64,000 nucleotides of DNA from Alphaproteobacteria bacterium. GTDB lineage: Bacteria > Pseudomonadota > Alphaproteobacteria > RF32 > CAG-239. The translations under genes were made by a program, and so were the position numbers. Below the pieces are notes generated by a model. The model saw nothing but the letters and a program-made list of their open reading frames with translations, made no database searches and was not told the DNA's origin. How positions within the stretch are numbered: position 1 is the stretch's first letter; each line of letters opens with the position of its first letter. Location of the stretch: positions 7,227-71,226 of the forward strand of contig JAZLAM010000022.1 in the NCBI GenBank assembly GCA_045613125.1, given 5' to 3'. This document shows positions 1-64,000 of this stretch, one piece after another.

Positions 1-145
1 TTCGGATATGTGAAAGCATTGTGTAATACACTGTATGGTATAAATGATGTTGTATTAATCAAAGCTGAAGGTTTAGACGTACACGGGAACAACATTTCCG
101 AAATTTTAGCTAAGACAAAAGAAAATATTGATAAATTGTTTTAAT
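1..145 (+). CDS. 3' end of an unidentified CDS (5'-truncated by the window edge)
   Basis: Open frame running from the window start to TAA at ~143-145, convergent with the downstream NUDIX gene. The product is not recognisable. Confidence 0.3.
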
Positions 146-148
146 TAA

Positions 149-178
149 AAAAGAAGGCATTAAAGCCTTCTTTTTAGT
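149..178. terminator. Bidirectional rho-independent terminator
   Basis: The GC hairpin gaaggcattaaagccttc is flanked by an A-run and a T-run, between convergent genes. Confidence 0.55.
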
Positions 179-659
179 TTTTCAAACTTTTTTGTATGCT
201 TAATATTTGTTTTTTATATTTCATCAATGCATCAATATTTTTAGGTGTCCAATTTATGGAAGTATCATTCAAATCAACCCATCTGAGCTCTTTTTGTTTC
301 AAAGGTTCAACAATTTTTAATAATGATATATCAGTTGGTGCACACGCAAACCAATGCAGTTTGTATTTATTATTACGAATTGTACCTAATTTTTTGATTA
401 TATCTATATTAAGGTTGGTCTCCTCTTTAATCTCACGATGAATTGCTGCATTTAAGGTTTCTCCTGGCTCAACTTTTCCCCCTGGAGCTACATATTGTGT
501 ATCATCGGTGTTAATTAAATCATTTTTTTGAGCAGTTTGCGCCAATATTTTATCCTGATAGATGATAACAGCACATACAACGTCTTGATTATTTCCTTTA
601 AGTCGATTGATTATTTCCCAATAAATAAAATCTTTGATCCGCAAAACAAAATTTTTCAT
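174..659 (-). CDS. NUDIX hydrolase (MutT-like)
   Basis: The Nudix box GGKVEPGETLNAAIHREIKEETNL (GX5EX7REUXEEXGU) is present in a 161-aa protein. Confidence 0.7.
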   Translation of the reverse strand: MKNFVLRIKDFIYWEIINRLKGNNQDVVCAVIIYQDKILAQTAQKNDLINTDDTQYVAPGGKVEPGETLNAAIHREIKEETNLNIDIIKKLGTIRNNKYKLHWFACAPTDISLLKIVEPLKQKELRWVDLNDTSINWTPKNIDALMKYKKQILSIQKSLKN

Positions 660-796
660 TACTTATTCTCCTTAATATATAGAATAATTCATATATGAGG
701 TTATATATTAAGAATAGCCTAAAGTCAAACATTAATAAATTGAATTTTAATTGAGCTTATTATGATAAAAACATCATCTTAGTACAACTTATACTA

Positions 797-1942
797 TCAA
801 TCTTCTAAGTACAAACTACTCTTTTTGTAGTTGCTTATGGCGTATCTTATAATTACACCGATTATCGCCGCAACCGGAACAGCTATCATAAGACCTAAAA
901 AACCCAGTAACACGCCTCCTGCTAACAACGAAAACATAACCCATACAGGATGCAATCCCACTTTATCTCCGACAAGCTTTGGAGTTAAGAAATTTCCTTC
1001 AATAAACTGTCCGATTACGAACACAGCAACTACTTCAATTATTTTTGTGATAGTACCAAATTGGGCAGAAGCTAATATAATGCTGATTAAAAATCCTGAT
1101 ATACTACCGATATATGGAATAAAAGATATAATACCAGCCAAAAAACCTACTAACAAACCTAATTCCAAACCTATTAACTGAAGACCTAAAGCATAGTAAG
1201 ATCCTAAAATAAGACACACACTCAGCTGTCCCCTGATAAAGCCTGATAAAGCCCTATCTATTTGCTTAAATTGTTCTTTAATTGCCGTTTTAGATTTACG
1301 AGGCAATAAATTATCAATTTTTTTCACAAATGTATTCCAGTCTCTTAACATATAAAACGCCACGACAGGAGTAATCAATAACAACGAAAGCAAATTCATA
1401 AGTGCAAAACCATTATTTATAATCCCTTTCAGTAACTTTCCGCTAAATTGCATTCCGCTGGTTAAATTATTTTTTATCATTTCTGGAAAACTATTAACCT
1501 CCAATGATGGAAATGAATTATGTATATCCATCACGACAGGCTCCATACGTTTGATAAACGAAGCAATATATGTAGGCGCAGCATCAACGAAAAGAGACAA
1601 CTGTTTATCAATAACACTAAAAACCATAATAAAAGTAGGAACAGCAAATAAAATAACCACGACAAAGACCAAGATTGTAGCGATTGTCCTTGATACGCCA
1701 AGTTTTTCAAATTTAGTTGCAAGTGGATCAAACAAATAACCCAATATGATACCGGCTATAAACGGAAGCAAAACAGATCGCAGAACGTATACACCAATGC
1801 AAAACAAAATAAAAATAATCAACCAAACCAAAGTGTTGTTATATTTTGACATTTTGAACGATTTTTTTTCATTTTTTTTCGAAAACGAGCTTTTTTTGTT
1901 AACAAAATTACTCTTTTCTTTTTTTTTCAAAACTTTTTCCAT
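797..1942 (-). CDS. AI-2E (PerM/UPF0118) family membrane transporter
   Basis: Polytopic membrane protein. Its N-terminal motif LLPFIAGIILGYLFDPLATKFEKLGVSRTIA matches the AI-2E family signature. A Lys-rich N-terminal extension is also present. Confidence 0.6.
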   Translation of the reverse strand: MEKVLKKKEKSNFVNKKSSFSKKNEKKSFKMSKYNNTLVWLIIFILFCIGVYVLRSVLLPFIAGIILGYLFDPLATKFEKLGVSRTIATILVFVVVILFAVPTFIMVFSVIDKQLSLFVDAAPTYIASFIKRMEPVVMDIHNSFPSLEVNSFPEMIKNNLTSGMQFSGKLLKGIINNGFALMNLLSLLLITPVVAFYMLRDWNTFVKKIDNLLPRKSKTAIKEQFKQIDRALSGFIRGQLSVCLILGSYYALGLQLIGLELGLLVGFLAGIISFIPYIGSISGFLISIILASAQFGTITKIIEVVAVFVIGQFIEGNFLTPKLVGDKVGLHPVWVMFSLLAGGVLLGFLGLMIAVPVAAIIGVIIRYAISNYKKSSLYLED

Positions 1943-1944
1943 AT

Positions 1945-2982
1945 TTATAGCCCCTTGTCCATTAGTGTATAAATTCCGTTTGTAATTTGTAGATATAATC
2001 CATTACGCGCCATAACTTCAATAAGATCATCAATACCTGATGAAAATTCTATAGTAAAAACTGCTTTTCCCAAACTAAAAGATTTAAGATACACTTTTTT
2101 GACTTGAGCTATATCATTTAATTTTTTTTCTGTTGCAAGCCAATCTGTAATTTTTGTTTCAAAAAACACATCAATTTGCCCATCTTGATTTGTCAGAGTT
2201 TCTGTTCTGTTTTGTATTAAATACGTCATATTACTGAGAGCCTGATCAATTGCCTTATCAAAAATATTTCCACCATTAATGATAAAACTTTTGTGATAAT
2301 TTTTAGGAAAAGACTTTATACTAACTACCAGCATATCTGATCCTGCTTTTATTGCATTTATAATAAAAATATCTTCTGCTCCGTTGACAAAACGTAATTT
2401 ATCGTAAGTATTGTTATCAATGGAATCGATATTTTGCAGATTGATAAGTTCACTATTTTTTTCTGTATTTTGAATAATATCAAACTCTATATTTCCGGAT
2501 TTTATATAACCTTTATCCATCCAAGCTTCACGCCAACTATTTGAATCTTCAAATAAAAGCTTATTTTCTTGTTCCGTATTGCTATATATCGGAATAATTA
2601 AAGCTTTTGAAACAATATCAGAAGTTGTCAGCATATTATTTTCAGCCAAATATTGTTTCAAAAGATTTTCATTTATTTTTATATTAAGGTCAGCCCGATA
2701 TGATGTAGATGTCATTTTTTCAGCAACGACTTCAACTTCTCGAATAAAATGAGAAAGCTGATCATCAGTCAAATTATCTAAAGTTTGCACATTTTGAGCA
2801 GAAGTCAATCTGGAGCTAACTTTCAAAAAAGCTTCTCTATATGCCTTATTAAGCGCAGTTTTTTTAGCTAAGCCCGAATTTTGATCTGTAGCTTCAGTGT
2901 TTACACCTGCTTCAAAACTTATTTTTGCAGATAAATCAAAAGAAATAAGCAACATAAATATAAAAATATAGAAAAAACGCAT
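1945..2982 (-). CDS. Secreted hypothetical protein
   Basis: N-terminal signal peptide (MRFFYIFIFMLLISFDLSA). No recognisable catalytic motif. Confidence 0.45.
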   Translation of the reverse strand: MRFFYIFIFMLLISFDLSAKISFEAGVNTEATDQNSGLAKKTALNKAYREAFLKVSSRLTSAQNVQTLDNLTDDQLSHFIREVEVVAEKMTSTSYRADLNIKINENLLKQYLAENNMLTTSDIVSKALIIPIYSNTEQENKLLFEDSNSWREAWMDKGYIKSGNIEFDIIQNTEKNSELINLQNIDSIDNNTYDKLRFVNGAEDIFIINAIKAGSDMLVVSIKSFPKNYHKSFIINGGNIFDKAIDQALSNMTYLIQNRTETLTNQDGQIDVFFETKITDWLATEKKLNDIAQVKKVYLKSFSLGKAVFTIEFSSGIDDLIEVMARNGLYLQITNGIYTLMDKGL

Positions 2983-3132
2983 ATTTAAACTAACCCTCTA
3001 AACTGTTACATGTTTACCCATTGCGCATACTATTATAAAATCTTGCAAAAATCAAAACTTTTTATAGACATTTGTATAATATAGTGCTTAATTTTGTTTA
3101 TCATTAAATTTAGGTGTAAAAGGATATAACTA

Positions 3133-4137
3133 ATGCTTACAAAATATTTAACCGGCATCATGGAACAAGCATCGAAAAATGTTAAAACCATTGTTTTACC
3201 GGAAGGAGAAGATAAAAGAGTGCTAATTGCAGCTCATATAGTCACCAAAGCTAAAGCTGCCAAAATAATTATTTTGGGCGATAAAGATGAAATTACAGAT
3301 TTTTATCGTGAAAACAACTGGAGTATGGATGATATCACAATCATAAAACCAGAAACTTCCGAAAAATTGGAAGATTATGCAAATCTTTTATATAATTTAC
3401 GCAAAGAAAAAGGAATGACCGAAGAAGAAGCTCACAAGACAGCTCTTAATTACAATTATTTCGGAACATTAATGGTAAAATCCGGTGATGCAGATGGTAT
3501 GGTATCCGGCGCAAATCATTCAACTGCAGATACTGTAAGACCCGCATTGCAGATTATCAAATCTGCCCGTAAAGACAGAGGTGTTTCATCATTTTTAATT
3601 TTGGTTTCAGGTGATGAACCTTACCTATTGTCAGATTGTGGTGTTGTTATTAATCCGAATGAAAAAGAACTTTCAGACATTGCTTTAACATCTGCAGAAA
3701 CAGCAATCCAATTTGGTATTGATCCTAAAGTTGCCATGCTTTCATTTTCCACATACGGATCCGGAAAAGCCGAATCGGTTGATAAAGTCAGAAATGCGAC
3801 TCTGTTAGCACAAGAAGCCCTAAAATCTGACGAATATAAAAACTCAAACATTGAAATTGATGGTGAGTTGCAAGTTGATGCAGCCCTAGACACTGTTGTT
3901 GCTGCAAAAAAAGCACCTCAAAGTCATGTTGCGGGTAAGGCTAAAGTTTTAATATTCCCTAACTTAGAAGCTGGAAATATTGGTTATAAGCTTTTGCAAC
4001 GCTTAGGCGGTTGTGAAGCCTATGGACCTATATTGCAAGGATTAAACGCTCCGGTTAATGATCTTTCAAGAGGAGCATTTGCTGAAGATATTGCGGGTGT
4101 TATAGCCATTACATGTTTACAAGCTAATAATAAATAA
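3133..4137 (+). CDS. pta: Phosphate acetyltransferase (short Pta, PTA_PTB domain only)
   Basis: IVLPEGEDKRVL and SGANHSTADTVRPALQ motifs typical of Pta. The gene lies immediately upstream of ackA. Confidence 0.85.
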   Translation: MLTKYLTGIMEQASKNVKTIVLPEGEDKRVLIAAHIVTKAKAAKIIILGDKDEITDFYRENNWSMDDITIIKPETSEKLEDYANLLYNLRKEKGMTEEEAHKTALNYNYFGTLMVKSGDADGMVSGANHSTADTVRPALQIIKSARKDRGVSSFLILVSGDEPYLLSDCGVVINPNEKELSDIALTSAETAIQFGIDPKVAMLSFSTYGSGKAESVDKVRNATLLAQEALKSDEYKNSNIEIDGELQVDAALDTVVAAKKAPQSHVAGKAKVLIFPNLEAGNIGYKLLQRLGGCEAYGPILQGLNAPVNDLSRGAFAEDIAGVIAITCLQANNK

Positions 4138-4160
4138 TTTTTTAGAAGGAAATTTTATAA

Positions 4161-5339
4161 ATGAAAAAAATTTTGGTTTTAAATTCTGGTTCATCTTCAT
4201 TAAAATATCAACTTTTTAATGTTGAAGGTGAAAATTATGAAGTTGTTGCTAAAGGTGTTGCTGATAGAATCGGTATTCACGGATCAAATATTGTTTTAAA
4301 ATGCGGTAGCAACAAGCAAACAAAAGAGGTTAATCTTCCAACACATACTGAAGCAATTAAAGAAGTTTTGAGCATGCTTTTGAGTGGTCCTTTACATGAC
4401 ATGGATGAACTAAGTGCTGTAGGACATCGTGTTGTTCATGGTGGAGAAATTTTTAAATCTTCCGCTTTGGTTACTGAACAAGTTAAAAAAGATATTGAAG
4501 ATTTGGCGGAACTAGCTCCTTTACACAATCCGGCAAATTTACTGGGTATTAAAGCTGTTGAGGAGTTATTGCCAAATATTCCTCAAGTTGTTGTTTTTGA
4601 TACAGCTTTCCATCAAACAATGGAAAAAGAAGCATTTTTATATGCTTTACCGACAGAATTATATACTGAACATAAGATTCGTCGTTATGGTTTTCATGGA
4701 ACATCACATGCATACGTTGCAACAGAAGCAGCAAAACTTATCGGCAAAAAGGGAAAAATTATCACATGCCATTTAGGTAACGGAGCTTCAATTTCAGCTG
4801 TTGACAACGGCAAATGCATTGATACATCTATGGGCTTCACACCTCTTGCCGGTGTTGTAATGGGTACCAGATCTGGTGATATTGATCCATATATTCCGCT
4901 TCATCTCATGAAAAAATTAAATAAAAATGTTGATGAGGTAAACGCATTAATGAACAAACAAAGCGGAATGTATGGAGTTTGCGGTTTTTCAGATAACAGA
5001 GATGTTGAAAATAACTATTTAGATGGCGAAGAAAAAGCAACAGATGCAATGAATGTTTACATACATAGTTTGTTGCGTTATATCGGGGGATACATTGCCG
5101 TATTAGGTGGTGTTGATGCCATAGTATTTACGGCAGGTGTTGGAGAAAATGGCGCAATTGTACGTAAAATGGTTGTTGAGCGTTTAGCATATTTAGGTAT
5201 TGCGCTTAATGAAGAAAACAACAATAAACGTGGTCAAACAATTGAAATTTCAACACCTTCTTCTAAGGTCAAAGTTTTTGTTATTCCAACAGATGAGGAA
5301 TTGATGATTGCAAAAGACACTGTTGCTCTGGCTTTCTAA
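4161..5339 (+). CDS. ackA: Acetate kinase
   Basis: N-terminal ILVLNSGSSSLKYQLF and the VHGG / HLGNGASI motifs of the acetate/propionate kinase family. Confidence 0.9.
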   Translation: MKKILVLNSGSSSLKYQLFNVEGENYEVVAKGVADRIGIHGSNIVLKCGSNKQTKEVNLPTHTEAIKEVLSMLLSGPLHDMDELSAVGHRVVHGGEIFKSSALVTEQVKKDIEDLAELAPLHNPANLLGIKAVEELLPNIPQVVVFDTAFHQTMEKEAFLYALPTELYTEHKIRRYGFHGTSHAYVATEAAKLIGKKGKIITCHLGNGASISAVDNGKCIDTSMGFTPLAGVVMGTRSGDIDPYIPLHLMKKLNKNVDEVNALMNKQSGMYGVCGFSDNRDVENNYLDGEEKATDAMNVYIHSLLRYIGGYIAVLGGVDAIVFTAGVGENGAIVRKMVVERLAYLGIALNEENNNKRGQTIEISTPSSKVKVFVIPTDEELMIAKDTVALAF

Positions 5340-5349
5340 TTTTGTACAA

Positions 5350-5392
5350 TATTATAAAAAGCCTCTGTTGAAAAATACAGAGGCTTTTTTTA
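5350..5392 (+). terminator. Rho-independent terminator of pta-ackA
   Basis: Hairpin gcctctgt...acagaggc followed by a T-run. Confidence 0.6.
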
Positions 5393-5517
5393 TATTTAAA
5401 ATCATCATTGTGTTAATAAAAAAGAATCGAAATATCTTCTGACATTTTAGAAAAAAATATGGTTAATCTTCAAATTAGTTTAAAAATATCCATCATCTAA
5501 TGCATTGCTGGTTGGTG

Positions 5518-5570
5518 TAATTTAATCGGAAGATCGCTGGACGATTGCTTATCGCAATCGAGCGATGACT
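5518..5570. repeat. RPE-like palindromic repeat module (D/B modules)
   Basis: taatttaatcggaagatcgctggacgattgcttatcgcaatcgagcgatgac is the reverse complement of the element at 16099-16163. It contains an internal inverted repeat. Confidence 0.7.
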
Positions 5571-5909
5571 TTATTATATTTTATTATATTTTTTAATAAA
5601 CAAGAATCGCTACAATCTCTTTATTTACAACGCTTTCAGCGATTTTAAACTGCTCGTTTTAAACGTACGTTTAAATCAAGCAGTTTTTTTACTGTTTTCT
5701 TAGGACTTCCGTTTTTGCTATCTCTTTGAAAAACAATAAAAAGCAAATTTTAAATTTTGCAAAATTCTCCTTTTTACACTGCGTTAAAAAAACGTACGTT
5801 TAAATTACACTACTAATGTGCTTTGAAAAGCTTGAAACTCAAGCCAAAGCGCTTGGTGAAAATGTTTAGTTTTTTAGCACTTGTAACGTTACATTTAGGA
5901 GACTTAATT

Positions 5910-6527
5910 ATGAAAAAAAATATTTTATTAACTACAACAGCTATGTTGTTATCTGCCATAACATTAAACGCAAATGCTGATTCAAACAGTGCTCAACTTC
6001 ACATAGAAGTAAATATGGTTGAACCATTTGAAATTATAAGAGAAAAATATCTAGGTTTTGGTAAAGTTTTAGCCAGTGGTCCAAATAAAACCGTGATTGT
6101 TACAACAGATGGAAAATTAGACCCTAACTCTACTGCAACAATGTTGTCAAAAGCCACATATCAGAACTATAGCGATAAAAATGAGCCTGGAAGCGGTTCG
6201 TTTAATGAGGGGTTGTTTCAAATTAAAAACCCGGATCTAACAATAACGGAAGATGATGAAGAGTATTTAAATGCAGCCTTTAAAGTAAACTTTGCTCATG
6301 CTGAAGTTAATCTGGTTGATAGTACAAACGGTACAACATGTGGAACCGTTAGTGATTTTACCACTCGTTTTAAGCCTTCAGCTGAAGGTGAAATGCATCT
6401 TCATGTTGGTGGAACTTTTACAACCGTTAAGATGACCCAAGAGGCACACTGCAGCGGACAAACAACTGTTACAATAGTTTTAAATGAAGATGTTATTATT
6501 GCAGGAACGAATAGTGATAGTAACTAA
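5910..6527 (+). CDS. Secreted hypothetical protein
   Basis: Likely start MKKNILLTTTAMLLSAITLNANA (signal peptide) with AGGAGA 8 nt upstream. The upstream part of the six-frame ORF is probably not translated. Confidence 0.5.
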   Translation: MKKNILLTTTAMLLSAITLNANADSNSAQLHIEVNMVEPFEIIREKYLGFGKVLASGPNKTVIVTTDGKLDPNSTATMLSKATYQNYSDKNEPGSGSFNEGLFQIKNPDLTITEDDEEYLNAAFKVNFAHAEVNLVDSTNGTTCGTVSDFTTRFKPSAEGEMHLHVGGTFTTVKMTQEAHCSGQTTVTIVLNEDVIIAGTNSDSN

Positions 6528-6552
6528 TTCTTAATCAGATAGATTACCGACA

Positions 6553-6590
6553 AAAACCTCCACCGATTGTGTCGGTGGAGGTTTTTATAA
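6553..6590. terminator. Bidirectional terminator
   Basis: Hairpin cctccaccgattgtgtcggtggagg with flanking A and T runs, between convergent genes. Confidence 0.6.
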
Positions 6591-6630
6591 TACCATCACG
6601 GCTAAGACAAAGGGAGTTTTGTATTACATC

Positions 6631-7281
6631 TTATTTATAAGAATCGGCAGGGCCTTGGAAAATAATATGTTTTTTATCTGAAGACATTTTATTTAAAGCA
6701 TCTATCAATTTTTGGTTATACGGAAACTCTTTTGTTTTTTGAAAGACCAAAGTATCTTTTAAATATTGTTCATATATAGTTGTATATTCAGGAAACCCCG
6801 GTTGCGATTTTTCATAAGTCGGAAGTTTTATCCCCTCCTCTCTTGATGCAACTTCTTTAATTTCAGGTTGAGTTTTCGTTTCAACTACAGGAGCAACTCC
6901 TTCTGTCGAAGAAGTATTATGAATAAAGTTATTCTTTTGTTCCTTTATTTGACTACTTTTTATAACAGAAGGATGATTTTCAATAGTTATCTCATCTTTT
7001 GCTACATGCTCGGATACGGGAATTTCAACTTTTGTGTATGTAGGAACAAAAACCCCATCAACCAAAACATATTTTACTTCATACAAAGTATTCTGTTGCC
7101 TCACAACAGACTGAACATCTTGCTGTACAACAGGTGGTAAATTTTCATAATGTGGAGCCGTTTCCTGAGATGGGATAAAAAACGATGCTTCTTGGTCTTG
7201 ACGCTGAAAATTTTGCGCAAAAACACACAGAGGAAAATAAACGCTTGTTAAAAGTATGGTAAAAAATTTCAAATTTTTCAT
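6631..7281 (-). CDS. Secreted hypothetical protein
   Basis: Signal peptide MKNLKFFTILLTSVYFPLCVFA. Pro/Gln/Glu-rich, with no conserved catalytic motif. Confidence 0.45.
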   Translation of the reverse strand: MKNLKFFTILLTSVYFPLCVFAQNFQRQDQEASFFIPSQETAPHYENLPPVVQQDVQSVVRQQNTLYEVKYVLVDGVFVPTYTKVEIPVSEHVAKDEITIENHPSVIKSSQIKEQKNNFIHNTSSTEGVAPVVETKTQPEIKEVASREEGIKLPTYEKSQPGFPEYTTIYEQYLKDTLVFQKTKEFPYNQKLIDALNKMSSDKKHIIFQGPADSYK

Positions 7282-7323
7282 AATATTAACTCTAAATTGA
7301 TAATTCTACGATATTATTGTATC

Positions 7324-8019
7324 ATGAAAAAAGTTTTTTACATAGTGTTTTTTACAAATTTAACATTTTTTTCATCACTAGCAAGAGCTAATGATGCTGA
7401 GCAAGCTTGTATCCAAGCCATGACAGTACCTGAAATTACAATCAGCACATCTTATGGAAATTTGCAATACGATCATAGTAAAAGCAGACGTTCGATTACC
7501 AGATTGCATTTGAGCAGAAATAAATCTGGAACATTGTTTAAAAATTTGTTGAACGGATTATCAACTTTTGAACATTCTATTAATTTTAGTGCAAAACTCA
7601 CAAAACACACATTACCATCAGGTATTACATGCGTTTATCCGTCATCTGTAACTTTGCATTTTGGCACTGGGGAAGACCCTGTAATTTATGTTGCTCGAGA
7701 ATATGAAGAAGATACTTGTATGTATAAACTTGTTTTACGCCATGAACAGATACATCAACAAATTAATCAGTCTGTTTTAGAGCATTATTTACCGATGATA
7801 AAACAAAAATTTTTAGAGGTTGTAAAAAATAATGTCGTTGTAAGTAAGGATTACAACATCAGCTTTGCGGTAGCCCAAGAAGAACTTAAAGAAAAATATC
7901 TTACAATATTGAATCCGCTTTTGGAAGAAATCAAAGACAAGACAAAAGCAGAGCAAAACAAACTTGATCGAGCAGAAAACTATGATTATGAAACTGCAAT
8001 TTGCAGAGAAACCGATTAA
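7324..8019 (+). CDS. Secreted hypothetical protein
   Basis: Probable start MKKVFYIVFFTNLTFFSSLARA (signal peptide). Confidence 0.45.
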   Translation: MKKVFYIVFFTNLTFFSSLARANDAEQACIQAMTVPEITISTSYGNLQYDHSKSRRSITRLHLSRNKSGTLFKNLLNGLSTFEHSINFSAKLTKHTLPSGITCVYPSSVTLHFGTGEDPVIYVAREYEEDTCMYKLVLRHEQIHQQINQSVLEHYLPMIKQKFLEVVKNNVVVSKDYNISFAVAQEELKEKYLTILNPLLEEIKDKTKAEQNKLDRAENYDYETAICRETD

Positions 8020-8022
8020 GAT

Positions 8023-8697
8023 TTATATATTTTTACAATCAATCAGATCATCAACACACTCAATTACACCTTTGTATGCCGTATCAATATAAGTTTTGTC
8101 TTTTGCAGAATTTTCTCGGTAAAAAATTCTGACTGTAGTCATACCAACTTCTTTAGCAAATTCCAAGTTTGAATAACTGTCATCAACAAAAATACAATCA
8201 TGAGGATCAAAACCTATTTTTTTGCAATATTGTTTATACACCTCAGCATTTTCATTCTTTTTATATACTCCAAAATCTTCAACAGAATAAAAACGATCTT
8301 TAAAAATTTCATACAAACCGATGTGTTTTAAAATTTTTTCCGAAGCAAACCGATTGCTTGCTGTAAAAATATATTGTTCAAAAGGTATTTTTTTTATCTT
8401 ATCAACTAAACCTTGATAAGGTTCAATCAGATGAACCGGTTTACGGTTAAAATAATGCTTGAATAAATCTTTAGGAGCAATATTGTGGTTTTGATAAAAA
8501 TATTCACCTCCGTCACGATAAACGCGATAAGATTCTTTAACTAAGTCTTTGCAATCTTCCACACTCATAGGCACACCTAAATCTAAAACCAAAGCCTCAG
8601 CCATTGCCATATCCAACCTATCAGCAAATTCAGGTGTTATACGATATAAGGTGTTATCCAAATCCCAAATTATTGCTTTTTTATTTTTAAACACCAC
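8023..8697 (-). CDS. HAD-superfamily hydrolase (pyrimidine 5'-nucleotidase-like, subfamily IA)
   Basis: HAD motif I (IIWDLDNTLY, DxDxT) and a downstream VDD motif. Confidence 0.7.
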   Translation of the reverse strand: MVFKNKKAIIWDLDNTLYRITPEFADRLDMAMAEALVLDLGVPMSVEDCKDLVKESYRVYRDGGEYFYQNHNIAPKDLFKHYFNRKPVHLIEPYQGLVDKIKKIPFEQYIFTASNRFASEKILKHIGLYEIFKDRFYSVEDFGVYKKNENAEVYKQYCKKIGFDPHDCIFVDDSYSNLEFAKEVGMTTVRIFYRENSAKDKTYIDTAYKGVIECVDDLIDCKNI

Positions 8698-8882
8698 ATC
8701 TCTCCATATTATTTAATACAAACATATTAAGGATATCACATTTATACTATCCGTCAAGGAATGTTTTGAATTTGCAAGCATAAAATATTGTGTTTATTTT
8801 CATCTTTTTTATCCCTATTAAGACTTATTTTAGATATTAATGATTATAATTTTCCAAAATATGTTTTTAGAAAGGATATGTT

Positions 8883-9938
8883 ATGTTTTTAAATCTAGGT
8901 GGGATTGAGTTATCTGTTTTAACCCGAGCCTTTATTGCTTTTTTCCTTCCCTTTGTTTTATTTTTAATTTTTGGTAATAGCTTTATCAGATTTTTACAAA
9001 AACATCAACAACACGGGCAACCTATCAGAGATGATGGCCCTCAGTCACATGTAGCAACAAAACAAGGAACCCCCACCATGGGAGGATTACTAATTTTGTT
9101 TTTATCAATGCTGTCAATATTGATGTTTGCAAATATAACGTATCATTTTGTGTGGGTAAGCCTTTTGGTCTTATTGATGTTTGGAATAGCTGGTTTCGTC
9201 GATGACTATATAAAAGTAAGCAAACAAACACCAAACGCTTTAACTGCAAAGGCAAAACTTTTTGTGCAGTTTATGACGGCCGTAATAGCTGTTACAATTG
9301 TTACAGCAGCGACTCCATCAGCTTCCTCAACAATCATCTTTATCCCTTACATTAAAGCTATTTTGAATTTATCTTGGCTTTATATTCCTTTTGCCGTGAT
9401 TGTTATATCTGGCACATCTAACGCAGTTAATTTAACAGATGGATTAGATGGGTTAGCTAGCGGATTGTTGATTATGGCCTTTATATTTTTTAGCATAGTT
9501 GCTTACATCGCCGGTTCTGATCTTGCAACAGTTTTTTCCTTTATTTACATTCCAAGAAGTTCAGAAATGTGTATCGTTTGCTCGGCAGTAGCCGGTGCTT
9601 GTTTGGGATTTTTATGGTTTAATGCACCTAAAGCAAAAATTTTCATGGGTGATACAGGTTCATTAGCTTTAGGAGCTCTTTTAGGGTTAGTTTCCGTTAT
9701 CTTAAAGCAAGAAATTTTACTTGCAATTGTAGGTGGAATATTTGTTGTAGAAACACTTTCTGTAATGATACAAATTTTTTGGTATAAAAAAACAGGTAAA
9801 AGATTTTTCAAAATGGCTCCAATACATCATCATTTTGAGCAGCTTGGGTGGAAAGAAACAACGGTTGTAACTCGTTTTTGGATTATAGGTTTTGTTTTAA
9901 CTCTTGTGGGCTTAACTGCTTTAATAAATTTCAACTAA
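8883..9938 (+). CDS. mraY: Phospho-N-acetylmuramoyl-pentapeptide transferase
   Basis: MraY motifs (TPTMGG, NAVNLTDGLDGLA, GDTGSLALG). Ten-TM topology. Confidence 0.9.
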   Translation: MFLNLGGIELSVLTRAFIAFFLPFVLFLIFGNSFIRFLQKHQQHGQPIRDDGPQSHVATKQGTPTMGGLLILFLSMLSILMFANITYHFVWVSLLVLLMFGIAGFVDDYIKVSKQTPNALTAKAKLFVQFMTAVIAVTIVTAATPSASSTIIFIPYIKAILNLSWLYIPFAVIVISGTSNAVNLTDGLDGLASGLLIMAFIFFSIVAYIAGSDLATVFSFIYIPRSSEMCIVCSAVAGACLGFLWFNAPKAKIFMGDTGSLALGALLGLVSVILKQEILLAIVGGIFVVETLSVMIQIFWYKKTGKRFFKMAPIHHHFEQLGWKETTVVTRFWIIGFVLTLVGLTALINFN

Positions 9939-9949
9939 GGAGTGATTAA

Positions 9950-11077
9950 TTGTTTGCTATTTCCAGATTAAACAAAAGTCGTTTAGCAAATTGGTGGTGG
10001 ACTGTTGATAAAGTTACATTAGGTATGGTTTTAGGCCTAATGTTTATAGGTCTGTTTTTAGTTTTTTCTGCAAGTCCTCCTGTTGCCAGAACTATTCATA
10101 AGCCGGATTACCACTTCATAATAAAGCAAATTCCTTTTGTAATTATGTCCGTTGGTATTATAATTTTTTTATCAATATTAAGATTAAAGACAATAAGAAG
10201 ACTAGCTATTTTAGGTTATGTAGGGGCTCTAATTTTAACATTAGCCACAATTTTTATCGGGTTTGAAGCGAAAGGTTCTTCAAGATGGATATCTTTGTTC
10301 GGAATTTCTATTCAACCTTCAGAATTTCTGAAGCCAACTTTTGTGGTTGTTTCAGCATGGCTTTTAGAAGGCAGTAAAAAATGTGAAGAATTTCCCGGCA
10401 GATTACTTGCTTTTGGGCTATACATCATTACAGCTACCATATTATGGTTGCAACCTGATATAGGCATGACCATAGTTATTACCGGAGTTTGTTTTTTTCA
10501 GCTGTTTTTATCAGGTATCCCTATATTATGGTTTGCAGGATTAATCTTACTGTGTATATTGGGGGCAATTGGTGCTTACTTTACCTTCGATCACATACAC
10601 ACCAGAGTTAATGCATTTTTATCCTCAGGAGACAACTTACCTGAACAAGTTGCTAGATCATTAAAAGCTTTTGAAAACGGCAACTTATTAGGAAAAGGTC
10701 CGGGAGAAGGTGTTGTAAAATTACATTTACCTGATGCTCATACTGATTTTATTTTCGCAGTTGCGGGAGAAGAATTTGGTATTTTGTTATGTTCGATTAT
10801 AGTTTTGCTTTTCGGGACAATTGTCATCAGATCATTGTTCTTATCTATGAAAGATAACAACCTGTTTATCATATATGCATCTGCAGGACTAGCAGCTTCT
10901 TTTGGCGCTCAAAGTATAATAAATATGGCATCTACATTACACCTTATGCCAACAAAAGGAATGACTCTACCATTTATATCATATGGTGGCTCATCAATTT
11001 TAGCCTCTGCAATTTGCATCGGAATGCTACTGGCAATAACACGTAAAAATTCATCGGCAGAAGATAAAGATATATAA
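9950..11077 (+). CDS. ftsW: Cell division protein FtsW (SEDS family)
   Basis: SEDS-family membrane protein (QPSEFLKP, TDFIFAVAGEEFG). Starts with TTG, with AAGGAG upstream. Confidence 0.8.
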   Translation: MFAISRLNKSRLANWWWTVDKVTLGMVLGLMFIGLFLVFSASPPVARTIHKPDYHFIIKQIPFVIMSVGIIIFLSILRLKTIRRLAILGYVGALILTLATIFIGFEAKGSSRWISLFGISIQPSEFLKPTFVVVSAWLLEGSKKCEEFPGRLLAFGLYIITATILWLQPDIGMTIVITGVCFFQLFLSGIPILWFAGLILLCILGAIGAYFTFDHIHTRVNAFLSSGDNLPEQVARSLKAFENGNLLGKGPGEGVVKLHLPDAHTDFIFAVAGEEFGILLCSIIVLLFGTIVIRSLFLSMKDNNLFIIYASAGLAASFGAQSIINMASTLHLMPTKGMTLPFISYGGSSILASAICIGMLLAITRKNSSAEDKDI

Positions 11078-11090
11078 AAGTGAGATAAAT

Positions 11091-12014
11091 ATGTTTAACA
11101 GATTAAAAAAAAGCCCCCTTATTGAAATGTTACCCACAGTTAAAGGTAAATATTTAAAAGACGTAAATTTAAGTAAACACACTTGGTTTGGCGTAGGTGG
11201 ACCGGCTGAAGTGATGTTTATACCGCATGATTTAGACGATTTATGCCATTTTTTAAGGTCTAAGCCACATAATATCCCTATATGTATGATAGGAGGAGGT
11301 TCCAATCTGTTAATTAGAGACGGAGGCATCCCGGGAGTTGTGATAAAATTAGATAGTCCGTTTTTTAGACGCATAGAACTTCATACTCATTCAATCACCT
11401 GTTATGCCGGATTAAAAAATGTAGAAATAAAAAAAGTTTTGCTAGATAACAATATGGGAGGTTTAGAATTTTTATGTTCCATCCCCGGTTGCATAGGTGG
11501 ATCCATAAAAACTAATGCCGGTTGTTTTGGAAAATGTATTAAAGATGTTTTGATATGCGCAACAATTGTAGACGGACTTGGTCAAATTAAAGAAATCACA
11601 CCTGATGACTTGCAATTATCATATCGTAACAGTTTTTTTCCGGACGACTGGATTGTTGTGGCAATCACTCTTAAAACCGAACAATCTTCCAAAGAAGAAA
11701 TTACAGCAATTTTAGAAGAACATAAAACTTATCGTATAAAAAATCAACCATACAACACAAGAACAGCGGGATCAACGTTTAAGAATCCTGACGGATTAAA
11801 AGCATGGGAACTGATTCAAAAATCAGGATGTGCTAACTTGCAAGTAGGAGGAGCAAAAGTTTCAGAAAAACATTGCAATTTTTTAATCAATACAGGCACG
11901 GCAACTGCAGCAGATATTGAAAAATTAGGTGAAACCATAATTAAAAAAGTTAAAGAAAAAACTTCCATAACTTTAGAATGGGAAATAAAACGTATGGGAA
12001 TTTCCGATAAATGA
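11091..12014 (+). CDS. murB: UDP-N-acetylenolpyruvoylglucosamine reductase
   Basis: FAD-binding domain and the MurB C-terminal motif (AGSTFKNP...CNFLIN). Confidence 0.85.
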   Translation: MFNRLKKSPLIEMLPTVKGKYLKDVNLSKHTWFGVGGPAEVMFIPHDLDDLCHFLRSKPHNIPICMIGGGSNLLIRDGGIPGVVIKLDSPFFRRIELHTHSITCYAGLKNVEIKKVLLDNNMGGLEFLCSIPGCIGGSIKTNAGCFGKCIKDVLICATIVDGLGQIKEITPDDLQLSYRNSFFPDDWIVVAITLKTEQSSKEEITAILEEHKTYRIKNQPYNTRTAGSTFKNPDGLKAWELIQKSGCANLQVGGAKVSEKHCNFLINTGTATAADIEKLGETIIKKVKEKTSITLEWEIKRMGISDK

Positions 12015-12862
12015 TGCTAAAAAGTATGATAAATCCATCTAAAAACAAACTTAATGAAAAGCCATTGCAAGCACACAATCGCGTATCATTGCCAATTGAG
12101 GCTCCTTTTCGCTTTTTAGGTTTATTTTTGATTCTACTTTTTATTGCATCTGTCAGCATGACTATCATCACCATAAGAGATAGCTTGATTGATAAAAAAA
12201 TGACAAAGATACTAAATAACTTTTACGAATATAGCTTAAACTATGGTTTTGCTATCGACGATATCATTATTGAGGGACGAGAAAAAACCAAAAAAGAAGA
12301 TTTAATTGAAAAAATAGGGCTAACTCGAGATAACAACATATTAGATACAGATTTACATAAAATCAAAAAAAACATAGAAGAACTTCCTTGGATTGAAACA
12401 GCTGATGTTAAGCGCACATATTTTCCAAACACTCTTCAAATCAAATTATATGAAAAAGATGTTTTAGCATTATGGCAAAACGAAGGAAAATTTCATCCTT
12501 TAGATATGAAAGGTAAAATTATTGATGCAGAATATATTGCTCATAAACCAATTCTGGTTATAACCGGAGAAAAAGCACCGGAAAACATTCTCAATCTATT
12601 AGATATAACTTCAAAAAATCCGGAATTTCATAAACGTATAGTGGCTGCAGTTTTTTATTCCGGCAGACGTTGGAATCTGATTTTTGATAATTTTGAAAAC
12701 GGTATAACAGTAAAATTGCCACAAAAAAATGTAGAACAAGCTTGGAAGAAATTTGTTAAAATAAACAATCAGTATGCTGTTCTTAATCGTAAATTAACCT
12801 TCATAGATTTAAGATATAAAGATAAAGTAAGCGTAACATTGAGCAACGCAGAAGATAATTAA
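12011..12862 (+). CDS. ftsQ: Cell division protein FtsQ
   Basis: Single-TM protein with a POTRA/FtsQ-like domain. ATGA-overlapped with murB and located upstream of ftsA. Confidence 0.7.
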   Translation: MMLKSMINPSKNKLNEKPLQAHNRVSLPIEAPFRFLGLFLILLFIASVSMTIITIRDSLIDKKMTKILNNFYEYSLNYGFAIDDIIIEGREKTKKEDLIEKIGLTRDNNILDTDLHKIKKNIEELPWIETADVKRTYFPNTLQIKLYEKDVLALWQNEGKFHPLDMKGKIIDAEYIAHKPILVITGEKAPENILNLLDITSKNPEFHKRIVAAVFYSGRRWNLIFDNFENGITVKLPQKNVEQAWKKFVKINNQYAVLNRKLTFIDLRYKDKVSVTLSNAEDN

Positions 12863-12893
12863 CTTAATAATATAAATATAGGGAAAGTTTATC

Positions 12894-14150
12894 GTGAATC
12901 GGCCTTTTGTAAAGCCTTCTACTTTAGCAACTTTGGATATTGGATCATCCAAAGTAAGCTGTATTATAGCTCATATTAGTGGTCGTGATAAAAAAATAGA
13001 AATAGTCGGATACGGCTACAATGCTTCAAAAGGTATAAAAAACGGCATTGTTACCGATATCAATCAGGCAACATTATCAATTTGTAATGCTGTTGAGGCA
13101 GCTGAACAAATGGCAAATGAACGTATCAGTCGTGTTATCATTAATATTTCGGGAGACAAAACTCGCAATTTGATACGAAACACGTCAATCTCGTTACACA
13201 AAAATCGTCCGATTTCTGAAATTGATATTGAAAAAATAATCAATAAAAGCAACTCAAAAATAAAGGTTACAGATAACGAGATTATACATTGTTTACCCAC
13301 GCATTATAGGATTGATAACGGTGAAATTTTAAAAGACCCTCGAAATATTTATGGTGAAACTTTAAGTCTTGATTTATTACTTGGCTTTTATCCTGAAATG
13401 CTTTACAAAAATTTAGCTGCGGTGATTGAAAATGCTCATCTTGAAATTGAGGGCAAGGTTTTCTCTGCTTATGCATCAGCACAAGCGTGCTTAGTAGAAG
13501 ATGAAAAAGAACTTGGAGCCACCCTTGTTGATATCGGAGGAGGAACTACAAGTATTGTAACTTATAAAAATGGTTTTCCCACACATTTTTCAACAATTCC
13601 TGTCGGAGGCAATAACATAACAAATGATATTGCATGGGGTTTAACCACATCGTCATTACATGCTGAAGATTTAAAAATCAGACACGGTTGTGCCTTTTTA
13701 ATCAGCCAAGACAAAACTGAAAGCATTAATGTTTATCCGGTTGGAGAAGAAGATGATAATTCAATCAAACAGATACACAAGTCTGATTTAATAAATATAA
13801 TATCTCCTCGTGTTGAAGAAATTTTTGAAATGGTCAGTAAAAAACTTGCCGAACACGGATTAAAAGATGTTTCTTCACACAGAGTTGTTTTAACCGGAGG
13901 CTGTTCACAATTGGCCGGCATCAGAGATGTCGCAGCACTTATTTTGGATAAACAAGTACGTTTAGGCGTTACTCGCAATATTCCGAACATTCCAAAAGAA
14001 TTATATTCTCCAATTTTTTCGACATCACTTGGCATGATTTTATTTGCACTTAACTATAAAGAACGCAAACCACATAATGTTATCACACGTTCCAGCATGG
14101 AAGTTGGCGGAATTAGTAAAATTATGAGTTGGCTTAAACAAAACTTTTAA
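12894..14150 (+). CDS. ftsA: Cell division protein FtsA
   Basis: Actin-like ATPase motifs (LDIGSSKVS, DIGGGTTSI). GTG start with GGGAAAG upstream. Confidence 0.85.
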   Translation: MNRPFVKPSTLATLDIGSSKVSCIIAHISGRDKKIEIVGYGYNASKGIKNGIVTDINQATLSICNAVEAAEQMANERISRVIINISGDKTRNLIRNTSISLHKNRPISEIDIEKIINKSNSKIKVTDNEIIHCLPTHYRIDNGEILKDPRNIYGETLSLDLLLGFYPEMLYKNLAAVIENAHLEIEGKVFSAYASAQACLVEDEKELGATLVDIGGGTTSIVTYKNGFPTHFSTIPVGGNNITNDIAWGLTTSSLHAEDLKIRHGCAFLISQDKTESINVYPVGEEDDNSIKQIHKSDLINIISPRVEEIFEMVSKKLAEHGLKDVSSHRVVLTGGCSQLAGIRDVAALILDKQVRLGVTRNIPNIPKELYSPIFSTSLGMILFALNYKERKPHNVITRSSMEVGGISKIMSWLKQNF

Positions 14151-14254
14151 GAAAAATCATTATAAGAATAGTTATTTAGTAACTAAAACTTAATTTATTT
14201 TTTATATCTTTAATGCAATAGATAAACATTTGTTATAATAGGAGCTCTCAAAAA

Positions 14255-16000
14255 ATGTCTATAAATTTAGCAGTGGCAGATACAAACATTACTCACTTAA
14301 AACCACGCATAAGTGTAATTGGCGTTGGTGGTGGTGGCGGAAATGCCGTAAACAATATGATTTCAAAAAATCTCGAAGGTGTTGATTTTATCGTAGCCAA
14401 CACAGATTCTCAGGCTTTAACACACTCTTTAGCAAGTAAAAAAATTCAACTCGGACTTGAAATTACTCAAGGTTTAGGAGCCGGTGCTCGTCCGGAAATC
14501 GGAAAACTTGCTGCGGAAGAAGCCAGAAGCGAAATTGAAAAAGAACTAGAAGGCGCAAATATGGTCTTCATCACAGCCGGAATGGGCGGAGGAACAGGTT
14601 CTGGTGCTGCTCCGGTTGTGGCAAAAATTGCAAAAGAAAAAGGCGTTTTAACTGTGGGTGTTGTTACAAAGCCATTCTCTTTTGAAGGTAAGAAAAGAAT
14701 GGAAATAGCTGAAAATGCTTTAACAGAATTTACCAATGAAGTTGACAGTATTATAGTTATCCCAAACCAAAATTTATTCCGTATTGCCGATAAAAACACC
14801 ACATTAGCCGAAGCTTTTATTATGGCTGATGATGTATTATATTCCGGCGTTCGTTCAATTACAGATTTGATGATGATGCCGGGACTAATTAATTTAGATT
14901 TTGCTGATATCAAAAGCATTATGGAAGACAAAGGTAAAGCCATCATGGGCACCGGTGAAGCAGAAGGAGAAAACAGAGCTCGTATTGCTGCCGAACAAGC
15001 ACTTTCAAACCCGCTTTTGGACGATTGTTCAATGAAAGGAGCCAAAGGGGTCTTAATTAATATTACCGGCGGAAATGATATGACTTTGATGGAAATTGAT
15101 GAAGCAGCAAACATCATCAAAGAAGAAGTTGATGAAGACGCAAACATCATTTTTGGTTCAAGTTTTGACAACTCCTTAGGCGGAAAGATCAGAGTTTCTA
15201 TTGTTGTTACGGGAATTGAAAACAAAACAGGCTTCAAGGTTGCTTCAAGACAATCTGAAATAACATCATACATTGATGAAAGTTATGCAACTCCAACAGA
15301 TAATTTGATAGTTTCTTTAAACGAAGAAAACGCTGTTAAAACAATCACAAAGAACCTTCCGAACGCAGAAACTGATGATAAAACAATCGTTGAAGAAAAC
15401 ATTATTCCGACAGAATCTGATGCGGATTTAGACAACGACGAAGGATCTATTGATTTTTTGCCTCAAGAAACCGCTGAATTTGCTGCTTATTCCGATACAG
15501 AATATACCAAAGATAGCATCAATGATGTAGAAAGCTTTGATGATTTGGAAAAATCAATTGCAATATCTGATGTTCCTCAAGCAACAGCATTGTTTAATGC
15601 AATTATAAATAAACAGCCTACTACAGATAACAAAGAGGAAATTGAACCAGAAGCAGATTTAGATAGTTTTATTTTAGAAGATAAAGATATCTTTACACCA
15701 AAAACATCAATAAACATCATTGAAGAAGAGCCAGAATTGTTTCCTGAACAAGATAGTTTGATTTTTGACGGCTCAGAGCCTGTTAAAGAAGAAATCATTA
15801 TTGAGCCTGAAGAAAAAAAATTGAGCTTTATTGATAAGGTATTAGGCTTATCTCACGCCAGAAAGAATCGTAAAGAACAAATCAATGTTTCAGAAACTCA
15901 GGCACCACAGATGATATCTGAACCTATTGAAGATATCAGATTTTCAGTAGATGATGATAATGATAATTTGGATATTCCAACATTTTTAAGAAAAAAATAA
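14255..16000 (+). CDS. ftsZ: Cell division protein FtsZ with a long acidic C-terminal linker
   Basis: [13 protein letters not shown] tubulin signature. A ~250-aa Asp/Glu-rich linker ends in a conserved C-terminal peptide (DIPTFLRKK). This architecture is alphaproteobacteria-like. Confidence 0.95.
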
Positions 16001-16021
16001 AATATGTCTTATAAAGTGCCA

Positions 16022-16058
16022 TACCCTGCTTTTTTATAGCAGGGTATTTTTTTGCTTG
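16022..16058 (+). terminator. ftsZ terminator
   Basis: Hairpin ataccctgc...gcagggtat followed by a T-run. Confidence 0.6.
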
Positions 16059-16094
16059 CACGTCCTATACCATCACACCTATTTGTGAGTGAAA

Positions 16095-16410
16095 CGAACA
16101 TCCATAACTGTCATCGCTCGATTGCAATAAGCAATCGTCAAGCGATCTTCAAATTAGTAATTAATCGGAAGATATTTTAAACTGTCACTCCTCCGAGCAA
16201 AGACACTTTTACTGTCACACCTCCGAACGAAGTGAGGTCAAGGGGTCTTCAAATTAGTAATTAATCGGAAAATATTTTAAACTGTCACCCCTCGTTTTTG
16301 TTAAGAAAACGTCAAGGGGGCTTCAAATCAGTAATTAATCGGAAGATGCCTTGACCAAACCTTACGGTTTGGAGGCATGACAATATTATATTTCCTTGCG
16401 GAAACGAACG
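16095..16410. repeat. Composite array of RPE-like palindromic modules
   Basis: The D module (gtcatcgctcgattgcaataagcaatcgtcaagcgatc) is followed by three copies of cttcaaat(t/c)agtaattaatcggaa(g/a)at interleaved with ttttaaactgtcac(t/c)cctc units. The end (ggaggcatgacaatattatatttccttgcgg) is the reverse complement of the 21.9-kb locus. Confidence 0.75.
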
Positions 16411-16461
16411 ATGACTTTGGTTATTTTTCTTAGCGTTTGGGAAATATGACAAAGGGATAAA

Positions 16462-16489
16462 AAAAGAGGGGAAACCCCTCTTTTTTTTA
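16462..16489. terminator. Bidirectional terminator downstream of the giant pilin-like gene
   Basis: agaggggaaacccctct flanked by an A-run and a T-run. Confidence 0.6.
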
Positions 16490-19400
16490 CCATGGATCGT
16501 TATAATCCAAAGTCGGATCATTCAAACGTTCAATATAACTTTCGTTTGATCCAATCGTTCCGCCATCAGTACTATTATCTCTAGTGTTGTCCTCTCCGGT
16601 CTTAATATATCCTTGTCTAAAGTTATTAAGCTGATCATATTGGTCAACATATCTACTGCTATTGCCAGATTTAAATATATTAGTTCTGTCAAAGTAGCAA
16701 TATACTGTTGCATATGCTTCTATGGTTTTGGTCTGAACCGGGAACACATTCCAGTAATAAGCGTCATCCTGAATACCTTCAGCTCCCAATTTCCCTAAAA
16801 TCTCTTTATATTGGTTTCCCGGATAGACAAAGCCCATAATTGCAGACCAACCGACAAATTTAGAACCATCACACGATCTGTCTTTTGTCTCAGATTCCGG
16901 AGAGTGTTTTTCACAATCCCCTGTATGGCCATCTTCCTGTGGTTGAACCATACCTCTAAGTCTGGTGCTGTGTTGGAAATATAACGGTTTAGGACCATAT
17001 TTTGTACCATCAGAGTCACTATACCCTAAAAAGTATCTAGTCTCTGTTGATAGAGTTCCATCTTGGTTTGTGCCACCGGTTGCTACAGTCATCTGTTTAT
17101 ATTCTGGCTTAGCAATCGCTACTTCAGGATCCAAACCATTTATTCCACCACCAGTTGGGTCAGTAGTAAAACGTTTTTTAACATTACCTGGATTAAACGG
17201 GTGCACTTCCCCCTTACTTGGATCTAGCACATTAATACTGCTTGTTGCTTGAGCCATTTCAAAAGCTGCCGGTGTAAGGGTCATAAGTTTTGCATGCCCA
17301 GGAGGACATTGTGGTGCAGGCACAATTCCTAAAAACGGTGAAGCCCATCTCTTATTGCCTGTAAGGTTAACACCATCCCCATCTTCCACAATATCTTTGA
17401 CACCTTGTGCCGTAACTTGTCTAATACCACCTTTTTCAACTATTTCAGGTGTAATATAGCCGATATCAACATCATCTGCATATGTGTTGGTAACAACATA
17501 TATACCTTTGTTGATAAAGTCTGGCAAAATATCGCTCAAACGAGCTCCGCCTCTGGTTGTCAACTTGATATCATGCATCACAGACGTATACGCCGGATTT
17601 ACCATATAACGATCATAACCTAATTTTGATACCGCTGCATATCCATCGTTCAATCCCATGTTACTAATATGTTCATATACTTTAGCCCTAGCGCCATCTC
17701 CATAATAACTGTTATTACTATAGTCACCTGCATATCTGGGGGTTGCAATTGCGTAATTATCAGGATATTCTTCTATTATAGCATTAGAAACAAAACGGCT
17801 AGCTTCAATGTACCCCATACCGGTGTCTGCGACTTGGTCTCCTTCAATCAAATCTATATCAGGAACCTCTAACTCAATTGCACCACGGCGGATATATACA
17901 CTACCTTTAGTACCTTGAGCTTCTGTAGCATGCGGCCTCGGGTTAGGCCCACCAGATGTGTTTTCCACTTGCGTTAATTCGTCTGTAGAATAATCAACTT
18001 CCAGAATAGGAGTCATAATTTTATTATCTGTTGTGTCGTTCACATGAGAAATTAGCATCTTTTCATGATTAATTTCAACATTTGCCTCAGCATAAGGCAC
18101 ATCATTTTCTGTATTATTAGCATTTGTTCTATTAGGAACAACCTGAAACAATGTTGTTGGTGCCAACGACTGTATCACACCCAAAGAGTTTTGTTGTGTT
18201 GTCACATTCTGCATCACCCTAAAACCATGCGATTTAACTGTAACACTATCTGATTTCATACCAATTTTTTTCGAATCAAGAGTGGTTATTCCACCTTTTG
18301 TGTCAGCATCTATACTCAAAATATTCTTATCTGTACCCTCTGTGTTATCCTCTTGACCATGAATATTAAATTCGTTAGACTTTATATCAGTTGATTTAAC
18401 CCAAGCATCTTTACCAAAAGTGATGTTCTGAGCTGAAATATCAACGGTATTACCAGCTACCACATACTGTCCATCCTCATTTTCTTTAGAATATTGTCCG
18501 GTTAACGTAATTGCCCCATTTTGCAAAGAAACAACACCGTTTTCAGCATCCGTGGTATAAATATTAACAGCCCCACCTTCATTTTTTTCTGTATATATAT
18601 CAACCACATCATCACCTTGCAAAATAGCGTCTGTATCACCTAACTCTAACTTTGTTTTTCCTGTGTAGCCGACAATTCTTGTTTCATCAGGATCAATAAG
18701 CAGTCTATCTCTAGTTCCATCGTTTACTGTAACACCATCCTTGTTTGCTGTTAACCACCAATGGTCGCCTGGTTTACCCGTTCCTGACGAAACTGTAGAA
18801 TGACCGGCTTGCAGAGACTTAATCTTACCTGTTTCAGTACCAATTTGTTTAGCCTCCAAAGCCTCTCCTATATAAGCATCGCCATTAACTTTTAACATCA
18901 CATTGTTCATGTCGGATGAGATAATGTTATGAGTTGTGGTACCTGGAACTTGATCAGTATATCCTACTGATACCGCCTTCTTTAAATCAGACGTTCCGGT
19001 CACCGTAAGGTCAGCGTTTGCTTTTACACCTACACCGTCTTGAACCACAAGAAGTCCATCACTATTACTTTCTGTTGTTACCAATCTCACAACAGTGCTA
19101 GAAGCGTCAACACCGCTTTTTGCCAATTTCACACTGTTACCTGATGCATCAATATAGAATCCATCTTTTCCCGCATAAAAAGACTTACCATCTCCGGTTG
19201 CAACTTTCGTGTCGCCTACAACATCTAAAACGCCACCAATCCAAGCAGATTTTTCTCCAGCAAGCACCAAACCATCTGCTGTAACAGATTCCGGATTCTC
19301 TGTAGCACCTATAATCATCTTACCAACACCTAAGATGCTGCGCATTGACGTATCTGTAATATCACCGCCGGTAACACCACCCATATACAAATCTGCAGTC

Positions 19401-20080
19401 ATGGTGTTACGCCAAATTTCGTTCGGATCATCAGGTTGTGTCCTTTGTAAATATTTTTCATTTTCCAGAGCACCTGATGTTGCAGAGTTGATTGCTTCTG
19501 ACGAAGCTACCATAACAGAACCTTTATCACCGGTAAAACCACTGCTTGATAACTGATCTTTAGACAAGCTCCACACACCACCAACACCTTTTGCATCACC
19601 ACTGCCTGCAACATAACCACCATTACTTCCAACCATCGAAGCAATTCGGGCAGCACGCATTTCACCAATATCGGTTTCTTTAGGAAACTGGATAAACGCC
19701 GTAATAGAATCGGCAGATTTTTGGAGAACAATTTTCGGTTTACCGAAATTTTTCAAATTATCAAAAGAATATCCGTAAGGTAAATATCTTAACAACTCGG
19801 CATTCTCTATCCCAATCTCTTTATGTGCCGTTTCACTTCCAGATAGTTCTTCTTCCAAAATTTTCTGATAGTTAGCTGCCACATAATTATCCACTGCTTT
19901 AGAAAGTGTACGAACATGTGTTGCAGTGTTGATATCTTGCAACTCGCTGGTACGTTCAGCAGATTTTTTATATAAAGTTGGGGTAACTAAAGAAATCAGC
20001 GCCAACATAGCCATTGCCTCGACCATCATAGAACCGCCCTGACTTATCTTTTTTAATATATTTTTACGTATGTCAGTCAT
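16487..20080 (-). CDS. Giant (~1197 aa) pilin-like adhesin with a prepilin (class III) N-terminus and a beta-strand-rich body
   Basis: Start assigned to MTDIRKN, which has AGGAGA 8 nt upstream and overlaps the stop of the upstream gene. The N-terminus KKISQGG|SMMVEAMAMLALISLV has G(-1) and E(+5), like type IV prepilins. The body is Gly/Thr/Ser/Asp-rich and predicted beta-rich. Confidence 0.6.
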   Translation of the reverse strand: MTDIRKNILKKISQGGSMMVEAMAMLALISLVTPTLYKKSAERTSELQDINTATHVRTLSKAVDNYVAANYQKILEEELSGSETAHKEIGIENAELLRYLPYGYSFDNLKNFGKPKIVLQKSADSITAFIQFPKETDIGEMRAARIASMVGSNGGYVAGSGDAKGVGGVWSLSKDQLSSSGFTGDKGSVMVASSEAINSATSGALENEKYLQRTQPDDPNEIWRNTMTADLYMGGVTGGDITDTSMRSILGVGKMIIGATENPESVTADGLVLAGEKSAWIGGVLDVVGDTKVATGDGKSFYAGKDGFYIDASGNSVKLAKSGVDASSTVVRLVTTESNSDGLLVVQDGVGVKANADLTVTGTSDLKKAVSVGYTDQVPGTTTHNIISSDMNNVMLKVNGDAYIGEALEAKQIGTETGKIKSLQAGHSTVSSGTGKPGDHWWLTANKDGVTVNDGTRDRLLIDPDETRIVGYTGKTKLELGDTDAILQGDDVVDIYTEKNEGGAVNIYTTDAENGVVSLQNGAITLTGQYSKENEDGQYVVAGNTVDISAQNITFGKDAWVKSTDIKSNEFNIHGQEDNTEGTDKNILSIDADTKGGITTLDSKKIGMKSDSVTVKSHGFRVMQNVTTQQNSLGVIQSLAPTTLFQVVPNRTNANNTENDVPYAEANVEINHEKMLISHVNDTTDNKIMTPILEVDYSTDELTQVENTSGGPNPRPHATEAQGTKGSVYIRRGAIELEVPDIDLIEGDQVADTGMGYIEASRFVSNAIIEEYPDNYAIATPRYAGDYSNNSYYGDGARAKVYEHISNMGLNDGYAAVSKLGYDRYMVNPAYTSVMHDIKLTTRGGARLSDILPDFINKGIYVVTNTYADDVDIGYITPEIVEKGGIRQVTAQGVKDIVEDGDGVNLTGNKRWASPFLGIVPAPQCPPGHAKLMTLTPAAFEMAQATSSINVLDPSKGEVHPFNPGNVKKRFTTDPTGGGINGLDPEVAIAKPEYKQMTVATGGTNQDGTLSTETRYFLGYSDSDGTKYGPKPLYFQHSTRLRGMVQPQEDGHTGDCEKHSPESETKDRSCDGSKFVGWSAIMGFVYPGNQYKEILGKLGAEGIQDDAYYWNVFPVQTKTIEAYATVYCYFDRTNIFKSGNSSRYVDQYDQLNNFRQGYIKTGEDNTRDNSTDGGTIGSNESYIERLNDPTLDYNDPW

Positions 20081-20090
20081 ATTTTTTCTC

Positions 20091-21026
20091 CTAATCGTAA
20101 ATCTGCTGTATAGCATAAAAACAAGGATTATATCTATTATAACATCCTAGTTTTTTAAAATCCCTATCTTGTCGCACTGCTTCAAAAATCTTATGATATT
20201 GAAACTCCTGTTTCACTTGCGAATCGCCACCAACAAGTTCTAAAGCCCCGTCCAAACCACCTTCGGGGATTTCAACCTCGGGTGCTGTCACACTGTGGGG
20301 AGCATAAGCCGTAGGATTTGATCCGCTCAATCCGTCTCCGATGCTAACACCAGGCATCTCTGTGTCTAGGCCACCTTCAGGTAACTCTGCCTCAAGGCCA
20401 CCACCCGTAAAGTTATCATAGTTTTTAGCCATATATCCGCCACTTAAAATCAATTCTCCATTTTTATAATACGTATAGCCGAAACTTTTACCGAAACCTC
20501 TGGTTTTGGCCATATATCCTAAAAGATCTGCATTTGGCATATAAGTAGATATATTACGTAATCGCTGAGGAATTGGTGCATATGAAATCACATATATACC
20601 GGCAAACTCATTACTGCAACAGCTAACATAGTCATACGTAGTGCACCAATGGCTTTTATCGCCATCATTAAAACAATATACCTTACTAACCACATCAGCA
20701 TCCAGCGAATAGCCCACCGGCAAATATGGTTTCAAATCTTCTTCACTGATACTGCAATCTTCCAAAGTGGTTCCTTTTGCACAGAATGTACTATTAAAAC
20801 CATCTCCCGGAAAATATGACACGGCAGTGTGGCCTGTTTTAGATGTTGCTTTAGAATTAAAATAGTCTTTCACAGCATTATGCTGAGCAAAAAACTTTGT
20901 TACAGCAACACCGGCTTTTGTTTCCGCATGGACACGATCCAAATCTGCCCTAACGGAGATGTTGTACGAATATAAAATTGTAATAAATGTTGCAATTATT
21001 ACCCATAAATACATAGTTCTTCTCAC
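20091..21026 (-). CDS. Membrane-anchored hypothetical protein co-transcribed with the giant pilin-like gene
   Basis: N-terminal TM segment (LWVIIATFITILY) and a Cys-rich periplasmic domain. Its stop overlaps the RBS of the downstream gene. Confidence 0.45.
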   Translation of the reverse strand: MRRTMYLWVIIATFITILYSYNISVRADLDRVHAETKAGVAVTKFFAQHNAVKDYFNSKATSKTGHTAVSYFPGDGFNSTFCAKGTTLEDCSISEEDLKPYLPVGYSLDADVVSKVYCFNDGDKSHWCTTYDYVSCCSNEFAGIYVISYAPIPQRLRNISTYMPNADLLGYMAKTRGFGKSFGYTYYKNGELILSGGYMAKNYDNFTGGGLEAELPEGGLDTEMPGVSIGDGLSGSNPTAYAPHSVTAPEVEIPEGGLDGALELVGGDSQVKQEFQYHKIFEAVRQDRDFKKLGCYNRYNPCFYAIQQIYD

Positions 21027-21171
21027 GCAATATTCATATCATACTTCGCATATTAACACAGATTTTATTTAAAATCCAACATTTATGTTAAATATGGCAA
21101 AATATTCACATTTCTGTAACAGATGTGTATATTATATCATCATTGGGTAAATTTTTAATTAAAAAAACTCT

Positions 21172-21492
21172 TTATAAACAATCTCCGGCATTTTGCGCAA
21201 ACGTGTTTTTCTTAATATGTTTTACACAAACTTCATAATCTAACGCTATATCTTCAGTTTCATCTGAAAGCTCAAAAACAACCGCCTTAGACGAAGTTGC
21301 AAGAATTTTAGCTACCCTGTCATCTAAAAAATCAAGCAAGATTGTTTCATTTTCTTTGCGATATAAGGTGGCATGCTTGCTGTCATCATACAATATAAAA
21401 GGTCTGACAGGCTCACCTAAACGATGTTTTATCAAAAAAACCAAGACACCTTCGTGCGTAATTATAACTTCATAATCTGCTTCATTTTCCAT
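21172..21492 (-). CDS. Acidic hypothetical protein (106 aa)
   Basis: ORF tightly linked to the upstream 85-aa gene (2-bp gap). No recognisable motif. Confidence 0.4.
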   Translation of the reverse strand: MENEADYEVIITHEGVLVFLIKHRLGEPVRPFILYDDSKHATLYRKENETILLDFLDDRVAKILATSSKAVVFELSDETEDIALDYEVCVKHIKKNTFAQNAGDCL

Positions 21493-21494
21493 AA

Positions 21495-21752
21495 TCAGAA
21501 CATCTCCTTACCTTTTTTTATCCACCTGTCCGAAAGCTTATTCACCGTTTTATGAGCTGAATCGAACAAAGCCTTACCAATTCCCAATTTAGGTGTCTTA
21601 ACAAAAGAATCTGCTAAATTTACAGCACCATTTAACACCACTTCGGCAGCACTTAAGCCATAATCGGCCAATTTCGCCGCAACTCCGGCTCCGACTAAGA
21701 CACCACCACAAGCCCCTTTTACACACTTTTTTACTTTATCATCATCTAACAT
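21495..21752 (-). CDS. Small Gly/Ala-rich hypothetical peptide (85 aa)
   Basis: GACGGVLVGAGVAAKLADYG glycine-zipper-like segment. Lys-rich C-terminus. Confidence 0.35.
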   Translation of the reverse strand: MLDDDKVKKCVKGACGGVLVGAGVAAKLADYGLSAAEVVLNGAVNLADSFVKTPKLGIGKALFDSAHKTVNKLSDRWIKKGKEMF

Positions 21753-21835
21753 CTCTCATCTCCTTATAGGAAGAATAACAAAAAACCTAAGTTTTGTCAA
21801 ATTATAATTATAAAGAAAAAGTGTCGCTTGAAAAT

Positions 21836-22090
21836 TCTGCAAGGAATCGTCAAGAAAAATAACCAAAGTCATCGTCCGCTTAGGCAGAAAATAAAACCAT
21901 TGTCATGCCTCCAAACCGCAAGGAAATATAATATTGTCATGCCTCCAAACCGCTAGGTTTGGTCAAGGCATCTACCGATTTTTTTAATTATTTTACACCA
22001 CTTCCTATGATGGATTTTTTAAACTAATTTGAAGACCGCTTAACCTCGCTTTGCTTGGAGCGATGACAGCATTATTTTTCCGCTCGAAAC
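21836..22090. repeat. RPE-like palindromic repeat cluster
   Basis: Tandem copies of ttgtcatgcctccaaaccgc, the hairpin ccaaaccgctaggtttgg, and taatttgaagaccgc...ggagcgatgac modules. These are shared with the 16.1-, 59.8- and 61.9-kb loci. Confidence 0.75.
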
Positions 22091-22100
22091 GGCTACAATT

Positions 22101-23780
22101 TTATCTTTCAAGTTTTTTATATTTTATACGATGCGGACGACAAGCCTCATCACCTAAACGACGGCGCTTATCCTTTTCATATTCTTCAAAATTTCCTTCA
22201 AACCACTCAACATGACCTTCATCTTCATAGGCCAAAATATGTGTTGCCAAACGATCTAAAAACCATCTGTCGTGAGATGTTACCAAAACACATCCGGGAT
22301 AATTCATAATTCCTTCTTCTAAGGAACGCAATGTATCAACATCCAAATCATTAGTCGGTTCATCGAGCATAATGACATTTGCACCTTTTTTGAGCATTTT
22401 TGCCAAATGAACACGATTACGTTCACCACCTGAAAGTTGGCCTACTTTTTTCTGCTGATCAGCACCCTTAAAGTTAAACTGTCCCACATATGCTCTTGAT
22501 GGCATTTGTTTTTTACCAAGCTCTATAATATCTAAGCCATCAGAAATTTCTTCCCATACATTTTTGTTAGCATCAAGTTCATCACGACTTTGATCAACAT
22601 AGCCTAAATCTACCGTATCGCCAATCCTAATTTCTCCCGAATCTGGTTTTTCTTGTCCGGTAATCATTCTAAACAATGTAGTTTTACCGGCGCCGTTAGG
22701 ACCAATGATACCCACAATAGCACCTTTAGGAATTTTAAATGACAGATTTTCAATCAAAACCTTATCCCCAAACGATTTGCTGATATTATTTGCTTCTATC
22801 ACCAAATCCCCTAATCTATCTGTCATCGGAATGTTTATATATGCATGCGTAATTTTATCTTTTGTTGCTTGTGATAAAAGTTCATCATAAGCATTTATAC
22901 GAGCCTTAGATTTTGCTTGGCGCGCTTTCGGATTTTTTTGAATCCACTCAAGCTCATTTGCCAAAGTTTTTTGACGTGCTGTTTCTTCTCTGGCTTCTTG
23001 CTCCAAACGCTTTTGTTTTTGCTCAAGCCAAGAAGAATAGTTTCCTTCATAAGGTATACCTTGTCCCCTATCCAGCTCTAAAATCCACCCAGTTACATTG
23101 TCTAAAAAGTATCTATCGTGTGTTACCATCACAACAGTTCCTTTATATTCTTTTAAATGTTGCTCAAGCCAAGAAACCGATTCTGCATCCAGATGATTGG
23201 TAGGTTCATCTAACAAAAGTATATCTGGTTTTTGTAAAAGCAAACGACAAAGTGCTACTCGACGTTTTTCACCACCGGAAAGCTTGGTCACATCTGCATC
23301 TGCCGGTGGGCAACGCAATGCATCCATTGCAATTTGAATCGTGCGTTCTAAATCCCAACCATTACAAGCATCAATTTTTTCTTGCAATTCTGCTTGTTGC
23401 TCTATCAGAGCATTCATTTCATCATCACTCATCGGCTCAGCAAATTTTGCAGATACTTCTTCAAATCGTTGAAGCAAATCTCTTACTTCACCCAAGCCAT
23501 CCATAACATTTTCCATAACGTTTTTGTTTGCATCAAGTTTTGGCTCTTGTTCTAAATATCCAACCTTAACGCCATCTGCAGCCCAAGCTTCTCCGTTAAA
23601 CTCTTTATCGACTCCTGCCATAATTTTCAAAAGTGTAGACTTACCGGCGCCATTAACACCTAAAACACCAATTTTCGCACCAGGTAAAAACGATAATGTT
23701 ATCCCCTTAAAAAGCTCTTTACCACCAGGAAAAACCTTCGTTAAATTTTGCATTACAAAAACATACTGATATGCTGCCAT
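22101..23780 (-). CDS. ettA: ABC-F ATPase EttA (energy-dependent translational throttle)
   Basis: Two ABC ATPase cassettes ([23 protein letters not shown]; [21 protein letters not shown]) with an arm/linker. The length and N-terminus match EttA/YjjK. Confidence 0.85.
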
Positions 23781-23813
23781 CAGCTTATACTCCTAAAAAA
23801 TTGAATTAAAATA

Positions 23814-24347
23814 TTAAAATCCGTCTTTCATTTGTCGTTCTCTTAATGCCCTTTGAAAAGCCGGATCACTTTGTCTTTTTTGCACTTGATCACGATACAT
23901 GTTTATGTATTTTTGACGAACATTATCATCTTTTTGATAAACAAAATTCGGATCATACGAATTACGTGGTGTAACAATTGATCCGTCAGGCATTTTTATT
24001 GTTCCGTCTCCATATAAAACCATATTGAAAATCTTCTGTTTATCAAAACTTAAAGCTATAGAACCACAGTTATAAAAGCCATCCTGAATTTTTGACATAA
24101 ATGCATTTACTTTATATTCATTATACGCATTCATACCTTCGAGTTGTTCAGCATCAGATCGAGCCTTGGAAATCAAAATCGCTCTAGCTAACATCTCATA
24201 TGTATGATATTTCGATGCCTCACAGGCAAGACCCTGCCCCGAAACGGCGCCTAAAGCTTGCATTTCCTCAACATAACTAACTTTCTGAGCTTTAGCGCCA
24301 CTTATACACAAGAAAACACCGACTATAACCAAAATTAATCTTCTCAT
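23814..24347 (-). CDS. Secreted hypothetical protein
   Basis: Probable start MRRLILVIVGVFLCISGAKA (signal peptide). Confidence 0.45.
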   Translation of the reverse strand: MRRLILVIVGVFLCISGAKAQKVSYVEEMQALGAVSGQGLACEASKYHTYEMLARAILISKARSDAEQLEGMNAYNEYKVNAFMSKIQDGFYNCGSIALSFDKQKIFNMVLYGDGTIKMPDGSIVTPRNSYDPNFVYQKDDNVRQKYINMYRDQVQKRQSDPAFQRALRERQMKDGF

Positions 24348-24509
24348 TTCATCTCCGTACAAACTCTTATATTAATTTCGTTTGATTATACACAAAAGAA
24401 GTAAAAAAGCAATTAATTTAAAAAAAATCAAATAAATATAAAATTTAGGTTGACATTTGTTTTAATTTATCATAAGTTGCGCTCAACTGTAATAAAAAGG
24501 AACAAGAAA

Positions 24510-24635
24510 ATGAAATGTTATAGCTCTTTAAGATCAAAGAAAGTTCGTGATAAAGACTGTCAGATTGTTCGTCGCAAGGGTCGTGTTTATGTAATTAACA
24601 AAAAGAACCCTAAGCTTAAATGTCGTCAGGGTTAA
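24510..24635 (+). CDS. rpmJ: 50S ribosomal protein L36 (C-x-x-C-less type B, YkgO-like)
   Basis: [41 protein letters not shown] (41 aa) matches the L36 consensus. The six-frame ORF begins at an upstream in-frame ATG that is probably not used. Confidence 0.75.
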
Positions 24636-24660
24636 TCTGAACTAAATGAGATTCTTTTAA

Positions 24661-24697
24661 ACCTTCGGTAGCATTAAAACCGAAGGTTTTATTTTTG
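24661..24697 (+). terminator. rpmJ terminator
   Basis: accttcggtagcattaaaaccgaaggt hairpin followed by a T-run. Confidence 0.55.
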
Positions 24698-24785
24698 TTA
24701 ATCGGATAATAAGAAAAAATTAGCAAAAAAATAAAAAAAGCTCTTGACTAATGAATCATTTTGCAATAATTTCTCACTTGCTTGC

Positions 24786-24862
24786 GGGCGCTTAGCTCAG
24801 TTGGTTAGAGCAGGCCGCTCATAACGGTCTGGTCGTAGGTTCGAGTCCTACAGCGCCCACCA
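24786..24862 (+). tRNA. tRNA with CAT anticodon (elongator tRNA-Met, or tRNA-Ile2 by lysidine)
   Basis: Cloverleaf by hand. Acceptor GGGCGCT/AGCGCCC, D-arm GCTCAGTTGGTTAGAGC, anticodon loop CTCATAA, T-arm GTAGGTTCGAGTCCTAC, discriminator A and encoded CCA. G1-C72 rules out an initiator. Confidence 0.85.
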
Positions 24863-24865
24863 TTA

Positions 24866-24900
24866 ATAAAAAGAGGATGTTTCTATCCTCTTTTTTTTGT
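24866..24900 (+). terminator. tRNA terminator
   Basis: aagaggatgtttctatcctctt hairpin followed by a T-run. Confidence 0.55.
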
Positions 24901-25358
24901 GCCTTGATGAGGCCTCAAAAGCCCACAGTTTGCGGGGTTTGCAAGATTCGGTGTCTCATTTATGATGTGAGCACATAAACCACCGCTAAGAGATTTTTTA
25001 TTAAAATCACGAAAAATAGATACTTTTGGATTGACCTCGTCCAAAACAAAAAACGCCTTATTTAGGCGCTTTTCTTACAACCCAACCTCGCACCCCATAT
25101 CCATGACCAGGTTAAACAGAATTTGGAAACGTATACTTATAACTATAAAAATGCTTTAATATTTTTTTATTAGCTTGATTTTTAAAAATATAACATCTAT
25201 ATTTTTGAGTGTGCTTGTTGGCGAGCCCGTTCACTCGTGCAAAGACTTTTGGTCAGCCAATTATTGATAATATAACCTTTTTCAAGATTGTTATCAAACT
25301 ACAGATTACGAGTGCTTTTTTCTGATAATAACCTTGAAGTAATAGAAAGGATTATATT

Positions 25359-25817
25359 ATGACAAATATAGATTTTTTTAAAAAGCAAGCAAAATTACTC
25401 TTAAAGGACTGGCAAAATAGAGAGCAAAAGCATTTTGGCTTTAATGTTAAGGAGCTTTTTCGACTTTATGAGGTAAATGCACATGAACAGCCTACATTAA
25501 TGAAAGCACAACATCTTCTTGCGCAAGCTTTGGGTCGTAAAAGTTGGGCTGAGCTGATAAATGATTCAGATGAAAGCTTGGAATATACTAAGAATGCATT
25601 CATCGAAAACATAAAAGAAGAAAAAATGCTAGATGCTATGTGGAATGAAACATTTTCTGAAACTGAATCGCATTCTGATGAATTTAATGAAGAAGACGGT
25701 TATCATGGAATTGTCGAATGCTTACATTGCGGACAAAGGTTTCCTATTGATAAACCTAATCATTTGCCTAGTTGTGATGGAGAAGATTGGGATTTAGTTC
25801 CAATTGAAGAACTGTAA
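25359..25817 (+). CDS. Hypothetical protein with a C-terminal Cys/His cluster
   Basis: ORF with CLHCGQRF...PSC, a possible zinc ribbon. The first gene after a 500-bp tRNA-proximal gap. Confidence 0.4.
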   Translation: MTNIDFFKKQAKLLLKDWQNREQKHFGFNVKELFRLYEVNAHEQPTLMKAQHLLAQALGRKSWAELINDSDESLEYTKNAFIENIKEEKMLDAMWNETFSETESHSDEFNEEDGYHGIVECLHCGQRFPIDKPNHLPSCDGEDWDLVPIEEL

Positions 25818-25946
25818 TTATTAAGAACGGCCAGACCTTTTGGGGGTTTGGCTGTTCTATTTTTTATAATCTAAATATTTTATATATTTTACTGGACTTC
25901 TTTGTTTTTCCAAGCATTCATTGTCTTGTAACGAAAGGAGTTCATT

Positions 25947-26117
25947 ATGACGGTTATTTGGTATCACGAAACAAAAGAAGCACCTGATTTTGATGCAAGA
26001 ATAGCAATATGCGACGAAGATGGAACCTGGGCTTATATGAGTGAAATTGAAGCTTTGGAAGAAGAAAATAAACAACTAAAAGCTGAAATTCAAAAACTGA
26101 AAGAAGCGCTCAAATGA
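25947..26117 (+). CDS. Small coiled-coil hypothetical protein (56 aa)
   Basis: MTVIWYHETKEAPDFDARIAICDEDGTWAYMSEIEALEEENKQLKAEIQKLKEALK. ATGA overlap with the next ORF. Not in the supplied track because it is under 60 aa. Confidence 0.3.
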   Translation: MTVIWYHETKEAPDFDARIAICDEDGTWAYMSEIEALEEENKQLKAEIQKLKEALK

Positions 26118-26428
26118 AACCAGTTAAAGTCTATTTAGTGCGAAAACCTTCTGATTTTGAAGAAGTAAAAACTTTATGCAAAAAGTATACGCATGAGGCC
26201 GAAGAGCTCTTAATTGAAGAAACTGTCAATCTACCTTTAGTTTGGTATGAAGCACTTTGCCAACGCCCATTGGATAACTACATTTTCTTATCCGGTAAAG
26301 GCGGTTATGATGATACAGGCCACCGCAAAGTAGTTGCTATAAAATGCCCAGGCAAGCCAACGCTCTATGTTGATCCTTCCGGTTCAAGTTATTGCCGATA
26401 TATGGGAGTAGAAAATGAAAAATTATAA
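26114..26428 (+). CDS. Hypothetical protein (104 aa), phage-like small gene
   Basis: Translationally coupled to its neighbours by overlapping start and stop codons. Confidence 0.4.
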   Translation: MKPVKVYLVRKPSDFEEVKTLCKKYTHEAEELLIEETVNLPLVWYEALCQRPLDNYIFLSGKGGYDDTGHRKVVAIKCPGKPTLYVDPSGSSYCRYMGVENEKL

Positions 26429-26651
26429 TGACATTCCACCTAATCGCAAAATCAGCATGCCGATGGTTTATAACCACGCAATTAGAGTACTTGACAGACT
26501 GGACAGACGACTGAGCAGACTTAACAACCCAACGCAACCACTTAAATATAAATACGAAATAAACCGTCTAGCTCATAAATTGGAACAAATGGTCGCTAAA
26601 TACAAAGCCCTAGAAAAGGAGTTGGAATATGTCAAATCCCAAATATCCTGA
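26415..26651 (+). CDS. Hypothetical protein (78 aa)
   Basis: Overlaps the preceding ORF by 14 nt. Basic N-terminus and coiled-coil C-terminus. Confidence 0.35.
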   Translation: MKNYNDIPPNRKISMPMVYNHAIRVLDRLDRRLSRLNNPTQPLKYKYEINRLAHKLEQMVAKYKALEKELEYVKSQIS

Positions 26652-26679
26652 TATAACATAGTTTGAAGTAGAATAAAAA

Positions 26680-27579
26680 TTATATTCTTGTAAATTTTAA
26701 ATCACTTAATATGTCTTCATTTTGTTGATGTTTTATTTTCATTATATAAATTCGTTCATTATCTACAATGCTTTTATCAAATAGATTATAATGTTTATCA
26801 GGGATTTTATCTACGTCAGTAAAATCCATTGATGCTATTGCACCAGAAATATAATCTGGTATTCTTATAAAATCATCAAATATTTTTTTATCATAATCTT
26901 TAGCTTCTAAATAACCATATACTTCATTATCAGATACTCTTCTATTTATTAAATTGGCGTATCCTAAACGAATAAATTCATGCACTATACCATTATGAAA
27001 AGATGTTATGTTGTCTCGATCTGAAATCCAATAAATGTGTCTTGCATTAGCTTTTATTAAAAGAAATTCTATAATGGAAGACATAATGTGTACAAGCACA
27101 CTTATGTTTGATAATGTTTTTAGATCTATTTCTTTTCGATATAGGTAATTTTTGAAGCTTTTTATTTTATGAATAAATTCTTCTTTTTTATTTTGTGGCC
27201 AATTATCCATTCCTTTTATAAGCTTATCCATCAATTGTTTATTTTGCTCAAGATTGAAAATATTATTTTTGCCTTCAATTATAAAGGAGATGGAAAAAGA
27301 GTATGGAGATTCTTTAATATAATTAATTGCTTTTTCAGATAAATTTGAAAAATCTTTAATATCTTTGGATAAGTTATGTTTAATTCCTTCTTTTAATATA
27401 TAAGGATGAATAAAAGGAAAAATTGTAAAAGTCATAACATCATTAGGTTTATTCTTATCATCTAAGCAATAATCACTAGTAATATACCATGAAGCATTTC
27501 TTTTGAAATTATTTTGAAAATTTTTCCATTTTTCAACAAATTCAGGAAAATGGCTAGATAAAATTGTTTTTCTATTCAT
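26680..27579 (-). CDS. Hypothetical protein (299 aa), very AT-rich, possible defence/abortive-infection gene
   Basis: Asn/Lys/Ile-rich composition distinct from backbone genes. No recognisable motif. Sits at the edge of the restriction-modification island. Confidence 0.4.
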   Translation of the reverse strand: MNRKTILSSHFPEFVEKWKNFQNNFKRNASWYITSDYCLDDKNKPNDVMTFTIFPFIHPYILKEGIKHNLSKDIKDFSNLSEKAINYIKESPYSFSISFIIEGKNNIFNLEQNKQLMDKLIKGMDNWPQNKKEEFIHKIKSFKNYLYRKEIDLKTLSNISVLVHIMSSIIEFLLIKANARHIYWISDRDNITSFHNGIVHEFIRLGYANLINRRVSDNEVYGYLEAKDYDKKIFDDFIRIPDYISGAIASMDFTDVDKIPDKHYNLFDKSIVDNERIYIMKIKHQQNEDILSDLKFTRI

Positions 27580-27641
27580 ATTTGCACCTAAAAGTATTCT
27601 TATTATATATACTTAGGTTTTATTTCTCAAAATAACAAGTT

Positions 27642-28100
27642 CTACAGCTTCAGATGCTTCAAAAAGGCATCGCAGCCTTCAACAATATCCCAATATGTCT
27701 CGTCAAAATTTCCAGTATACCAAGGATCTTTGATATTGCGAGGCTTGTTTGCAAAATCTAGCAAGCGATGAATTTTATTATCCGTATCAATACCAACGAT
27801 AGATTGTATATCTTCAATGTTGCTGTCATCCATCGCTAAAATATAGTCATAGTAAGCATAATCTTTTGGACGAATACGACGAGAATAATGTTCTTCAAAA
27901 GGCACATGCATAGATTTCAACATCTCACGCGTGCCATGATGAATGCCGGCATGACACATTTCATTATAGCTCTCTGTGGCGGCAGAATCAATTTCAAACT
28001 GATCAGACAAACCGCGTTCCTCAACCATTTGTTTAAAAACAAACTGCGCCATCGGCGACCGACATATATTTCCTAAACATACAAATAAAACTTTAATCAT
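27642..28100 (-). CDS. Low-molecular-weight protein tyrosine phosphatase (copy A)
   Basis: P-loop VCLGNICRSP (CX5R) at the N-terminus and a DPWYTG (DPYY-like) loop. ~90% aa identity to copy B at 45327-45791. Confidence 0.8.
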   Translation of the reverse strand: MIKVLFVCLGNICRSPMAQFVFKQMVEERGLSDQFEIDSAATESYNEMCHAGIHHGTREMLKSMHVPFEEHYSRRIRPKDYAYYDYILAMDDSNIEDIQSIVGIDTDNKIHRLLDFANKPRNIKDPWYTGNFDETYWDIVEGCDAFLKHLKL

Positions 28101-28116
28101 TGTTATTTTTTAACTC

Positions 28117-28800
28117 CTAAATACTTAGTAATTTTAACTCAAAATTTTGTTTTACTTGCTTCCAATTAGGCATTTTGATTGATAGTAGGTTATAAAAATC
28201 TTCTGTATGTCTATCATAATAAATATGGCATAACTCATGATAAATGACATAATCAATTGATTTTTTGCTAGCCTTTATTAATTCGGGATTCAAAACAATT
28301 TCGTGTTTTTTCAAATAGCTTCCCCAACGTTTATTAAGTTTTCTTATTTTTAATACTGGTTTTTCTACATCTGGAAAAGCCTTAATGCATTCGTTAAGAC
28401 GCTCATTGAAAATAATTTCTGCTCGTTTCACAAGCCACTCTTGAAATGCTTTATTTATTTCATCAATCTTTTGAGGTGCAGATGATAAAACATAAATTTT
28501 ATTATTAGATAGCTTTACAACATTTTTAAGAGCCGCTTTTTCAATTATAACCTGATATTGACGTCCAAGGTAAAGAGCAGAACTTCCTGATTCATAAATT
28601 TTATTTTCAGGAGCATTAAATTGCTTAAAATATGATAATTGCTTATCAATCCATAATGTTTTTCTTTTGATAAAATTATCAATTTCAAAATCTTTTGCTT
28701 GAATTGGAGCTTTTATAATTATTCGAAAATCAGGATAAACCTCCGCAGATAAAGATTTCCTGTCTTCTTTAATTATTCTAAAGTCATAATTTTCAAACAT
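28117..28800 (-). CDS. YgjP-like (DUF45/WLM) zinc metallopeptidase associated with type I restriction-modification
   Basis: HELCH (HExxH) motif near the C-terminus. Its start abuts the hsdR stop, as is typical of YgjP partners of HsdR. Confidence 0.6.
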   Translation of the reverse strand: MFENYDFRIIKEDRKSLSAEVYPDFRIIIKAPIQAKDFEIDNFIKRKTLWIDKQLSYFKQFNAPENKIYESGSSALYLGRQYQVIIEKAALKNVVKLSNNKIYVLSSAPQKIDEINKAFQEWLVKRAEIIFNERLNECIKAFPDVEKPVLKIRKLNKRWGSYLKKHEIVLNPELIKASKKSIDYVIYHELCHIYYDRHTEDFYNLLSIKMPNWKQVKQNFELKLLSI

Positions 28801-31800
28801 TAGAGCATATCCTTATTTTGAACAGCCAAATTCCATGCAGTTTGTGCAATTTGCTCAACAACTGATGCAGATAAATCTTCTTCAACCTCATCAAACAAAT
28901 AATCTTCAATAGCAAAAAGAATGTCTCTTTTTACACTTGTGTTATTTTGAAAATCTACAACTTTTTTCGATTTGATAATATCAACTATGTGTTCAACAAT
29001 TTCACCATATCCATCGCCTGTGGATTTGAAAAAGTCTTTAATATTGCGATAAAATGGGTGATAAATCTTTACAGCTCTAATTTTTTCAGGAATATCACTA
29101 TCAACATAATCCGTAACATTTTTTTGATAATCTTTAGCTTGGTTAAGCAAAGCTTCTAAATCTTCTTTTTTTGCATTTTTCAAATCTTTAAGCAATTTAT
29201 CAATTAACTCGCTAAATTTACCATAAAAAGCCTCATCTTGATGATATTTTTCTTGAATAACCTTTTTGGTTTGAGCGAGTATTGCATCAGCTTTTGACTT
29301 ATCTGATAAGCCATTTTTTTGATCTTCAATATATTGGTTAAATTCATACATATTAGATAAACTGATTTCTTTTGAAAGCACCTCAACATCTTTTGCGGTA
29401 ACATATTTATCCAACAATTTCAAAATCTGGTCTTTATATTTCGAAAAATCAACTTTTTCAGCCATAGCTAACTGTGTTGTTTTTTTAATTTCAATAAATC
29501 TTTTCAAGTCTTTTTTATATGTCAGTAGGTCTTCTGTATTTATTTTCTCATGAAAATCATACAACGAATAACAAACCGAAAATTGCTTTATAAATTTATT
29601 TACATCATCATAAAAAGCTTCTCTTTCTTTTTCATGATCCTTCAAAAACTCAATATAAGCATTGGTGTTGTTAACATCTTTGATATTTCTAAACACATCA
29701 TGCAGACGTTCAAAAATACTCTTCAACACAAAAATCTGGCTATCAGCATCTAACAATGCATTTTCAATATCTTCAGGCGCATAGTTAGAAAACAACTCTA
29801 AAGCATTTTTAAGGTTTTTAGCATTTTTAGAGTAGTCAACAATCAAACCGGCTGTTTTACTTTGTTTACCTGCATCACCATCAAATACACGATTAACCCT
29901 TGCAATTGCTTGTAATAAGTTATGGTCTTTTAATTGCTTTGCCAAATATAATGCAGTATCACGAGGAGCATCAAAACCAGTCAATAATTTATCAACTACA
30001 ATGATGAGTTCACAACCTTCAGGATTTTTCTTATAATCTTGAATTATTTGCTTTTCTCTTGTTTCCAAAGAACCATATTTATGTTTTTGCTCTGCTAAAT
30101 ATTCGGTAATTGCTTTTTTATGTGTAGCATTTACATCATCTTTCCCTTCATCAGCTAATGTATCAGAAATAACAACTTCAGAATTAATACATCCAAGCAT
30201 ATCCAAAGAATTTTTAAACATAACAGCAGCATATTTACTCGGAGCAACAAGCTGACCTTTTAATCCTGTATCCTTAAAGTTTTTCATAAAATGATCATTA
30301 ACATCTAAAGCTATCATTTCAATACGTTGAGATGTTTCTTCCAAAACAGAGTTTGATATACATTTTTTAGCAAAGTCCTTACGTTCACTCTCCGAAAATT
30401 TTGAAGCAAGTCTTTCATAAAATTTATCAGCAATCGCATCAATTTTCTGGTCAACAAAGCGTCCTTGATAAATAAGAGGCAATACAGCACCGTCTTTTTC
30501 TGCTTCTGATATTGTATATTCATCAATTAAGCCACCAAATTTTTGAATAGATTCAGACTTTGAAGCAACTTTGCCTTTCAAACGTTCGGGAACTTTTTTC
30601 ATTAAAGGTGTTCCGGTAAAGGCAATCTGACAAGATCTAGGCAACATTTTGTTCATCATTGCATTAGCATCACCACCTTGTGTTCTGTGTGCTTCATCAA
30701 TCAAAACAAAAATGTTATTATCATTATCAACAAAATCTGTCGGTTTATCAAACTTATGAACTAATGTTGTAATAACATCTAATGTTTTAGATTTAATTTT
30801 TTTAACCAAATCTGCGCATGATGTTGCTTGTTGAACACCTTTTTTGATATTGCAAGCTGCAAATGTATCTCTAATCTGAATATCAAGGTCTGTTCTGTCT
30901 GTTACAACAATAACTCTTGGATTGTTAACGGTTTCAATTAAGTTTTTAACCAACATAACCATAGTTAAAGACTTTCCGCTACCTTGTGTATGCCAGATAA
31001 GTCCACCATGACGTTTACCATTTTCATGTTGATTTTGAATTTTTGCTATTGTCTTTTTAATAGCAAAATATTGCTGATAGCGCGTAACTTTCTTAATTCC
31101 ATTATCATAAATGATAAAGTTTCTAACCAAATCAAGCAAACGTGTAGGCTCTAACAGACTATAAATTCCTCTATCTTGAGCTGACGGAGTTTCTTTTTCA
31201 CATTGATTATAAGAATATCTTGATAAATCTGATGCAATTTTCTTAACAACAGCTGTATCAACTGGTTTATTTATACTTTCTAACACTTTTTGCTCATAAG
31301 TGTCTGTTGCATTTTTTTCTTTCCAAACTGAATAAAACTCAAATGGAGTGAGCATTGTTCCATATTTTATTTCATTAACATTGGTTGCAATCAATATTTG
31401 TGGGAACAAAAAGAACTTTGGTGTTTGCGTATATTTTTGGTTTCTTATCATCTGATGAATAGCCTCATCAACCAAAACAGATGCTTTTTTGCACTCAATA
31501 ACTGCAAACGGAATACCATTTACAAACAAAACAATGTCCGGTCTGCGATTTTGATCTTCTTCAATTTCAAATTCAGCCACCACATGAAACATATTTTTTT
31601 CTGGCTCATCCCAATTTATAAACCTTAATTGTGGAGATGTTTTTTTGCCATCAATAATTTCAGGAACAGATACACCACTAAGCAAATTAGAAAAAATAAT
31701 TTCCGAAGCTTTGACCACACCATCATCAAGTTTTATTTTCTCTAATCCAAAAATAGCCTCATCAATACTTTTATCTGATATCTCAGATGGATTTATTTCT

Positions 31801-32006
31801 CGCAAGGCTTTGATTGCAATATCACGCAAAATATATTGGCTTTTGCTATCACGATAATTATCAACCTCATGTCTTGGAATATAGGTATACCCCAAGTTAA
31901 TAAGCTGCAAAATCGCAGGAATTTGCGAACTATTAGCTTCATCAAAATCAGGAAGAATGTGGTGTGTAGTCATAGTATTACTCCGAAAATTCCTTATTTT
32001 TTTCAC
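28800..32006 (-). CDS. hsdR: Type I restriction enzyme R subunit
   Basis: N-terminal nuclease region, then SF2 helicase motifs (TQGSGKSLTM, LIDEAHRTQ). 1068 aa. Confidence 0.9.
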   Translation of the reverse strand: MKKIRNFRSNTMTTHHILPDFDEANSSQIPAILQLINLGYTYIPRHEVDNYRDSKSQYILRDIAIKALREINPSEISDKSIDEAIFGLEKIKLDDGVVKASEIIFSNLLSGVSVPEIIDGKKTSPQLRFINWDEPEKNMFHVVAEFEIEEDQNRRPDIVLFVNGIPFAVIECKKASVLVDEAIHQMIRNQKYTQTPKFFLFPQILIATNVNEIKYGTMLTPFEFYSVWKEKNATDTYEQKVLESINKPVDTAVVKKIASDLSRYSYNQCEKETPSAQDRGIYSLLEPTRLLDLVRNFIIYDNGIKKVTRYQQYFAIKKTIAKIQNQHENGKRHGGLIWHTQGSGKSLTMVMLVKNLIETVNNPRVIVVTDRTDLDIQIRDTFAACNIKKGVQQATSCADLVKKIKSKTLDVITTLVHKFDKPTDFVDNDNNIFVLIDEAHRTQGGDANAMMNKMLPRSCQIAFTGTPLMKKVPERLKGKVASKSESIQKFGGLIDEYTISEAEKDGAVLPLIYQGRFVDQKIDAIADKFYERLASKFSESERKDFAKKCISNSVLEETSQRIEMIALDVNDHFMKNFKDTGLKGQLVAPSKYAAVMFKNSLDMLGCINSEVVISDTLADEGKDDVNATHKKAITEYLAEQKHKYGSLETREKQIIQDYKKNPEGCELIIVVDKLLTGFDAPRDTALYLAKQLKDHNLLQAIARVNRVFDGDAGKQSKTAGLIVDYSKNAKNLKNALELFSNYAPEDIENALLDADSQIFVLKSIFERLHDVFRNIKDVNNTNAYIEFLKDHEKEREAFYDDVNKFIKQFSVCYSLYDFHEKINTEDLLTYKKDLKRFIEIKKTTQLAMAEKVDFSKYKDQILKLLDKYVTAKDVEVLSKEISLSNMYEFNQYIEDQKNGLSDKSKADAILAQTKKVIQEKYHQDEAFYGKFSELIDKLLKDLKNAKKEDLEALLNQAKDYQKNVTDYVDSDIPEKIRAVKIYHPFYRNIKDFFKSTGDGYGEIVEHIVDIIKSKKVVDFQNNTSVKRDILFAIEDYLFDEVEEDLSASVVEQIAQTAWNLAVQNKDML

Positions 32007-32241
32007 CTTTTGTTATTTCTATTTGATTAATAGCCTCTTTATTAAGCTCATTTTGATAATCATTATCTAATGCTTTTGACATCTCATTCATTAAAATTTC
32101 ACCACCAATATGAAGTCCCAAATGTGCCAACCTATCTGCATTATTGTTATGTTCTGTAAATTTTTTCGCAGATGCTATCCTCATAAACCAAGAAACACCT
32201 GTTAAAAAACCTTTCAAAAATCTATTTGCATTTTTATCCAT
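31978..32241 (-). CDS. Hypothetical protein (87 aa) between hsdS and hsdR
   Basis: Overlaps the hsdR start and the upstream gene's stop. No motif recognised. Confidence 0.35.
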   Translation of the reverse strand: MDKNANRFLKGFLTGVSWFMRIASAKKFTEHNNNADRLAHLGLHIGGEILMNEMSKALDNDYQNELNKEAINQIEITKGEKNKEFSE

Positions 32242-32968
32242 TTTTGTTTCTCCTTAGATTATTTTCATTTGACTGAATATTTTTTAAATCTTTATTTGGT
32301 TGGTGTGCTTTATCATCCACAGTTTCAAGTTTAACTGTATTATCTTGAGATATGTAAACTGTTCTATTACTATATGACTGTATTGCAAAAATTATTATAG
32401 TTACAAATATTCCAAGTATAACCAACCAATTTGTTATTTCGAAACGACTTTTAGCTAATAAAGCTTCTCGCTCTTTCTCACAGCATTCAAAAGATTTCTT
32501 ACCTTTCTTCTCATATGAATAGAAAAATGGACAACTTTTTGTAGATAATGTTTTTAAATCTTCAATCTCATTAAAATGTTCCCATTGCTCATGCCAACAT
32601 TCTAAATAATCATCATCGGGAGCATCTGGATGTGGCAACATACCAAACACAGAAGAAAGAGAGTACTTGTTAATAGACATACTATCTTGTGCTAATAACT
32701 CTAAAACCCGAGGTCCTCCACCTAATTGCTGATGATACATCCCTTTTTTCATATTGTCTAACATTTGCTCATATTGTGCTTCCCATACCTTTTGTATTCG
32801 AATTTCTTTTCCTATAAATTCAAAATTACCAGTAAATGCTTGTTTTCTTTCTTCATTAGTTAAAATTATGGTAATATCATCATTTGTAGACTTTAATGCT
32901 AACATATCATAGCTTGTTTTATCAATACAACGCATACAAAAAGCACAATTTAAACAACATTTTTTCAT
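32234..32968 (-). CDS. Cys-rich single-pass membrane protein (244 aa) nested in the restriction-modification operon
   Basis: N-terminal CCLNCAFCMRC cluster, a second SCPFF...ECCEKE cluster, and a C-terminal TM helix (WLVILGIFVTIIIFAI). Confidence 0.4.
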   Translation of the reverse strand: MKKCCLNCAFCMRCIDKTSYDMLALKSTNDDITIILTNEERKQAFTGNFEFIGKEIRIQKVWEAQYEQMLDNMKKGMYHQQLGGGPRVLELLAQDSMSINKYSLSSVFGMLPHPDAPDDDYLECWHEQWEHFNEIEDLKTLSTKSCPFFYSYEKKGKKSFECCEKEREALLAKSRFEITNWLVILGIFVTIIIFAIQSYSNRTVYISQDNTVKLETVDDKAHQPNKDLKNIQSNENNLRRNKNG

Positions 32969-32969
32969 A

Positions 32970-34208
32970 TTAGTTCACTTTCACGCGGGTTTGGCCGGTT
33001 AAGAGTTGTTGCATTAGGCCTTTCTTTTGCTCTTTTAAGGCGTCTAATTTTTTGTTCAAAAGGTTAATCTCATCATCTGTTGTTGATAAAACATCAGCAA
33101 TAGCCTTTTGTTCGGCAATATCAGAAGGAATAAATACCTTAACTAGCTGAAAATCTTCAGACGAAACAGCCATTCGCTCATATACAGTGCCTTCTTCATA
33201 CCTACGAGCTTTTGAAATAAAATTATCAGTTGTTAATAAATATCCAAAAAATAACGAATTACCATTAATTATTTCATAAGTTACATAAATTGGAGAAAAA
33301 ATCCCTTCTCCATAAGTATTTAAACAAATAACACCAAATTTGAGATTCGCAGGATTATAACATATGTCATGTGACTTGGTTATTTTATACTCTTTATCAA
33401 TCTGCTTAACTAAAAAATCACGATTGTATCTATCTGATTTTGGAACAACTCCTTCTTTTGTTAATGAAACGTGTTCTAATTCAGCTCCTTTAGTCAAATA
33501 TGTTTTTCGTTCTTTTAAAAATTCTTTACATTTGACTTCTTTCCAAGGTTGGGTGAAGCCTTTGAGGCGAGTTTTACCGGTGAGGAGTTTTTGCATCAGA
33601 CCTTTTTTAAGGAGTTTCTTTTGCTCTATCAAAGATGATAACTTTTCAATCGCCTCATCCCAAGTCCCCAATATCCCCGCAATCTTCTCCTGTTCAGGCA
33701 AGGGTGGAAGAAGCAAAAATATTTTTGATAAATCTTCTTGACCGATATTAGAACGAATTGCTCCTTGGCACCTACGTATAGCTTCCTTTCTAAAATAACC
33801 TGATTTAAAACAATATACACTAAACTTTGGAGAAAGAATATTAGATTTAGGTCGACCTCTGATAATAAAACCACCAAAAGTGATTTTTGAAGTATCAAGA
33901 TAAACAGAAGAGCATGCTATTTCTTCAGGAATTTCTGAGGTTCTATTAAATAAGACATCTCCATATATAACACTATTTTCATTAAGTTTACGTTCATTTA
34001 CATTAACAGAACCTATAATATTTTTTTCATATAAATATGTGTTATTAAATATGTCCATAGTATTAACAAATTTAATACCTGAACCATAGGACTCTTTTTC
34101 AGCATTTAGTCCATTCTTAAATATCATAAAATCACCAAGTTTCTTAACACTCCAGCCCTCAGGTATTTTTTGATTATTCTGCATCAATGCTATCCTTTTC
34201 TTCACCAT
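32970..34208 (-). CDS. hsdS: Type I restriction-modification specificity subunit (two target-recognition domains)
   Basis: Conserved central (LPPLPEQEKIAGIL) and C-terminal (AEQKAIADVL...LKEQKKGLMQQLLTG) HsdS repeats flanking two variable domains. Confidence 0.85.
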   Translation of the reverse strand: MVKKRIALMQNNQKIPEGWSVKKLGDFMIFKNGLNAEKESYGSGIKFVNTMDIFNNTYLYEKNIIGSVNVNERKLNENSVIYGDVLFNRTSEIPEEIACSSVYLDTSKITFGGFIIRGRPKSNILSPKFSVYCFKSGYFRKEAIRRCQGAIRSNIGQEDLSKIFLLLPPLPEQEKIAGILGTWDEAIEKLSSLIEQKKLLKKGLMQKLLTGKTRLKGFTQPWKEVKCKEFLKERKTYLTKGAELEHVSLTKEGVVPKSDRYNRDFLVKQIDKEYKITKSHDICYNPANLKFGVICLNTYGEGIFSPIYVTYEIINGNSLFFGYLLTTDNFISKARRYEEGTVYERMAVSSEDFQLVKVFIPSDIAEQKAIADVLSTTDDEINLLNKKLDALKEQKKGLMQQLLTGQTRVKVN

Positions 34209-34653
34209 TTATTACAAATTTATAAGATGGAGCATCTTTTTCTAACAATACCCAGACACCTAATAAATACTTATATTCACCTGTTGGATTAGTTAAATCT
34301 TTCAATTTTTGAATATCCTTTTCATCGTCATTATTCCACCATCCTTTAAATTCAATAGCTATTTTATTTTCATCATTACTCCACATTTTATGTAAAATAA
34401 TATCAGGACGAACCCCTTTGGGAAAATTAGGAGTTGATTTAACAGAATCACAATTTTTATTATATTCTGAATTTAGATCCAAATCTTTATATTGTGATGA
34501 TTGGACTTTTTGAAAAAGATGGGTGTAAATCAGAGCAACAACACATTGTTCTAATCCCTGAATTTGAATAACTTTTGAAAAATTAGCATAAACAGCATCA
34601 ACTGAGCGTTGAAGCATATTAAATAGTTGTTTCCGTTCTTTTAACTTACTCAT
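34174..34653 (-). CDS. Hypothetical protein with a possible PD-(D/E)xK nuclease signature (159 aa)
   Basis: RPDIILH ... IAIEFK resembles the D...ExK core. The call rests on this weak motif alone. Confidence 0.3.
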   Translation of the reverse strand: MSKLKERKQLFNMLQRSVDAVYANFSKVIQIQGLEQCVVALIYTHLFQKVQSSQYKDLDLNSEYNKNCDSVKSTPNFPKGVRPDIILHKMWSNDENKIAIEFKGWWNNDDEKDIQKLKDLTNPTGEYKYLLGVWVLLEKDAPSYKFVINGEEKDSIDAE

Positions 34654-34663
34654 ATATCACCTC

Positions 34664-35143
34664 TCAGGTATTTTTTGATTGTGCTTCAACTATAACATCA
34701 TTTTTATTTAACACTTTGTCAGAATAAGAGTTTTTATATAAATTCATATACTTGTCTGCAAAATCAAAAGTGTAATCTAATTGAAAAACTATAATTAATA
34801 GTGCAATATGTGCTGACGATAGGTATAAAGTATCTTTGTAATTATAACTAAAAGAAAAAGCATTTAAAAAAAATAAAAACAATAAAGAAAACAATGATGT
34901 TTTTAAGAATTTTTTATTGTCATATATAAATTTTTCAAACATATTATGTTTTTTCATATAAAGATTTATTTCTTGGTTAGCATAAGCAGCTAAAAGAAAT
35001 GATTGAGAAAAAGCAAAAATAATTGATATACAAGTAATTGCATCTGAAAGCAGGCCATTATTCAAAGTGAACAATAGACTTATATTTAGAAGTAAAAATA
35101 AAATCCATGTCCTACATTTTACTAAAGATTTCTTCAATTTCAT
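34664..35143 (-). CDS. Small 4-TM membrane protein
   Basis: Start assigned to MKLKKSL. Four hydrophobic helices. Overlaps the end of the upstream 251-aa gene. Confidence 0.4.
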   Translation of the reverse strand: MKLKKSLVKCRTWILFLLLNISLLFTLNNGLLSDAITCISIIFAFSQSFLLAAYANQEINLYMKKHNMFEKFIYDNKKFLKTSLFSLLFLFFLNAFSFSYNYKDTLYLSSAHIALLIIVFQLDYTFDFADKYMNLYKNSYSDKVLNKNDVIVEAQSKNT

Positions 35144-35867
35144 AATATCCTTCTTCCTTTTCAAATTCAAAAATTTCTTTTGCAACAACACTTTCCTCAT
35201 TAATGGATATGAAACCATCAGAACTTTCTCCTTTGATGTTAAAGGATTTTATATATGATGGTGCTTTAAGTTTATTATATAATTTTATTAAATAACTTTC
35301 TTTAAGAGCTCTTTTGAAATCCATTTTAACTATTGTTGTTTCTGGTCGTTCTTTTGCATCTAAATCATCTCCCCAATCTGGATTTAAAAAATCATGAATA
35401 AATAAATCATTTGTTGCTGTAATAGAAATAGATTCTATAGATTTAACTTGCTTAACAAAATCATCAATAGATGTAGAAACCGCTAATAATTTACAAGAGA
35501 AATCATTATCAGCTCCATGTAATAAATTTAATATTATATTTCTTTTATCATGGTCGGAACATAGTACTCGGTCTTGATAAATAACAAATATAAATTGATT
35601 AGTCATATGAATAATTTCTTCAGATAATATGCTATCATCATAATTTTTCTGATTTTTATTATAGCATCTATTAGGTTTTAACTTACCATAGGACACTAAA
35701 AAAACAATTTTGTCTTTATCTGCCATATGACGGATTGTATATGTTATACTTCTTAATGGAAATTCAATAATTTCTTTATTGCTGAATAAATCCTTTGAAA
35801 TTCGTTTTCCTGCACCTAAAAGGTCAACACATTCAGGAATATAATTAAACATACGTACTATACTCAT
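35112..35867 (-). CDS. Hypothetical cytoplasmic protein (251 aa) paired with the membrane protein
   Basis: ORF separated by 4 bp from the upstream fic. No motif recognised. Confidence 0.4.
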   Translation of the reverse strand: MSIVRMFNYIPECVDLLGAGKRISKDLFSNKEIIEFPLRSITYTIRHMADKDKIVFLVSYGKLKPNRCYNKNQKNYDDSILSEEIIHMTNQFIFVIYQDRVLCSDHDKRNIILNLLHGADNDFSCKLLAVSTSIDDFVKQVKSIESISITATNDLFIHDFLNPDWGDDLDAKERPETTIVKMDFKRALKESYLIKLYNKLKAPSYIKSFNIKGESSDGFISINEESVVAKEIFEFEKEEGYYEIEEIFSKM

Positions 35868-35870
35868 TGC

Positions 35871-36917
35871 TTAATACTCCTCCACAATTTCCCAATGACC
35901 GCCTTTGTCTGGACCGATACGACGGAGCTGATTATTGTTTTTCAAATTGGTTATTTGTTTAGCTATTGCACGTCTTGATATTCCAAGAGTTTCAGCCATC
36001 TCGGTTGTTGTGATTTTTGGATTTTGTGCAATTAACTCTAAAATTTTCTGTGAACTTTTCTGTGAACTTTTCTGTGAACTTTTTTCTTCTGTGGTACTCA
36101 CATCTTTAATCTGCATTTCGCGATTGTCCAAGAGATTAGTTTCATCTAAAAGCAAGTTTCCAAAGAACTTGTTTAAGAATTCCATTGTATAAGGAATGTC
36201 TTTTTTAAGGTTTTGATAGTTAGCACGAACAAGCGCATTACGGAAATATTTAGCATATTTTTCAAATATGTCGTTATTAGTTTCAAAACCTAAAGTATAA
36301 AGATATTTAATCACAAAAACCGCGGTGGTTCTGGTGTTACCTTCGCCAAAAGGATGTATCTGCCAAACTCCTGATATAAACTTTGCTAAATGCTCAACCT
36401 TTTGTTTGTTTGAAAGCCCTTGATAATTAAATTTCTTCTCTTGAGCAAAATCATAATCCAAAGTTTCTTGAATACTGTCCGAACGGCCATAAATAACCGT
36501 ATCACCATTTAAGATAGGTTCTTTTTTGGTAATATCATAAGTGCGAATTTTACCGGTAATTTCATCTTTTAAGATACCTGTAAATAAAGCCTTGTGAATA
36601 GAAAGGAGTTCAACAGGGCTAAATGAAAAAGTGTGTGTACTCAATAGTTTTGTGATACGAGCAGAAACCTCGTCAGCTTCTTTTTCATTGTGTTCTTGCA
36701 CAGTTTTTGCCGGATTTTGCTTATAATAACGAGCAATTTCTTCATTGGCCTCATCAATGGAAATTTTGCCTTCAATATTATCTTTAGCAACATCTATCAG
36801 ATATTTTGAAGGAGTTAACCCGTCAACTTGTTGCAAACCGATAGCAACACGCCAATTTTCTGCCTTTTTATATTTTTCAGGCTCATTTTGCTTTTTATAT
36901 TCTTCAAAATGCTCCAT
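35871..36917 (-). CDS. Fic/Doc family protein with a C-terminal winged-HTH, embedded in the type I restriction-modification operon
   Basis: Variant Fic motif HPFGEGNTRTT (HPFx[DE]GN[GT]R). SSQKSSQKSSQK linker. C-terminal HTH (TTEMAETLGISRRAIAKQI). Confidence 0.7.
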   Translation of the reverse strand: MEHFEEYKKQNEPEKYKKAENWRVAIGLQQVDGLTPSKYLIDVAKDNIEGKISIDEANEEIARYYKQNPAKTVQEHNEKEADEVSARITKLLSTHTFSFSPVELLSIHKALFTGILKDEITGKIRTYDITKKEPILNGDTVIYGRSDSIQETLDYDFAQEKKFNYQGLSNKQKVEHLAKFISGVWQIHPFGEGNTRTTAVFVIKYLYTLGFETNNDIFEKYAKYFRNALVRANYQNLKKDIPYTMEFLNKFFGNLLLDETNLLDNREMQIKDVSTTEEKSSQKSSQKSSQKILELIAQNPKITTTEMAETLGISRRAIAKQITNLKNNNQLRRIGPDKGGHWEIVEEY

Positions 36918-36920
36918 CTA

Positions 36921-38423
36921 TTACACTCCTAATTCTTTGAGGTATTCATTCATCTTGGCTTGAACATCTTGAAGCTCTTTTTCAAGTGAAGCGATATCAG
37001 ACTTAACTTTTGCTAAATCAACTTCTTCTTCCTCTTCAAAAGTATCTACATAGCGAGGGATGTTGAGGTTAAAGTCGTTTTCGCTAATTTCATCAAAGGT
37101 TGCGATATGCGAATATTTTTCAATTTCTTTGCGATTTTTATATGTATCAACGATTTTATTGATATGCTCATCTGAAAGAGTGTTTTGGTTTTTACCAGGA
37201 ACAAACTCTTTGCTTGCATCAATAAACAAAACATCTTTTTTGTTTTCATTGACCCCGCCTTGTTCACGAGATCTATCAAAAACAAGCATTGCGACAGGAA
37301 TACCGGTTGTTTGGAATAAGCTATTAGGCAAGCCAATTACAGCATCAAGAATATTTTCTCTAATTAATGCTTCTCTAATTCTTCCTTCTGATGAACCACG
37401 GAATAATACACCATGTGGAACAATAACTGCTACACGACCGGATCTTGGTTTTGCTGTTGCAATCATATGTGAGATAAATGCATAATCTCCTTTACTTGCT
37501 GGAGGCATACCTCTATCAAAACGATTGTAAATATCATTTTCTAAATGTTTTTCACCCCATTTATCTAATGAAAATGGCGGGTTTGCAACGATTACATCAA
37601 ATTGCATTAAATGGTCATTTTCCTTCAACAATGGGTTGTTTAAGGTGTCACCCCATTCAATGCGAGCAGAATCTTGTCCATGCAAAAACATATTCATACG
37701 AGCAAGGTTATAGGTTGCACCGGTTTTTTCTTGTCCATATAAAGCATAATCTTTTGAACCTTGAGAAGAAACTTCTTCACCGGCTAACAATAACAGGCCA
37801 CCTGAACCACAAGCTGGGTCACAAATTCTATCACCTGGTTTAGGCATAGCTAATTTTGCTAACAAAGCAGACAGAACTTTTGGTGTATAAAATTCTCCCG
37901 CTTTCTTGCCTGCATCTGAACCAAAACGTTCTATCAGATACATATAAGCATTACCAAGCAAATCACCCTCAACATCAGACAAATCAACCTGACTAAAATC
38001 ATTAATAAGATCTCTAATCATTTTATTTCGTTGACTAGTTTGGCCTAAAATAGCTTCATTGTTAAAATCGACGGTAAAAATCCCTTTTAAATGAGCCTCG
38101 TTAGCATCTTCAATTTTGCGAAGTGCTTTATTTATTAGCTCACCAACATTGTCTGCATTTTGTTGTTCGTAGATATCATAAAAACTAGCACCTTCAGGCA
38201 ACACAAAACGAGCATTTTTAAGACGAAGTTCAATACGTTCTTTATCATTTCCATAGCGTTCTTGAAGTTTTTTTACTTCAGCTTGCTTAATATCGCTCAT
38301 ATATTTATAAAACAAAAAGGCTAAAATATAGTCTTTGAACATACCGCCATCGACCACACCGCGCGCAGAATCTGCTGCACTCCATAATAGGTTATTTAAT
38401 TTGTCTTGCGTAATTTTAGCCAT
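36921..38423 (-). CDS. hsdM: Type I restriction-modification N6-adenine methyltransferase subunit
   Basis: HsdM N-terminal domain, an AdoMet-binding motif, and NPPF (VIVANPPFS). Confidence 0.9.
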   Translation of the reverse strand: MAKITQDKLNNLLWSAADSARGVVDGGMFKDYILAFLFYKYMSDIKQAEVKKLQERYGNDKERIELRLKNARFVLPEGASFYDIYEQQNADNVGELINKALRKIEDANEAHLKGIFTVDFNNEAILGQTSQRNKMIRDLINDFSQVDLSDVEGDLLGNAYMYLIERFGSDAGKKAGEFYTPKVLSALLAKLAMPKPGDRICDPACGSGGLLLLAGEEVSSQGSKDYALYGQEKTGATYNLARMNMFLHGQDSARIEWGDTLNNPLLKENDHLMQFDVIVANPPFSLDKWGEKHLENDIYNRFDRGMPPASKGDYAFISHMIATAKPRSGRVAVIVPHGVLFRGSSEGRIREALIRENILDAVIGLPNSLFQTTGIPVAMLVFDRSREQGGVNENKKDVLFIDASKEFVPGKNQNTLSDEHINKIVDTYKNRKEIEKYSHIATFDEISENDFNLNIPRYVDTFEEEEEVDLAKVKSDIASLEKELQDVQAKMNEYLKELGV

Positions 38424-38426
38424 TTT

Positions 38427-39002
38427 TTACTCCTTAATAGTCTGACTTAATATTGAGTTTATTAGTTTTTTTCTTGATTGCTTTATTTTTTCAAATATAT
38501 CCACCTCTTTTTCATAAAGAGAAAATAATTCAACAAGTTGCTTTTGTTTTTCTAGATGTAGAAGGGGGATGTCTATTTGCTTTAATTCATTAATAGTTAT
38601 CGTGCTTACGCGTTCAGTATTTTGGCGCAAGTTTAATTGTGATTTGCAGATAGGGGAATTCAGGTATAGGGCAACATATTCAGGATAATATTTTTCGTTA
38701 ATTAACTTAATACGATAAAAAGCACTTGATGCTATTGTTTGTATGTTATTTTTCCAAATAGCAGCTTTAAAATCTCCCTTATTTGTAAACAAAATTTCGT
38801 TTTGGTAAAGGAAATATTTTTCTTTAGCATTGACAATATCTGCTTTTTCTAAGTTACGGATATTGATATGGGTGAAATTTTCAACATCTCTGGGCTGAAC
38901 TACCGGAACAGTGGAGATTACACATTCTTTTTTTTCAAGAGAAATTAATTCTCTTCTAAAATTATGTCCTATTTTTACTTCAGCTATATCAGATAATCTC
39001 AT
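38427..39002 (-). CDS. hsdS: Half-size HsdS (single target-recognition domain)
   Basis: One variable domain plus the conserved C-terminal repeat (IDIPLLHLEKQKQLVELF). Sits 4 bp upstream of hsdM. Confidence 0.65.
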   Translation of the reverse strand: MRLSDIAEVKIGHNFRRELISLEKKECVISTVPVVQPRDVENFTHINIRNLEKADIVNAKEKYFLYQNEILFTNKGDFKAAIWKNNIQTIASSAFYRIKLINEKYYPEYVALYLNSPICKSQLNLRQNTERVSTITINELKQIDIPLLHLEKQKQLVELFSLYEKEVDIFEKIKQSRKKLINSILSQTIKE

Positions 39003-39265
39003 TTTTACATCCTATTTTGTTGAGTATGAAACTTTATAGCATATAAAAAACAAAAACACAAGACAAAAATTAGTTCCAGAAGAAAAAAACTTCTTGACAA
39101 GTTTCAGGGCTTTTCATATAAACAAAATGAGCTTGGTAGATTCCAAACTCATTAACTGGCAAATCAGAAACATGACTTGCGCTGTCTTTTGCACCTCTAG
39201 TAATAGTCATTTTTCTTGGTTTGTCAATTGAATTTTAACAATAAAGCCAAGAAAGGAAAATAAAA

Positions 39266-39562
39266 ATGGCTATAAATTATAAAATTGTAAATGATATACT
39301 TAATTATATCGGAAATGAAAATAAATCAGATTGGTATATAGGAATAGCAACATATCCACGTAATAGGTTATTTGGAGATCACAATGTGAATGAACTTAGT
39401 GGTCGATGGATTTATAATACTAATCCAATGAGTGAAAATGACGCAAGAGAAACAGAGGCTTACCTATTAAAAATGTATCCTTTTAAGGGAAATACTGGTG
39501 GTGGAGACCATCCTCAGTATGTTTATGCTTATAAAATAACTTCATATACTAGAGAATCATAA
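39266..39562 (+). CDS. Hypothetical protein (98 aa), weak GIY-YIG-like half motif
   Basis: WYIGIATYPRNRLFGDH resembles the YIG...R...H part of GIY-YIG domains. The first GIY element is not evident. Confidence 0.3.
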   Translation: MAINYKIVNDILNYIGNENKSDWYIGIATYPRNRLFGDHNVNELSGRWIYNTNPMSENDARETEAYLLKMYPFKGNTGGGDHPQYVYAYKITSYTRES

Positions 39563-39600
39563 AAATGGGCGGATATTCCGCCCTTATTTTTCCAAAGTGA
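39563..39600 (+). terminator. Rho-independent terminator
   Basis: gggcggatattccgccc hairpin followed by a T-run. Confidence 0.55.
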
Positions 39601-39950
39601 CCAGCCAGAAGTGACCAGTGACCAGCCAGAATTTTTTATACCCCCTTATAACCCTTGTGTTTATTGGGGTTTGGGATATACCCGACCAGCCAAAATTTTT
39701 CTGTTTCGCTAGAAATATGGCGCGGCTTGCGTCCCCGCATATGAATTATCGCTAGGAAGGACCCGCTGGTACCTTAACCCCCTAAAAAGGACTGGCCCTC
39801 TATACTCAACCGGCGGTTATGGTCATGTTAGTATTATACTATCCGCCAAAATCGGGCAAAATCCGGGATAGTATGTAGATACTATGATAGTATCCGGTAA
39901 TTTGGCGAAAAACCAGAGATACTATCTTGTTAGTATCATACTATCCTTAA
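39600..39950. repeat. Direct repeats and clustered TAGTAT/ATACTA palindromes (candidate att or recombination site)
   Basis: GTGACCAGCCAGAA appears twice, plus cccgaccagccaaaa. A GC-rich segment follows. Beyond it there are at least 7 copies of GATAGTAT/ATACTATC forming palindromes such as atagtatgtagatactat and tagtatcatacta. Confidence 0.55.
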
Positions 39951-40009
39951 TTTTAGAAACCACCGCAAATTTTGTATTTGGAATAGGGCAGATTTGTTTA
40001 TCACCTCCT

Positions 40010-40801
40010 TTACAAATACTCGCCGGTTTTGTGGGTGTGGCAGAGGGCAAAGTGCCAGCCGTCTAGTTTCTTACCGCTTCTTTCACACCAACCGTTGGCT
40101 TCATAATAACTATAAAAGCCTTCCAGATTGATATAGATGTTCTTTTCGGCCACATACCGTTCCACTTCCTGCCAGTTAGGTGGCAGTTGTGTGAAGTGAT
40201 ACTTAAACTTCGCGCCCACTCCTAATCCTTGCCGAGCCAAAACATCACCAAGCCCAACCAAACCACTACCGGTTCGTTTTTGCTCAAAAATCGCCGGCTC
40301 AGCTAATTTCTTTTCATTATTTACATTATTACCTTGTTTTCTTTCTTCAGTCGTTGGCGGATAGTCGGCGATTAAACGGCTTTCATCCGGCGGACAAGTG
40401 GCGGTGGTGTTCGGCGTTATATCCTCAAAGCCCTGATATTTATTATAGTTAATGAGCCTGACAAGTGTGGCACATCCGATACGTGTTGTTGTAATATCGT
40501 TGGTGCGTTTGAGTTTATTAAGTAGTCGCCTGATTTGGTCCTTGGATTTATCCAGAGTTTCAGCCAATCGCATGTGGCTGATGACAACTTCGCCCCGATG
40601 AACAATAATATCCTTAAAGGGCTTATCTTTGAAATTTGCCGTCAGCATCAGGTGGAGATATAGTTGCAAAACATTTGCATCTGAATACCAATGCCAATCT
40701 TGAAAATCGCGGTAGAACTTAATAAATCCGCCTTTGACAACTTCCTTTTTGTGAAAAGACAAAGAGGTATTGTCAGACTTATGGTGTATCATATCTGTCA
40801 T
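40010..40801 (-). CDS. Phage/plasmid replication-like protein (263 aa)
   Basis: Higher-GC gene adjacent to the serine recombinase. N-terminal region FIKFYRDFQDWHWY...GEVVISHMRLAETL and C-terminal Cys/His-containing domain resemble mobile-element replication proteins. The assignment is tentative. Confidence 0.35.
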   Translation of the reverse strand: MTDMIHHKSDNTSLSFHKKEVVKGGFIKFYRDFQDWHWYSDANVLQLYLHLMLTANFKDKPFKDIIVHRGEVVISHMRLAETLDKSKDQIRRLLNKLKRTNDITTTRIGCATLVRLINYNKYQGFEDITPNTTATCPPDESRLIADYPPTTEERKQGNNVNNEKKLAEPAIFEQKRTGSGLVGLGDVLARQGLGVGAKFKYHFTQLPPNWQEVERYVAEKNIYINLEGFYSYYEANGWCERSGKKLDGWHFALCHTHKTGEYL

Positions 40802-40816
40802 GAGAAAACTCCTGTC

Positions 40817-42445
40817 TTAAATTTCCGGGAAGTTATATTTTTTGCGTTGTTCGGCCCAAATTGGTGGAATTTCCTCGCGTATCAGACGTTTTAAGATAAA
40901 GTCTGCCGGTTGAGTGCCTGCCAGAATGGATTTGATAATATCCGGTGCCAACGAAGTTAAACGAAGAATACGTCCCAAATAACCGGCATCCAGTTCTTCA
41001 TGTAACGATAGTTCGGCAATAGTCATTCGACCGGAGGTTAATATCTTTTGATATTTAAACGCTTTGGAAAGGGCTTTGATAAGCTCTTTATTCGGGCAAG
41101 AGTTTTGCGTTAACGCTTCCGGAACTGTCACCTGTAATACACCATGCGTTCTGGAAAGAGGGACATCTATTGTCATGATGTCGTCTTTGGTTTGAGCGGC
41201 GTATTTATCAGGTAAAATATCCAGCGCCAAAGCAGTCCATTTGATTTCCAAATTATCACATTGAACCGTAATGTTTTCGATTAACTCTTTGACTAAAAGC
41301 GATTTATCAAGCTCACTCATCTTTGCCAAGACCTTTTCTGGATGTTGCATAATCTTAAACAGCTCTTTGGTTTTATCCGGTGCAATTTGCTTGATAAGTC
41401 CGTTTAGGATATGGGCATCTTTTAGCATTGGCGTGATGATTTGTATAATCGCTTCATCAAGGATAGCCACCGCTACCGAGCCATTATGACAAGTATGATA
41501 GCCGTAGTATTTGGCTTTGGTCGAGGTATAATAATAACGCCTGCGACCATGTCCCATGCTGACCGTTGGTGTCATTCGGGTATGGCAGCAACCACAAGTT
41601 AAAATACCACGCAAAATGCCGACTTCGTTTTTCTTGTATAAGCAAGAGCGTTTGGCTACATCTTTGGAGGCTCTGATTTCGGCAACCTTATCAAATGTTT
41701 CTTGATCGATAATGGCCGGATGTTGTCCATCATATAGTTCATTTTTGTGTTTGACTTTGCCAAGGTAAACCGGATTTTTGAGTAATCGTTTTATCATCTC
41801 TCGGCGGTATTCTATACCGTATTTATCTTTGACTAACTTACAGACGGCGGTAATGGATTTATGCTTTAGATAACTTTCAAACATAAAGCGTATCATTTCG
41901 CCTTCTTCCGGTTTAATTTTGAGCTTTTTGTTGATAGCAACATAACCGGTCGGAACAGCACCGCCCATCCACATGCCTTTCTTTTTAGACGCGGCTACTT
42001 TATCACGAATACGTTCACCGCTGACTTCCCGTTCAAATTGAGCAAATGAAAGTAAGATATTGAGCATCAAACGGCCCATACTGTCGGCGGTATTAAAATT
42101 TTGGGTTACCGATACGAAAGAGCAGTTGTTCTTTTCCAATATCTCAATCATTTTGGAAAAGTCGGTTAATGACCTGGTTAACCGGTCTATTTTATAAACG
42201 ACAATCATGTCAACTTTGCCGGCATTGATGTCTTCTAACAGGCGCTCTAAGGCGGGTCTATTCATATTACCGCCGGAAAAGCCTCCATCATCATAATGTT
42301 CAGGAATGATTTTCCAACCTTGATGTTTCTGACTTAATACATAATTTTCACCGGCTTCACGCTGAGCTTCTAATGTATTAAACTCTTTATCCAACCCTTC
42401 ATCGGTTGATTTTCGGGTATAAATGGCACAACGAACTTCTTTCAT
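40817..42445 (-). CDS. Large serine recombinase
   Basis: N-terminal resolvase domain (CAIYTRKSTDEG with catalytic Ser). A recombinase domain and a zinc ribbon (CGCCHTRM...C). 542 aa. GC clearly above that of neighbouring genes. Confidence 0.85.
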   Translation of the reverse strand: MKEVRCAIYTRKSTDEGLDKEFNTLEAQREAGENYVLSQKHQGWKIIPEHYDDGGFSGGNMNRPALERLLEDINAGKVDMIVVYKIDRLTRSLTDFSKMIEILEKNNCSFVSVTQNFNTADSMGRLMLNILLSFAQFEREVSGERIRDKVAASKKKGMWMGGAVPTGYVAINKKLKIKPEEGEMIRFMFESYLKHKSITAVCKLVKDKYGIEYRREMIKRLLKNPVYLGKVKHKNELYDGQHPAIIDQETFDKVAEIRASKDVAKRSCLYKKNEVGILRGILTCGCCHTRMTPTVSMGHGRRRYYYTSTKAKYYGYHTCHNGSVAVAILDEAIIQIITPMLKDAHILNGLIKQIAPDKTKELFKIMQHPEKVLAKMSELDKSLLVKELIENITVQCDNLEIKWTALALDILPDKYAAQTKDDIMTIDVPLSRTHGVLQVTVPEALTQNSCPNKELIKALSKAFKYQKILTSGRMTIAELSLHEELDAGYLGRILRLTSLAPDIIKSILAGTQPADFILKRLIREEIPPIWAEQRKKYNFPEI

Positions 42446-42447
42446 GG

Positions 42448-42849
42448 CTATACTCCAAAAAATTCTTTGCCGGAGATTTTCCGACCGGTTATTTCCAAAG
42501 CGATAGCCGATAGAGATTTATAAACCTGGCCATCAAACTCAAAACCATCTTTCAACACACGCAGACGATAAACATTACCCTTGAACCGTTTGATAAGCTC
42601 TGTGCCAACGGGCAAATAAGTTGCATTATCGGGTTCATCATCCATTGTTTCAAGTAGGTGTTTGGTTGCACTGTCTAATCCGCCAAAGCGCAGTTCTTGC
42701 AATCTGTTTGTAACACGCCAGATAAAAAAGGACTTACGGGTGGCCTTCGTTGGAAGAGAGAAAAGCTCAATATAGAGTTTGTATAACTCATCAAAGTCTA
42801 ATTGAGGTATGTCTTCCAAAGGAATGTCTAAATTAATATTTTTGACCAT
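42448..42849 (-). CDS. DUF2924-like protein partnered with the serine recombinase
   Basis: Start assigned to MVKNINLD. Translationally coupled (3-bp gap) to the recombinase, as seen in integrative elements. Confidence 0.5.
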   Translation of the reverse strand: MVKNINLDIPLEDIPQLDFDELYKLYIELFSLPTKATRKSFFIWRVTNRLQELRFGGLDSATKHLLETMDDEPDNATYLPVGTELIKRFKGNVYRLRVLKDGFEFDGQVYKSLSAIALEITGRKISGKEFFGV

Positions 42850-43084
42850 CGTTAACTCCTTTTGTTTGACAATGAATGCTTGCTTTTGAAACAATATCAA
42901 GTGATTTTTCGGGATTTTTCGATAAATCTTTGGGCTCTGTTTCGTTTAAGATTTCAGCCACAGCTGTTTTTAACAGTTCTATGATTTCATTCATGGTTTT
43001 ATCCTTTCAGAAAGTTCCTACATACAGAACAAGTGAAAAAATCGAAAAATCGTTCTCACTTTTTTCAATTTTTTTTGTTTGTCT

Positions 43085-43840
43085 GACATAGGGTAAAAAT
43101 CCCGGAGAGGGGAAAATATTACCATGTAGAGTACACATTTTTTAATGTTTTTGATAAGTTGTTGTTTTTCAAAGAATCTTTTTTTCATAATTTTACCTTT
43201 CACTTAAAAATTATTTTCTTGTTGCATAAGGTAAAAATCCCGGAGCTCAATTTTTCGTCCCAAAAAAATGAAAAATTTTTCAATTTTTTTATAATGTATT
43301 GATTTTGAAGAAATATTTTCATACGAGTTTTTACCTTTCTTTGATGTGAAAGGTTTGTTTCCTCCTTCCACCAAAAGGTAAATTCCCGAGAATATGGAAA
43401 TGTGCCGAAAAATAAATTTTTTTTAGATAACTGTTTTTGCATATTAAAACTCCTTTTTACCATTTCATGTGGAAGAGGTTTCTTATTCCCTTCACGTATA
43501 GTAAAAATCCCGGAGTTAGATTTTTCGTCTTCAAAAAATACAAAAAAAATAAAATATTTTATAAGTTGTTGATTTTTCATAAATCTTTTTTCTCCTTTTT
43601 TACCGTTATACAGGAGTGAAAGGGAGGGTAGCCTCCTTTCACGTAAGGTAAATTCCAGGAAAATTCGAAATATTCCCCCTAGAGGAAAAATTTTTTTAAA
43701 ATCTGTTTTTACCCTTTGGTGAGAAGGGCTTTTTATGCCTTTCACGTAAGGTAAATTCCCGAGGAAGTTGAAATCCGCTCCAAAAAATATTAAAAAAATC
43801 AAATTGTTTTATAAGTGATTGAATTTGCAGATAAATAAAG
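43085..43840. repeat. Degenerate ~100-150-bp tandem array with iteron-like cores
   Basis: Six direct copies of (c)ctttcacgtaAGGTAAA(a/t)(a/t)TCCCGGAG at 43092, 43230, 43377, 43500, 43647 and 43750. Each is followed by a tttcgtc...aaaaaat and ataagttgttgattttt AT-rich segment. Confidence 0.7.
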
Positions 43841-43989
43841 TGAAGCGTCTTTTTCATTTCATGTTTTTGCAAGTTTTCATTTAATGATTTTGCAGAAATT
43901 CATTTCATGGTTTTACAATTTATCGTTCGGTAGTTTGAGGATTTTTTATTTCTTGATTTTACAAAAAGTATGATATTCGGTAAATTTTG

Positions 43990-44056
43990 CTTGCTTTTTC
44001 GGTAATTATTCGGTAATATTTAGGTAATTATCCGGTAATATTCCGGTAAATTTAAT
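43990..44056 (+). promoter_or_regulatory. Five helically phased direct repeats (t)CGGTAAT immediately upstream of fic
   Basis: cggtaattatt, cggtaatattta, ggtaattatc, cggtaatattc and cggtaaattta at 10-12-bp spacing. The array ends ~15 bp before the fic start. Confidence 0.5.
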
Positions 44057-45127
44057 TTGAAAGGATTAGTTATGCCTAATATGAGTGATATAGTGATTAC
44101 ACCAGATATTCTTCGTAAAATAGCTGAAATAGATACATTTAAGGGTTCGTGGAATAGCGGTGGTATAAAAATTGAACCAGAACAATTAAAGACAATGAAA
44201 AGAATTGCTACCATTGAGTCTATTGGTTCATCTAATCGCATAGAGGGTAATAAATTAAACGATATAGATGTTGAAACAGTATTTAACAATATAACAAAAA
44301 AATCTTTTCAAACACGTGATGAGCAAGAAGTTGCAGGATATGCAGATTTACTAGCTACAATCTTTGATAGTTACCAAGATATCCCTTTATCAGAGAACTA
44401 CATTCGTCAATTACACAAAATTTTATTAAGTTACTCAACAAAAGATGAGCGTCATAGAGGTGAGTATAAGAAAGATTCAAATAGAGTTGCTGCTTTTGAT
44501 GCAGATGGTAATGAAATAGGTACAATATTTGAAACAGCTACTCCATTTGATACTCCTCGTTTGATGCAAGAGTTAGTTGATTGGACTAATGTTAATTTTA
44601 ATGATGGGTACTTTCATCCTATTATCACAATAGGTGTATTTGTTGTTCACTTTTTATCAATACACCCTTTTACAGATGGTAATGGGCGCTTATCACGAGC
44701 ATTAACAACAATGTTATTGCTTAAAAACGGATATAACTATATGCCATATGCATCTATGGAATCAATTATCGAAGCAAATAAAGAAGGTTATTATAGGGCT
44801 TTAAGAGCAACTCAAAAAACAATTTGGACAGATAAGGTTAATTATGAACCTTGGCTAACATTCTTTATTACCTCATTACAAAAACAAAAACGTCATCTAG
44901 AAGAGAAAATTACCAAAGTATCTGGCACAACAAGATATAATAAAACAGAAGAAAGTATAATTGCTTTATTTGATGAAAAGTCATCTTGGAGTGTATTAGA
45001 GATAGCTCAAGAACTTAATAAAAACAACGAAACCATCAAAAAGAATGTTCAAAATCTTGTGAAAAAAGACATTTTAGAAAAACAAGGTTCAACCAAAGGA
45101 ACATACTATATTTTGAAAAAGCAATAG
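44057..45127 (+). CDS. fic: Fic family protein (AMPylase-type)
   Basis: Canonical motif HPFTDGNGRLSRAL. C-terminal winged-HTH-like region. Confidence 0.8.
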   Translation: MKGLVMPNMSDIVITPDILRKIAEIDTFKGSWNSGGIKIEPEQLKTMKRIATIESIGSSNRIEGNKLNDIDVETVFNNITKKSFQTRDEQEVAGYADLLATIFDSYQDIPLSENYIRQLHKILLSYSTKDERHRGEYKKDSNRVAAFDADGNEIGTIFETATPFDTPRLMQELVDWTNVNFNDGYFHPIITIGVFVVHFLSIHPFTDGNGRLSRALTTMLLLKNGYNYMPYASMESIIEANKEGYYRALRATQKTIWTDKVNYEPWLTFFITSLQKQKRHLEEKITKVSGTTRYNKTEESIIALFDEKSSWSVLEIAQELNKNNETIKKNVQNLVKKDILEKQGSTKGTYYILKKQ

Positions 45128-45261
45128 ATTTGTCAGGATAGATAACGTGGGGTACATTATAGATACAAGCTCAGACCAGTTTGAGCTGTATCTTTTTGTA
45201 AGTATCGGTAATATAAAGATATTTAAAAATGGCTGTACCAATGGGGTCCTGTCCACCACCA

Positions 45262-45295
45262 TAAACAAAACCCCTCCCTTTAGTGGAGGGTTTTT
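45262..45295. terminator. Bidirectional terminator between fic and the low-molecular-weight protein tyrosine phosphatase copy B
   Basis: cccctccctttagtggaggg hairpin with T-runs on both strands. A second hairpin gatacaagctca...tgagctgtatc at 45158-45195 is also followed by a T-run. Confidence 0.55.
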
Positions 45296-45326
45296 ATTAC
45301 TCATTTCTTTAATTTTTCACATTTAA

Positions 45327-45791
45327 TCAGTCTTGCATTTTCAAATACTCTAAAAACGCCTGACAGCCTTCAACGATATCCCAATAGGTTTCATCAAAAT
45401 TGCCGGTGTACCAAGGGTCTTTGATATTGCGGGGCTTATTTGCAAAATCGAGTAAGCGGTGGATTTTGTTATCTGTATCAACGCCAACGATAGATTGAAT
45501 ATCCTCTATATTACTATCATCCATCGCTAAAATATAATCATAATAAGCATAATCGTGCGGACGAATGCGACGGGAGTAATGTTCTTCAAACGGCACATGC
45601 ATAACATTTAATATATCACGCGTACCATAATGAATACCGGTATGACACATCTCGTTATATCCTTCGGTGGCGGCAGAATCTATTTCAAATTTATCAGATA
45701 AACCACGCTCTTCTATCATTTGCTTAAACACAAACTGTGCCATCGGTGACCGACATATATTTCCAAGACATACAAATAAAACTTTAATCAT
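45327..45791 (-). CDS. Low-molecular-weight protein tyrosine phosphatase (copy B)
   Basis: Same CX5R P-loop and DPWYTG as copy A. ~90% aa identity and ~85-90% nt identity to copy A. Confidence 0.8.
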   Translation of the reverse strand: MIKVLFVCLGNICRSPMAQFVFKQMIEERGLSDKFEIDSAATEGYNEMCHTGIHYGTRDILNVMHVPFEEHYSRRIRPHDYAYYDYILAMDDSNIEDIQSIVGVDTDNKIHRLLDFANKPRNIKDPWYTGNFDETYWDIVEGCQAFLEYLKMQD

Positions 45792-46480
45792 TATGTTCTA
45801 TCTCTGCAATTTGACATATTTTTTATTAAGACGTTTTGTTGATATATTTTCTTCTCTTCAGCAAACAAATCTGATATTTCTTTTTTCCAGGCTTTAATAT
45901 TTGCATAAATTTTTGTTAGCTCTCCTGCTCTTTTTTCTTTAGGCAACTTCATAATCAGACAGTTTATCATGGTTGTCAAATTATTTGCTTTGGCACTACT
46001 TGGCGGATTTTTTTTAGAAAGTTGTTCTGCTTTTAAAATTTCTGATATTGGCAATTTTAATTGCGGATTTTTAGCATTTACGTTTTTAATACATCCAACC
46101 AAATATTTGCTATCTATTTTACCTTTAATTATTCTTCCGTAATATTGTAAAAAGCAAAATTCTTCAAACGGCATATCAAAAACTAATTTTGTATCGGCAT
46201 ATTTTTCATCATTAAAACAAGAAAAATCATCTTTTTGCATACTCTGCCAAAATGTGTTTTCATTATAAACTGAAACCATTGATGTTACATGATTATAATT
46301 TCCACCCTTTTGATATGCATCACATTTGGCTGCAATTCTGTTAAAAATAAGACCATTTTGTTTAATGTTATTTACATTTTTACCATCATGCATAATACAT
46401 CTGTGCACGAGCCTTATCCAATCTTTTTTAAGAGATGGCAAATTTTCTAATTTATCATAAGCATCAAAACTCATCTTCAT
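45791..46480 (-). CDS. Hypothetical protein (229 aa)
   Basis: Overlaps the neighbouring genes' stop and start. No motif recognised. Confidence 0.4.
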   Translation of the reverse strand: MKMSFDAYDKLENLPSLKKDWIRLVHRCIMHDGKNVNNIKQNGLIFNRIAAKCDAYQKGGNYNHVTSMVSVYNENTFWQSMQKDDFSCFNDEKYADTKLVFDMPFEEFCFLQYYGRIIKGKIDSKYLVGCIKNVNAKNPQLKLPISEILKAEQLSKKNPPSSAKANNLTTMINCLIMKLPKEKRAGELTKIYANIKAWKKEISDLFAEEKKIYQQNVLIKNMSNCRDRT

Positions 46481-46916
46481 AGAACCTTATCTCAGAATTT
46501 ATTTTACCAACTGCTTCTTTTAAATATGGACACGTATTTTCCGGTGTATTATTCCAACTGTGCCATTCCAGACGATCACACTTATTAGGTTCTTTATTTT
46601 CGATTACCCCGGACCATTTTAGACATTCAAAGTAAAACTGCATATATTCTTCACCTTTATTACTATGGCAAATTGTCTTTAAAATTAAATCTTCAGGCTG
46701 TATATCCACACCTATTTCTTCTTTAGCTTCACGAATTGCCGCCGATAAAATTTTTTCATTACCGTCTAAATGTCCTCCGACAAATCCCCAATTTCCGGCA
46801 AACGAACAATTTTTTCTAAGTTGCAATAAAACTTTATCATCTTTACGCAACATAACAAAAATTCCGACAGGAACTTTAAACCTTTTGGGTCCTGACATCT
46901 TATCTCCTTTTAACAA
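46464..46916 (-). CDS. NUDIX hydrolase
   Basis: Nudix box GGHLDGNEKILSAAIREAKEEIGV. Confidence 0.7.
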   Translation of the reverse strand: MLKGDKMSGPKRFKVPVGIFVMLRKDDKVLLQLRKNCSFAGNWGFVGGHLDGNEKILSAAIREAKEEIGVDIQPEDLILKTICHSNKGEEYMQFYFECLKWSGVIENKEPNKCDRLEWHSWNNTPENTCPYLKEAVGKINSEIRFYEDEF

Positions 46917-46937
46917 AAATATAATGCGCCATATCTT

Positions 46938-47921
46938 TTAATGTCTGGTTTTAGGATAATTTTTCAGTTTTGCATATTCTATCGTATTTTCCCAAGCATT
47001 AACATAGCTGTTTCTGATATATACGGCATCATCAAACTCTTTTTTCATTCCTTCTGCTGAGTATATCGGTAACAACGTATTATATATTTCTATCTTGGCA
47101 GTAAATTTTTTAGCCCTTCCCCAATCTTTATAATTAACTAAATTGAGAGCTTCCTTACATAGTCTTATTTTTTCTTGATTTGTAGTAGCCTTAGGAAGTT
47201 CTACACGCATTATATCATCATAGCGCAATTGTTTTTCTTTAATTTTTTCTGCCTTATTTTCTGCATCTTTAGTCGTTTTTTCTTTTTTTAGAGCAGATTT
47301 ATATGAACTATAATCATAACTGTCTTTATCTTTTGTTTTTCTGATTATAGAATCAAGAAGCTTAATACGATCTTCAACAGGTATCGAACGCATAAAATAT
47401 TCCATACGTTTTTTAGAAATATTCAGTGGATCATGGTCAAATGTACCGTCGTTTTGCTTAACGGTATCAACCATTTGTTTTATAATATCAAACAAACGTT
47501 GTTTACCTGACGGATTTGTTTGTTCTTCAATATTATACCTTAAATTATGTAAAGCTACACGAAGTTTCATTTCTTCTGCGTTATCTTTATCAAAAAGTTG
47601 CAAAACTTTACCTATATGGACATTAGTTTTATCAAAAAATTCTTCATCACAATCAGTCGAAAAAACAGCTATATCTTTTCTCAAACTTTCAACAGCATTA
47701 ATTTTTTCATGCATAGTTTCCGGGATATTAGGCAATACACGGTCTAAATGTTCTTGTCTTGTAAGCTCTTTTTCATTTTTGAACTCAAGTCCTGCTAACT
47801 GATATAAATCCGCCAACGAATTTGATGTTCCTTTAGAACCATACTCATTAGCCACACAATTAAAAGCGTATCTGCTTAGCAATTTGGCTTTTGTTATTTT
47901 TTTATCTGTATTCACAACCAT
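46938..47921 (-). CDS. Hypothetical protein (327 aa)
   Basis: Lys/Glu-rich and predicted helical. No motif recognised. Confidence 0.4.
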   Translation of the reverse strand: MVVNTDKKITKAKLLSRYAFNCVANEYGSKGTSNSLADLYQLAGLEFKNEKELTRQEHLDRVLPNIPETMHEKINAVESLRKDIAVFSTDCDEEFFDKTNVHIGKVLQLFDKDNAEEMKLRVALHNLRYNIEEQTNPSGKQRLFDIIKQMVDTVKQNDGTFDHDPLNISKKRMEYFMRSIPVEDRIKLLDSIIRKTKDKDSYDYSSYKSALKKEKTTKDAENKAEKIKEKQLRYDDIMRVELPKATTNQEKIRLCKEALNLVNYKDWGRAKKFTAKIEIYNTLLPIYSAEGMKKEFDDAVYIRNSYVNAWENTIEYAKLKNYPKTRH

Positions 47922-47926
47922 AATCT

Positions 47927-48364
47927 CTAAAGTTTTTTAACCATTTTTGCGAATGTAATGCCCTGTTCTTCAAACAAATCGCCCTCTTGTACAAATCCCA
48001 ATTTTTCATAAAACACCACCACAGAGAGCATCGCATGCATAACAATTTTACTATAACCGGCTTCTTTTGCTCTTTTTTGCGCATATCCTACCAAAGCCTT
48101 ACCTATTCCCTCACCTTGGCAAGAAGGACTTACAGCAACTTGCATCAATCTGATATCTTCATCATTTACCGGAGCTAAAATTAAACCGCCTACAAGTTTA
48201 TCTTCCAGGCTATCCAAACATCCTATATGCAAATATGAAACTTCTTTATGGCGAAAAGAATCTAAAAATTTCAACCCCAACGGTTCAAGTAAAACTTTAT
48301 AACGGAGCTCTACCAATTCATCATATCTGGATGAACCAAAATCTACATCTATCATTTTTTTCAT
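47927..48364 (-). CDS. GNAT family N-acetyltransferase
   Basis: Motif A QVAVSPSCQGEGIGKALV (Q/R-x-x-G-x-G/A). Confidence 0.7.
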   Translation of the reverse strand: MKKMIDVDFGSSRYDELVELRYKVLLEPLGLKFLDSFRHKEVSYLHIGCLDSLEDKLVGGLILAPVNDEDIRLMQVAVSPSCQGEGIGKALVGYAQKRAKEAGYSKIVMHAMLSVVVFYEKLGFVQEGDLFEEQGITFAKMVKKL

Positions 48365-48496
48365 TTTACTATCCCCTTATAAAAATATTTTAATTGCACT
48401 TATTAAAACATATTCTTGAGTTATTTTCAATAATATATTGCTAAAATAAAAAAATTAATTTATTTATAGCTATAATTAAAAACAGGAATAAATAAA

Positions 48497-50299
48497 ATGA
48501 CCGATTTGACACATATCAGAAATTTTGCAATCATTGCCCACATTGATCATGGGAAGTCTACACTTGCCGACAGAATAATTGAATATTGTGGTGGTTTAAC
48601 CGAACGAGAAATGACAGAACAGGTTCTTGATTCTATGGACATTGAAAAAGAACGCGGAATTACCATTAAGGCTCAAACAGTCAGGTTGAACTACAAAGCA
48701 AAAGATGGTAAAATCTATCAGCTTAATCTGATGGACACTCCCGGTCACGTTGACTTTTCTTATGAAGTGTCTCGCTCTCTTGCCTCTTGCGAAGGATCTA
48801 TCTTAGTTGTAGATTCAACTCAAGGCGTTGAAGCTCAGACATTGGCTAACGTATACTTAGCCATAGATAACAATCATGAAATTGTTCCTGTTCTGAATAA
48901 GATTGATTTACCATCATCAGAACCTGATAGAGTTAAACAACAAATTGAAGATGTTATCGGTCTTGACACTTCAGAAGCTGTTGAAACATCAGGAAAAACA
49001 GGTCTTGGCGTTCCGGATTTATTAGAAGCCGTAGTTAATAAACTTCCTGCTCCGAAAGGTGATGAAAATGCGCCGTTAAAAGCTCTCTTAATTGACAGTT
49101 GGTATGATTCTTATTTAGGAGTTATTATATTAGTGCGCGTTCATGATGGCATTTTGAAAAAGAAAACACTCATTCGAATGATGTCAAACAATGCCGTATA
49201 TAATGTCGATAAAGTTGGTATATTTACACCAAAAATGCAAGATGTTGAAGCCTTATATCCCGGTGAAGTCGGTTTCATAACAGCCAGCATTAAAAGTGTA
49301 AGCGATTGTAACATCGGTGATACCATAACAGACAATAAAGTTCCTTGTGCAGAACCGTTGCCCGGTTTCAAGCCTTCCATTCCGGTTGTTTTCTGCTCCA
49401 TATTCCCGACAGATTCCAGTCAATATGAAGCATTAAAAGACGCTCTTGCAAAACTAAAATTAAACGATGCAAGTATAAATTATCAAAATGAAAATTCTGC
49501 TGCTTTAGGTCTTGGTTTCCGTTGCGGATTTTTAGGTCTTTTGCATATGGAAATTATTCAAGAACGCATCGGTAGAGAGTTTGATTTAGATATCATAACC
49601 ACAGCGCCATCCGTTGCATATAAAATTCATCTTACAAGCGGTACTGAGCTTATGTTACACAATCCGGCAGACATGCCTGACTTAAGCACAGTTAAGTTTA
49701 TTGAAGAACCAATGGTAAAAGCTACCATTTTGGTTCCTGATACATATTTAGGCGCTGTTTTAAAACTTTGCACCGAACGTCGAGGAGAACAAGTTGAGCT
49801 AACATATGTCGGTACACGAGCCATGGTTATCTACAACATTCCGTTAAATGAAATTGTGTTTGATTTTTACGACAGATTAAAATCGATTACCAGCGGATAT
49901 GCAAGTTTTGACTATGAACTCACAGGTTATCAAGAATCTGATTTAGTTAAAGTTCAAATTTTGATTAATGAAGAGCCCGTTGATGCTTTAGCTTTTTTGT
50001 GTCATCGCTCTCAGGCCGAATCGAGAGGACGTCAAATTTGCGAACGATTAAAAGACTTAATTCCGAGACACTTGTTCAAAATTCCGATACAAGCAGCCAT
50101 TGGCGGAAGAGTTGTGGCTCGTGAAACCATATCGGCCATGCGTAAAGATGTAACTGCAAAATGTTATGGCGGTGACGTTACTCGTAAACGCAAACTTTTA
50201 GATAAACAGAAAAAAGGTAAACAACGCATGCGCCAGTTTGGTAAAGTTGAGGTTCCACAATCTGCATTTATCGAAGCATTACGCATCGGTGATGATTAA
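48497..50299 (+). CDS. lepA: Elongation factor 4
   Basis: GTPase G1-G4 motifs ([18 protein letters not shown]). LepA-specific C-terminal domain. 600 aa. Confidence 0.95.
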
Positions 50300-50326
50300 A
50301 AAAAGAGAGCATCAGCTCTCTTTTTT
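50299..50326. terminator. Bidirectional terminator
   Basis: gagagcatcagctctc hairpin between convergent genes. A-run and T-run on either side. Confidence 0.5.
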
Positions 50327-50732
50327 AATCTGATACACAATCATTTCCGCGCCATTTCCATGCTGATATAATGTTTTCTTTAATCATAAATGAGGTTTGA
50401 CAATATGCTTCAACCACATTATCGGTCAATTCTGCATAAGGCATAAAGTTATACTCATTCATTAGCGGTGCATAAATGGTATCATCAGGCTCAAATTCTT
50501 CATTGTAAAGATAATATTCTGACGGAAAATAAAAATCATTTATTTTTGTATAGGTAAAAATTTTGGTATTATCATTTACATATTTAACAGCACTAGGTGT
50601 TCCCCATGCCATAACAAGATCTTGTTCAGTTTTACCTATCCAAGAATTTAATTTTGCGTCATACTTTTCCGGAGTAGCACAAGCTAAAACTAAAAATGTT
50701 AAAATCAGTAAAAATGCTATATTTCTTATCAT
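50325..50732 (-). CDS. Lipoprotein, hypothetical
   Basis: Signal peptide with lipobox (LVLAC|A). Confidence 0.45.
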   Translation of the reverse strand: MIRNIAFLLILTFLVLACATPEKYDAKLNSWIGKTEQDLVMAWGTPSAVKYVNDNTKIFTYTKINDFYFPSEYYLYNEEFEPDDTIYAPLMNEYNFMPYAELTDNVVEAYCQTSFMIKENIISAWKWRGNDCVSD

Positions 50733-50898
50733 ATCTCCTCCTTTATTTTTTCAAATAAATAATCTCGGAAATCATATTTTCAATTTAGCAAAAAAGTTTT
50801 ATCCAATCTCTTATTTTAATCCACAACCGACACACTTCATGATTGCAAAAAAAAAAATAAACCTATAATTTGACTAAACATCATTTTTAGGAGTTTTT

Positions 50899-51510
50899 TT
50901 GATGAAATTATTTAAGAGCAATCAATATGGAAGAAGCATGGTTGAGATGTTGGGAGTTTTGGCCATCATCGGTGTCTTGTCCGTTGGCGGTATCGCCGGT
51001 TATTCTAAAGCTATGTATAAGCAAAAAATGAACAAATCTGTAGATATTGTTTCTAATATTTTGATGGGAATAAATGAATTGTTATTAAAAAACCCTAATG
51101 AAGATATATTTATAGACGGCGTTCAAAATGCAGTAAAATTAGGCATACTGGATAAATCATTGTGCGATAGCTCTGATATATGTAGACTTCCTATCGGTGC
51201 TGAAATATTGATTAATTTTACTAAATCATTCGGTATAATTTTTAAAGAAGGTAATCGTATAAATCTTTGTATTGATTTTTTATCACATCATTGGGAAACT
51301 GCATTACCGATTAATTATAACGGTATAAGCGCTGTAACTTATAAAGGTGATCAGAATTTCATATATTCATCAACTGCACTTAACACTTATATTGGAATTA
51401 AAACAAGCTATACATTAGCTGATATCAAAGAGGCTTGTAATAATGCTTGTGATAATGACTATCATTGTTATGTTTATTTTTATACTTGGGATGAAACAAA
51501 TAGTTATTAA
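50899..51510 (+). CDS. Type IV pilin-like protein (class III signal)
   Basis: Short basic leader, then G|RSMVEMLGVLAIIGVLSVGGIAGYSKAM with Glu at +5. Variable C-terminal domain with paired Cys residues. Confidence 0.7.
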   Translation: MMKLFKSNQYGRSMVEMLGVLAIIGVLSVGGIAGYSKAMYKQKMNKSVDIVSNILMGINELLLKNPNEDIFIDGVQNAVKLGILDKSLCDSSDICRLPIGAEILINFTKSFGIIFKEGNRINLCIDFLSHHWETALPINYNGISAVTYKGDQNFIYSSTALNTYIGIKTSYTLADIKEACNNACDNDYHCYVYFYTWDETNSY

Positions 51511-51600
51511 GTGTTATAGAAAAATCAAATTAAACAACTGTTTTCTTTTAAACTGCGCCTAATACGTTATCTAAAGATATTTTGCTTGCATCATAAACTA

Positions 51601-51640
51601 ATTTTCAAGCCTCTGTTTTCACAGAGGCTTTTTTTATTTA
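51601..51640. terminator. Bidirectional terminator
   Basis: gcctctgttttcacagaggc hairpin with flanking A and T runs. The stem sequence is the same as in the ackA terminator. Confidence 0.55.
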
Positions 51641-51643
51641 ACA

Positions 51644-52237
51644 TTAAAGTTCTTTTCTGGAAGTAAGGGCCATTTGGATTGTACCGTCATCCATATAATC
51701 AAGCTCTGCACCCACCGGAATTCCTTGTGCTAAGGTTGTAATTTTAATATTACTATCCTTTAGTCTATTCAGCAAATAATGCGTTGTAATTTGTCCGTCA
51801 ATTGTTGCCGGTAAGGCCAAAATAACTTCCTCAAAAACACCTGTCTCAAGGCGAGAAAACAAATTTTCAATATTTAAATCTTCAGGGGTTATTCCGTCAA
51901 TTGCCGAGAGCACTCCACCCAAAATGTGGTATAAGCCTTTATAAAAGCCCACTCTTTCCATCGCCCATAAATCAGCAACGTCTTGCACAACGCAAACTGT
52001 TTTATAATCTCTTGCAGCAGATGAACAAATTGCACAAATTTCTTCAGTATCAAAATTACCGCAAACTTTGCAAGTTTTTATATTTTCTGCAACATCTTGC
52101 AAAGCAGATATCAACGGCAACATTTGCTCATTTTTCTTTTTCAAAAGTTGCAAAACAATGCGTCTTGCCGACCTTGTTCCCAGAGCCGGCAATTTAGCTA
52201 TTGTTTTTATGAGTTTTTCGATTTCTTTTCCTGCCAA
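51644..52237 (-). CDS. recR: Recombination protein RecR
   Basis: C4 zinc finger (CKVCGNF...CAIC). Toprim domain. Confidence 0.9.
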   Translation of the reverse strand: MAGKEIEKLIKTIAKLPALGTRSARRIVLQLLKKKNEQMLPLISALQDVAENIKTCKVCGNFDTEEICAICSSAARDYKTVCVVQDVADLWAMERVGFYKGLYHILGGVLSAIDGITPEDLNIENLFSRLETGVFEEVILALPATIDGQITTHYLLNRLKDSNIKITTLAQGIPVGAELDYMDDGTIQMALTSRKEL

Positions 52238-52246
52238 TTTTTTTCT

Positions 52247-52567
52247 CTAAAACGGAATTTTTAAACCACCCAAATTAGCTCCACCGGTAGCTTCTTTCAT
52301 TCCGTCTTCTTGCATAGCTTCAATTTTTGCATGAGCATCATTATATGCAGCAACAATAAGGTCTTCCAAAACATCTACTTCATCGGCATCAATCAAAGAC
52401 TTATCAATGCTGATTTTTTTCATTTCGGAACGGCCGCTTAAAACAACCTTTACCAAGCCACCACCGCTTGCTCCTTCTCTTTCTTCTTCAGCCAAACGAG
52501 CTTGAGTTTCTTGCATTTTCTTTTGCATCATTTGTGCTTGTTTCATTAAACCTTGAATATTTAGCAT
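52247..52567 (-). CDS. ybaB: Nucleoid-associated protein YbaB/EbfC
   Basis: Family-typical sequence (LMKQAQMMQKKMQ...GGGLVKV...). Conserved dnaX-ybaB-recR linkage. Confidence 0.85.
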   Translation of the reverse strand: MLNIQGLMKQAQMMQKKMQETQARLAEEEREGASGGGLVKVVLSGRSEMKKISIDKSLIDADEVDVLEDLIVAAYNDAHAKIEAMQEDGMKEATGGANLGGLKIPF

Positions 52568-52573
52568 TTCAAA

Positions 52574-54298
52574 TTACTCCTCATCATATGTATTAACAAT
52601 TAAATTTTCTTCATCTTCTATGTCTTCTTGCGAAACCTTACGAACCAAAGTATCAATTTTAGCACCCGGAAATTCACTCAATATAGCTTTAATAAGCGGA
52701 TATTCCGATACACTTTGTTTGTCTTGTTCAAGAGCAGCTCTTTCTTTATCGGCTAAAGTTTCGCCCAAAGGACCACGTCTTATTTCCACTTTCCATTTTA
52801 TGCCGCTTGCAGCCTCAAGTTCTTTGTTGAAATTTTGCATAAAATCAGGTGCTATCTTGTCAGATATGGCCATTTTTATATGCCCCGAAGCAAATTCTTC
52901 AATAGAAATATCATTTTTTACGCTATAAAGAAGCAACAATTTTTTATGCTCTGTCAGATATAAAACAAAATCATTTAAGCTAAAATTTATATCTGTATTT
53001 TGTGTTTCTTGATTAACACTATTATCAGATTTTTCTTCTACTGCTTTGCTTTCTGCCACAAACTGTTTAACAGGTTCTGTTTGAACTGCTTTAGCATCAT
53101 TAACATGGCTGATAACACTTAAACTAGATTTTTTTTTTACTTCAGATAAAAGCTCTGCAGGAGTCGGTAAATTTGCCGAATATGCAACTCTGACCAAAAT
53201 CATCTCTAATGCCTTTAATGGCATATGCGCACTATTAAGTTCTGAAATACCTTTAATAAGCATCTGCCACATCCGAGACAACACTGCAATAGAAATTGAA
53301 GATGAAAGTTTTTCACAAAGTTTGCGCTCATTTTCGCTTAACATTTCAGAACCAAGTGTTGCCGGAACAATTTTAGCACGAGCAAGCATATGTGTAACAT
53401 CTATTAAGTCTTGCAAAATAGATGTCGGATTTGCCCCATTTTGATATTGATTTCCTAAATTGTGCAACACAGCCTGCATATCACCGGATATAAGTTTTTC
53501 AAAAAGCTCCAATGTTTTGTTTCTGTCAGCCAAACCTATCATTTCGATTACGGCATCTGTTTTAATTTTTCCATCGCCTAACACAATTGCCTGATCCAAC
53601 ATTGATAATCCGTCACGAGCAGAACCGTCAGCTGCACGAGCTACAATTTCTAACGCCTCATCTTGAGCTTCAATTCCTTCTGCTGTTATAATCTTTTTAA
53701 AAAGTGCGACTAAGGTTTCTATATTCAAACGTTGTAAATCAAAACGCTGACAACGAGATAATATTGTTACCGGAACTTTTCTTATTTCTGTGGTAGCAAA
53801 TATAAATTTGACATGTGCAGGAGGCTCTTCCAAGGTTTTCAAGAGGGCATTAAAAGCACCTTTTGAAAGCATATGAACCTCATCTATGATATAGACTTTA
53901 TACCTTGCATTTGTCGGCTTATAACCAACACCGTCAAGAAGTTCACGCATATCATCAACACCGGTTCTTGAAGCAGCATCAAGTTCTAACACATCTATAT
54001 GTCTTCCGGCAGCAATTGCCTTACAATTTTCACACACTCCGCAAGGACGTATAGTAGGCCCGCCTTTACCATCAAGGCCAATACAATTTAATGCTCTGGC
54101 AATCAAACGAGCCGTAGTTGTTTTACCGACACCTCTAATACCGGTTAGTATATAAGCATGATGTAAACGATTATTTTTAATGGCATTTGTAAGAGTTTGC
54201 ACCAAAGCATCTTGACCTAACAAATCTTCAAAAGTTTGAGGACGATATTTTCTTGCCAACACTACATATTGATTTTGTATATTATCTTCTGCCATCAC
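52574..54298 (-). CDS. dnaX: DNA polymerase III subunit tau/gamma
   Basis: AAA+ clamp-loader motifs (GIRGVGKTT, DEVHML, SRC). Zn module CGVCENC. Confidence 0.9.
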   Translation of the reverse strand: MMAEDNIQNQYVVLARKYRPQTFEDLLGQDALVQTLTNAIKNNRLHHAYILTGIRGVGKTTTARLIARALNCIGLDGKGGPTIRPCGVCENCKAIAAGRHIDVLELDAASRTGVDDMRELLDGVGYKPTNARYKVYIIDEVHMLSKGAFNALLKTLEEPPAHVKFIFATTEIRKVPVTILSRCQRFDLQRLNIETLVALFKKIITAEGIEAQDEALEIVARAADGSARDGLSMLDQAIVLGDGKIKTDAVIEMIGLADRNKTLELFEKLISGDMQAVLHNLGNQYQNGANPTSILQDLIDVTHMLARAKIVPATLGSEMLSENERKLCEKLSSSISIAVLSRMWQMLIKGISELNSAHMPLKALEMILVRVAYSANLPTPAELLSEVKKKSSLSVISHVNDAKAVQTEPVKQFVAESKAVEEKSDNSVNQETQNTDINFSLNDFVLYLTEHKKLLLLYSVKNDISIEEFASGHIKMAISDKIAPDFMQNFNKELEAASGIKWKVEIRRGPLGETLADKERAALEQDKQSVSEYPLIKAILSEFPGAKIDTLVRKVSQEDIEDEENLIVNTYDEE

Positions 54299-54314
54299 AT
54301 TCTCTTAAAAAGGC

Positions 54315-54400
54315 GAAGGGACAAAAACCTCGCTTCAACCGTTACGGCTGCTTCCTTCCGAACCTGACCGGGTTGGCGGCGAACCGACCTTTTGCCCTTC
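54315..54400 (-). ncRNA. ffs: Signal recognition particle RNA (small 4.5S type)
   Basis: On the minus strand the segment reads ...GGUCAGGUUCGGAAGGAAGCAGCCG..., matching the conserved SRP RNA domain IV motif. The terminal stems gaagggcaaaagg / cctttttgtcccttc pair. It lies immediately upstream of dnaX, a conserved ffs-dnaX synteny. Confidence 0.75.
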
Positions 54401-54506
54401 ATAATAAAAAAACCTTTTTTATATTGAAACAATCAGCTTCATTTTTAAAGTAAAAAATTAAACTATCAACATTTATCCGTATTTAATAGAAAAACTTTAT
54501 CTTCAT

Positions 54507-55874
54507 TTAATTAAGAATATAAGCCCTAACTTCTTCTGCATCTTTTCCCAAAACTGAAGGAAAATTTAACACTGGTTGAAGCTGATCAGAATTATCTAAA
54601 AGTTTATTTTCAAATTTAGCCGGAGCTTTATCCACCACTTTCGGTCCTTTTGACGTTACTTCCACAATATCTAAACTGTGTTCATTAGTTCCGTTTTCCA
54701 ATATACGAAAAGCACCGTTGATACCGACATATCCGTTAGAATCGATAATATTTGCATAAATATCTTCTTGAGGTTTTTCAGACAACGCAGAAGCCAACAA
54801 AACACCATCATATGCAAAAGAGTACAACTGATTAGGCAACTGACCGAATAATCGTTCATATTTTTTTGTAAAGTAATTGTTATGAACACGTGACATAACC
54901 GGATAAACTCCGTGATATAAAGTTGTTTCTTTACTCAAATTTGTATTTTCCCAAACCGATGTACCTAAAAATAAAATATCAGGATAATATATATCATAGT
55001 AACCAAACATAACAGCTGCAGATTTTAATCTGCTCGAAGTTTCCGCAATCAGAACAGCATCAAAATCTACCTCACCGGTTGTATATACATTTTTAATTTG
55101 CTTTAATTCTTTTTGAGCCTGTTCATCACCATTTGTAGCCAAAATTTCAAGTTCTTTTTTACGTTTTGTTATTTCTGCTGAACGTTCCTCATAATTAGTA
55201 ATTTCTTTAACAAGAGGGGCAAAATCTAATGTATCAGCCGGATAAAAAGCAAGCTTTACAACTTCTGTCCCATATTTGTGAGCATTACGGACAGCCGATT
55301 TTGCCGTATTGAGTCCTGACATTGTATCAGGAGCTATCACTACTATACGTTTTCTTTGCTTTGAAGCAGCATAAGATATCACTCTGTTAACTTGCTCATC
55401 ACCTAGAAGGCCCAATGTATAAACCCCTTTTTTGAGTACACTTGGCGAAGTAGAAAAAGAAATAACCGGAATATGTTTATCGATAGCCTTACTGCTTATA
55501 ACAGATACTTCTTCACTCATCAAAGGGCCTAAAATTAAATTCACATTATCTTCTATAGCTTCTCTTACAGCCTCGGTTGCACCTTTAACCGAACTTTTTG
55601 TATCATAAAAATGTAGCACCAAATTTTTGTTGTTAGCATCTTCTATGGCCATCATTGCTGCATTTTTAAGTCCGATACCATAGACAGAAGACTTTCCTGT
55701 TAAAGGTAACAACATCGCCACCTTAAAAGCTTTTTCTCCATGAAATTGCACGACACTACTCTGCTCATCAGACACTCCACCTTTTATAGAAATATCAGAT
55801 TTATTATAAAATGATGAACAAGCCACATTCAAAATCAATAAAAACAATAGAGCTACTTTTTTAAACACTTGCAT
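54507..55874 (-). CDS. LpoA-like lipoprotein (periplasmic-binding-protein fold; penicillin-binding-protein activator family)
   Basis: Lipobox signal (LNVAC|S). Type I periplasmic binding protein fold. Divergent from rsmI and followed by yraN, matching the E. coli rsmI/lpoA/yraN arrangement. Confidence 0.55.
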   Translation of the reverse strand: MQVFKKVALLFLLILNVACSSFYNKSDISIKGGVSDEQSSVVQFHGEKAFKVAMLLPLTGKSSVYGIGLKNAAMMAIEDANNKNLVLHFYDTKSSVKGATEAVREAIEDNVNLILGPLMSEEVSVISSKAIDKHIPVISFSTSPSVLKKGVYTLGLLGDEQVNRVISYAASKQRKRIVVIAPDTMSGLNTAKSAVRNAHKYGTEVVKLAFYPADTLDFAPLVKEITNYEERSAEITKRKKELEILATNGDEQAQKELKQIKNVYTTGEVDFDAVLIAETSSRLKSAAVMFGYYDIYYPDILFLGTSVWENTNLSKETTLYHGVYPVMSRVHNNYFTKKYERLFGQLPNQLYSFAYDGVLLASALSEKPQEDIYANIIDSNGYVGINGAFRILENGTNEHSLDIVEVTSKGPKVVDKAPAKFENKLLDNSDQLQPVLNFPSVLGKDAEEVRAYILN

Positions 55875-55948
55875 TTTTCCTCAAAATGTAAAACAATTGA
55901 TTTAGTTCGTTTTATATTAAAAAAAACTTATTGTAAAGAGTTATCAAA

Positions 55949-56785
55949 ATGTTAAACAATGCTTTATACATAGTTGCCACTCCGATAGGTAACCTTATGG
56001 ACATATCTTCAAGAGCAACAGAAACACTTGCAAATGCCGATATCATTGCTTGTGAAGACACGCGAGTTACAAAAAAACTTTTTTCGCTTCTTGATTTAAG
56101 TCTGGATAAAACATTTATTTCTTATCAAGACCACAATGAAGAAGAAAAATCTGACGATATTATAGAACTTATCTTAAACGGTAAGAGTGTTGCTCTGGTT
56201 AGCGATGCAGGATCACCGCTGATTTCAGATCCGGGCTATAAATTAGTAAGAAAATGTGTCGAACAAAACATCAAGGTTTATTCTATCCCCGGAGCATCTG
56301 CCGTTATTTGCGCCTTGCAACTTTCCGGTCTTCCTACCAATCGTTTTATGTTTGCCGGTTTTATACCTAATAAAGATAAGGCCAGAACAGATTTATTCAT
56401 AGAATTAAGCAAAATCAATACGACTTTAGTTTTTTACGAGACAGCTCCCAGATTATGTAAAACTTTATTATGTTTAAATCAAATTTTTCCTGAACGAGAA
56501 ATTGCCGTAGCAAGAGAAATTACCAAAATTTTTGAAGAATGTAAAAGAGCAAGTGCGCAAGAATTATATGAATATTACAGTGAAAATACTCCAAAAGGCG
56601 AAATTGTGATTATGGTTGCACCACCTTCGGAAAAAAATATTTGCAATTTTAATATAGAGCAAGAGCTTAAAATAAGGCTTAAACAAATGAGCTTAAAATC
56701 TGCGGTCAAAGAAGTTACAGAGCTTACCAAAAGCAACAAAAATGATATATATAATTTAGCACTGAGGCTTAAAAATGAACAATAA
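55949..56785 (+). CDS. rsmI: 16S rRNA (cytidine1402-2'-O)-methyltransferase
   Basis: Tetrapyrrole-methylase fold (LYIVATPIGNL, EDTR). Confidence 0.85.
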   Translation: MLNNALYIVATPIGNLMDISSRATETLANADIIACEDTRVTKKLFSLLDLSLDKTFISYQDHNEEEKSDDIIELILNGKSVALVSDAGSPLISDPGYKLVRKCVEQNIKVYSIPGASAVICALQLSGLPTNRFMFAGFIPNKDKARTDLFIELSKINTTLVFYETAPRLCKTLLCLNQIFPEREIAVAREITKIFEECKRASAQELYEYYSENTPKGEIVIMVAPPSEKNICNFNIEQELKIRLKQMSLKSAVKEVTELTKSNKNDIYNLALRLKNEQ

Positions 56786-57131
56786 AAATAGTGGAAAACT
56801 AGCCGAGTTGATTGCTCGTTTATATTTCAGATTCAAAGGTTATACAATAATATCCAAAAATCATAAAGGCATACTAAAAATGCCTGCCGGAGAAGTTGAC
56901 TTTATTGCGCTTAAACATAAAACCCTTGTTTTTGTAGAAGTAAAAAAAAGGCAAAGTATAGAAAAAGCATCTTATGCTATCAAACCCAATCAACAAAAAC
57001 GAATTGTAAATACCGCAAAACTTTTCCTAAAACAACACCCTACATATCAAAACCTTAATATACGTTTTGATGCCTTATTTATAATTTTTCCATTTAAGAT
57101 AGTTCATATACCAAACGCTTGGCAAGAATAG
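56775..57131 (+). CDS. yraN: UPF0102 family protein YraN
   Basis: G..GE.LA...L...GY domain and the FVEVK motif. Overlaps the rsmI end. Confidence 0.7.
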   Translation: MNNKNSGKLAELIARLYFRFKGYTIISKNHKGILKMPAGEVDFIALKHKTLVFVEVKKRQSIEKASYAIKPNQQKRIVNTAKLFLKQHPTYQNLNIRFDALFIIFPFKIVHIPNAWQE

Positions 57132-57133
57132 AT

Positions 57134-57832
57134 TTATTCTTGAACTTCAATCTCTGAACTGTCAATTGAATATCCTGTTGCACGAACCGTTCTGATATAG
57201 TCCGGACCATATTCGTTAAGTGCACGACGCAAGCGTCTGATATGAACATCGACGGTTCTTGATTCAACATATATATTATCACCCCAAACAGTTTTTAATA
57301 AAACTTCACGTGAAAACACTTTTTGAGGTTCACTCATCAACAACTTAAGCAGTCTAAACTCTGTTGGTCCCAAATGTACATATTTATCAGAACGAAAGAC
57401 TTTCTTTTCGGTTAAGTCCATTTTGATATCCTCAAAGATAATCTCTTTCACACTTGCAACTTCGGGAGCTCGTCGCAAATTTGCTTTAACTCTGGCCATA
57501 AGTTCCGGCACGGAAAAAGGTTTGGTTACATAATCATCAGCACCAGCATTTAATCCTTTAATTTTATCTTCTTCTTGTCCTTTTGCTGTTAGCATAATGA
57601 TTGGAATATGCTTAATATCAGGTTTGGTTCTTATAAGCTTACATATCTCAACTCCTGACATTTTCGGCAGCATCCAATCAAGCAAAATAAGCGAAGGATA
57701 ATGAGTTTCAACTTCTGCTATAACTCTTGCTCCATTTGATTCAATTACAACCTCATAGCCTTCCTTTTCTAAGTTATACTTTAACAACAAAGCCAAAGCT
57801 TGTTCATCTTCAACTACCATTATTTTTGTCAT
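57134..57832 (-). CDS. OmpR/PhoB-type two-component response regulator
   Basis: Receiver domain (IMVVEDE...D52-like LLDWMLP, K in MLTAKG). Winged-helix output domain (RSDKYVHLGPTEFRLL). Confidence 0.8.
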   Translation of the reverse strand: MTKIMVVEDEQALALLLKYNLEKEGYEVVIESNGARVIAEVETHYPSLILLDWMLPKMSGVEICKLIRTKPDIKHIPIIMLTAKGQEEDKIKGLNAGADDYVTKPFSVPELMARVKANLRRAPEVASVKEIIFEDIKMDLTEKKVFRSDKYVHLGPTEFRLLKLLMSEPQKVFSREVLLKTVWGDNIYVESRTVDVHIRRLRRALNEYGPDYIRTVRATGYSIDSSEIEVQE

Positions 57833-57847
57833 ATCCCGCTCCTTTAG

Positions 57848-58483
57848 TTAACGTAAAGCTTCAATATTTTTCTTATAATTACCATTATTTAATATGGCAC
57901 TTCCGGCAACCAAAATATCAGCACCTGCTGCCACACATTCGGCTGCGGTTAACGGATTGATACCTCCATCAACTTCAATTTTAATGTCTTTTCCCTTAAT
58001 CATAGATTTTATTTTTACAATTTTTTCAACACTCGCTGAAATAAAACTCTGTCCGCCAAATCCGGGATTTACACTCATAACCAATATCAAATCTAACTTA
58101 TCAAGCACATATTCCAAAACAGTTTCCGGAGTTGACGGATTTAGACTTACCCCAGCTTTTATGCCATATGATTTTATTTCTGCCAAAAGTTTATCCAAAT
58201 GTTTTGTACTTTCCGCATGAATTGTAATGATATCGGCACCTGCTTTAGCAAACCAAGGTATCATATCTTGCGGATTATCAACCATCAGATGCACATCAAA
58301 AGGAAGTCTTGTATAGTTTCTTATACTTTTAACCACCATTGGTCCAAAAGTTAAATTGGGCACAAAATGTCCATCCATAATATCAAGATGAATAAGATCT
58401 GCTCCGGCTTGAGATAAAGCAACAACTTCTTCCTTTAAACAAGAAAAATCGGCAGACAACAGACTAGGTGCAATCAATACCAT
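57848..58483 (-). CDS. rpe: Ribulose-phosphate 3-epimerase
   Basis: Start assigned to MVLIAPSLLSADF. Motifs HLDIMDGHFVPN, HLMV and GGQSF. Confidence 0.85.
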   Translation of the reverse strand: MVLIAPSLLSADFSCLKEEVVALSQAGADLIHLDIMDGHFVPNLTFGPMVVKSIRNYTRLPFDVHLMVDNPQDMIPWFAKAGADIITIHAESTKHLDKLLAEIKSYGIKAGVSLNPSTPETVLEYVLDKLDLILVMSVNPGFGGQSFISASVEKIVKIKSMIKGKDIKIEVDGGINPLTAAECVAAGADILVAGSAILNNGNYKKNIEALR

Positions 58484-58629
58484 AAAAAAACACTCCTTAT
58501 AAAAATATTTCTTGTATGCTAACTCATAAATACTTAAATACTGGTAAAAATTGGCATCTGAAGACATTGATTTTATAAATTATAGACATATTTGTTTTAT
58601 GTTGTATTGTTTTATAAAAGGAGTGAAAC

Positions 58630-59133
58630 ATGGGAGAAACTGCAAAAAAGATTATACAGCTTAATATTCCGGAGTTGTTAAACATTTTAAACGAAGCATA
58701 TGCCGAAGAATGGCTTGCATATTATCAATATTGGATTGGGGCCAAGCTTATAACCGGACAATTTAAAAAAGATATTGAAACCGAGTTTTTAGAACATGCC
58801 AAAGAAGAACTTGAACATGCCGATATGCTTGCAAACCGAATTTTACAATTAGGCGGAACACCGCTCATTAATCCTGATGATTGGAGCAAATTGGCAAAAT
58901 GTAAATATCTGCCACCTGTCAAAGAAGATGCTTTAACACTTGTAAAACAAAATTTGGCATCAGAACGTTGTGCCGCTGACAGATATCATGAAATTTGCGA
59001 AATGTGTTTCGGTAAAGACCACGAAACATTTAAAATTGCAGAACATATCTTAGCTCAAGAGCTTGAGCATGAACAAGAAATGGAAGATTTTTTGGCAGAT
59101 ATGGAAACGGCAAAGCAATATTATCACAACTAA
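58630..59133 (+). CDS. bfr: Bacterioferritin-like diiron protein
   Basis: Two E...ExxH ferroxidase motifs (EHAKEELEHADMLANRIL and ELEHEQEM). ~160-aa all-helical protein. Confidence 0.6.
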   Translation: MGETAKKIIQLNIPELLNILNEAYAEEWLAYYQYWIGAKLITGQFKKDIETEFLEHAKEELEHADMLANRILQLGGTPLINPDDWSKLAKCKYLPPVKEDALTLVKQNLASERCAADRYHEICEMCFGKDHETFKIAEHILAQELEHEQEMEDFLADMETAKQYYHN

Positions 59134-59140
59134 AAAAGCC

Positions 59141-59172
59141 CCCGGTTTTTAAGACTGGGGGATTTTTTTTAT
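59141..59172. terminator. Bidirectional terminator
   Basis: cccccggtttttaagactggggg hairpin with a T-run, between convergent genes. Confidence 0.55.
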
Positions 59173-59681
59173 TTTATTATACCACATGCAATTCTTTTTC
59201 CGCCTCCGCCTAAAGGCAGTGGTGTGTCTTGATAGTTATCAGCTCCCTCATGAATGATAATTGAGCGATTTTTAAAATCTTGTACTATCCTGTTTTTTAG
59301 ATAAAATTTAGCCTTAACCGTTCCGTCTTTTTGGGATGTTAAATATGGTAAATCTCCCAAATGTCCGTTAGCATTTGGTCCGAGATGTTTACCTGTTTTG
59401 TATGGATCAAAGTGAGGACCTGCATTTATAGCATATTCAATTTTACCATTTTTATTCATACCTGATGAACAATCCGGATTTTCATGCACATGAAAACCAT
59501 GATTACCTGGTGATAAATTTTTTAAATTTACCTCAACCAATAGACCTTTACCCGTATCTTTAAGCCAAACAGTTCCTATTTTTGTTTTGTTTATTTGAGT
59601 TGAATATATATCAGATTTTACACTTTGTTGATGATTTGCACAAGCTGATATTATAAAAAACATTAACCAACCATATCTCAT
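59169..59681 (-). CDS. sodC: Periplasmic Cu/Zn superoxide dismutase
   Basis: Signal peptide. Copper ligands GFHVHE. C-terminal GGGGKRIACGII. Confidence 0.85.
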   Translation of the reverse strand: MRYGWLMFFIISACANHQQSVKSDIYSTQINKTKIGTVWLKDTGKGLLVEVNLKNLSPGNHGFHVHENPDCSSGMNKNGKIEYAINAGPHFDPYKTGKHLGPNANGHLGDLPYLTSQKDGTVKAKFYLKNRIVQDFKNRSIIIHEGADNYQDTPLPLGGGGKRIACGIIK

Positions 59682-59744
59682 ATTGTTCTCCTTTACATCT
59701 GATATAATAAAATGTAAATATTTTACAATATGGCTTTAGTTTAG

Positions 59745-60250
59745 TGCAGAAAATAAACCATTGTCATGCCTCGATTCCGCCAGGAATCGTCAAGGCATCT
59801 TCCGATTAATTAATTTGAAGCCCCCTTGACCTCATTTCATTCGGAGGGGTGACGGTAAAAGTGTCTTCATTCGGAGGGGTGACGGTAAAAGTGTCTTTAT
59901 TCGGAGGGGTGACGGTATTATTTTTCCGTTCAGAGCGGTGACGATTATAGTAAAAGTCATCGCTCGCTGAGGCATTTATGCCGAATGCGTCCAGCGATCT
60001 TCCGCTTAGTTTTTTCCCTAACTAACACCGCTTCCGATGAGAGTTTTTTTAAACTAATTTGAAGACCCTCTGATTTTGTTCGTTTCACTCACAAAAAGGG
60101 GTGACGATTTTTGTTTAAAATAACCATTGTCATGCCTCGATTCCGCCAGGAATCGTCAAGGCATCTTCCGATTAATTAATTTGAATCCCCCTTGACCTCA
60201 TTTCATTCGGAGGGTGACGGTAAAAGTGTCTTTATTCGGAGGGTGACATT
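59745..60250. repeat. Large cluster of RPE-like modules including a ~125-bp duplication and 30-bp tandem repeats
   Basis: 59755-59880 closely matches 60118-60240 (aaccattgtcatgcctcgattccgccaggaatcgtcaaggcatcttccgattaattaatttgaa.cccccttgacctcatttcattcggagg(g)gtgacggtaaaagtgtctt). About 3.5 tandem copies of (c/t)attcggaggggtgacggtaaaagtgtctt. A D-module variant at 59966-60010. Confidence 0.8.
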
Positions 60251-60348
60251 ATAGGGAGTGCAAGCAAAAAAGGGGCGTTTATATGTGATAACAAAAAACT
60301 CCGTTGTCAACAACGGAGTTTTTCTTAAGCTTAAAGCTACATACTATA

Positions 60349-60981
60349 TTAGTAGTATTTCCAAGCAACTGCGTTGCCAGATGATGTATCGCTACAATAA
60401 GTAAGAGCGTTCTTAACAGACATCGGTGTGTCGTTACCCTGAGTACCACCAGGTGTAGCATAACCTGAACCACCTGCATCGCCTACATATACCTCTGCTA
60501 ACAAACCAGCAGCATTACCATCTGATGCAGCAGCAACAGCTATCAAACCGGAAGCTTGACCTGAACCCCAGTCACCTGTTGCGATGGTTACGCATGCTTC
60601 TTGAGAAAGACCGCCATATTCAATAGTGAAAGCTCTTGTTGCATTATCTGTACCGGTATTAAGAGCTGCAGCTGCAATTGTAACTTCACCACCGAAAGCA
60701 TTAGTAATTGTTGAATTAGATGCACTTGTAAACATATCATTTGGTACAATACCAAACTTTTTAGCATCTTCGTTCGTCAAACCATCATAATCACCTTGAG
60801 CAGAGAACAATGTTCTGATGTTGGCTACCAACATAGAAACTTGGTCTGTAGTTTTGTTGATTTTGAATTTGTTCATAGCTTTTGAATAGCCGGCAATACC
60901 ACCAACGGATAACACACCGATAATTGCCAATACGCCGAGCATTTCAACCATTGAACGACCAGATTCATTTGTATATTTCAT
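60349..60981 (-). CDS. Type IV pilin-like protein (class III signal)
   Basis: MKYTNESG|RSMVEMLGVLAIIGVLSVGGIAGYSKAM is identical over ~29 residues to the pilin at 50899. The C-terminal domain is divergent and Gly/Ala/Thr-rich. Confidence 0.7.
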   Translation of the reverse strand: MKYTNESGRSMVEMLGVLAIIGVLSVGGIAGYSKAMNKFKINKTTDQVSMLVANIRTLFSAQGDYDGLTNEDAKKFGIVPNDMFTSASNSTITNAFGGEVTIAAAALNTGTDNATRAFTIEYGGLSQEACVTIATGDWGSGQASGLIAVAAASDGNAAGLLAEVYVGDAGGSGYATPGGTQGNDTPMSVKNALTYCSDTSSGNAVAWKYY

Positions 60982-61298
60982 AATTACATTCCTTATTAAT
61001 AAGTTAAAATAAACTTGACCTTAAACGGTCAACCGGAAACTATGATTTGCAGTTTCCACATAGCACTAAGTCTATCTGATGTCATACTAACAAAAAAATA
61101 TTAATAGTCAAGAGATAAAAAAGACATATATCTTAAGTAATATTATCGCATAAAAATCTGTAACCACCTGTTTTATCGCTTTTAAATATGAAAACGTTTT
61201 ATATATACCTCAGGTATATATCTTTTTTTGTTAAAATATTTGCACTGGACAATGTGTTTTTTTTGTGCTAACATACATAATGTATAAAATTTACAATT

Positions 61299-61769
61299 AT
61301 GAAGAAAATTATGTTATTGGTTATCGTCGCTCTAGGAGTGATGTTAACAACCACATCTTGTGGTGCTCAAGCTTATTGTGGTTATCAACCTGTTGGCTCG
61401 TCTTATGTCCCCGGTTTTTATGGAACATATCAGGCAACGCCTCCATCTCCAACCGGTTTGTTTGTAAAAAGCAACAACCTTAAGGAATCTGGAACTTATG
61501 TTATCGGTAATTCTTATTCTCCGACTAGGCTTCAGTGGGTTAATATGACCATAGTAAAAAATGGTTGTCTTGTCTTTGTTTATGATTCTGCGAATCAGCT
61601 GATTGCTCAGTATGACTTAAGAACTCCAAAACAAGACGTTTGTGACATTTTCCAACCTACAGGTTACACAGGAAAAGCCCTATCGGTTACCGTGTGTATC
61701 TATGGCGGACGTGGTTATAACGCAGTTATAGTCAGAGATGGAAATGCGCAAGAAGAGTACCATTTGTAA
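61299..61769 (+). CDS. Lipoprotein, hypothetical
   Basis: Signal with lipobox (LTTTSC|G). Confidence 0.45.
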   Translation: MKKIMLLVIVALGVMLTTTSCGAQAYCGYQPVGSSYVPGFYGTYQATPPSPTGLFVKSNNLKESGTYVIGNSYSPTRLQWVNMTIVKNGCLVFVYDSANQLIAQYDLRTPKQDVCDIFQPTGYTGKALSVTVCIYGGRGYNAVIVRDGNAQEEYHL

Positions 61770-61855
61770 AAACAGATTTTTCTGTTTATGAGAAAGAAGG
61801 GTGGCTTTTGCTACCCTTTTTTATGTTTATAAAAAAATCGGCAGATGCCCTGAAT

Positions 61856-61950
61856 TAAATCGCTCGATTGCGTTCAGCAATTGTCATACGATCTTCAAAT
61901 CAGTTTTTAATCGGGAGGTCCCTTGACGTTTCTTGGCAGAAACGAGGGAC
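61856..61950. repeat. RPE-like repeat (D/B/C module variants)
   Basis: atcgctcgattgcgttcagcaattgtcatacgatcttcaaatcagtttttaatcgggaggtcccttgacg is related to the 16.1- and 59.9-kb elements. Confidence 0.65.
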
Positions 61951-61999
61951 GACAAATTTATATTTTTCGAAAATGAAAAATAGCACTTTTATTATTGTC

Positions 62000-62248
62000 T
62001 TAATTAAATATCACAGGATTATTTTCTGTTTTATTTTCTCCACTTACATAAATGTTGTTTTCATAGGCATATTTAAACACTTCTTTTGCAAATGCGTCTT
62101 TTGCCATACCAACCAAAAATTTCGCCTTTTCCATTTTTAATTTATCAAGCGTTTCTTCCAAAGCCTCAAAGCTTTCATAAATGGTACTGACAAACATAAT
62201 ATTTTTTTCTATCTGAGATGAGTTGTCGTCTTTGCCTATATTTTTCAT
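62000..62248 (-). CDS. Hypothetical protein (82 aa)
   Basis: ORF only. No motif recognised. Confidence 0.3.
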   Translation of the reverse strand: MKNIGKDDNSSQIEKNIMFVSTIYESFEALEETLDKLKMEKAKFLVGMAKDAFAKEVFKYAYENNIYVSGENKTENNPVIFN

Positions 62249-62364
62249 AATTTACCTCGCATAATTTTGTTAATAATGCTATAAATTATACTTACCATAA
62301 CAGAAATTAAAGATATAAACAAAGCTATATTGACAAGTCTGATTTTTAAAATCGAATCGAAAAA

Positions 62365-62559
62365 TTAAACCAAATAACGTTGGGGATGTGCTTTTGCATG
62401 ATGTGTTTTAACAGATTTATCAGGTGTGATATACTTATTTTTTGACCACTTATCTACCAATGTTTCAATGATATCGTCATCAATCATAACTTCATTGTTA
62501 AGCGGAAATCTGTTTAATAAATCGTGTATGATATATTGAGCAACATTTACTTTGGTCAT
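62365..62559 (-). CDS. Hypothetical protein (64 aa)
   Basis: ORF only. No motif recognised. Confidence 0.3.
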   Translation of the reverse strand: MTKVNVAQYIIHDLLNRFPLNNEVMIDDDIIETLVDKWSKNKYITPDKSVKTHHAKAHPQRYLV

Positions 62560-62694
62560 TTATTCCTCCGTTATTACAAGCACTTATATAATCAAAAGTT
62601 TTTTTAGTAAAAGTAGGCATAAACTAAAGTCTATGTTTATAAGTGTATTTTTATATTAGGTTATATGTTTTGGCTCTTGACATCTTTTAAAAAA

Positions 62695-62709
62695 GAACTA
62701 AAATAGAAC
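62695..62709 (+). promoter_or_regulatory. Alphaproteobacterial-type LexA box (GAAC-N7-GAAC) overlapping the lexA promoter
   Basis: GAACtaaaataGAAC lies ~25 bp upstream of the lexA start. TTGACA at 62677-62682 and TAAAAT about 16 bp downstream form a sigma70-like promoter whose -10 overlaps the box. Confidence 0.65.
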
Positions 62710-62735
62710 AAAATTGTTTAATAAGGATATACTGC

Positions 62736-63392
62736 ATGCTCACCGAAAAACAATATAAACTATTGATGTTTATCAACAAAACAACTAAAGAAACTGGTTG
62801 TTCTCCATCTTTTGATGAGATGAAAGATGCAATCGGCCTTAAATCTAAGTCAGGAATCCATTCGCTGATAAATGCCTTGGAAGAACGTGAGTTTATTAAA
62901 AAACTTCCTCACAAAGCTCGTGCTTTAGAAGTTGTTCGTATGCCAAAGTTTAAACCCAGAGCCATAATAGAAGAAGAAAAAAAACGTGAAACTGCTTTGC
63001 AAAATTCGGCAGCACAAATCCCGTTTTACGGCAAAATTGCCGCCGGTATCCCAATTGAAGCCATCGCTGATGAAACAAGAACTTTAAGTGTTCCGTTTGA
63101 GATGGTTGCAAGAGGTCAATTCTACGCTCTTTCCGTTGAAGGAGACTCTATGATAGAAGCTGGCATTTTTGATGGGGATACTGCCATAATCAAGAAAGTA
63201 GACACTGCTCATAATGGGCAAATTGTGGTCGCTTTGGTCGACAATCAGGAAGCCACATTGAAAATTTTACAAAAAAAAGAAAACGAGGTTTGGCTTGTTC
63301 CGTGTAACAAAGAATATCAAACCAAAAAGCTCGATGCAAAACGTGTTAAAATTCAAGGGATTTTAAGCTCCATTATACGTAATTATAACTAA
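62736..63392 (+). CDS. lexA: SOS repressor LexA
   Basis: N-terminal winged HTH. Cleavage-site region. S24 peptidase Ser/Lys dyad (GDSM ... K). Confidence 0.9.
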   Translation: MLTEKQYKLLMFINKTTKETGCSPSFDEMKDAIGLKSKSGIHSLINALEEREFIKKLPHKARALEVVRMPKFKPRAIIEEEKKRETALQNSAAQIPFYGKIAAGIPIEAIADETRTLSVPFEMVARGQFYALSVEGDSMIEAGIFDGDTAIIKKVDTAHNGQIVVALVDNQEATLKILQKKENEVWLVPCNKEYQTKKLDAKRVKIQGILSSIIRNYN

Positions 63393-63407
63393 AAGTTTTT
63401 TATCATC

Positions 63408-63986
63408 TTAGCGTGTAGCACTGATACTATCTAAAATTTTTTGGGCTTCTGGTGAAATAATCACTTGGATTTGGTTCTTTTTATCTTGATTATCACTTGC
63501 AACTGTCGCAGAATTATTGAGTTTTGCCTTTACCCTTGCTAGATTTTGTGCGTTTGGATTTGAAACTATGCTAAGTAATGCTTGCTTATCTTTATCTTCT
63601 AACTTGCTAAGAGCAACTTTTATATCGGCACCTGCCGAAATAAGCTCTCTTATAATTTCTTTCTTCATTTCTTCTTGATTGCTCGGTGTTCGTATCAGAT
63701 GTACTAAAGCATTGTTACCATTTATATCCGTTGCGTTTACATCAGCCCCATTTCTTATCATCAGAGCTATCATATCTTTTTTATCTTCCATTTTAATTTC
63801 CGATGAAGATGCAAAGTTTAACAAGGCGTTTTTTCCATCATTGTCTACTTGGTTTAAATCTGCCCCCATTGAGAATAAAGTATATGCAACTTCAAAATTT
63901 TTAGCTGTCATCAAAACAGTTTTACCTTCTTTATCCCTAGCATTCAGATTGAAGCCCATGCTTTCCCAAATTTTTATCTCATACAA
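63408..63986 (-). CDS. Ankyrin-repeat protein
   Basis: At least four ANK repeats (G.T.L..A......V..L...GADLN..D..G.NAL). This is typical of effector repertoires in intracellular symbionts. Confidence 0.75.
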   Translation of the reverse strand: MYEIKIWESMGFNLNARDKEGKTVLMTAKNFEVAYTLFSMGADLNQVDNDGKNALLNFASSSEIKMEDKKDMIALMIRNGADVNATDINGNNALVHLIRTPSNQEEMKKEIIRELISAGADIKVALSKLEDKDKQALLSIVSNPNAQNLARVKAKLNNSATVASDNQDKKNQIQVIISPEAQKILDSISATR

Positions 63987-64000
63987 ATTTTTAGAATCCG

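Follow-up and report, generated by a model that had tools for sequence, protein, structure and literature searches.

What kind of element are the short repeats that lie between genes in a 64-kb stretch of DNA from an uncultured gut alphaproteobacterium, and which enzyme might act on them? An earlier note on this stretch (the window, 64,000 nt in all) described a dispersed, modular, hairpin-forming intergenic family in both orientations, with modules at 5.5, 16.1–16.4, 21.8–22.1, 59.7–60.25 and 61.86–61.95 kb, and likened it to Rickettsia palindromic elements (RPEs). All five places were found again, repeat searches recovered direct and inverted families, and structural scanning, shuffled controls and ssDNA folding agree with the general description; the repeats of the window occupy intergenic loci at 5.5, 16.1–16.4, 21.9–22.1, 59.75–60.25 and 61.9 kb. 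The division into five modules needs revision. Recurrent parts do exist, but they are described better as a single hairpin unit that comes in several stem classes, a linker that is either short or long, and 3′-truncated units. The five loci then hold 14 complete units, one degenerate unit and 10 truncated ones, together with nine linkers.

The unit is 36–47 nt long. From the 5′ end it consists of an nGTC tag that stays unpaired, an outer stem of 6 bp (AT[CG][CG]CT), a 7-bp inner stem of unconstrained sequence and a 4–5 nt loop; on the 3′ side come a conserved TCA bulge and then a C-T-[T/A]-C tail. Outer-stem classes ATCGCT, ATGCCT, ACCCCT and GTCCCT coexist. The bulge is TCA in 192 and TCC in 23 of 240 structural-scan matches, and the base 3′ of the stem is C in 96% and the next one T in 98% of units; the scanner demanded neither the bulge identity nor these two bases. 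At the first tag position T is commonest (47%), with A at 24% and C at 22%. Units are paired tail to tail over a palindromic linker.

At 5.5 kb, a 67-nt long linker (CTTCAAATTAGT...AATCGGAAGAT; 5468–5534, +), with no unit on its left side, is followed by a complete two-tier unit (5529–5569, −; outer ATCGCT, inner CGATTGC, bulge TCC; −12.5 kcal/mol, z −5.6). The second cluster starts with a 3′-truncated unit, seen as an inverted-repeat match (TCACACCT ATTTGTGAGTGAAACGAAC...; 16073–16109, +), which abuts the tag of a complete unit (16110–16150, +; ATCGCT/CGATTGC, bulge TCA, tail CTTC; −12.2 kcal/mol, z −5.2). There follow a short linker (CTTCAAATTAGTAATTAATCGGAAGAT; 16147–16173, +), a 30-nt truncated unit from the unit parse (GTCACTCCTCCGAGCAAAGACACTTTTACT; 16184–16213, +), a weakly folding open-loop unit without inner stem (16214–16250, +; ACACCT ... 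AGGGGT, z +0.9), another short linker (16247–16273, +) and a complete unit (16284–16324, +; ACCCCT/CGTTTT; −8.5 kcal/mol, z −2.8). A third short linker (16321–16347, +) sets two units tail to tail, and on its far side are a complete unit (16342–16381, −; ATGCCT/CCAAACC, loop GTAA; −11.5 kcal/mol, z −6.9) and a truncated unit known from inverted matches in the repeat search (GTCATCGTTCGTTTCCGCAAGGAAATATAATATT; 16382–16415, −). These three short linkers come from a linker match search and the unit parse.

In the third cluster, two truncated units placed head to tail (21868–21901 and 21902–21935, +; direct match in the repeat search) precede a complete unit (21936–21975, +; ATGCCT/CCAAACC, loop GCTA, tail CTAC; −11.5 kcal/mol, z −6.8), a 65-nt long linker (21970–22034, −; direct match), an open-loop unit (22031–22067, −; ATCGCT ... 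AGCGGT, bulge TTA; z −1.3) and a truncated unit (22068–22096, −) whose head is GTAG in place of GTCA and which lies 4 nt past the stop codon of an ABC-F gene (ORF 22101–23780).

The fourth cluster is the largest. A complete unit found by two-tier scan and folding (59763–59802, +; ATGCCT/CGATTCC) is followed by the short linker CTTCCGATTA-AT-TAATTTGAAG (59797–59820, −), an open-loop unit (59817–59853, −; ACCCCT ... AGGGGG, z +0.2) and, from the repeat search, three truncated units head to tail (59854–59942, −), two of them 30-nt tandem copies (59854–59913) and one of 29 nt. Next are a complete unit whose inner hairpin is long (59956–60002, +; ATCGCT / CGC..GGCAT..ATGCC..GCG, bulge TCC; −9.8 kcal/mol, z −2.3) and a 68-nt long linker recovered by repeat search (59997–60064, −), each with a homologous copy in the related contig L219, and another unit with a long inner hairpin (60061–60105, −; ACCCCT / TTTTGT...ACAAAA; z −0.8). 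A duplicate of the 59763 unit (60129–60168, +; ATGCCT/CGATTCC; repeat search and two-tier scan) then leads to a short linker (60163–60186, −), an open-loop unit (60183–60218, −) and a 29-nt truncated unit (60219–60247, −), the last three from the unit parse. The segmental duplication, put at ~125 bp in the earlier note, spans about 100–125 nt (59751–59848 and 60117–60214, 97% identical), and the 30-bp tandem units were also as described there. At 61.9 kb, a degenerate unit that has lost its tag (61858–61896, +; ATCGCT/CGATTGC with mismatches; direct and inverted repeat matches) is joined by a diverged short linker from the unit parse (61893–61919, +) to a complete unit with tag GTC-G (61914–61953, −; outer GTCCCT/AGGGAC, inner CGTTTCT; −11.0 kcal/mol, z −5.0).

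Insertion in frame into open reading frames is the hallmark of RPE behaviour. Measured against the ORFs of the window, 0 of 25 units and 0 of nine linkers lie in a coding region, and a unit of 36–47 nt is not one of 100–150 nt. The reading of the repeats as RPE-like selfish elements that insert in frame into genes is therefore very improbable, the more so as they are associated with a nuclease gene, ssn (below). The resemblance seen in the earlier note is nonetheless partly justified: the host is an alphaproteobacterium, and RPE-4 and RPE-6 bear CGTC-tagged hairpins. Di Nocera et al. (BMC Genomics 2013; PMC3733652) counted them among the CGTC-tagged REPs, a superfamily to which the present units are related.

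In the window, the structural scan finds seven true two-tier hairpins and none in the shuffle, and the 25-nt linker has three matches at up to three mismatches compared with 0 in 100 shuffles. As ssDNA, seven units have folding energies between −8.5 and −12.5 kcal/mol, with z from −2.8 to −6.9; three CCGAAYGAARTGAGG units fold at shuffle level (z +0.94 to −1.3), and a stable inner hairpin is missing from three to five units. The earlier note had considered two outcomes that would tell against it, restriction of the modules to the window and a match to a known insertion sequence. The pattern GTCAYCCCTCG-N8-22-CGTCAAGGGR occurs in at least 120 gut or rumen metagenome contigs, with at least 164 units, and no transposase-bearing IS matched the repeats. 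Among the matches listed, 124 of the 164 units have a free N region that pairs without mismatch into a stem of 5 bp or more, and the stem sequences are many and different. An alignment of 35 distinct units shows changes on both sides at 11 of 13 pairs and a covariation score of 0.605 (0.164 in shuffles), of which only the diversity of pair types, like the 124/164 stem count, is unbiased, as the units were preselected for pairing; for this reason the figure of 99.8% paired is circular. Structure is conserved over sequence.

Which genes accompany the units? At the 120 unit-selected loci listed, the commonest recurrent ORF family is a GIY-YIG protein of 92–102 aa (PF01541; 12 loci), and no nucleases or transposases are found among the other recurrent families. 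The protein does not occur in the 1.4 Mb covered by 80 FtsZ-anchored loci of the same clade. When loci were retrieved independently, by GIY-YIG protein identity alone, tagged hairpins lay within ~150 nt on both sides of the gene in all five independent places, and unit density was 0.246 per kb, compared with 0.006 per kb, the shuffle level, in the FtsZ loci. The order in the relatives is unit - promoter - ssn - inverted unit, the gene between the two inverted units coding for 92–99 aa.

This census bears on two other explanations. Mobilization of classical REP/BIME elements by a RAYT (IS200/IS605 family), known from E. coli and Pseudomonas, would fit the mosaic of alternating hairpins with short or long linkers and the GTAG head of the truncated unit at 22068–22096. 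REP/BIME and REPIN–RAYT systems also share with the present repeats the tagged hairpins in inverted doublets and a single-copy, vertically inherited nuclease gene between its own repeats. However, the conserved tag is GTC-A rather than GTAG, the sole nuclease among the recurrent ORF families of the 120 loci listed is a GIY-YIG enzyme and not an HUH Y1 transposase, and RAYT genes are never flanked by CGTC-type REPs (Di Nocera et al., PMC3733652), so that this explanation is even harder to credit than the RPE one. Doublet units here also usually differ in sequence, and the doublet therefore forms no single long hairpin. Least probable of all are ordinary MITEs with terminal inverted repeats that a DDE transposase moves in trans, or integron recombination sites of the attC kind. 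The composite of unit, linker and inverted unit superficially resembles a MITE, and structure is kept over sequence as in attC sites, but the terminal units of a composite are usually of different sequence classes, orientation alternates, no cassette ORFs lie between units, no target-site duplications were seen, and the recurrent ORF families at the 120 loci listed include no transposase or IntI gene.

The link to the window is provided by L219, a close relative with identities of 92% for ferritin, 93% for Rpe and 68% for pilin, which has an intact cassette at the syntenic site, the pilin–ferritin intergenic region. The left end of the cassette matches window positions 59763–59808 at 44/46 and 45/47 nt in two comparisons, and the short linker CTTCCGATTA|AT|TAATTTGAAG equals the two fused ends of the L219 cassette. 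Full-length comparison of the L219 protein with a 94-aa protein of N. gonorrhoeae gives 44% identity (E 8e-29). The gonococcal protein is SsnA, its gene lying amid 13 canonical NTS repeats within 1.67 kb.

Ssn proteins, small GIY-YIG ssDNA nucleases that recognize hairpin repeats, were described by Chenal et al. (2025, Nat Commun; PMC11893778). The window repeats are probably a divergent class of Ssn-related motif (SRM), akin to NTS and the CGTC-tagged REPs, serving as ssDNA target hairpins of a single-domain Ssn endonuclease of ~95 aa, the copies in the window being the gene-less cassette. Shared with SRM/NTS and SsnA (GIY-YIG, cd10448) are an unpaired HGTC tag 5′ of the hairpin, a stem starting with AT, hundreds of intergenic copies clustered around surface-protein genes and, in the relatives, repeats on both sides of a ~94-aa single-domain gene. 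The conserved C directly after the stem matches the base most critical for SsnA binding (Chenal et al., PMC11893778). Loop identity is dispensable in NTS and an extra stem can replace the loop, so an inner hairpin of free sequence fits SsnA.

There are points against the SRM reading. The cognate enzyme is presumed, as tblastn at E up to 1 found neither ssn gene nor remnant in the 64-kb window; as the window has no such gene, the link could not be seen in the earlier note. Several outer-stem classes coexist, though N. meningitidis SsnA is sensitive to stem sequence (PMC11893778), and some units are those without a stable inner hairpin. The published degenerate SRM search sequence finds none of the units, and their two-tier bulged architecture is new: a 6-bp outer stem, TCA bulge and 7-bp free inner stem instead of the single 8-bp NTS stem, a CT[TA]C tail instead of CYRG/CCA, and tail-to-tail pairing over a defined palindromic linker, in an uncultured gut alphaproteobacterium. 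The published CGTC-tagged REPs, including Neisseria dRS3, share the (C/T)GTC tag, AT stem start, 4–5 nt loop, short unpaired tail, inverted dimers, intergenic location and mainly alphaproteobacterial hosts; they differ in unbroken 8–9 bp stems, CCA tails, mostly head-to-head dimers (PMC3733652) and the first tag base. Canonical CGTC-1-like units occur in some of the unit-bearing contigs (L085, L151 and L163) and not in the window.

It is also conceivable, though unlikely, that the repeats function chiefly as part of RNA, in the role of 3′-end stabilizers, terminators or small RNAs, and that the ssn link is incidental. Immediately downstream of convergent genes there are several clusters, such as those behind ftsZ, the ABC-F gene and the pilin gene. 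Many loops are GNNA-type, a few pairs are T·G (G·U-compatible), and REPs of other bacteria are known to stabilize mRNA. Yet the repeats match no Rfam family, both orientations occur within single clusters, units lack T-tracts, and the unpaired tag and 3′ C match recognition elements of a DNA enzyme that does not act on RNA (PMC11893778).

In the SRM reading, the nGTC tag, the semi-conserved outer stem and the C directly 3′ would be the three elements needed by Neisseria SsnA, with the inner hairpin, set off by the TCA bulge, taking the place of the NTS loop. The tail-to-tail dimer would be the gene-less form of the cassette, and such dimers may behave as REPIN/MITE-type derivatives of it, or as empty sites for it, now dispersed between the genes of uncultured Alphaproteobacteria from gut and rumen. 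SsnA needs NTS to be single-stranded for binding, and its cut falls upstream of the repeat (PMC11893778). By analogy with Neisseria, an Ssn probably encoded elsewhere in this genome may cut ssDNA arising from transformation, conjugation or replication at a point some nucleotides 5′ to the tag, and perhaps in this way limits or shapes recombination around the flanked surface-protein genes.

Modular intergenic arrays are also formed by the Neisseria NIMEs and the pneumococcal BOX elements, where a few modules in variable order lie beside surface or virulence genes. No dedicated nuclease is known for BOX elements. The module sequences of both are unrelated to those described here, and the core of NIMEs is dRS3/NTS, whose hairpins are single-tier.

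The repeats of the window constitute one family, present in both orientations at five intergenic loci (5.47-5.57, 16.07-16.42, 21.87-22.10, 59.75-60.25 and 61.86-61.95 kb), as found by reading the loci and by a repeat census. An earlier note, made from the sequence alone, had described such a family as five modules; the modules do recur, but they are better parsed as one unit, one linker and truncated units. It was correct in placing the repeats between genes, and all copies do lie between open reading frames. It was also correct in describing a segmental duplication, located by the census at 59751-59848 and 60117-60214 (approximately 100 nt, 97% identity), and in pointing to 30-nt tandem units, which the census of the window also contains. 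In total there are 14 complete, one degenerate and 10 truncated units, and these make up approximately 2% of the window, whose G+C content is 34%.

The unit is 36-47 nt in length. An unpaired tag, nGTC, forms its 5′ end and is followed by a 6 bp outer stem in which AT[CG][CG]CT pairs with AG[CG][CG]AT. The inner stem, of 6-8 bp, varies in sequence by copy (CGATTGC, CCAAACC, CGATTCC, CGTTTT, CGTTTCT) while its complementarity is kept, and it is capped by a loop of 4-5 nt. On the 3′ side three bases, TCA or TCC, bulge out, and the tail reads C-T-[T/A]-C. Folded as single-stranded DNA, seven units form the predicted two-tier shape (-8.5 to -12.5 kcal/mol, z -2.8 to -6.9); folding is weak in three CCGAAYGAARTGAGG units and in two units with long loops.

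Units are joined tail to tail by the linker, an imperfect palindrome (CTTC[AC][AG]ATTA..TAAT[CT][CT]GAAG) that has a short form of 24-27 nt (six copies) and a long form of 65-68 nt (three copies). The 25-nt linker has three matches at up to three mismatches in the window, against none in 100 shuffles. With the tagged end taken as the head, all six complete dimers of the window are tail-joined, with tags outward. Each of the ten 3′-truncated units (29-37 nt) runs directly into the tag of the following unit, which lies on the same strand.

The exact linker CTTCAAATYAGTWWTTAATCGG has no match in GTDB genomes and none in metagenomes. The linker sequence is lineage-specific. The unit pattern GTCAYCCCTCG-N8-22-CGTCAAGGGR, in contrast, is found in at least 120 metagenome contigs, of which almost all derive from gut or rumen, and thus the repeats are not merely local duplications. 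The pattern leaves the N region free, so that pairing within it is not built in; among the matches listed, 124 of 164 units nevertheless have a perfect stem of 5 bp or more there, and its sequence takes many forms. A scanner was set to ask only for GTC, an outer stem of 6 bp, a bulge of any three bases and four or more pairs in the inner stem; of its 240 matches, 192 have TCA as the bulge and 23 have TCC. In 176 distinct units, C is the base just 3′ of the stem in 96% and T comes next in 98%, neither of which was demanded by the scanner; this C is present in all complete units of the window. After GTC, at positions that were also free, A is found in 99% and T in 92% of cases, the stem of the unit starting with AT or AC, and the base before GTC is T (47%), A (24%) or C (22%), which together represent 93%.

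Covariation adds to the case for a conserved structure. Across 35 distinct units, 11 of the 13 base pairs change on both sides, and the score of 0.605 exceeds that of shuffles (0.164) and of slid partners (0.148 or less). It should be pointed out that the alignment was selected for pairing, and therefore it is the diversity of pair types, not the percentage paired, that counts as evidence. The repeats match no Rfam family; whether gathering thresholds were applied or, for the two largest loci, permissive ones, the only matches were due to chance or driven by terminators. Relatives found with FtsZ as anchor place the window among uncultured gut and rumen Alphaproteobacteria (best FtsZ identity 72%). 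The 80 FtsZ-anchored loci have no linker and show units in one locus only (L039), at a density equal to the shuffle level.

When the open reading frames of 120 loci selected by their units were clustered all against all, the top recurrent family was a protein of 92-102 aa with a single GIY-YIG domain, PF01541 being the only domain above threshold. The gene is found in 12 of these 120 loci and in none of the 80 FtsZ loci of the same clade (1.4 Mb), nor is it encoded in the 64-kb window; the chance of the 12 versus 0 split is about 0.33^13 under equal rates. The remaining recurrent families are pilus ATPase, pilins, Lcl-C surface proteins, ankyrin proteins and similar, and there is no transposase among the recurrent families of the 120 loci. 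The association is also seen from the side of the gene. Loci chosen by GIY-YIG protein identity alone have tagged hairpins on both sides of the gene in 5/5 independent places, and their unit density is approximately 40 times that of the FtsZ loci. The same bracketing is present in the loci L107, L115, L124, L133 and L219, where a cassette has the order unit(+), TCT[TA]C[CG/AA]ATTA, a promoter-like TTGACA/TATAAT, the open reading frame, TAATT[CT]GAAGA and unit(-). Each exact GIY-YIG protein occupies one syntenic locus across samples, which is the pattern of a single-copy gene with vertical inheritance, as in RAYTs. Between species, however, the context of the gene differs.

A nuclease of this type is known from Neisseria. 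SsnA, a 94-aa GIY-YIG protein, binds only single-stranded DNA and cuts a few nucleotides upstream of its target, the Neisseria Transformation Sequence (NTS; CGTCATTCCCGCG..GCGGGAATCYRG), and 42-71% of ssn homologues have motifs of this kind at their flanks (PMC11893778). The protein of the L219 cassette is 44% identical (E 8e-29) to a 94-aa gonococcal protein whose gene lies amid 13 NTS repeats within 1.67 kb; this SsnA sequence was taken from a gonococcal chromosome that is mislabelled as a plasmid in PLSDB. Judged from sequence, the proteins of the relatives would belong to the Ssn nuclease family (cd10448) by their size, their single domain and their homology to SsnA (E < 1e-10). A PDB sequence search gave no close structure (best GIY-YIG match 1ZG2, E 0.62), and literature searches on GIY-YIG proteins together with repetitive extragenic palindromic elements, COG2827 or MITEs yielded nothing relevant. 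Two loci, L222 and L223, have two convergent adjacent GIY-YIG genes at 1201-2099, encoding 99 and 129 aa and situated between Lcl-C surface-protein and DUF525 genes; thus some genomes carry paired ssn paralogues.

Structurally, the window repeats are best seen as a new form of Ssn-related hairpin repeat. They share with the Ssn-related motifs (SRM) and NTS a hairpin-forming inverted repeat of 20-50 nt, an unpaired 5′ tag of the HGTC type that is followed by a stem starting with AT (W-Y in SRM) and orients the repeat, and a 3′ C, but differ in their two tiers with the conserved TCA bulge, in their tail and in the tail-to-tail dimers with a defined linker. SsnA depends critically on the three bases that precede the stem on its 5′ side and on the C that directly follows it, while the identity of the NTS loop is dispensable and an added stem can replace the loop (PMC11893778). 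The variable inner hairpin of the unit sits at the position of the NTS loop, and therefore its sequence is free. The published SRM motif, HGTCWYN(0-2)YYVSBRHN(0-5)WNVSBRGN(0-2)RNCYNB, has 0 matches in the window versus 0-1 per shuffle, and gives no more than background counts in the other loci. Since this search motif misses the two-tier units, present censuses probably undercount SRMs. Canonical single-tier hairpins of the CGTC-1/NTS-like type, e.g. TGTCATTCCGGGCTTGA[CT]CCGGGAATCCAG, are found in L085 (flanks of 488-796), L151 (1036-1066) and L163 (50-78), and those of L085 flank a GIY-YIG gene. These loci are among the metagenome contigs considered above, and thus both hairpin architectures coexist in this community.

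The term RPE-like, used in the earlier note with reference to Rickettsia palindromic elements, can be retained only in the sense of a distant kinship. CGTC-tagged REPs are mostly alphaproteobacterial, have no dedicated transposase, and include Neisseria dRS3 as well as Rickettsia RPE-4 and RPE-6 (PMC3733652). Their terminal tag is CGTC (or TGTC/CCTC) and their stem starts with a complementary A-T. The window units resemble them in the nGTC tag, a stem that starts with AT or AC and a loop of 4-5 nt. However, CGTC-tagged REPs have an uninterrupted stem of 8-9 bp and a CCA tail, whereas the window units have 6 bp + 7 bp with the TCA bulge and a CT[TA]C tail; in addition, the dimers of the former are mainly head to head and those of the window tail to tail. 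The RPE hallmark of in-frame insertion is not seen in the window, where all units lie between open reading frames. REP/BIME elements mobilized by a RAYT were also considered; the tag is GTC-A and not GTAG, and the ORF families that recur in the 120 loci with repeats include no Y1 transposase. K-turns, attC, dif/Xer, CRISPR and IS200/IS605 ends were rejected on the anatomy, as the defining sequence features or enzymes are missing.

L219 (GCA_045644765.1) comes from a close relative (ferritin 92%, Rpe 93% and pilin 68% identical). Its cassette lies between the pilin and ferritin genes, i.e. in the intergenic region that in the window holds the largest array, and the left end of the cassette matches window 59763-59808 at 44/46 and 45/47 positions. 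The short linker of the window, CTTCCGATTA-AT-TAATTTGAAG, equals the two ends of the L219 cassette joined together, and the long-linker composite at window 59956-60105 likewise has its homologue in L219. A gene-bearing and a gene-less form at a syntenic site are the type of evidence needed to test for REPIN-RAYT- or MITE-like behaviour. Either the dimers arose from the cassette by deletion, or the ssn gene sits in the middle of a pre-existing palindromic dimer; the data accommodate both directions. The long linkers share with the 3′ end of the ssn reading frame only a short, weak similarity (TAATTYGAAGA and a few bases), and L155 has a linker of approximately 28 nt with the same ends. Repeat arrays are dynamic between strains: downstream of the ssn gene in L211-L214 (1795-2315), two samples have one complete period of approximately 109 nt that the other two lack, and in L214 the unit directly 3′ of the stop codon carries an entirely different inner stem at the same position.

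We infer that the genome of the window encodes an Ssn that would cleave these units, and that the clusters may modulate recombination around the genes they bracket. A bolder reading, which we regard as rather doubtful, is that the cassette of unit, ssn and inverted unit is, or recently was, a mobile element moved by a GIY-YIG single-stranded DNA nuclease. The dimers would then be MITE/REPIN-like non-autonomous copies, or palindromic 'empty sites' that serve as homing targets for the gene, and the inner hairpin with the TCA bulge a new recognition architecture. If so, the cassette would represent transposition or homing chemistry outside the known bacterial IS families, and the free inner hairpin and TCA bulge would point to a family of programmable nucleases with distinct specificities for single-stranded DNA. 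It was only in 2025 that Ssn nucleases, together with their hairpin repeats, were described, in Neisseria and a small number of cultured bacteria. The two-tier bulged hairpin adds an abundant and structurally distinct repeat class from uncultured gut and rumen Alphaproteobacteria, and offers candidate enzyme-site pairs for single-stranded DNA tools.

In Neisseria, NTS cluster around surface-protein genes and restrict transformation (PMC11893778). The arrangement in the window echoes this, the repeats again bracketing pilin and other surface-protein genes in two blocks, 16487-21752 and 60349-61769. The clusters concerned span 16073-22096 and 59763-61953. The first block includes proteins of 1209 and 311 aa (16487-21026) with pilin-like N-termini and no Pfam match, the larger one (16487-20116) having no recognisable domain; the second has a type IVb pilin (Bundlin/PilS, 60349-60981) and a 156-aa lipoprotein. 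An unusual prepilin-like N-terminus, GRSMVEMLGVLAIIGVLSVGG / MVEAMAMLALISLV, is common to the proteins encoded at 50899-51510, 60349-60981 and 16487-20116.

Other features of the window lie apart from the repeats. An apparent integrated island (24786-48400) adjoins tRNA-Met (24786-24862) and contains no hairpin repeats; a direct repeat of the tRNA 3′ end was not found. It encodes a type I restriction-modification system (HsdR 28800-32006, HsdS 32970-34208, HsdM 36921-38423), two Fic-like genes and a large serine recombinase (40817-42445). A 300-nt direct repeat of 82% identity within it (27633-27932 and 45324-45623, 17.7 kb apart) corresponds to two copies of a low-molecular-weight phosphatase/ArsC-like gene (27642-28100 and 45327-45791). 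Beside the serine recombinase genes, 43070-43930 has at least six copies of motifs such as AGGTAAA[AT]TCCCGGAG / AAGGTAAATTCC[CA]G at spacings of 137-270 nt, and three 23-nt tandem units are found at 43853-43927; these elements look like iterons or arrays of binding sites. Lastly, an ordinary bacterial small SRP RNA (Rfam RF00169, 57.8 bits) is located upstream of a dnaX-like gene at 54309-54403 on the minus strand.

Follow-up and report, generated by a model that had tools for sequence, protein, structure and literature searches.

A probable oversized type IV pilus-tip protein encoded together with a pilin-like partner in alphaproteobacterial DNA

Modular pilins have been reported to be widespread, and the survey that described them required the signature IPR012902 together with a recognised extra domain, the largest case being 860 aa (PMC8179133). 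Large pilin-like proteins at pilus tips are also known, with CpaL/TadG, CofB and TcpB as examples (PMC13533445; 10.1101/2025.02.12.637803). Taken together, these sources provide precedents for large pilins located at the tip, for strand-donating C-termini, for apical subunits without Glu5 and for an alphaproteobacterial large pilin-like gene that lies outside the pilus cluster (PMC8179133; PMC13533445; 10.1101/2025.02.12.637803). Donation of a C-terminal strand is described there for PilY1, CpaL and MshQ (PMC13533445).

We analysed a 64-kb stretch of alphaproteobacterial DNA (the window), which contains a gene whose 1,197-aa product is probably a giant modular minor pilin of a type IV filament (Table 1). 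The listing of open reading frames gave this gene as 16487..20116 (-, 1209 aa) and the one upstream of it as 20091..21026 (-, 311 aa). Given that AGGAG is located 7 nt upstream of the ATG at 20080, that all homologues begin at the equivalent position, and that the NCBI product matching the protein at 100% (P0001) has 1197 aa, we placed the start at this ATG and not at 20116; the product accordingly begins MTDIRKN. The original prediction held that the two genes form a co-transcribed operon in which the upstream stop codon overlaps the ribosome binding site of the giant gene. The overlap is literally present in the junction sequence gatTAGGAGaaaaaatATG, and a unit with translational-coupling geometry is supported. 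The candidate promoter of this unit was obtained solely from a consensus scan in which the number of sigma-70-like sites in the region was not above chance.

Table 1. Positions of the giant pilin-like gene, its parts, its partner and the other pilin genes in the window
Feature	Position	Strand	Basis or details
Giant pilin-like gene	16487..20080	-	1197 aa + stop; true start, ATG at 20080
Leader peptide, residues 1-16	20033..20080	-	MTDIRKNILKKISQGG; basic, ends in Gly-1; read from sequence
Pilin-like module, residues 17-215	19436..20032	-	alpha1N helix SMMVEAMAMLALISLVTPTLY with Glu+5, amphipathic alpha1C, YLPYGY motif, small beta-sheet
Hypervariable, indel-rich Gly/Thr/Asp/Val-rich beta region, residues 216-720	17921..19435	-	Column identity, AF2
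C-terminal region, residues 721-1184	16529..17920	-	Invariant blocks YDRYMVNPAYTSVMHDIKLTTRGGARLSDILPDFINKGIYV, PAPQCPPGH, YATVYCYFDR (invariant columns)
Near-invariant C-terminal tail	16490..16528	-	RLNDPTLDYNDPW; family motif R-L-[ND]-D-P-x-L-K-Y-x-[ED]-P-W at carboxyl end
Partner stop/giant RBS junction	20088..20093	-	TAG 20093-20091 overlaps AGGAG 20092-20088; read from sequence
Partner gene	20091..21014	-	307 aa from MYLWV; alternative GTG 21026 would add MRRT
Candidate operon promoter	21131..21158	-	TTAAAA-16-TATAAT + TG extension; best sigma-70-like match upstream of partner gene
Second orphan pilin-like gene	50899..51510	+	203 aa; motif scan; mature N-terminus same as that of the 60349-60981 pilin
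Orphan type IVb-like major pilin gene	60349..60981	-	210 aa; MKYTNESG followed by RSMVEMLGVLAIIGVL; Pfam PilS 3.8e-15, Bundlin 7.2e-15

The giant protein begins with a basic leader of 16 aa, MTDIRKNILKKISQGG, that is followed by SMMVEAMAMLALISLVTPTLY, with Gly at -1, Glu at +5 and a hydrophobic helix; cleavage by a prepilin peptidase is predicted between G16 and S17, where the motif reads QGG followed by SMMVEAMAMLALISLV. The hydrophobic segment runs straight into ...LYKKSAERT, with no AxA-type signal peptidase I site after it. A motif consisting of G-x4-E and at least 10 hydrophobic residues was matched four times in the six-frame translation of the window, compared with about 0.25 matches expected from shuffled sequence (approximately 16-fold), and three of the four were N-termini of open reading frames after a short basic leader: those of the giant gene, of 50899-51510 (+) and of 60349-60981 (-). 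The resemblance to the two pilin genes that had been proposed was confirmed as a motif common to all three; in the mature N-termini, 7 of 16 positions are identical and the differences elsewhere are conservative.

The giant family comprises 651 clusters at 50% identity, with no Pfam, NCBIfam, PHROGs or PDB match. Gly-1, Glu+5 and the hydrophobic helix were present in all 120 close homologues and in 129 of 135 distant cluster representatives (the usual N-terminal sequence is missing from the remaining six), and the motif persists while overall identity drops to about 27-40%. Leaders across the family are mostly 10-13 aa. Residues 21-58 are almost entirely invariant. Measured by column against the window protein, identity stays at about 60-72% in the pilin-like module, versus 7-40% in the middle of the protein (7-39% for residues 216-720), where insertions are also numerous. 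These alignments support the class III signal architecture as the most conserved part of this large family; judged from them, the N-terminus is conserved far more strongly than ordinary signal peptides or membrane anchors would be. Position +1 holds Ser, Gly or Thr rather than the usual Phe, Met or Leu, and PF07963 and TIGR02532 recognised the N-terminus in none of 42 members.

In the AlphaFold2 (AF2) model of the giant protein, a helix spans residues 2-78 and is followed by strands at 86-89, 116-122, 125-132, 154-157, 163-165 and 189-193, with a pLDDT of 79-90 for residues 50-190. Comparison with hhalign related this N-terminal module to the PilS/Bundlin pilin family (E=3e-3, 56 columns) and to the partner (E=8e-4, 90 columns, including the shared YLP[YV]GY motif), similarities that have low probabilities (10-25%) and reflect in part hydrophobic-helix composition.

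The original prediction of a Cys-rich, membrane-anchored product for the upstream gene also held: the window partner contains eight Cys, six of them at conserved positions, and an N-terminal hydrophobic helix. Its architecture is pilin-like, without leader, Gly-1 or Glu+5. Of 36 partner homologues, 33 start with MYLWV or MYIWV, one is extended by MRKA, and two lack part of the N-terminus. The AF2 model (pLDDT 78 overall, mostly >90 outside an insertion; pTM 0.70) consists of a helix at residues 2-54 and then a six-stranded sheet; the insertion (residues 201-262), a G-, E- and P-rich stretch of about 60 aa, is private to the window protein. Each of the 16 annotated loci had the partner directly upstream of the giant gene, as did 57 of the 67 other occurrences for which enough upstream sequence was available.

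Residues 216-720 of the giant protein presumably form an exposed shaft. They were modelled by AF2 mostly with low pLDDT and as short strands, and their composition (G 10.9%, T 11.1%, D 9.5% and V 9.7% for residues 216-700) agrees with the Gly/Thr/Ser/Asp/Asn-rich body described beforehand. Close relatives with 93-100% identity in their first 200 residues fall to 25-50% in many blocks of residues 216-720, and to 15-50% in patches of the body as a whole, forming a mosaic between strains; such a beta-rich, hypervariable body is as expected for an exposed module. A beta-helical adhesin, as first proposed, was not borne out: structure prediction reproduced the expected N-terminal helix and strands, whereas the model of the body was of low confidence, no internal repeats were found in it, and the giant protein had no adhesin or autotransporter match in Pfam and no significant match in the PDB. 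An adhesive role of the body is suggested by its position and variability. The C-terminal region (pLDDT 50-88 for residues 860-1130) contains four conserved Cys, at 925, 1056, 1070 and 1128, which together with the six of the partner indicate an extracytoplasmic location. In the tail, 248 of 252 family members have the terminal Trp, while R, L, D, P, L and Y hardly vary; by analogy, we infer that this tail is a candidate docking or donor peptide.

Both other pilin genes of the window are orphans among housekeeping genes. Homologues of the 60349-60981 pilin form at least 7,980 clusters at 90% identity, one of them named 'type 4 pilus major pilin' by NCBI, and this pilin is a candidate building block of the filament that would carry the giant pilin. 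The product of 50899-51510 gave weak N_methyl and prepilin-peptidase-dependent-protein matches. A Pfam scan of the approximately 65 open reading frames of the window revealed no genes for a prepilin peptidase, assembly ATPase, platform protein or secretin, and motif scans covering 103 related loci (1.5 Mb) revealed neither a prepilin peptidase nor an assembly ATPase. All named sources of the family are metagenome-assembled genomes of uncultured gut or rumen Alphaproteobacteria (faecal, colon, rumen and human-gut), and the window encodes Pta-AckA and other free-living functions; the intracellular bacterium originally envisaged is not supported.

The giant protein might instead be a tip subunit whose body is not an adhesin and that mainly initiates or licenses assembly, senses mechanical force, serves as a plug in secretion or in a pseudopilus, or makes contact as a trimeric tail-fibre-like device, in a filament that could be Tad-type or T2SS-like and not PilS/Bundlin. 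We consider this unlikely. Alphaproteobacteria commonly carry Tad systems, and the middle region of CpaL/TadG is partly dispensable for piliation, both of which speak for such a protein; however, no TadE/Tad (PF07811, PF13400) or vWA match was found in 42 family members, and the nearby pilins are only of the ~200-aa IVb type, not Flp. Phage tail fibres (T4 gp34, the Bd2133 fibre and Gp37-type) were the best structural matches of the low-confidence body and would suit a contact device, but with TM-scores of 0.04-0.13 and an rmsd of 20-90 A they are not evidence of homology. Strong strain-level mosaicism fits a surface exposed to ligands or immunity better than a purely structural primer. Somewhat less likely again is a protein that is not a pilin, its N-terminus being an uncleaved signal-anchor that tethers a periplasmic or envelope-spanning fibre, with the partner, to the inner membrane independently of type IV machinery. 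The failure to find that machinery in the window or related DNA, the lack of matches to curated pilin models, and a partner of the same architecture without any cleavage motif all favour such an anchor, as does the observation that in some distant lineages the pair adjoins the flagellar genes fliL and fliM and not pilus genes. That neighbourhood is nevertheless restricted to one sub-lineage and is transcribed divergently. If the segment were a plain anchor, nothing would account for Gly-1 being invariant, or for an equally invariant charged Glu five residues into the hydrophobic segment, across 651 clusters at 50% identity. Bona fide PilS/Bundlin pilins encoded in this genome, moreover, carry this motif and have a mature N-terminus resembling that of the giant protein.

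It is very improbable that the pair is a fibre module derived from a phage or mobile element and brought into the chromosome. In favour of such an origin, the genomic context of the pair varies between lineages, inverted copies of a ~95-nt repeat flank the 5.6-kb block, GC is locally raised (0.39-0.40 versus about 0.33), and there are weak tail-fibre-like Foldseek matches; yet the repeat was absent from 17 related loci searched and was found also beside an unrelated pilin gene, and the rise in GC is explained by the Gly/Ala/Thr/Asp-rich composition. None of the four genes tested had a PHROGs match, no phage or integrase genes are adjacent, and throughout a deep family the pair is conserved as one unit surrounded by housekeeping genes.

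Given its N-terminus like that of a type IV pilus subunit and the adjoining pilin-like partner, the giant protein is probably an oversized pilus-tip protein. Prepilin peptidase would remove the leader after Gly16, and the mature Ser1...Glu5 helix, seated in the inner membrane, would then enter a filament of Bundlin/PilS-type pilins. Because a pilus shaft has no room for a body of about 1,000 residues, the giant subunit would be incorporated first and stay at the tip, where it may serve as assembly primer and as an exposed, strain-variable ligand-binding or adhesive module, a role modelled on TcpB/CofB (type IVb pili) and CpaL/TadG (Tad pili). The co-translated partner (240-310 aa) has neither a leader nor Glu+5, and apical GspK/PilX-type subunits also lack Glu+5; it is probably the other component of the tip complex, serving as a cap or as an assembly partner anchored in the membrane. 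One of the two pilin modules may be the docking site of the invariant ...RLNDPxLKYxxPW tail.

Among described systems, TcpB of the Vibrio cholerae TCP and CofB/LngB of ETEC CFA/III and Longus share with the giant protein a class III signal with a longer leader, a non-Phe residue at +1 and Glu+5, as well as an N-module resembling the major pilin; their beta-rich extra domains are displayed at the pilus tip and they act as assembly initiators, a position and role that we infer for the giant protein (PMC5207764; PMC8179133; PMC13533445). The companion major pilins are likewise of the Bundlin/PilS (IVb) type. The giant protein is, however, two to three times larger, and has no detectable sequence or fold match to CofB or TcpB. 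Its gene does not adjoin that of the major pilin within a pilus operon and is always paired with a leaderless pilin-like gene, whereas only one minor pilin, which assembles into a homotrimer, is encoded at the TCP and CFA/III loci. CpaL/TadG of Tad (type IVc) pili is also predicted to be the first subunit at the tip, and in the alphaproteobacterium Caulobacter its gene lies outside the main pilus cluster. With about 1,200 aa as against about 600, the giant protein lacks the vWA domain and the Tad/TadE N-terminal signature, keeps Glu+5, and is associated with IVb-like pilins, not Flp.

PilY1/PilC and MshQ, acting with PilK/GspK-type apical minor pilins, resemble the arrangement proposed for the giant pair in having a tip protein of about 1,000-1,200 residues, a conserved C-terminal peptide and a small pilin without Glu+5. 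Those tip proteins are not pilins and carry a beta-propeller, whereas the giant protein itself bears a prepilin signal, had no Neisseria_PilC family match in Pfam among 42 members, and has a partner without any leader. Streptococcus sanguinis PilB and PilC have the same design of a pilin module with grafted modules expected to be exposed at the tip (PMC8179133); the giant family, being larger and without a recognised signature in either part, is invisible to surveys of the IPR012902 type. A giant pilin fusion as such, considered unusual in the original prediction, has precedents in widespread modular pilins and known large tip pilins, and what is new in this family is only its size, a fold without known match and its obligate partner.

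Two neighboring ORFs occupy the minus strand of the window between 16487 and 21026: a giant gene and, upstream of it, the gene for a smaller partner protein. In the mechanical ORF listing the giant ORF extends for 1209 amino acids from an ATG at 20116. We judge the true start to be the ATG at 20080, giving 1197 amino acids, because an AGGAG lies 7 nt upstream, because homologues all begin at the equivalent Met (MTDIRK..., MKTQYK...), and because the corresponding NCBI product (P0001) is the 1197-amino acid form. The stop codon of the partner, TAG (20093-20091), overlaps this AGGAG (20092-20088) and the two genes therefore have the geometry of translational coupling; the overlap described in the original prediction can be read directly from the DNA. 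The most likely start of the partner is MYLWV (21014), the position at which 33 of 36 database homologues begin; a four-codon N-terminal extension (MRKxM) is also open in its closest relatives. A sigma-70-like site that is a reasonable match lies upstream of the partner, and a consensus scan revealed no enrichment of such sites over chance around the two genes. Just upstream of the pair are two small genes with promoter-like sites of their own, which are kept with the pair in only the three closest loci (L001-L003) and whose products matched no family in scans of Pfam, NCBIfam, and PHROGs.

Coordinates of features in the window and in related loci from other genomes (L numbers)
Feature	Sequence	Position (strand)	Remarks
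Giant gene	Window	16487-20080 (-)	1,197 aa
Partner gene	Window	20091-21014 (-)	307 aa
Sigma-70-like site	Window	21158-21131	
Small upstream gene	Window	21172-21492 (-)	106 aa
Small upstream gene	Window	21495-21752 (-)	85 aa; Gly/Ala-rich, probably membrane-associated
Pilin gene	Window	50899-51510 (+)	
Pilin gene	Window	60349-60981 (-)	PilS/Bundlin type
FtsZ gene	Window	14255-16000 (+)	581 aa in total; long acidic C-terminal extension
Ankyrin-repeat protein gene	Window	63408-63986 (-)	At window end
tRNA gene	Window	24786-24859	Near the probable island
Probable integrated island	Window	~26600-46900	
Phosphotyrosine phosphatase gene, low molecular weight	Window	27633-27932	Island flank; 82% identical to its duplicate
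Phosphotyrosine phosphatase gene, low molecular weight	Window	45324-45623	Island flank; duplicate
HsdR	Window	28800-32006	Island; type I restriction-modification
HsdS	Window		Island; type I restriction-modification
HsdM	Window	36921-38423	Island; type I restriction-modification
Fic-plus-HTH gene	Window	35871-36917	Island
Fic-plus-HTH gene	Window	44057-45127	Island
Large serine recombinase	Window	40817-42445	Island; with DUF2924 gene
~95-nt repeat	Window	16345-16381 (+)	
~95-nt repeat	Window	21936-21972 (-)	
~95-nt repeat, partial extra half	Window	21899-21919	Beside the 21936-21972 copy
~95-nt repeat	Window	59763-59799 (-)	
~95-nt repeat	Window	60129-60165 (-)	
Very large ORF	L007	1422-6944	Few kb from a pilin gene; hydrophobic, signal-peptide-like N-terminus
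Very large ORF	L021	15586-20430	Few kb from a pilin gene
Very large ORF	L023	6533-11617	Few kb from a pilin gene
Giant/partner pair beside flagellar genes	L013	7091-14330	
Giant/partner pair beside flagellar genes	L017	6137-14436	

The giant protein begins with MTDIRKNILKKISQGG, followed directly by SMMVEAMAMLALISLVTPTLYKKSAERT. The first of these segments is a short, basic leader of 16 residues that ends in Gly at position -1, and the second carries Glu at +5 and continues into a hydrophobic stretch of ~21 residues (S1-M-M-V-E5-AMAMLALISLVTPTLY), as expected for the alpha1N helix of ~20 residues in a type IV pilin. A six-frame translation of the window contained four matches to G-x4-E followed by at least 10 hydrophobic residues, compared with ~0.25 in shuffled sequences, and three of the four are the N-termini of ORFs, namely those of the giant gene and of the two pilin genes. 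The giant protein and the pilins share 7 of 16 residues in their mature N-termini. By these motifs, the giant protein would be classed as a type IV pilin.

The curated N-terminal methylation/cleavage models PF07963 and TIGR02532 did not match the window protein or 42 members of its family at E <= 1. The neighboring genuine PilS/Bundlin pilins likewise score below the cut-offs of these two models, which are therefore insensitive to the motif of this lineage. As read from the sequence, the hydrophobic segment is not followed by a site of the signal peptidase I type, and the presence of a fixed charged residue within the hydrophobic stretch, together with its high conservation, argues against an ordinary signal peptide or membrane anchor. 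Glu at +5 is invariant in both alignments of giant-protein homologues, and all 120 close homologues (31-100% identity) carry the Gly-1/Glu+5 motif. Among the more distant cluster representatives, 129 of 135 (the new ones among the best 150 of the 651 clusters obtained with a profile search) retain both residues and the other six do not have the usual N-terminal sequence; leaders in these representatives are mostly 10-13 residues long, with Ser, Gly, or Thr at +1. Residues 21-58 are almost wholly invariant, and column identity drops to 7-39% in the middle of the protein. The prepilin-like (class III) N-terminus noted in the original prediction is borne out, and no other part of the protein is as well conserved.

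The profile search, which covered 1.84 billion cluster representatives, recovered 651 clusters at 50% identity with E <= 1e-3, of which 290 reach E <= 1e-30. The best 150 include a few fragments and otherwise have lengths of mostly 900-1470 amino acids. Scans of Pfam, NCBIfam, and PHROGs gave no match to any part of the window protein, scans of 42 members of the giant family and 36 of the partner family yielded nothing meaningful, and the giant-family profile had no match at E <= 10 among all PDB sequences. The family is common in human and animal gut metagenomes, is annotated as "hypothetical" throughout, and cannot be seen by pilin surveys based on Pfam, NCBIfam, or InterPro.

To gain insight into the structure of the giant protein, we obtained an AlphaFold2 model from an alignment of 55 sequences. 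The model is poor overall (mean pLDDT of 57.7), with residues 50-190 reaching values of 79-90. It consists in this region of a helix spanning residues 2-78, a short helix, a hairpin (116-122/125-132), another helix, and further strands, so that the predicted architecture of the N-terminal module (residues 17-215) resembles that of a pilin. Profile-profile alignment of this module with the PilS/Bundlin family by hhalign superimposes leader and helix (E = 3e-3). A Foldseek search of the PDB with the full-length model returned nothing significant. Phage tail fibers headed its matches and were also matched in the viral BFVD library, there at E values of 1e-3 to 1e-2 with a TM-score of ~0.06 and a very large rmsd. 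The TM-scores of the top matches were 0.04-0.13, and we rejected the BFVD matches as evidence of homology. At most, these matches suggest that the model resembles a single chain of a fibrous beta protein.

Gly, Thr, Asp, and Val abound in residues 216-720, which are predicted with low confidence to form short strands and contain many indels between homologues. Between close relatives, identity is 93-100% in the first 200 residues and falls to 15-50% in blocks located in the middle and the C-terminal third of the protein. Surface modules that are exposed and diversifying typically show mosaic divergence of this kind. The C-terminal third also contains invariant blocks and four Cys residues, three of them invariant or nearly so, and the last 13 residues form an almost invariant motif, R-L-[ND]-D-P-x-L-K-Y-x-[ED]-P-W, with the terminal Trp present in 248 of 252 family members. 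This tail is modeled at low confidence. A beta-helical adhesin fold had been anticipated for the body, and neither a beta-helix or passenger repeats nor an autotransporter or TPS domain was detected with Pfam, self-BLAST, and AlphaFold2/Foldseek: the body is modeled with low confidence, has no Pfam or PDB match, and showed no internal repeats by self-BLAST in five members. The original prediction stands in its observation, as well as in its reading of the signal, the coupling, and the composition of the body, and is not supported with regard to the beta-helix and to an intracellular alphaproteobacterium. Wherever a source is named, the homologues come from uncultured Alphaproteobacteria of feces, colon, rumen, and human-gut metagenomes, which does not bear out an intracellular lifestyle. 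The C-terminal extension of FtsZ and the ankyrin-repeat gene, a type of gene that recurs in related loci, may have prompted this idea and do not establish it.

The partner lies directly upstream of the giant gene in each of the 16 annotated loci, including L001-L010 and the distant lineages L013-L017, and in 57 of 67 further occurrences with sufficient upstream DNA among 103 loci. Its length elsewhere is 238-310 amino acids. The protein starts at once with a hydrophobic helix (MYLWVVIATFITILYSYNLSVR...), has no leader, Gly-1, or Glu+5, and contains six conserved Cys residues including a C-terminal pair. The AlphaFold2 model (pTM of 0.70, pLDDT mostly >90 outside a window-specific insertion of ~60 residues) comprises a helix (residues 2-54) followed by a six-stranded sheet. 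The order of elements is the same as that in the N-terminal module of the giant protein, a YLP[YV]GY motif is common to both, and the two families align by hhalign with E = 8e-4 over 90 columns. By its predicted architecture, we infer that the partner is a paralogous pilin-like protein. Foldseek found no PDB match for the model, the partner-family profile had only one chance match among all PDB sequences, and the window copy matched nothing in Pfam, NCBIfam, or PHROGs. The insertion, at residues 201-262 of the window copy (GGLEAELPEGGLD...PEGGLDGALELVGGD), is rich in Gly, Glu, and Pro, is modeled as disordered, and is shared with one close homologue only, being absent from the other 34. In a distant sub-lineage (L013 and L017), the pair is transcribed divergently from flagellar genes (fliL, fliM, DUF6468, and an MgtE_N/FliG-like gene). 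After the pair, the same strand carries another conserved gene, absent from the window, for a protein of 241-252 amino acids with an ordinary Sec signal peptide.

If the giant protein is a pilin, it requires an assembly system. Pfam analysis of ~65 ORFs in the window revealed no prepilin peptidase, pilus ATPase, platform protein, or secretin, and motif scans for Walker-A (G-x-TGSGK[ST]T; PilB/GspE/TadA) and for the A24 peptidase (G-x-GD-x-K) found nothing in the window or in the 1.5 Mb covered by 103 related loci. Assembly genes were likewise absent from the neighborhoods of four pilin homologues and five giant-gene homologues. Type IV machinery, if present, is thus encoded elsewhere in the genome. 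The pilin encoded at the 3' side of the window matches Pfam PilS and Bundlin at ~1e-15 and is therefore type IVb-like and of the major type. At 90% identity, its family has no fewer than 7,980 clusters; the mature N-terminus is nearly invariant (RSMVEMLGVLAIIGVLS) and carries Arg at +1, an unusual residue at this position in a pilin. In every context examined (both pilin genes of the window and loci L002, L007, L011, L012, and L018-L023), such genes stand alone among housekeeping genes and never beside assembly genes. That thousands of pilin genes have persisted with their class III motifs intact is an indirect argument for a peptidase and an assembly system in these organisms. Should the carrier genomes prove to be without type IV machinery, the pilin reading would fall and the conservation of Gly-1/Glu+5 would need a new explanation. 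The giant/partner pair also lies among housekeeping genes in all contexts seen, with a pilin gene within 10 kb in only a few loci; we set this linkage aside as evidence, since these genomes are rich in pilin genes. Very large ORFs (1,615-1,840 amino acids) occur a few kilobases from pilin genes in three related loci.

The remainder of the window contains cell-division and murein genes including ftsA and ftsZ, a gene for an EttA-like ABC-F protein, and lepA, dnaX, recR, lexA, pta-ackA, and others, as well as what looks like an integrated island near a tRNA gene. A structured intergenic repeat of ~95 nt, with the core GATGCCTTGAC-N16-GAGGCATGAC, is present in four full copies, compared with none expected by chance. 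Its inner stem covaries between copies (CCAAACC/GGTTTGG versus CGATTCC/GGAATCG), and it has no counterpart in Rfam. Candidates for its nature are a REP/MITE-like element, a small RNA or terminator, and a shared regulatory element. Two inverted copies bracket a 5.6-kb block that contains the giant-pilin module, and the remaining copies are located immediately 3' to the gene for the type IVb pilin. Such bracketing might suggest that the block is a mobile element, an explanation that we rejected as the main one, given that none of the 17 related loci searched contains the repeat.

For the pilin reading, which we consider the most likely, a prepilin peptidase would cut the giant protein after Gly16, and the mature helix would insert into a filament of IVb-like pilins. 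The shaft has no room for ~1,000 additional residues; the giant subunit would thus have to be located at the tip, where it would both prime assembly and serve as an exposed binding module. The partner may be the other member of a tip complex or may assist assembly while anchored in the membrane. Docking by beta-strand addition is a candidate role of the invariant C-terminal tail, a suggestion by analogy that is speculative because the tail is modeled at low confidence. A stronger version, which we consider rather unlikely, is that the products of the gene pair form, by themselves, a new type of tip complex for IVb-like pili. The leaderless, peptidase-independent partner, of pilin fold, would then cap the filament, with the processed giant subunit (1,200 residues) below it or at its side; the ...RLNDPxLKYxxPW tail would complete one of the pilin sheets by strand addition in cis or in trans, and the hypervariable body would form a long, possibly trimeric, tail-fiber-like probe. 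If this version were true, the family would be the largest pilin family described and the structure an abundant, strain-variable surface organelle of human-gut Alphaproteobacteria.

Type IV pili often take their specificity from a tip component. If the giant protein is a tip pilin, a pilin module can bear ~1,000-1,400 residues, compared with a survey maximum of 860 residues, and the protein is a candidate strain-variable colonization determinant of poorly known uncultured gut Alphaproteobacteria. The pairing of a giant subunit with a leaderless partner also bears on models in which tip complexes license filament assembly. A literature search for pili or flagella in RF32-type gut Alphaproteobacteria and for "giant pilin" found nothing relevant.

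The closest functional analogues of the giant protein are the type IVb minor pilins TcpB and CofB, CpaL/TadG of Tad pili, and the modular pilins. TcpB and CofB are each a single minor pilin encoded within the pilus operon beside the major pilin, whereas the giant gene is not so placed, and no homology to their pilin and beta-repeat or beta-sandwich domains was detected (no PDB profile match at E <= 10 and none with Foldseek). CpaL of Caulobacter, whose gene is located away from the pilus cluster, joins a module resembling a pilin to a large insert and a C-terminus that is essential (PMC13533445; 10.1101/2025.02.12.637803). The giant family shares this design in its conservation profile and invariant tail, a resemblance rather than homology. 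Pfam gave no match to the Tad/TadE-like (PF13400, PF07811) or vWA domains of TadG/CpaL in 42 members. PilY1/PilC proteins have a C-terminal beta-propeller (Neisseria_PilC) and no prepilin signal, whereas the giant protein has the signal and no Pfam match; docking by C-terminal beta-strand addition has been shown for PilY1/PilC and CpaL and predicted for MshQ, of ~1,200 residues (PMC13533445). Apical subunits of the GspK/PilX type are without Glu+5, as is the partner. Modular pilins comprise >1,200 proteins in 264 architectures, the largest having 860 amino acids (PMC8179133). The giant family is unusual in its size, in a body without a recognized fold, and in its obligate leaderless pilin-like partner. 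The description that suits it best is that of a new family, very large and unannotated, that belongs to the established theme of modular or tip minor pilins.

What the first reader, a model, noticed from the sequence alone, without database searches (positions are those of the whole stretch)
28117..39002. Type I restriction-modification operon interrupted by at least six non-restriction-modification genes: a candidate nest for uncharacterised defence modules
The minus-strand operon reads hsdS(half)-hsdM-fic/HTH-[251 aa]-[4TM, ~160 aa]-[159 aa, PD-(D/E)xK-like]-hsdS-[244 aa Cys-rich membrane]-[87 aa]-hsdR-ygjP. Only the hsd genes, Fic and YgjP are recognisable. The other five ORFs are tightly packed, with overlapping or 4-bp junctions. 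They are very AT-rich and carry no motif I can assign. Type I restriction-modification loci are known hotspots where accessory anti-phage cassettes embed. The cytoplasmic protein, small polytopic membrane protein and putative nuclease trio has the architecture of an abortive-infection effector module, but I cannot match it to a named family.
Basis: partly seen in the sequence, partly recalled or inferred. Interest (0 to 1): 0.72.

Follow-up and report, generated by a model that had tools for sequence, protein, structure and literature searches.

The report
Rex-like abortive-infection pair inside restriction operon
A restriction-modification operon in a gut alphaproteobacterium has two gaps where unrelated genes are swapped in and out between strains; one conserved two-gene insert looks, by predicted structure and layout, like the phage lambda RexA/RexB "suicide on infection" system, though in a sequence family that no database yet recognises.

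Summary
Eleven same-strand genes run with gaps of at most 10 nt or overlaps: half-hsdS, hsdM, Fic-wHTH, 251 aa, 159-aa 4-TM, 159 aa, hsdS, 244 aa, 87 aa, hsdR, ygjP.

Related operons in other gut Alphaproteobacteria MAGs show two hypervariable cargo slots, hsdM→hsdS and hsdS→hsdR. Their boundaries sit at the hsd start and stop codons.

- **Fic-wHTH.** It matches PADLOC candidate PDC-S72.
- **159-aa protein.**
- **244-aa Cys-rich protein.** It is a rare cargo always found just upstream of hsdR; function unknown.
- **87-aa ORF.** It is an orphan with no homologue.

dN/dS of 0.07-0.30 argues against pseudogenes. Embedding of defence genes in Type I loci is already known. The Rex-like family and its hsd association are new.

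The parts
38427..39002 (-). Half-size hsdS (191 aa, one target-recognition domain); first gene of the operon
   Evidence: Pfam Methylase_S E 4.8e-7 and PADLOC Specificity_I E 1.8e-15. Present in all loci of this hsd lineage. Only 47% identical to L010 although the flanking hsdM is 97% identical.
36921..38423 (-). hsdM, Type I N6-adenine methyltransferase (500 aa)
   Evidence: Pfam N6_Mtase E 1.6e-103 and HsdM_N E 8.8e-24; PADLOC MTase_I E 2e-130. dN/dS 0.08-0.10.
35871..36917 (-). Fic domain + C-terminal winged-helix protein (348 aa). Slot 1 cargo; equals PADLOC phage-defence candidate PDC-S72.
   Evidence: PADLOC PDC-S72 E 7.9e-121; Pfam Fic E 5.8e-11 and HTH_24 E 7.3e-8. Present in L010, L011 and L029 but replaced by a Bro-N protein in L026.
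35112..35867 (-). U251: cytoplasmic protein with an RdgC/RexA fold (251 aa); proposed sensor of a RexAB-like pair
34664..35143 (-). TM159: 159-aa basic protein with about four hydrophobic helices; overlaps the U251 3' end by 32 nt; proposed RexB-like membrane effector
   Evidence: Start fixed by alignment to the L002 orthologue and by the gene call in the source assembly. Hydropathy shows four hydrophobic segments, with size and plan like lambda RexB (144 aa). A partner of 155-175 aa follows every U251 relative examined. dN/dS 0.11-0.18.
34174..34653 (-). U159: 159-aa protein with a PD...ExK motif (RPD84, E101-F-K103). An independent single-gene cassette and possible nuclease.
   Evidence: Only weak nuclease-family hits: Pfam AHJR-like E 0.066, PADLOC PD-Lambda-3_A E 0.012, PHROG 945 endonuclease E 0.012. 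Present in L010. Fused to a membrane N-terminal domain in P0079 on L032. dN/dS 0.07-0.16.
34658..34704 (-). Duplicated copy of the hsdS 5' end at the TM159/U159 junction. It is a direct repeat of 34153-34199; the core AATCAAAAAATACCTGAG(G/A)G lies at 34680 and 34175.
   Evidence: the repeat finder family D1: 47 nt, 77% identity, 505-nt spacing. The same duplication occurs in L010. In L011 it flanks a different 247-aa cargo.
32970..34208 (-). Full-length hsdS (412 aa from the first ATG; probably starts at M9, 34184)
   Evidence: PADLOC Specificity_I E 1.9e-86; Pfam Methylase_S, two stretches. Only the conserved 5', central and 3' segments match other loci at DNA level, which indicates swapping of target-recognition domains.
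32234..32968 (-). U244: Cys-rich N-terminal domain (CCxxCxxC plus four further conserved Cys), one C-terminal TM helix and a short tail. Slot 2 cargo.
   Evidence: Only three homologous clusters among 5.8 billion (P0077, P0078, P0080). Each lies directly upstream of hsdR in the same hsd lineage. 86.7% DNA identity to L026 although hsdR is 69.5% identical. dN/dS about 0.30. No profile hit.
31978..32241 (-). U87: orphan 87-aa ORF between U244 and hsdR; status as a gene uncertain
   Evidence: No homologue found. It is a singleton cluster. It is not a frameshifted remnant of the longer tail of U244 homologues. It has AAGGAG 12-14 nt upstream.
28800..32006 (-). hsdR (1068 aa from GTG; probably 1057 aa from ATG 31973)
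   Evidence: NCBIfam TIGR00348 hsdR E 1.5e-140. 97% DNA identity to L010 begins at 31979.
28117..28800 (-). YgjP-like metallopeptidase-fold protein (227 aa); last gene of the operon; conserved after hsdR in this lineage
   Evidence: Pfam YgjP-like E 4.7e-46. Present after hsdR in L011, L026, L029 and L032.

Best explanation
This is a working Type I restriction-modification operon (half-hsdS, hsdM, hsdS, hsdR, ygjP) on an integrative island of a gut alphaproteobacterium. It has two cargo slots, hsdM→hsdS and hsdS→hsdR. Recombination in the conserved hsd flanks swaps accessory cassettes in and out of them.

Slot 1 in this window holds three independent modules:
1. Fic-wHTH, which is PADLOC candidate PDC-S72.
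2. A two-gene RexAB-like module.
3. A small PD-(D/E)xK-like protein.

Slot 2 holds a Cys-rich membrane-anchored protein and an orphan ORF.

For the central pair I propose the lambda Rex logic. The 251-aa RdgC/RexA-fold protein would be a cytoplasmic sensor, probably dimeric, and would probably recognise a phage DNA or DNA-protein intermediate. On infection it would activate the co-translated 4-TM partner. The partner would permeabilise or depolarise the membrane and stop growth before the phage completes its cycle. This would back up restriction when a modified or anti-restriction phage gets through.

Shown here: gene order, cassette boundaries, co-conservation of the pair, purifying selection, predicted fold, and the hydrophobic plan of the partner.

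Inferred: dimerisation, DNA binding, the A-B interaction, membrane damage, and any anti-phage effect.
For: - Cas2, CHL4, IML3 and CENP-L/N follow.
   - Adams et al. report RdgC, Cas2, IML3 and CHL4 among the structural relatives of RexA (PMC11077077).
   - Foldseek against BFVD independently finds phage RdgC-annotated proteins over the full length.
2. **Architecture.**
   - Every relative examined is followed at once by a 155-175-aa protein with about four hydrophobic helices. The junction is a 1-nt gap or an overlap of 4 to about 50 nt.
   - This holds from 89% down to about 20% identity.
   - Lambda RexB is 144 aa with the same plan.
   - The two partner clades share a TM2 motif; hhalign gives E 0.0018.
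3. **Autonomy of the pair.**
   - DNA similarity to L012 and L014 covers exactly the two genes (35858 to 34704/34722), with unrelated flanks.
   - dS for the pair between the window and L011 is 0.68-0.87, against 1.59 for hsdM.
   - Remote pairs lie outside hsd, for example between a Type IIG enzyme (PADLOC E 5.9e-235) and an Mrr-like protein in L033.
4. **Real genes.** dN/dS is 0.08-0.18 for the pair, and both have Shine-Dalgarno-like motifs.
Against: - No sequence-level link to RexA or RexB was found.
  - hhalign of the family profile against lambda RexA gives probability 0.1.
  - The Pfam RexA and RexB models are not hit.
  - hmmsearch of three family profiles against PDB sequences finds nothing relevant.
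  - hhalign of the partner against RexB gives probability below 1.
- The distant member scores slightly higher against RdgC than against RexA. Lambda RexA itself is not among the top 50 BFVD hits. The fold therefore places the protein in the RdgC/RexA superfamily, not specifically with RexA.
- The window protein is acidic (pI 5.4, against 8.6 for lambda RexA), so DNA binding is not evident from charge.
- No relative was found in phage collections, whereas all five described RexAB-like systems are prophage-borne.
- The partner's structure could not be modelled under the tool restrictions.
- Small 4-helix membrane proteins are common.
Confidence: 0.6

Rival explanations
1. The 251-aa protein is an RdgC-like modulator of recombination or of the restriction enzyme, not an infection sensor. 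It could temper RecA/RecBCD processing of DNA cut by HsdR, or take part in restriction alleviation. The membrane partner would merely anchor or sequester it.
Against: The pair sits in hsd operons of two lineages whose HsdM and HsdR are only 23-30% identical. It lies upstream of hsdM in L014. Remote pairs lie outside any hsd operon. A dedicated regulator would be expected to co-evolve with its enzyme. Many operons of the same lineage lack the pair altogether (L026, L029).
Confidence: 0.15
2. The embedded genes are selfish or addiction cargo. Examples would be toxin-like Fic, a membrane toxin with a cytosolic antidote, or a nuclease. They would stabilise the island or hitch-hike on a recombination hotspot, with no role in phage defence.
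For: - The operon lies on an integrative island with a large serine recombinase, between duplicated LMW-PTP genes.
- Cargo is AT-rich and patchily distributed.
- Fic-domain proteins include toxins such as VbhT and Doc. The N-terminus gives a weak VbhA antitoxin-like match.
- A small membrane protein overlapping a cytosolic partner is also a toxin-antitoxin layout.
Against: - The cargo neighbours in related loci are defence-typical: RhuM-Fic, Bro-N, a PIN domain, a weak SngA-like hit, a Type IIG enzyme and an Mrr-like protein.
- The Fic gene matches a family selected as a defence candidate.
- Toxin-antitoxin behaviour and abortive infection are not mutually exclusive.
Confidence: 0.15
3. Some of the ORFs, above all the 87-aa ORF and possibly the tail-truncated 244-aa gene, are not functional genes. 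They would be debris left by cassette exchange.
For: The 87-aa ORF has no homologue in 5.8 billion clusters. The window's 244-aa protein lacks the roughly 50-residue coiled-coil tail of its three homologues, and DNA similarity to L026 ends at 32408. The TM159 C-terminal residues are encoded by an out-of-frame remnant of the hsdS 5' end.
Against: The 244-aa ORF is intact over the conserved domain, with dN/dS about 0.3. The 87-aa ORF has a good Shine-Dalgarno motif and exactly fills the gap to hsdR. This rival does not apply to U251, TM159 or U159, whose dN/dS is 0.07-0.18.
Confidence: 0.35

Closest known systems
Phage lambda RexA/RexB exclusion system and the RexAB-type systems (P. putida RexABpp; Sbash gp30/31; CarolAnn gp44/43; Butters gp30/31)
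   Same: - Two adjacent, same-strand genes.
- It is followed by a basic protein of about 145-175 aa with four TM helices.
- The pair sits among other defence genes.
   Different: - There is no detectable sequence similarity to RexA or RexB, whereas RexApp reached HHpred probability 98.
- The protein is acidic rather than basic.
- The two genes overlap by 32 nt.
- The pair is not in a prophage next to a cI-type repressor. It is embedded in Type I hsd operons or next to other restriction enzymes.
- No relative was found in phage collections.
- No functional data exist.
Genes embedded in Type I R-M operons: PrrC, RloC and the rlo genes of Campylobacter, TgvAB of V. cholerae, and the PADLOC PDC candidates ('guilt-by-embedding', Payne et al. 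2024)
   Same: Non-hsd genes are nested between hsdM, hsdS and hsdR and co-oriented with them. The Fic-wHTH gene here matches PDC-S72. The embedded cargo is expected to complement restriction.
   Different: The other four cargo families match no PADLOC model. Up to three independent cassettes are stacked in one slot. The comparison resolves sharp slot boundaries at hsd start and stop codons, and a duplicated hsdS 5' segment at one insertion point.
RdgC (recombination-associated DNA-binding ring protein)
   Different: From general knowledge, RdgC is a stand-alone housekeeping-type gene without a membrane partner. Here the gene is always coupled to a 4-TM gene and travels as a mobile cassette. 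There is no sequence similarity.
Kiwa (KwaA 4-TM protein + KwaB DUF4868)
   Same: It is a two-gene defence system that combines a small four-TM protein with a soluble partner.

Membership tests
Type I restriction-modification system | hsdM, hsdS and hsdR all present, co-oriented and full length | tested here: met
   N6_Mtase E 1.6e-103. Specificity_I E 1.9e-86, with two Methylase_S stretches. TIGR00348 hsdR E 1.5e-140. All ORFs are uninterrupted.
Type I restriction-modification system | Methylation and restriction activity at a bipartite target | not testable with these tools
   This needs methylome data or restriction assays.
RexAB-type abortive-infection system | Component A has the RexA two-domain fold (split globular domain plus dimerisation domain, RdgC-like) | tested here: met
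RexAB-type abortive-infection system | Component A is detectably homologous in sequence to RexA (Pfam PF15969 or an HHpred-type match) | tested here: not met
   No Pfam RexA hit for the window protein or for 35 family members. hhalign against lambda RexA gives probability 0.1. PDB profile searches are negative. The hhalign test used a single RexA sequence, not a RexA family profile.
RexAB-type abortive-infection system | Component B is an adjacent small inner-membrane protein with four TM helices | tested here: met
   Hydropathy of TM159 and of twelve partners shows four hydrophobic segments in 155-175 aa, as in RexB. No dedicated topology predictor or structure model was available.
RexAB-type abortive-infection system | Component B is homologous to RexB (Pfam PF15968) | tested here: not met
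   No RexB hit at E up to 1. hhalign probability is below 1. The same was true for the accepted P. putida RexBpp.
RexAB-type abortive-infection system | Both genes are needed for phage exclusion; A triggers B-dependent membrane damage; A binds DNA as a dimer | not testable with these tools
   These are experimental criteria (PMC12894663, PMC11077077).
RexAB-type abortive-infection system | Encoded in a prophage immunity region | tested here: not met
   The pair lies inside an hsd operon. No relatives were found in IMG/VR or INPHARED. This is a feature of the known examples rather than a strict requirement.
PADLOC PDC-S72 (the Fic-wHTH candidate) | Full-length match to the PDC-S72 profile | tested here: met
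   E 7.9e-121; protein residues 2-317 against profile positions 4-314 of 377.
PD-(D/E)xK nuclease superfamily (the 159-aa protein) | Conserved D...(D/E)xK catalytic motif within the restriction-endonuclease-like fold | tested here: inconclusive
   The motif RPD84...E101-F-K103 is invariant in three sequences. Only sub-threshold hits to AHJR-like, PD-Lambda-3_A and PHROG 945 were found. No structure model was made. The PDB profile search is negative.

The most novel reading that the evidence does not exclude
The 251-aa/4-TM pair would found a previously unrecognised, sequence-divergent branch of RexAB-like abortive-infection systems that is bacterial rather than prophage-borne. It would move as a two-gene cassette into restriction operons. 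The hsd operon of these gut Alphaproteobacteria would then act as a recombination-driven cassette exchanger: conserved hsd segments, such as the duplicated hsdS 5' end, would serve as the attachment homology. Its other cargo (the Cys-rich membrane protein, the nuclease-like protein, and the 280-430-aa unknowns in sister loci) would be further new defence families.
Probability: 0.35. Interest if true: 0.7.

Novelty: new variant of a known kind. Interest (0 to 1): 0.55.

Why it matters
Rex was the first abortive-infection system discovered, yet only five Rex-like systems have been described, all in prophages, and its trigger is still unknown. A divergent Rex-like family would widen its known distribution if it is chromosomal, travels as a cassette and nests inside restriction operons. 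It would also give a natural setting in which to test how an abortive-infection back-up cooperates with restriction.

The locus is also a clean example of exact cassette replacement at hsd gene boundaries. It yields several short, selection-constrained, database-invisible candidates from a poorly studied clade of gut bacteria. These could be tested directly by cloning.

Tried and rejected
**Searches that gave nothing**
- Pfam, PADLOC, NCBIfam and PHROGs gave no significant hit for U251, TM159, U244 or U87.
- The 35 wider family members share no consistent Pfam, PHROG or PADLOC family.
- Sequence links to RexA and RexB were sought and not found.
- PDB profile searches gave no relevant hit for A1, A2, A3, A5 and A6.
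- megablast of the operon against plasmids found no match.
- Phage collections hold no relative of the family (viral contigs; INPHARED tblastn).

- The afdb50 library was unavailable.
- The second word-indexed homology search, with A2, added only a few short contigs.
- The 4-TM partner could not be modelled with an alignment, because only window sequences and proteins returned by the search for homologous proteins may be submitted. I used the second structure job to replicate the fold on a distant family member instead of modelling U159 or U244. Those two therefore remain without models.

**Ideas rejected**
- U87 as a frameshifted tail of U244: rejected.
- The trio as one module: rejected.

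**Uninformative**
- The promoter scan did not exceed shuffled controls.

Full report
**1. Observation**

Eleven minus-strand ORFs run from 39002 to 28117, separated by 1-10 nt or overlapping by 1-35 nt.

Profile searches confirm the recognisable genes:
- half-size hsdS: Methylase_S E 4.8e-7; PADLOC Specificity_I E 1.8e-15
- hsdM: N6_Mtase E 1.6e-103
- full hsdS: Specificity_I E 1.9e-86
- hsdR: TIGR00348 E 1.5e-140
- a YgjP-like protein: E 4.7e-46
- a Fic + winged-helix protein

The Fic protein is more than 'recognisable'. It matches the PADLOC phage-defence candidate PDC-S72 at E 7.9e-121.

The other five ORFs are here called U251, TM159, U159, U244 and U87. None has a significant hit in Pfam, PADLOC, NCBIfam or PHROGs.

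The maximal 184-aa ORF for the membrane protein is too long. Alignment to orthologues and the gene call in the source assembly place the start at 35143. That gives 159 aa and a 32-nt overlap with U251.

The embedded genes are markedly AT-rich. GC is 22.5-29.5%, against 35.9% for hsdM and 34.1% for the window.

**2. Where it sits**

The operon lies on a roughly 17-kb segment bracketed by two 90%-identical low-molecular-weight phosphotyrosine phosphatase genes (27642-28100 and 45327-45791). That segment also carries:
- a large serine recombinase (40817-42445)
- a DUF2924 protein
- a DnaD-like replication protein
- a second Fic gene

It looks like an integrative island. All close relatives come from uncultured gut and rumen Alphaproteobacteria MAGs.

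**3. The operon has two cargo slots**

Related loci were recovered through U251 and through U244 and U159. Gene content of the loci that share the window's hsd lineage:

| Locus | Gene order |
|---|---|
| window | S½-M-[Fic-wHTH][U251][TM][U159]-S-[U244][U87]-R-YgjP |
| L010 | S½-M-[Fic-wHTH][U251][TM][U159]-S-[317 aa]-R |
| L011 | S½-M-[Fic-wHTH][147 aa, weakly SieB-like][U251][TM][247 aa]-S-[294 aa, HAD-like by motif; not scanned]-R-YgjP |
| L026 | S½-M-[Bro-N][324 aa]-S-[HAD][U244-like]-R-YgjP |
| L029 | S½-M-[Fic-wHTH][RhuM-Fic][431 aa]-S-[U244-like]-R-YgjP |
| L032 | ...[membrane domain fused to U159][bPH_2 protein]-S-[335 aa]-R-YgjP |

A blastn mosaic shows how sharp the slot edges are.
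- Against L010, identity is 93% from 38579 to 34140.
- Within hsdS it persists only in the conserved 5', central and 3' segments, because the target-recognition domains have been swapped.
- It stops at 32951, next to the hsdS stop codon.
- It resumes at 97% at 31979, next to the hsdR start.
- U244 and U87 have therefore been exchanged for an unrelated 317-aa gene between near-identical flanks.

Cassettes are often more similar between loci than their flanks are.
- U244 is 86.7% identical to L026, where hsdR is 69.5%.
- Between the window and L011, U251 has dS 0.68 and TM159 0.87, whereas hsdM has dS 1.59.

The concept itself is published. Payne et al. (bioRxiv 10.1101/2024.01.29.577857) derived 145 PADLOC candidates from genes embedded in BREX, DISARM and Type I systems. 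TgvAB is a tested example (PMC11411939).

**4. The U251/TM159 pair is an autonomous two-gene cassette**

- U251 has only 28 clusters of close relatives (at least 50% identity) among 5.8 billion.
- A full HMM scan of 1.84 billion representatives finds 41 at E below 1e-3. They are 250-280 aa long and share a handful of invariant positions.
- In every locus examined the gene is followed at once by a 155-175-aa protein with about four hydrophobic helices.
- Within the gut Alphaproteobacteria the pair occurs in two hsd lineages whose HsdM and HsdR are only 23-30% identical.
- It usually lies between hsdM and hsdS, but in L014 it lies upstream of hsdM.
- DNA similarity to L012 and L014 covers just the two genes, 35858 to 34704/34722.
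- Remote relatives, about 20% identical to the window protein, keep the partner but lie outside hsd operons (L019, L021-L025).
- In L033 the pair sits between a Type IIG restriction-modification enzyme (PADLOC E 5.9e-235) and an Mrr_cat_2 protein.
- The partner clades share the motif SD-x-(I/V)-T-x-(I/L/V)-S-I-x-x-(A/G)-F in TM2. hhalign between them gives E 0.0018.
- dN/dS is 0.08-0.15 for U251 and 0.11-0.18 for TM159, similar to hsdM at 0.08-0.10.
- Both genes have Shine-Dalgarno-like motifs.

**5. What the pair resembles**

- CHL4, Cas2, CENP-N/L and IML3: further down

Adams et al. list RdgC, Cas2, IML3 and CHL4 among the structural relatives of RexA (PMC11077077).

Foldseek against BFVD gives, over the full length:
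- unnamed gut-virome phage proteins of 277-322 aa, at E down to 4.5e-11
- then phage proteins annotated RdgC or exonuclease, at E 6e-5 to 6e-4

Lambda RexB is 144 aa with four TM helices, the same plan as TM159.

**6. Limits of that resemblance**

- No sequence method links the family to RexA or RexB. My profile-profile test used only a single RexA sequence.
- The 'Rex-like' reading rests on the invariable coupling to the small 4-TM gene and on the defence neighbourhood.
- U251 is acidic (pI 5.4, against 8.6 for RexA).
- No relative was found in phage collections.
- I could not model the partner with an alignment.

I therefore file the pair as 'works like RexAB, probably' (confidence about 0.6). 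I do not file it as a member of the RexA and RexB sequence families.

**7. The other cargo**

*U159*
- It has an invariant RPD...E-F-K motif.
- It gives three sub-threshold hits to nuclease families.
- It is a separate cassette. Most loci with the pair lack it.
- L011 has an unrelated 247-aa gene in its place.
- In L032 the same domain is fused to a membrane-spanning N-terminal domain.

*The duplicated hsdS 5' segment*
- The U159 cassette is flanked by a duplicated piece of the hsdS 5' end. This is a 47-nt repeat at 34658-34704 and 34153-34199, with a 20-nt core that has one mismatch.
- L010 has the same duplication.
- In L011 the duplication flanks the other cargo, whose ORF begins with the hsdS N-terminal residues.
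- This looks like a scar of repeated insertion by recombination at the conserved hsdS 5' segment.

*U244*
- It has a Cys-rich N-terminal domain (CCxxCxxC plus four more conserved Cys) and one TM helix.
- Its three homologous clusters all lie directly upstream of hsdR in this hsd lineage. They carry a longer coiled-coil tail that the window copy lacks.
- dN/dS is about 0.3. No function can be assigned.

*U87*
- It has no homologue and is not a frameshifted U244 tail.
- It may or may not be a gene.

**8. Verdict**

- The 'nest' interpretation is supported by comparative data, but the phenomenon is already known.
- The 'trio' is really a pair plus an independent gene.
- One of the six inserts is a listed PADLOC candidate.
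- The pair is best explained as a RexAB-like abortive-infection module of an undescribed family that travels as a cassette into restriction loci.
- All function remains inferred.

Noticed in passing
window 27642-28100 and 45327-45791: Two 90%-identical low-molecular-weight phosphotyrosine phosphatase genes lie on the same strand (84% DNA identity over 453 nt). They bracket about 17 kb holding the hsd operon, a DnaD-like gene (40010-40801), a large serine recombinase (40817-42445), a DUF2924 gene (42448-42900) and a second Fic gene (44057-45127). This looks like an integrative island that duplicated or replaced its target gene.
   Followed up: partly
window 34658-34704 and 34153-34199; L010 5674 and 6179; L011 11188 and 11918: The 5' end of hsdS is present twice, flanking the cargo gene inserted just upstream of hsdS. 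That cargo is U159 in the window and L010, and an unrelated 247-aa gene in L011. In the window the last residues of the 4-TM protein are encoded by the remnant in another reading frame.
   Followed up: yes
window 38427-39002 and 32970-34208, compared with L010: Between two operons whose hsdM and hsdR are 97-98% identical, both specificity genes are only 45-47% identical. DNA similarity is confined to the conserved hsdS segments. This indicates target-recognition-domain swapping, and hence different methylation specificities in close relatives.
   Followed up: partly
L011 9440-9883: A 147-aa two-TM protein with a weak match to Pfam SieB (superinfection exclusion protein B; E 7e-5, below the cut-off) lies directly upstream of the RexA-like gene. 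In phage lambda, sieB lies close to rexAB.
   Followed up: no
window 16487-20116 and 20091-21026 (minus strand): A 1209-aa ORF overlaps at its start the end of a 311-aa ORF. Neither has a Pfam match, and the 1209-aa protein has no PDB sequence match.
   Followed up: partly
window 39266-39562 (plus strand): A 98-aa ORF with a sub-threshold GIY-YIG match (E 0.01) lies just upstream of the operon on the opposite strand. It is followed by a strong bidirectional terminator-like hairpin at 39567-39583.
   Followed up: no
L004, L013, L014 and L015 (for example L004 9749-10615): The second hsd lineage that carries the Rex-like pair has its own conserved 280-288-aa protein in the hsdS→hsdR slot. Copies are 52-78% identical between loci and match no Pfam or PADLOC family. 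This is another uncharacterised embedded family. L014 also has a PIN_12-domain protein in the hsdM→hsdS slot.
   Followed up: partly
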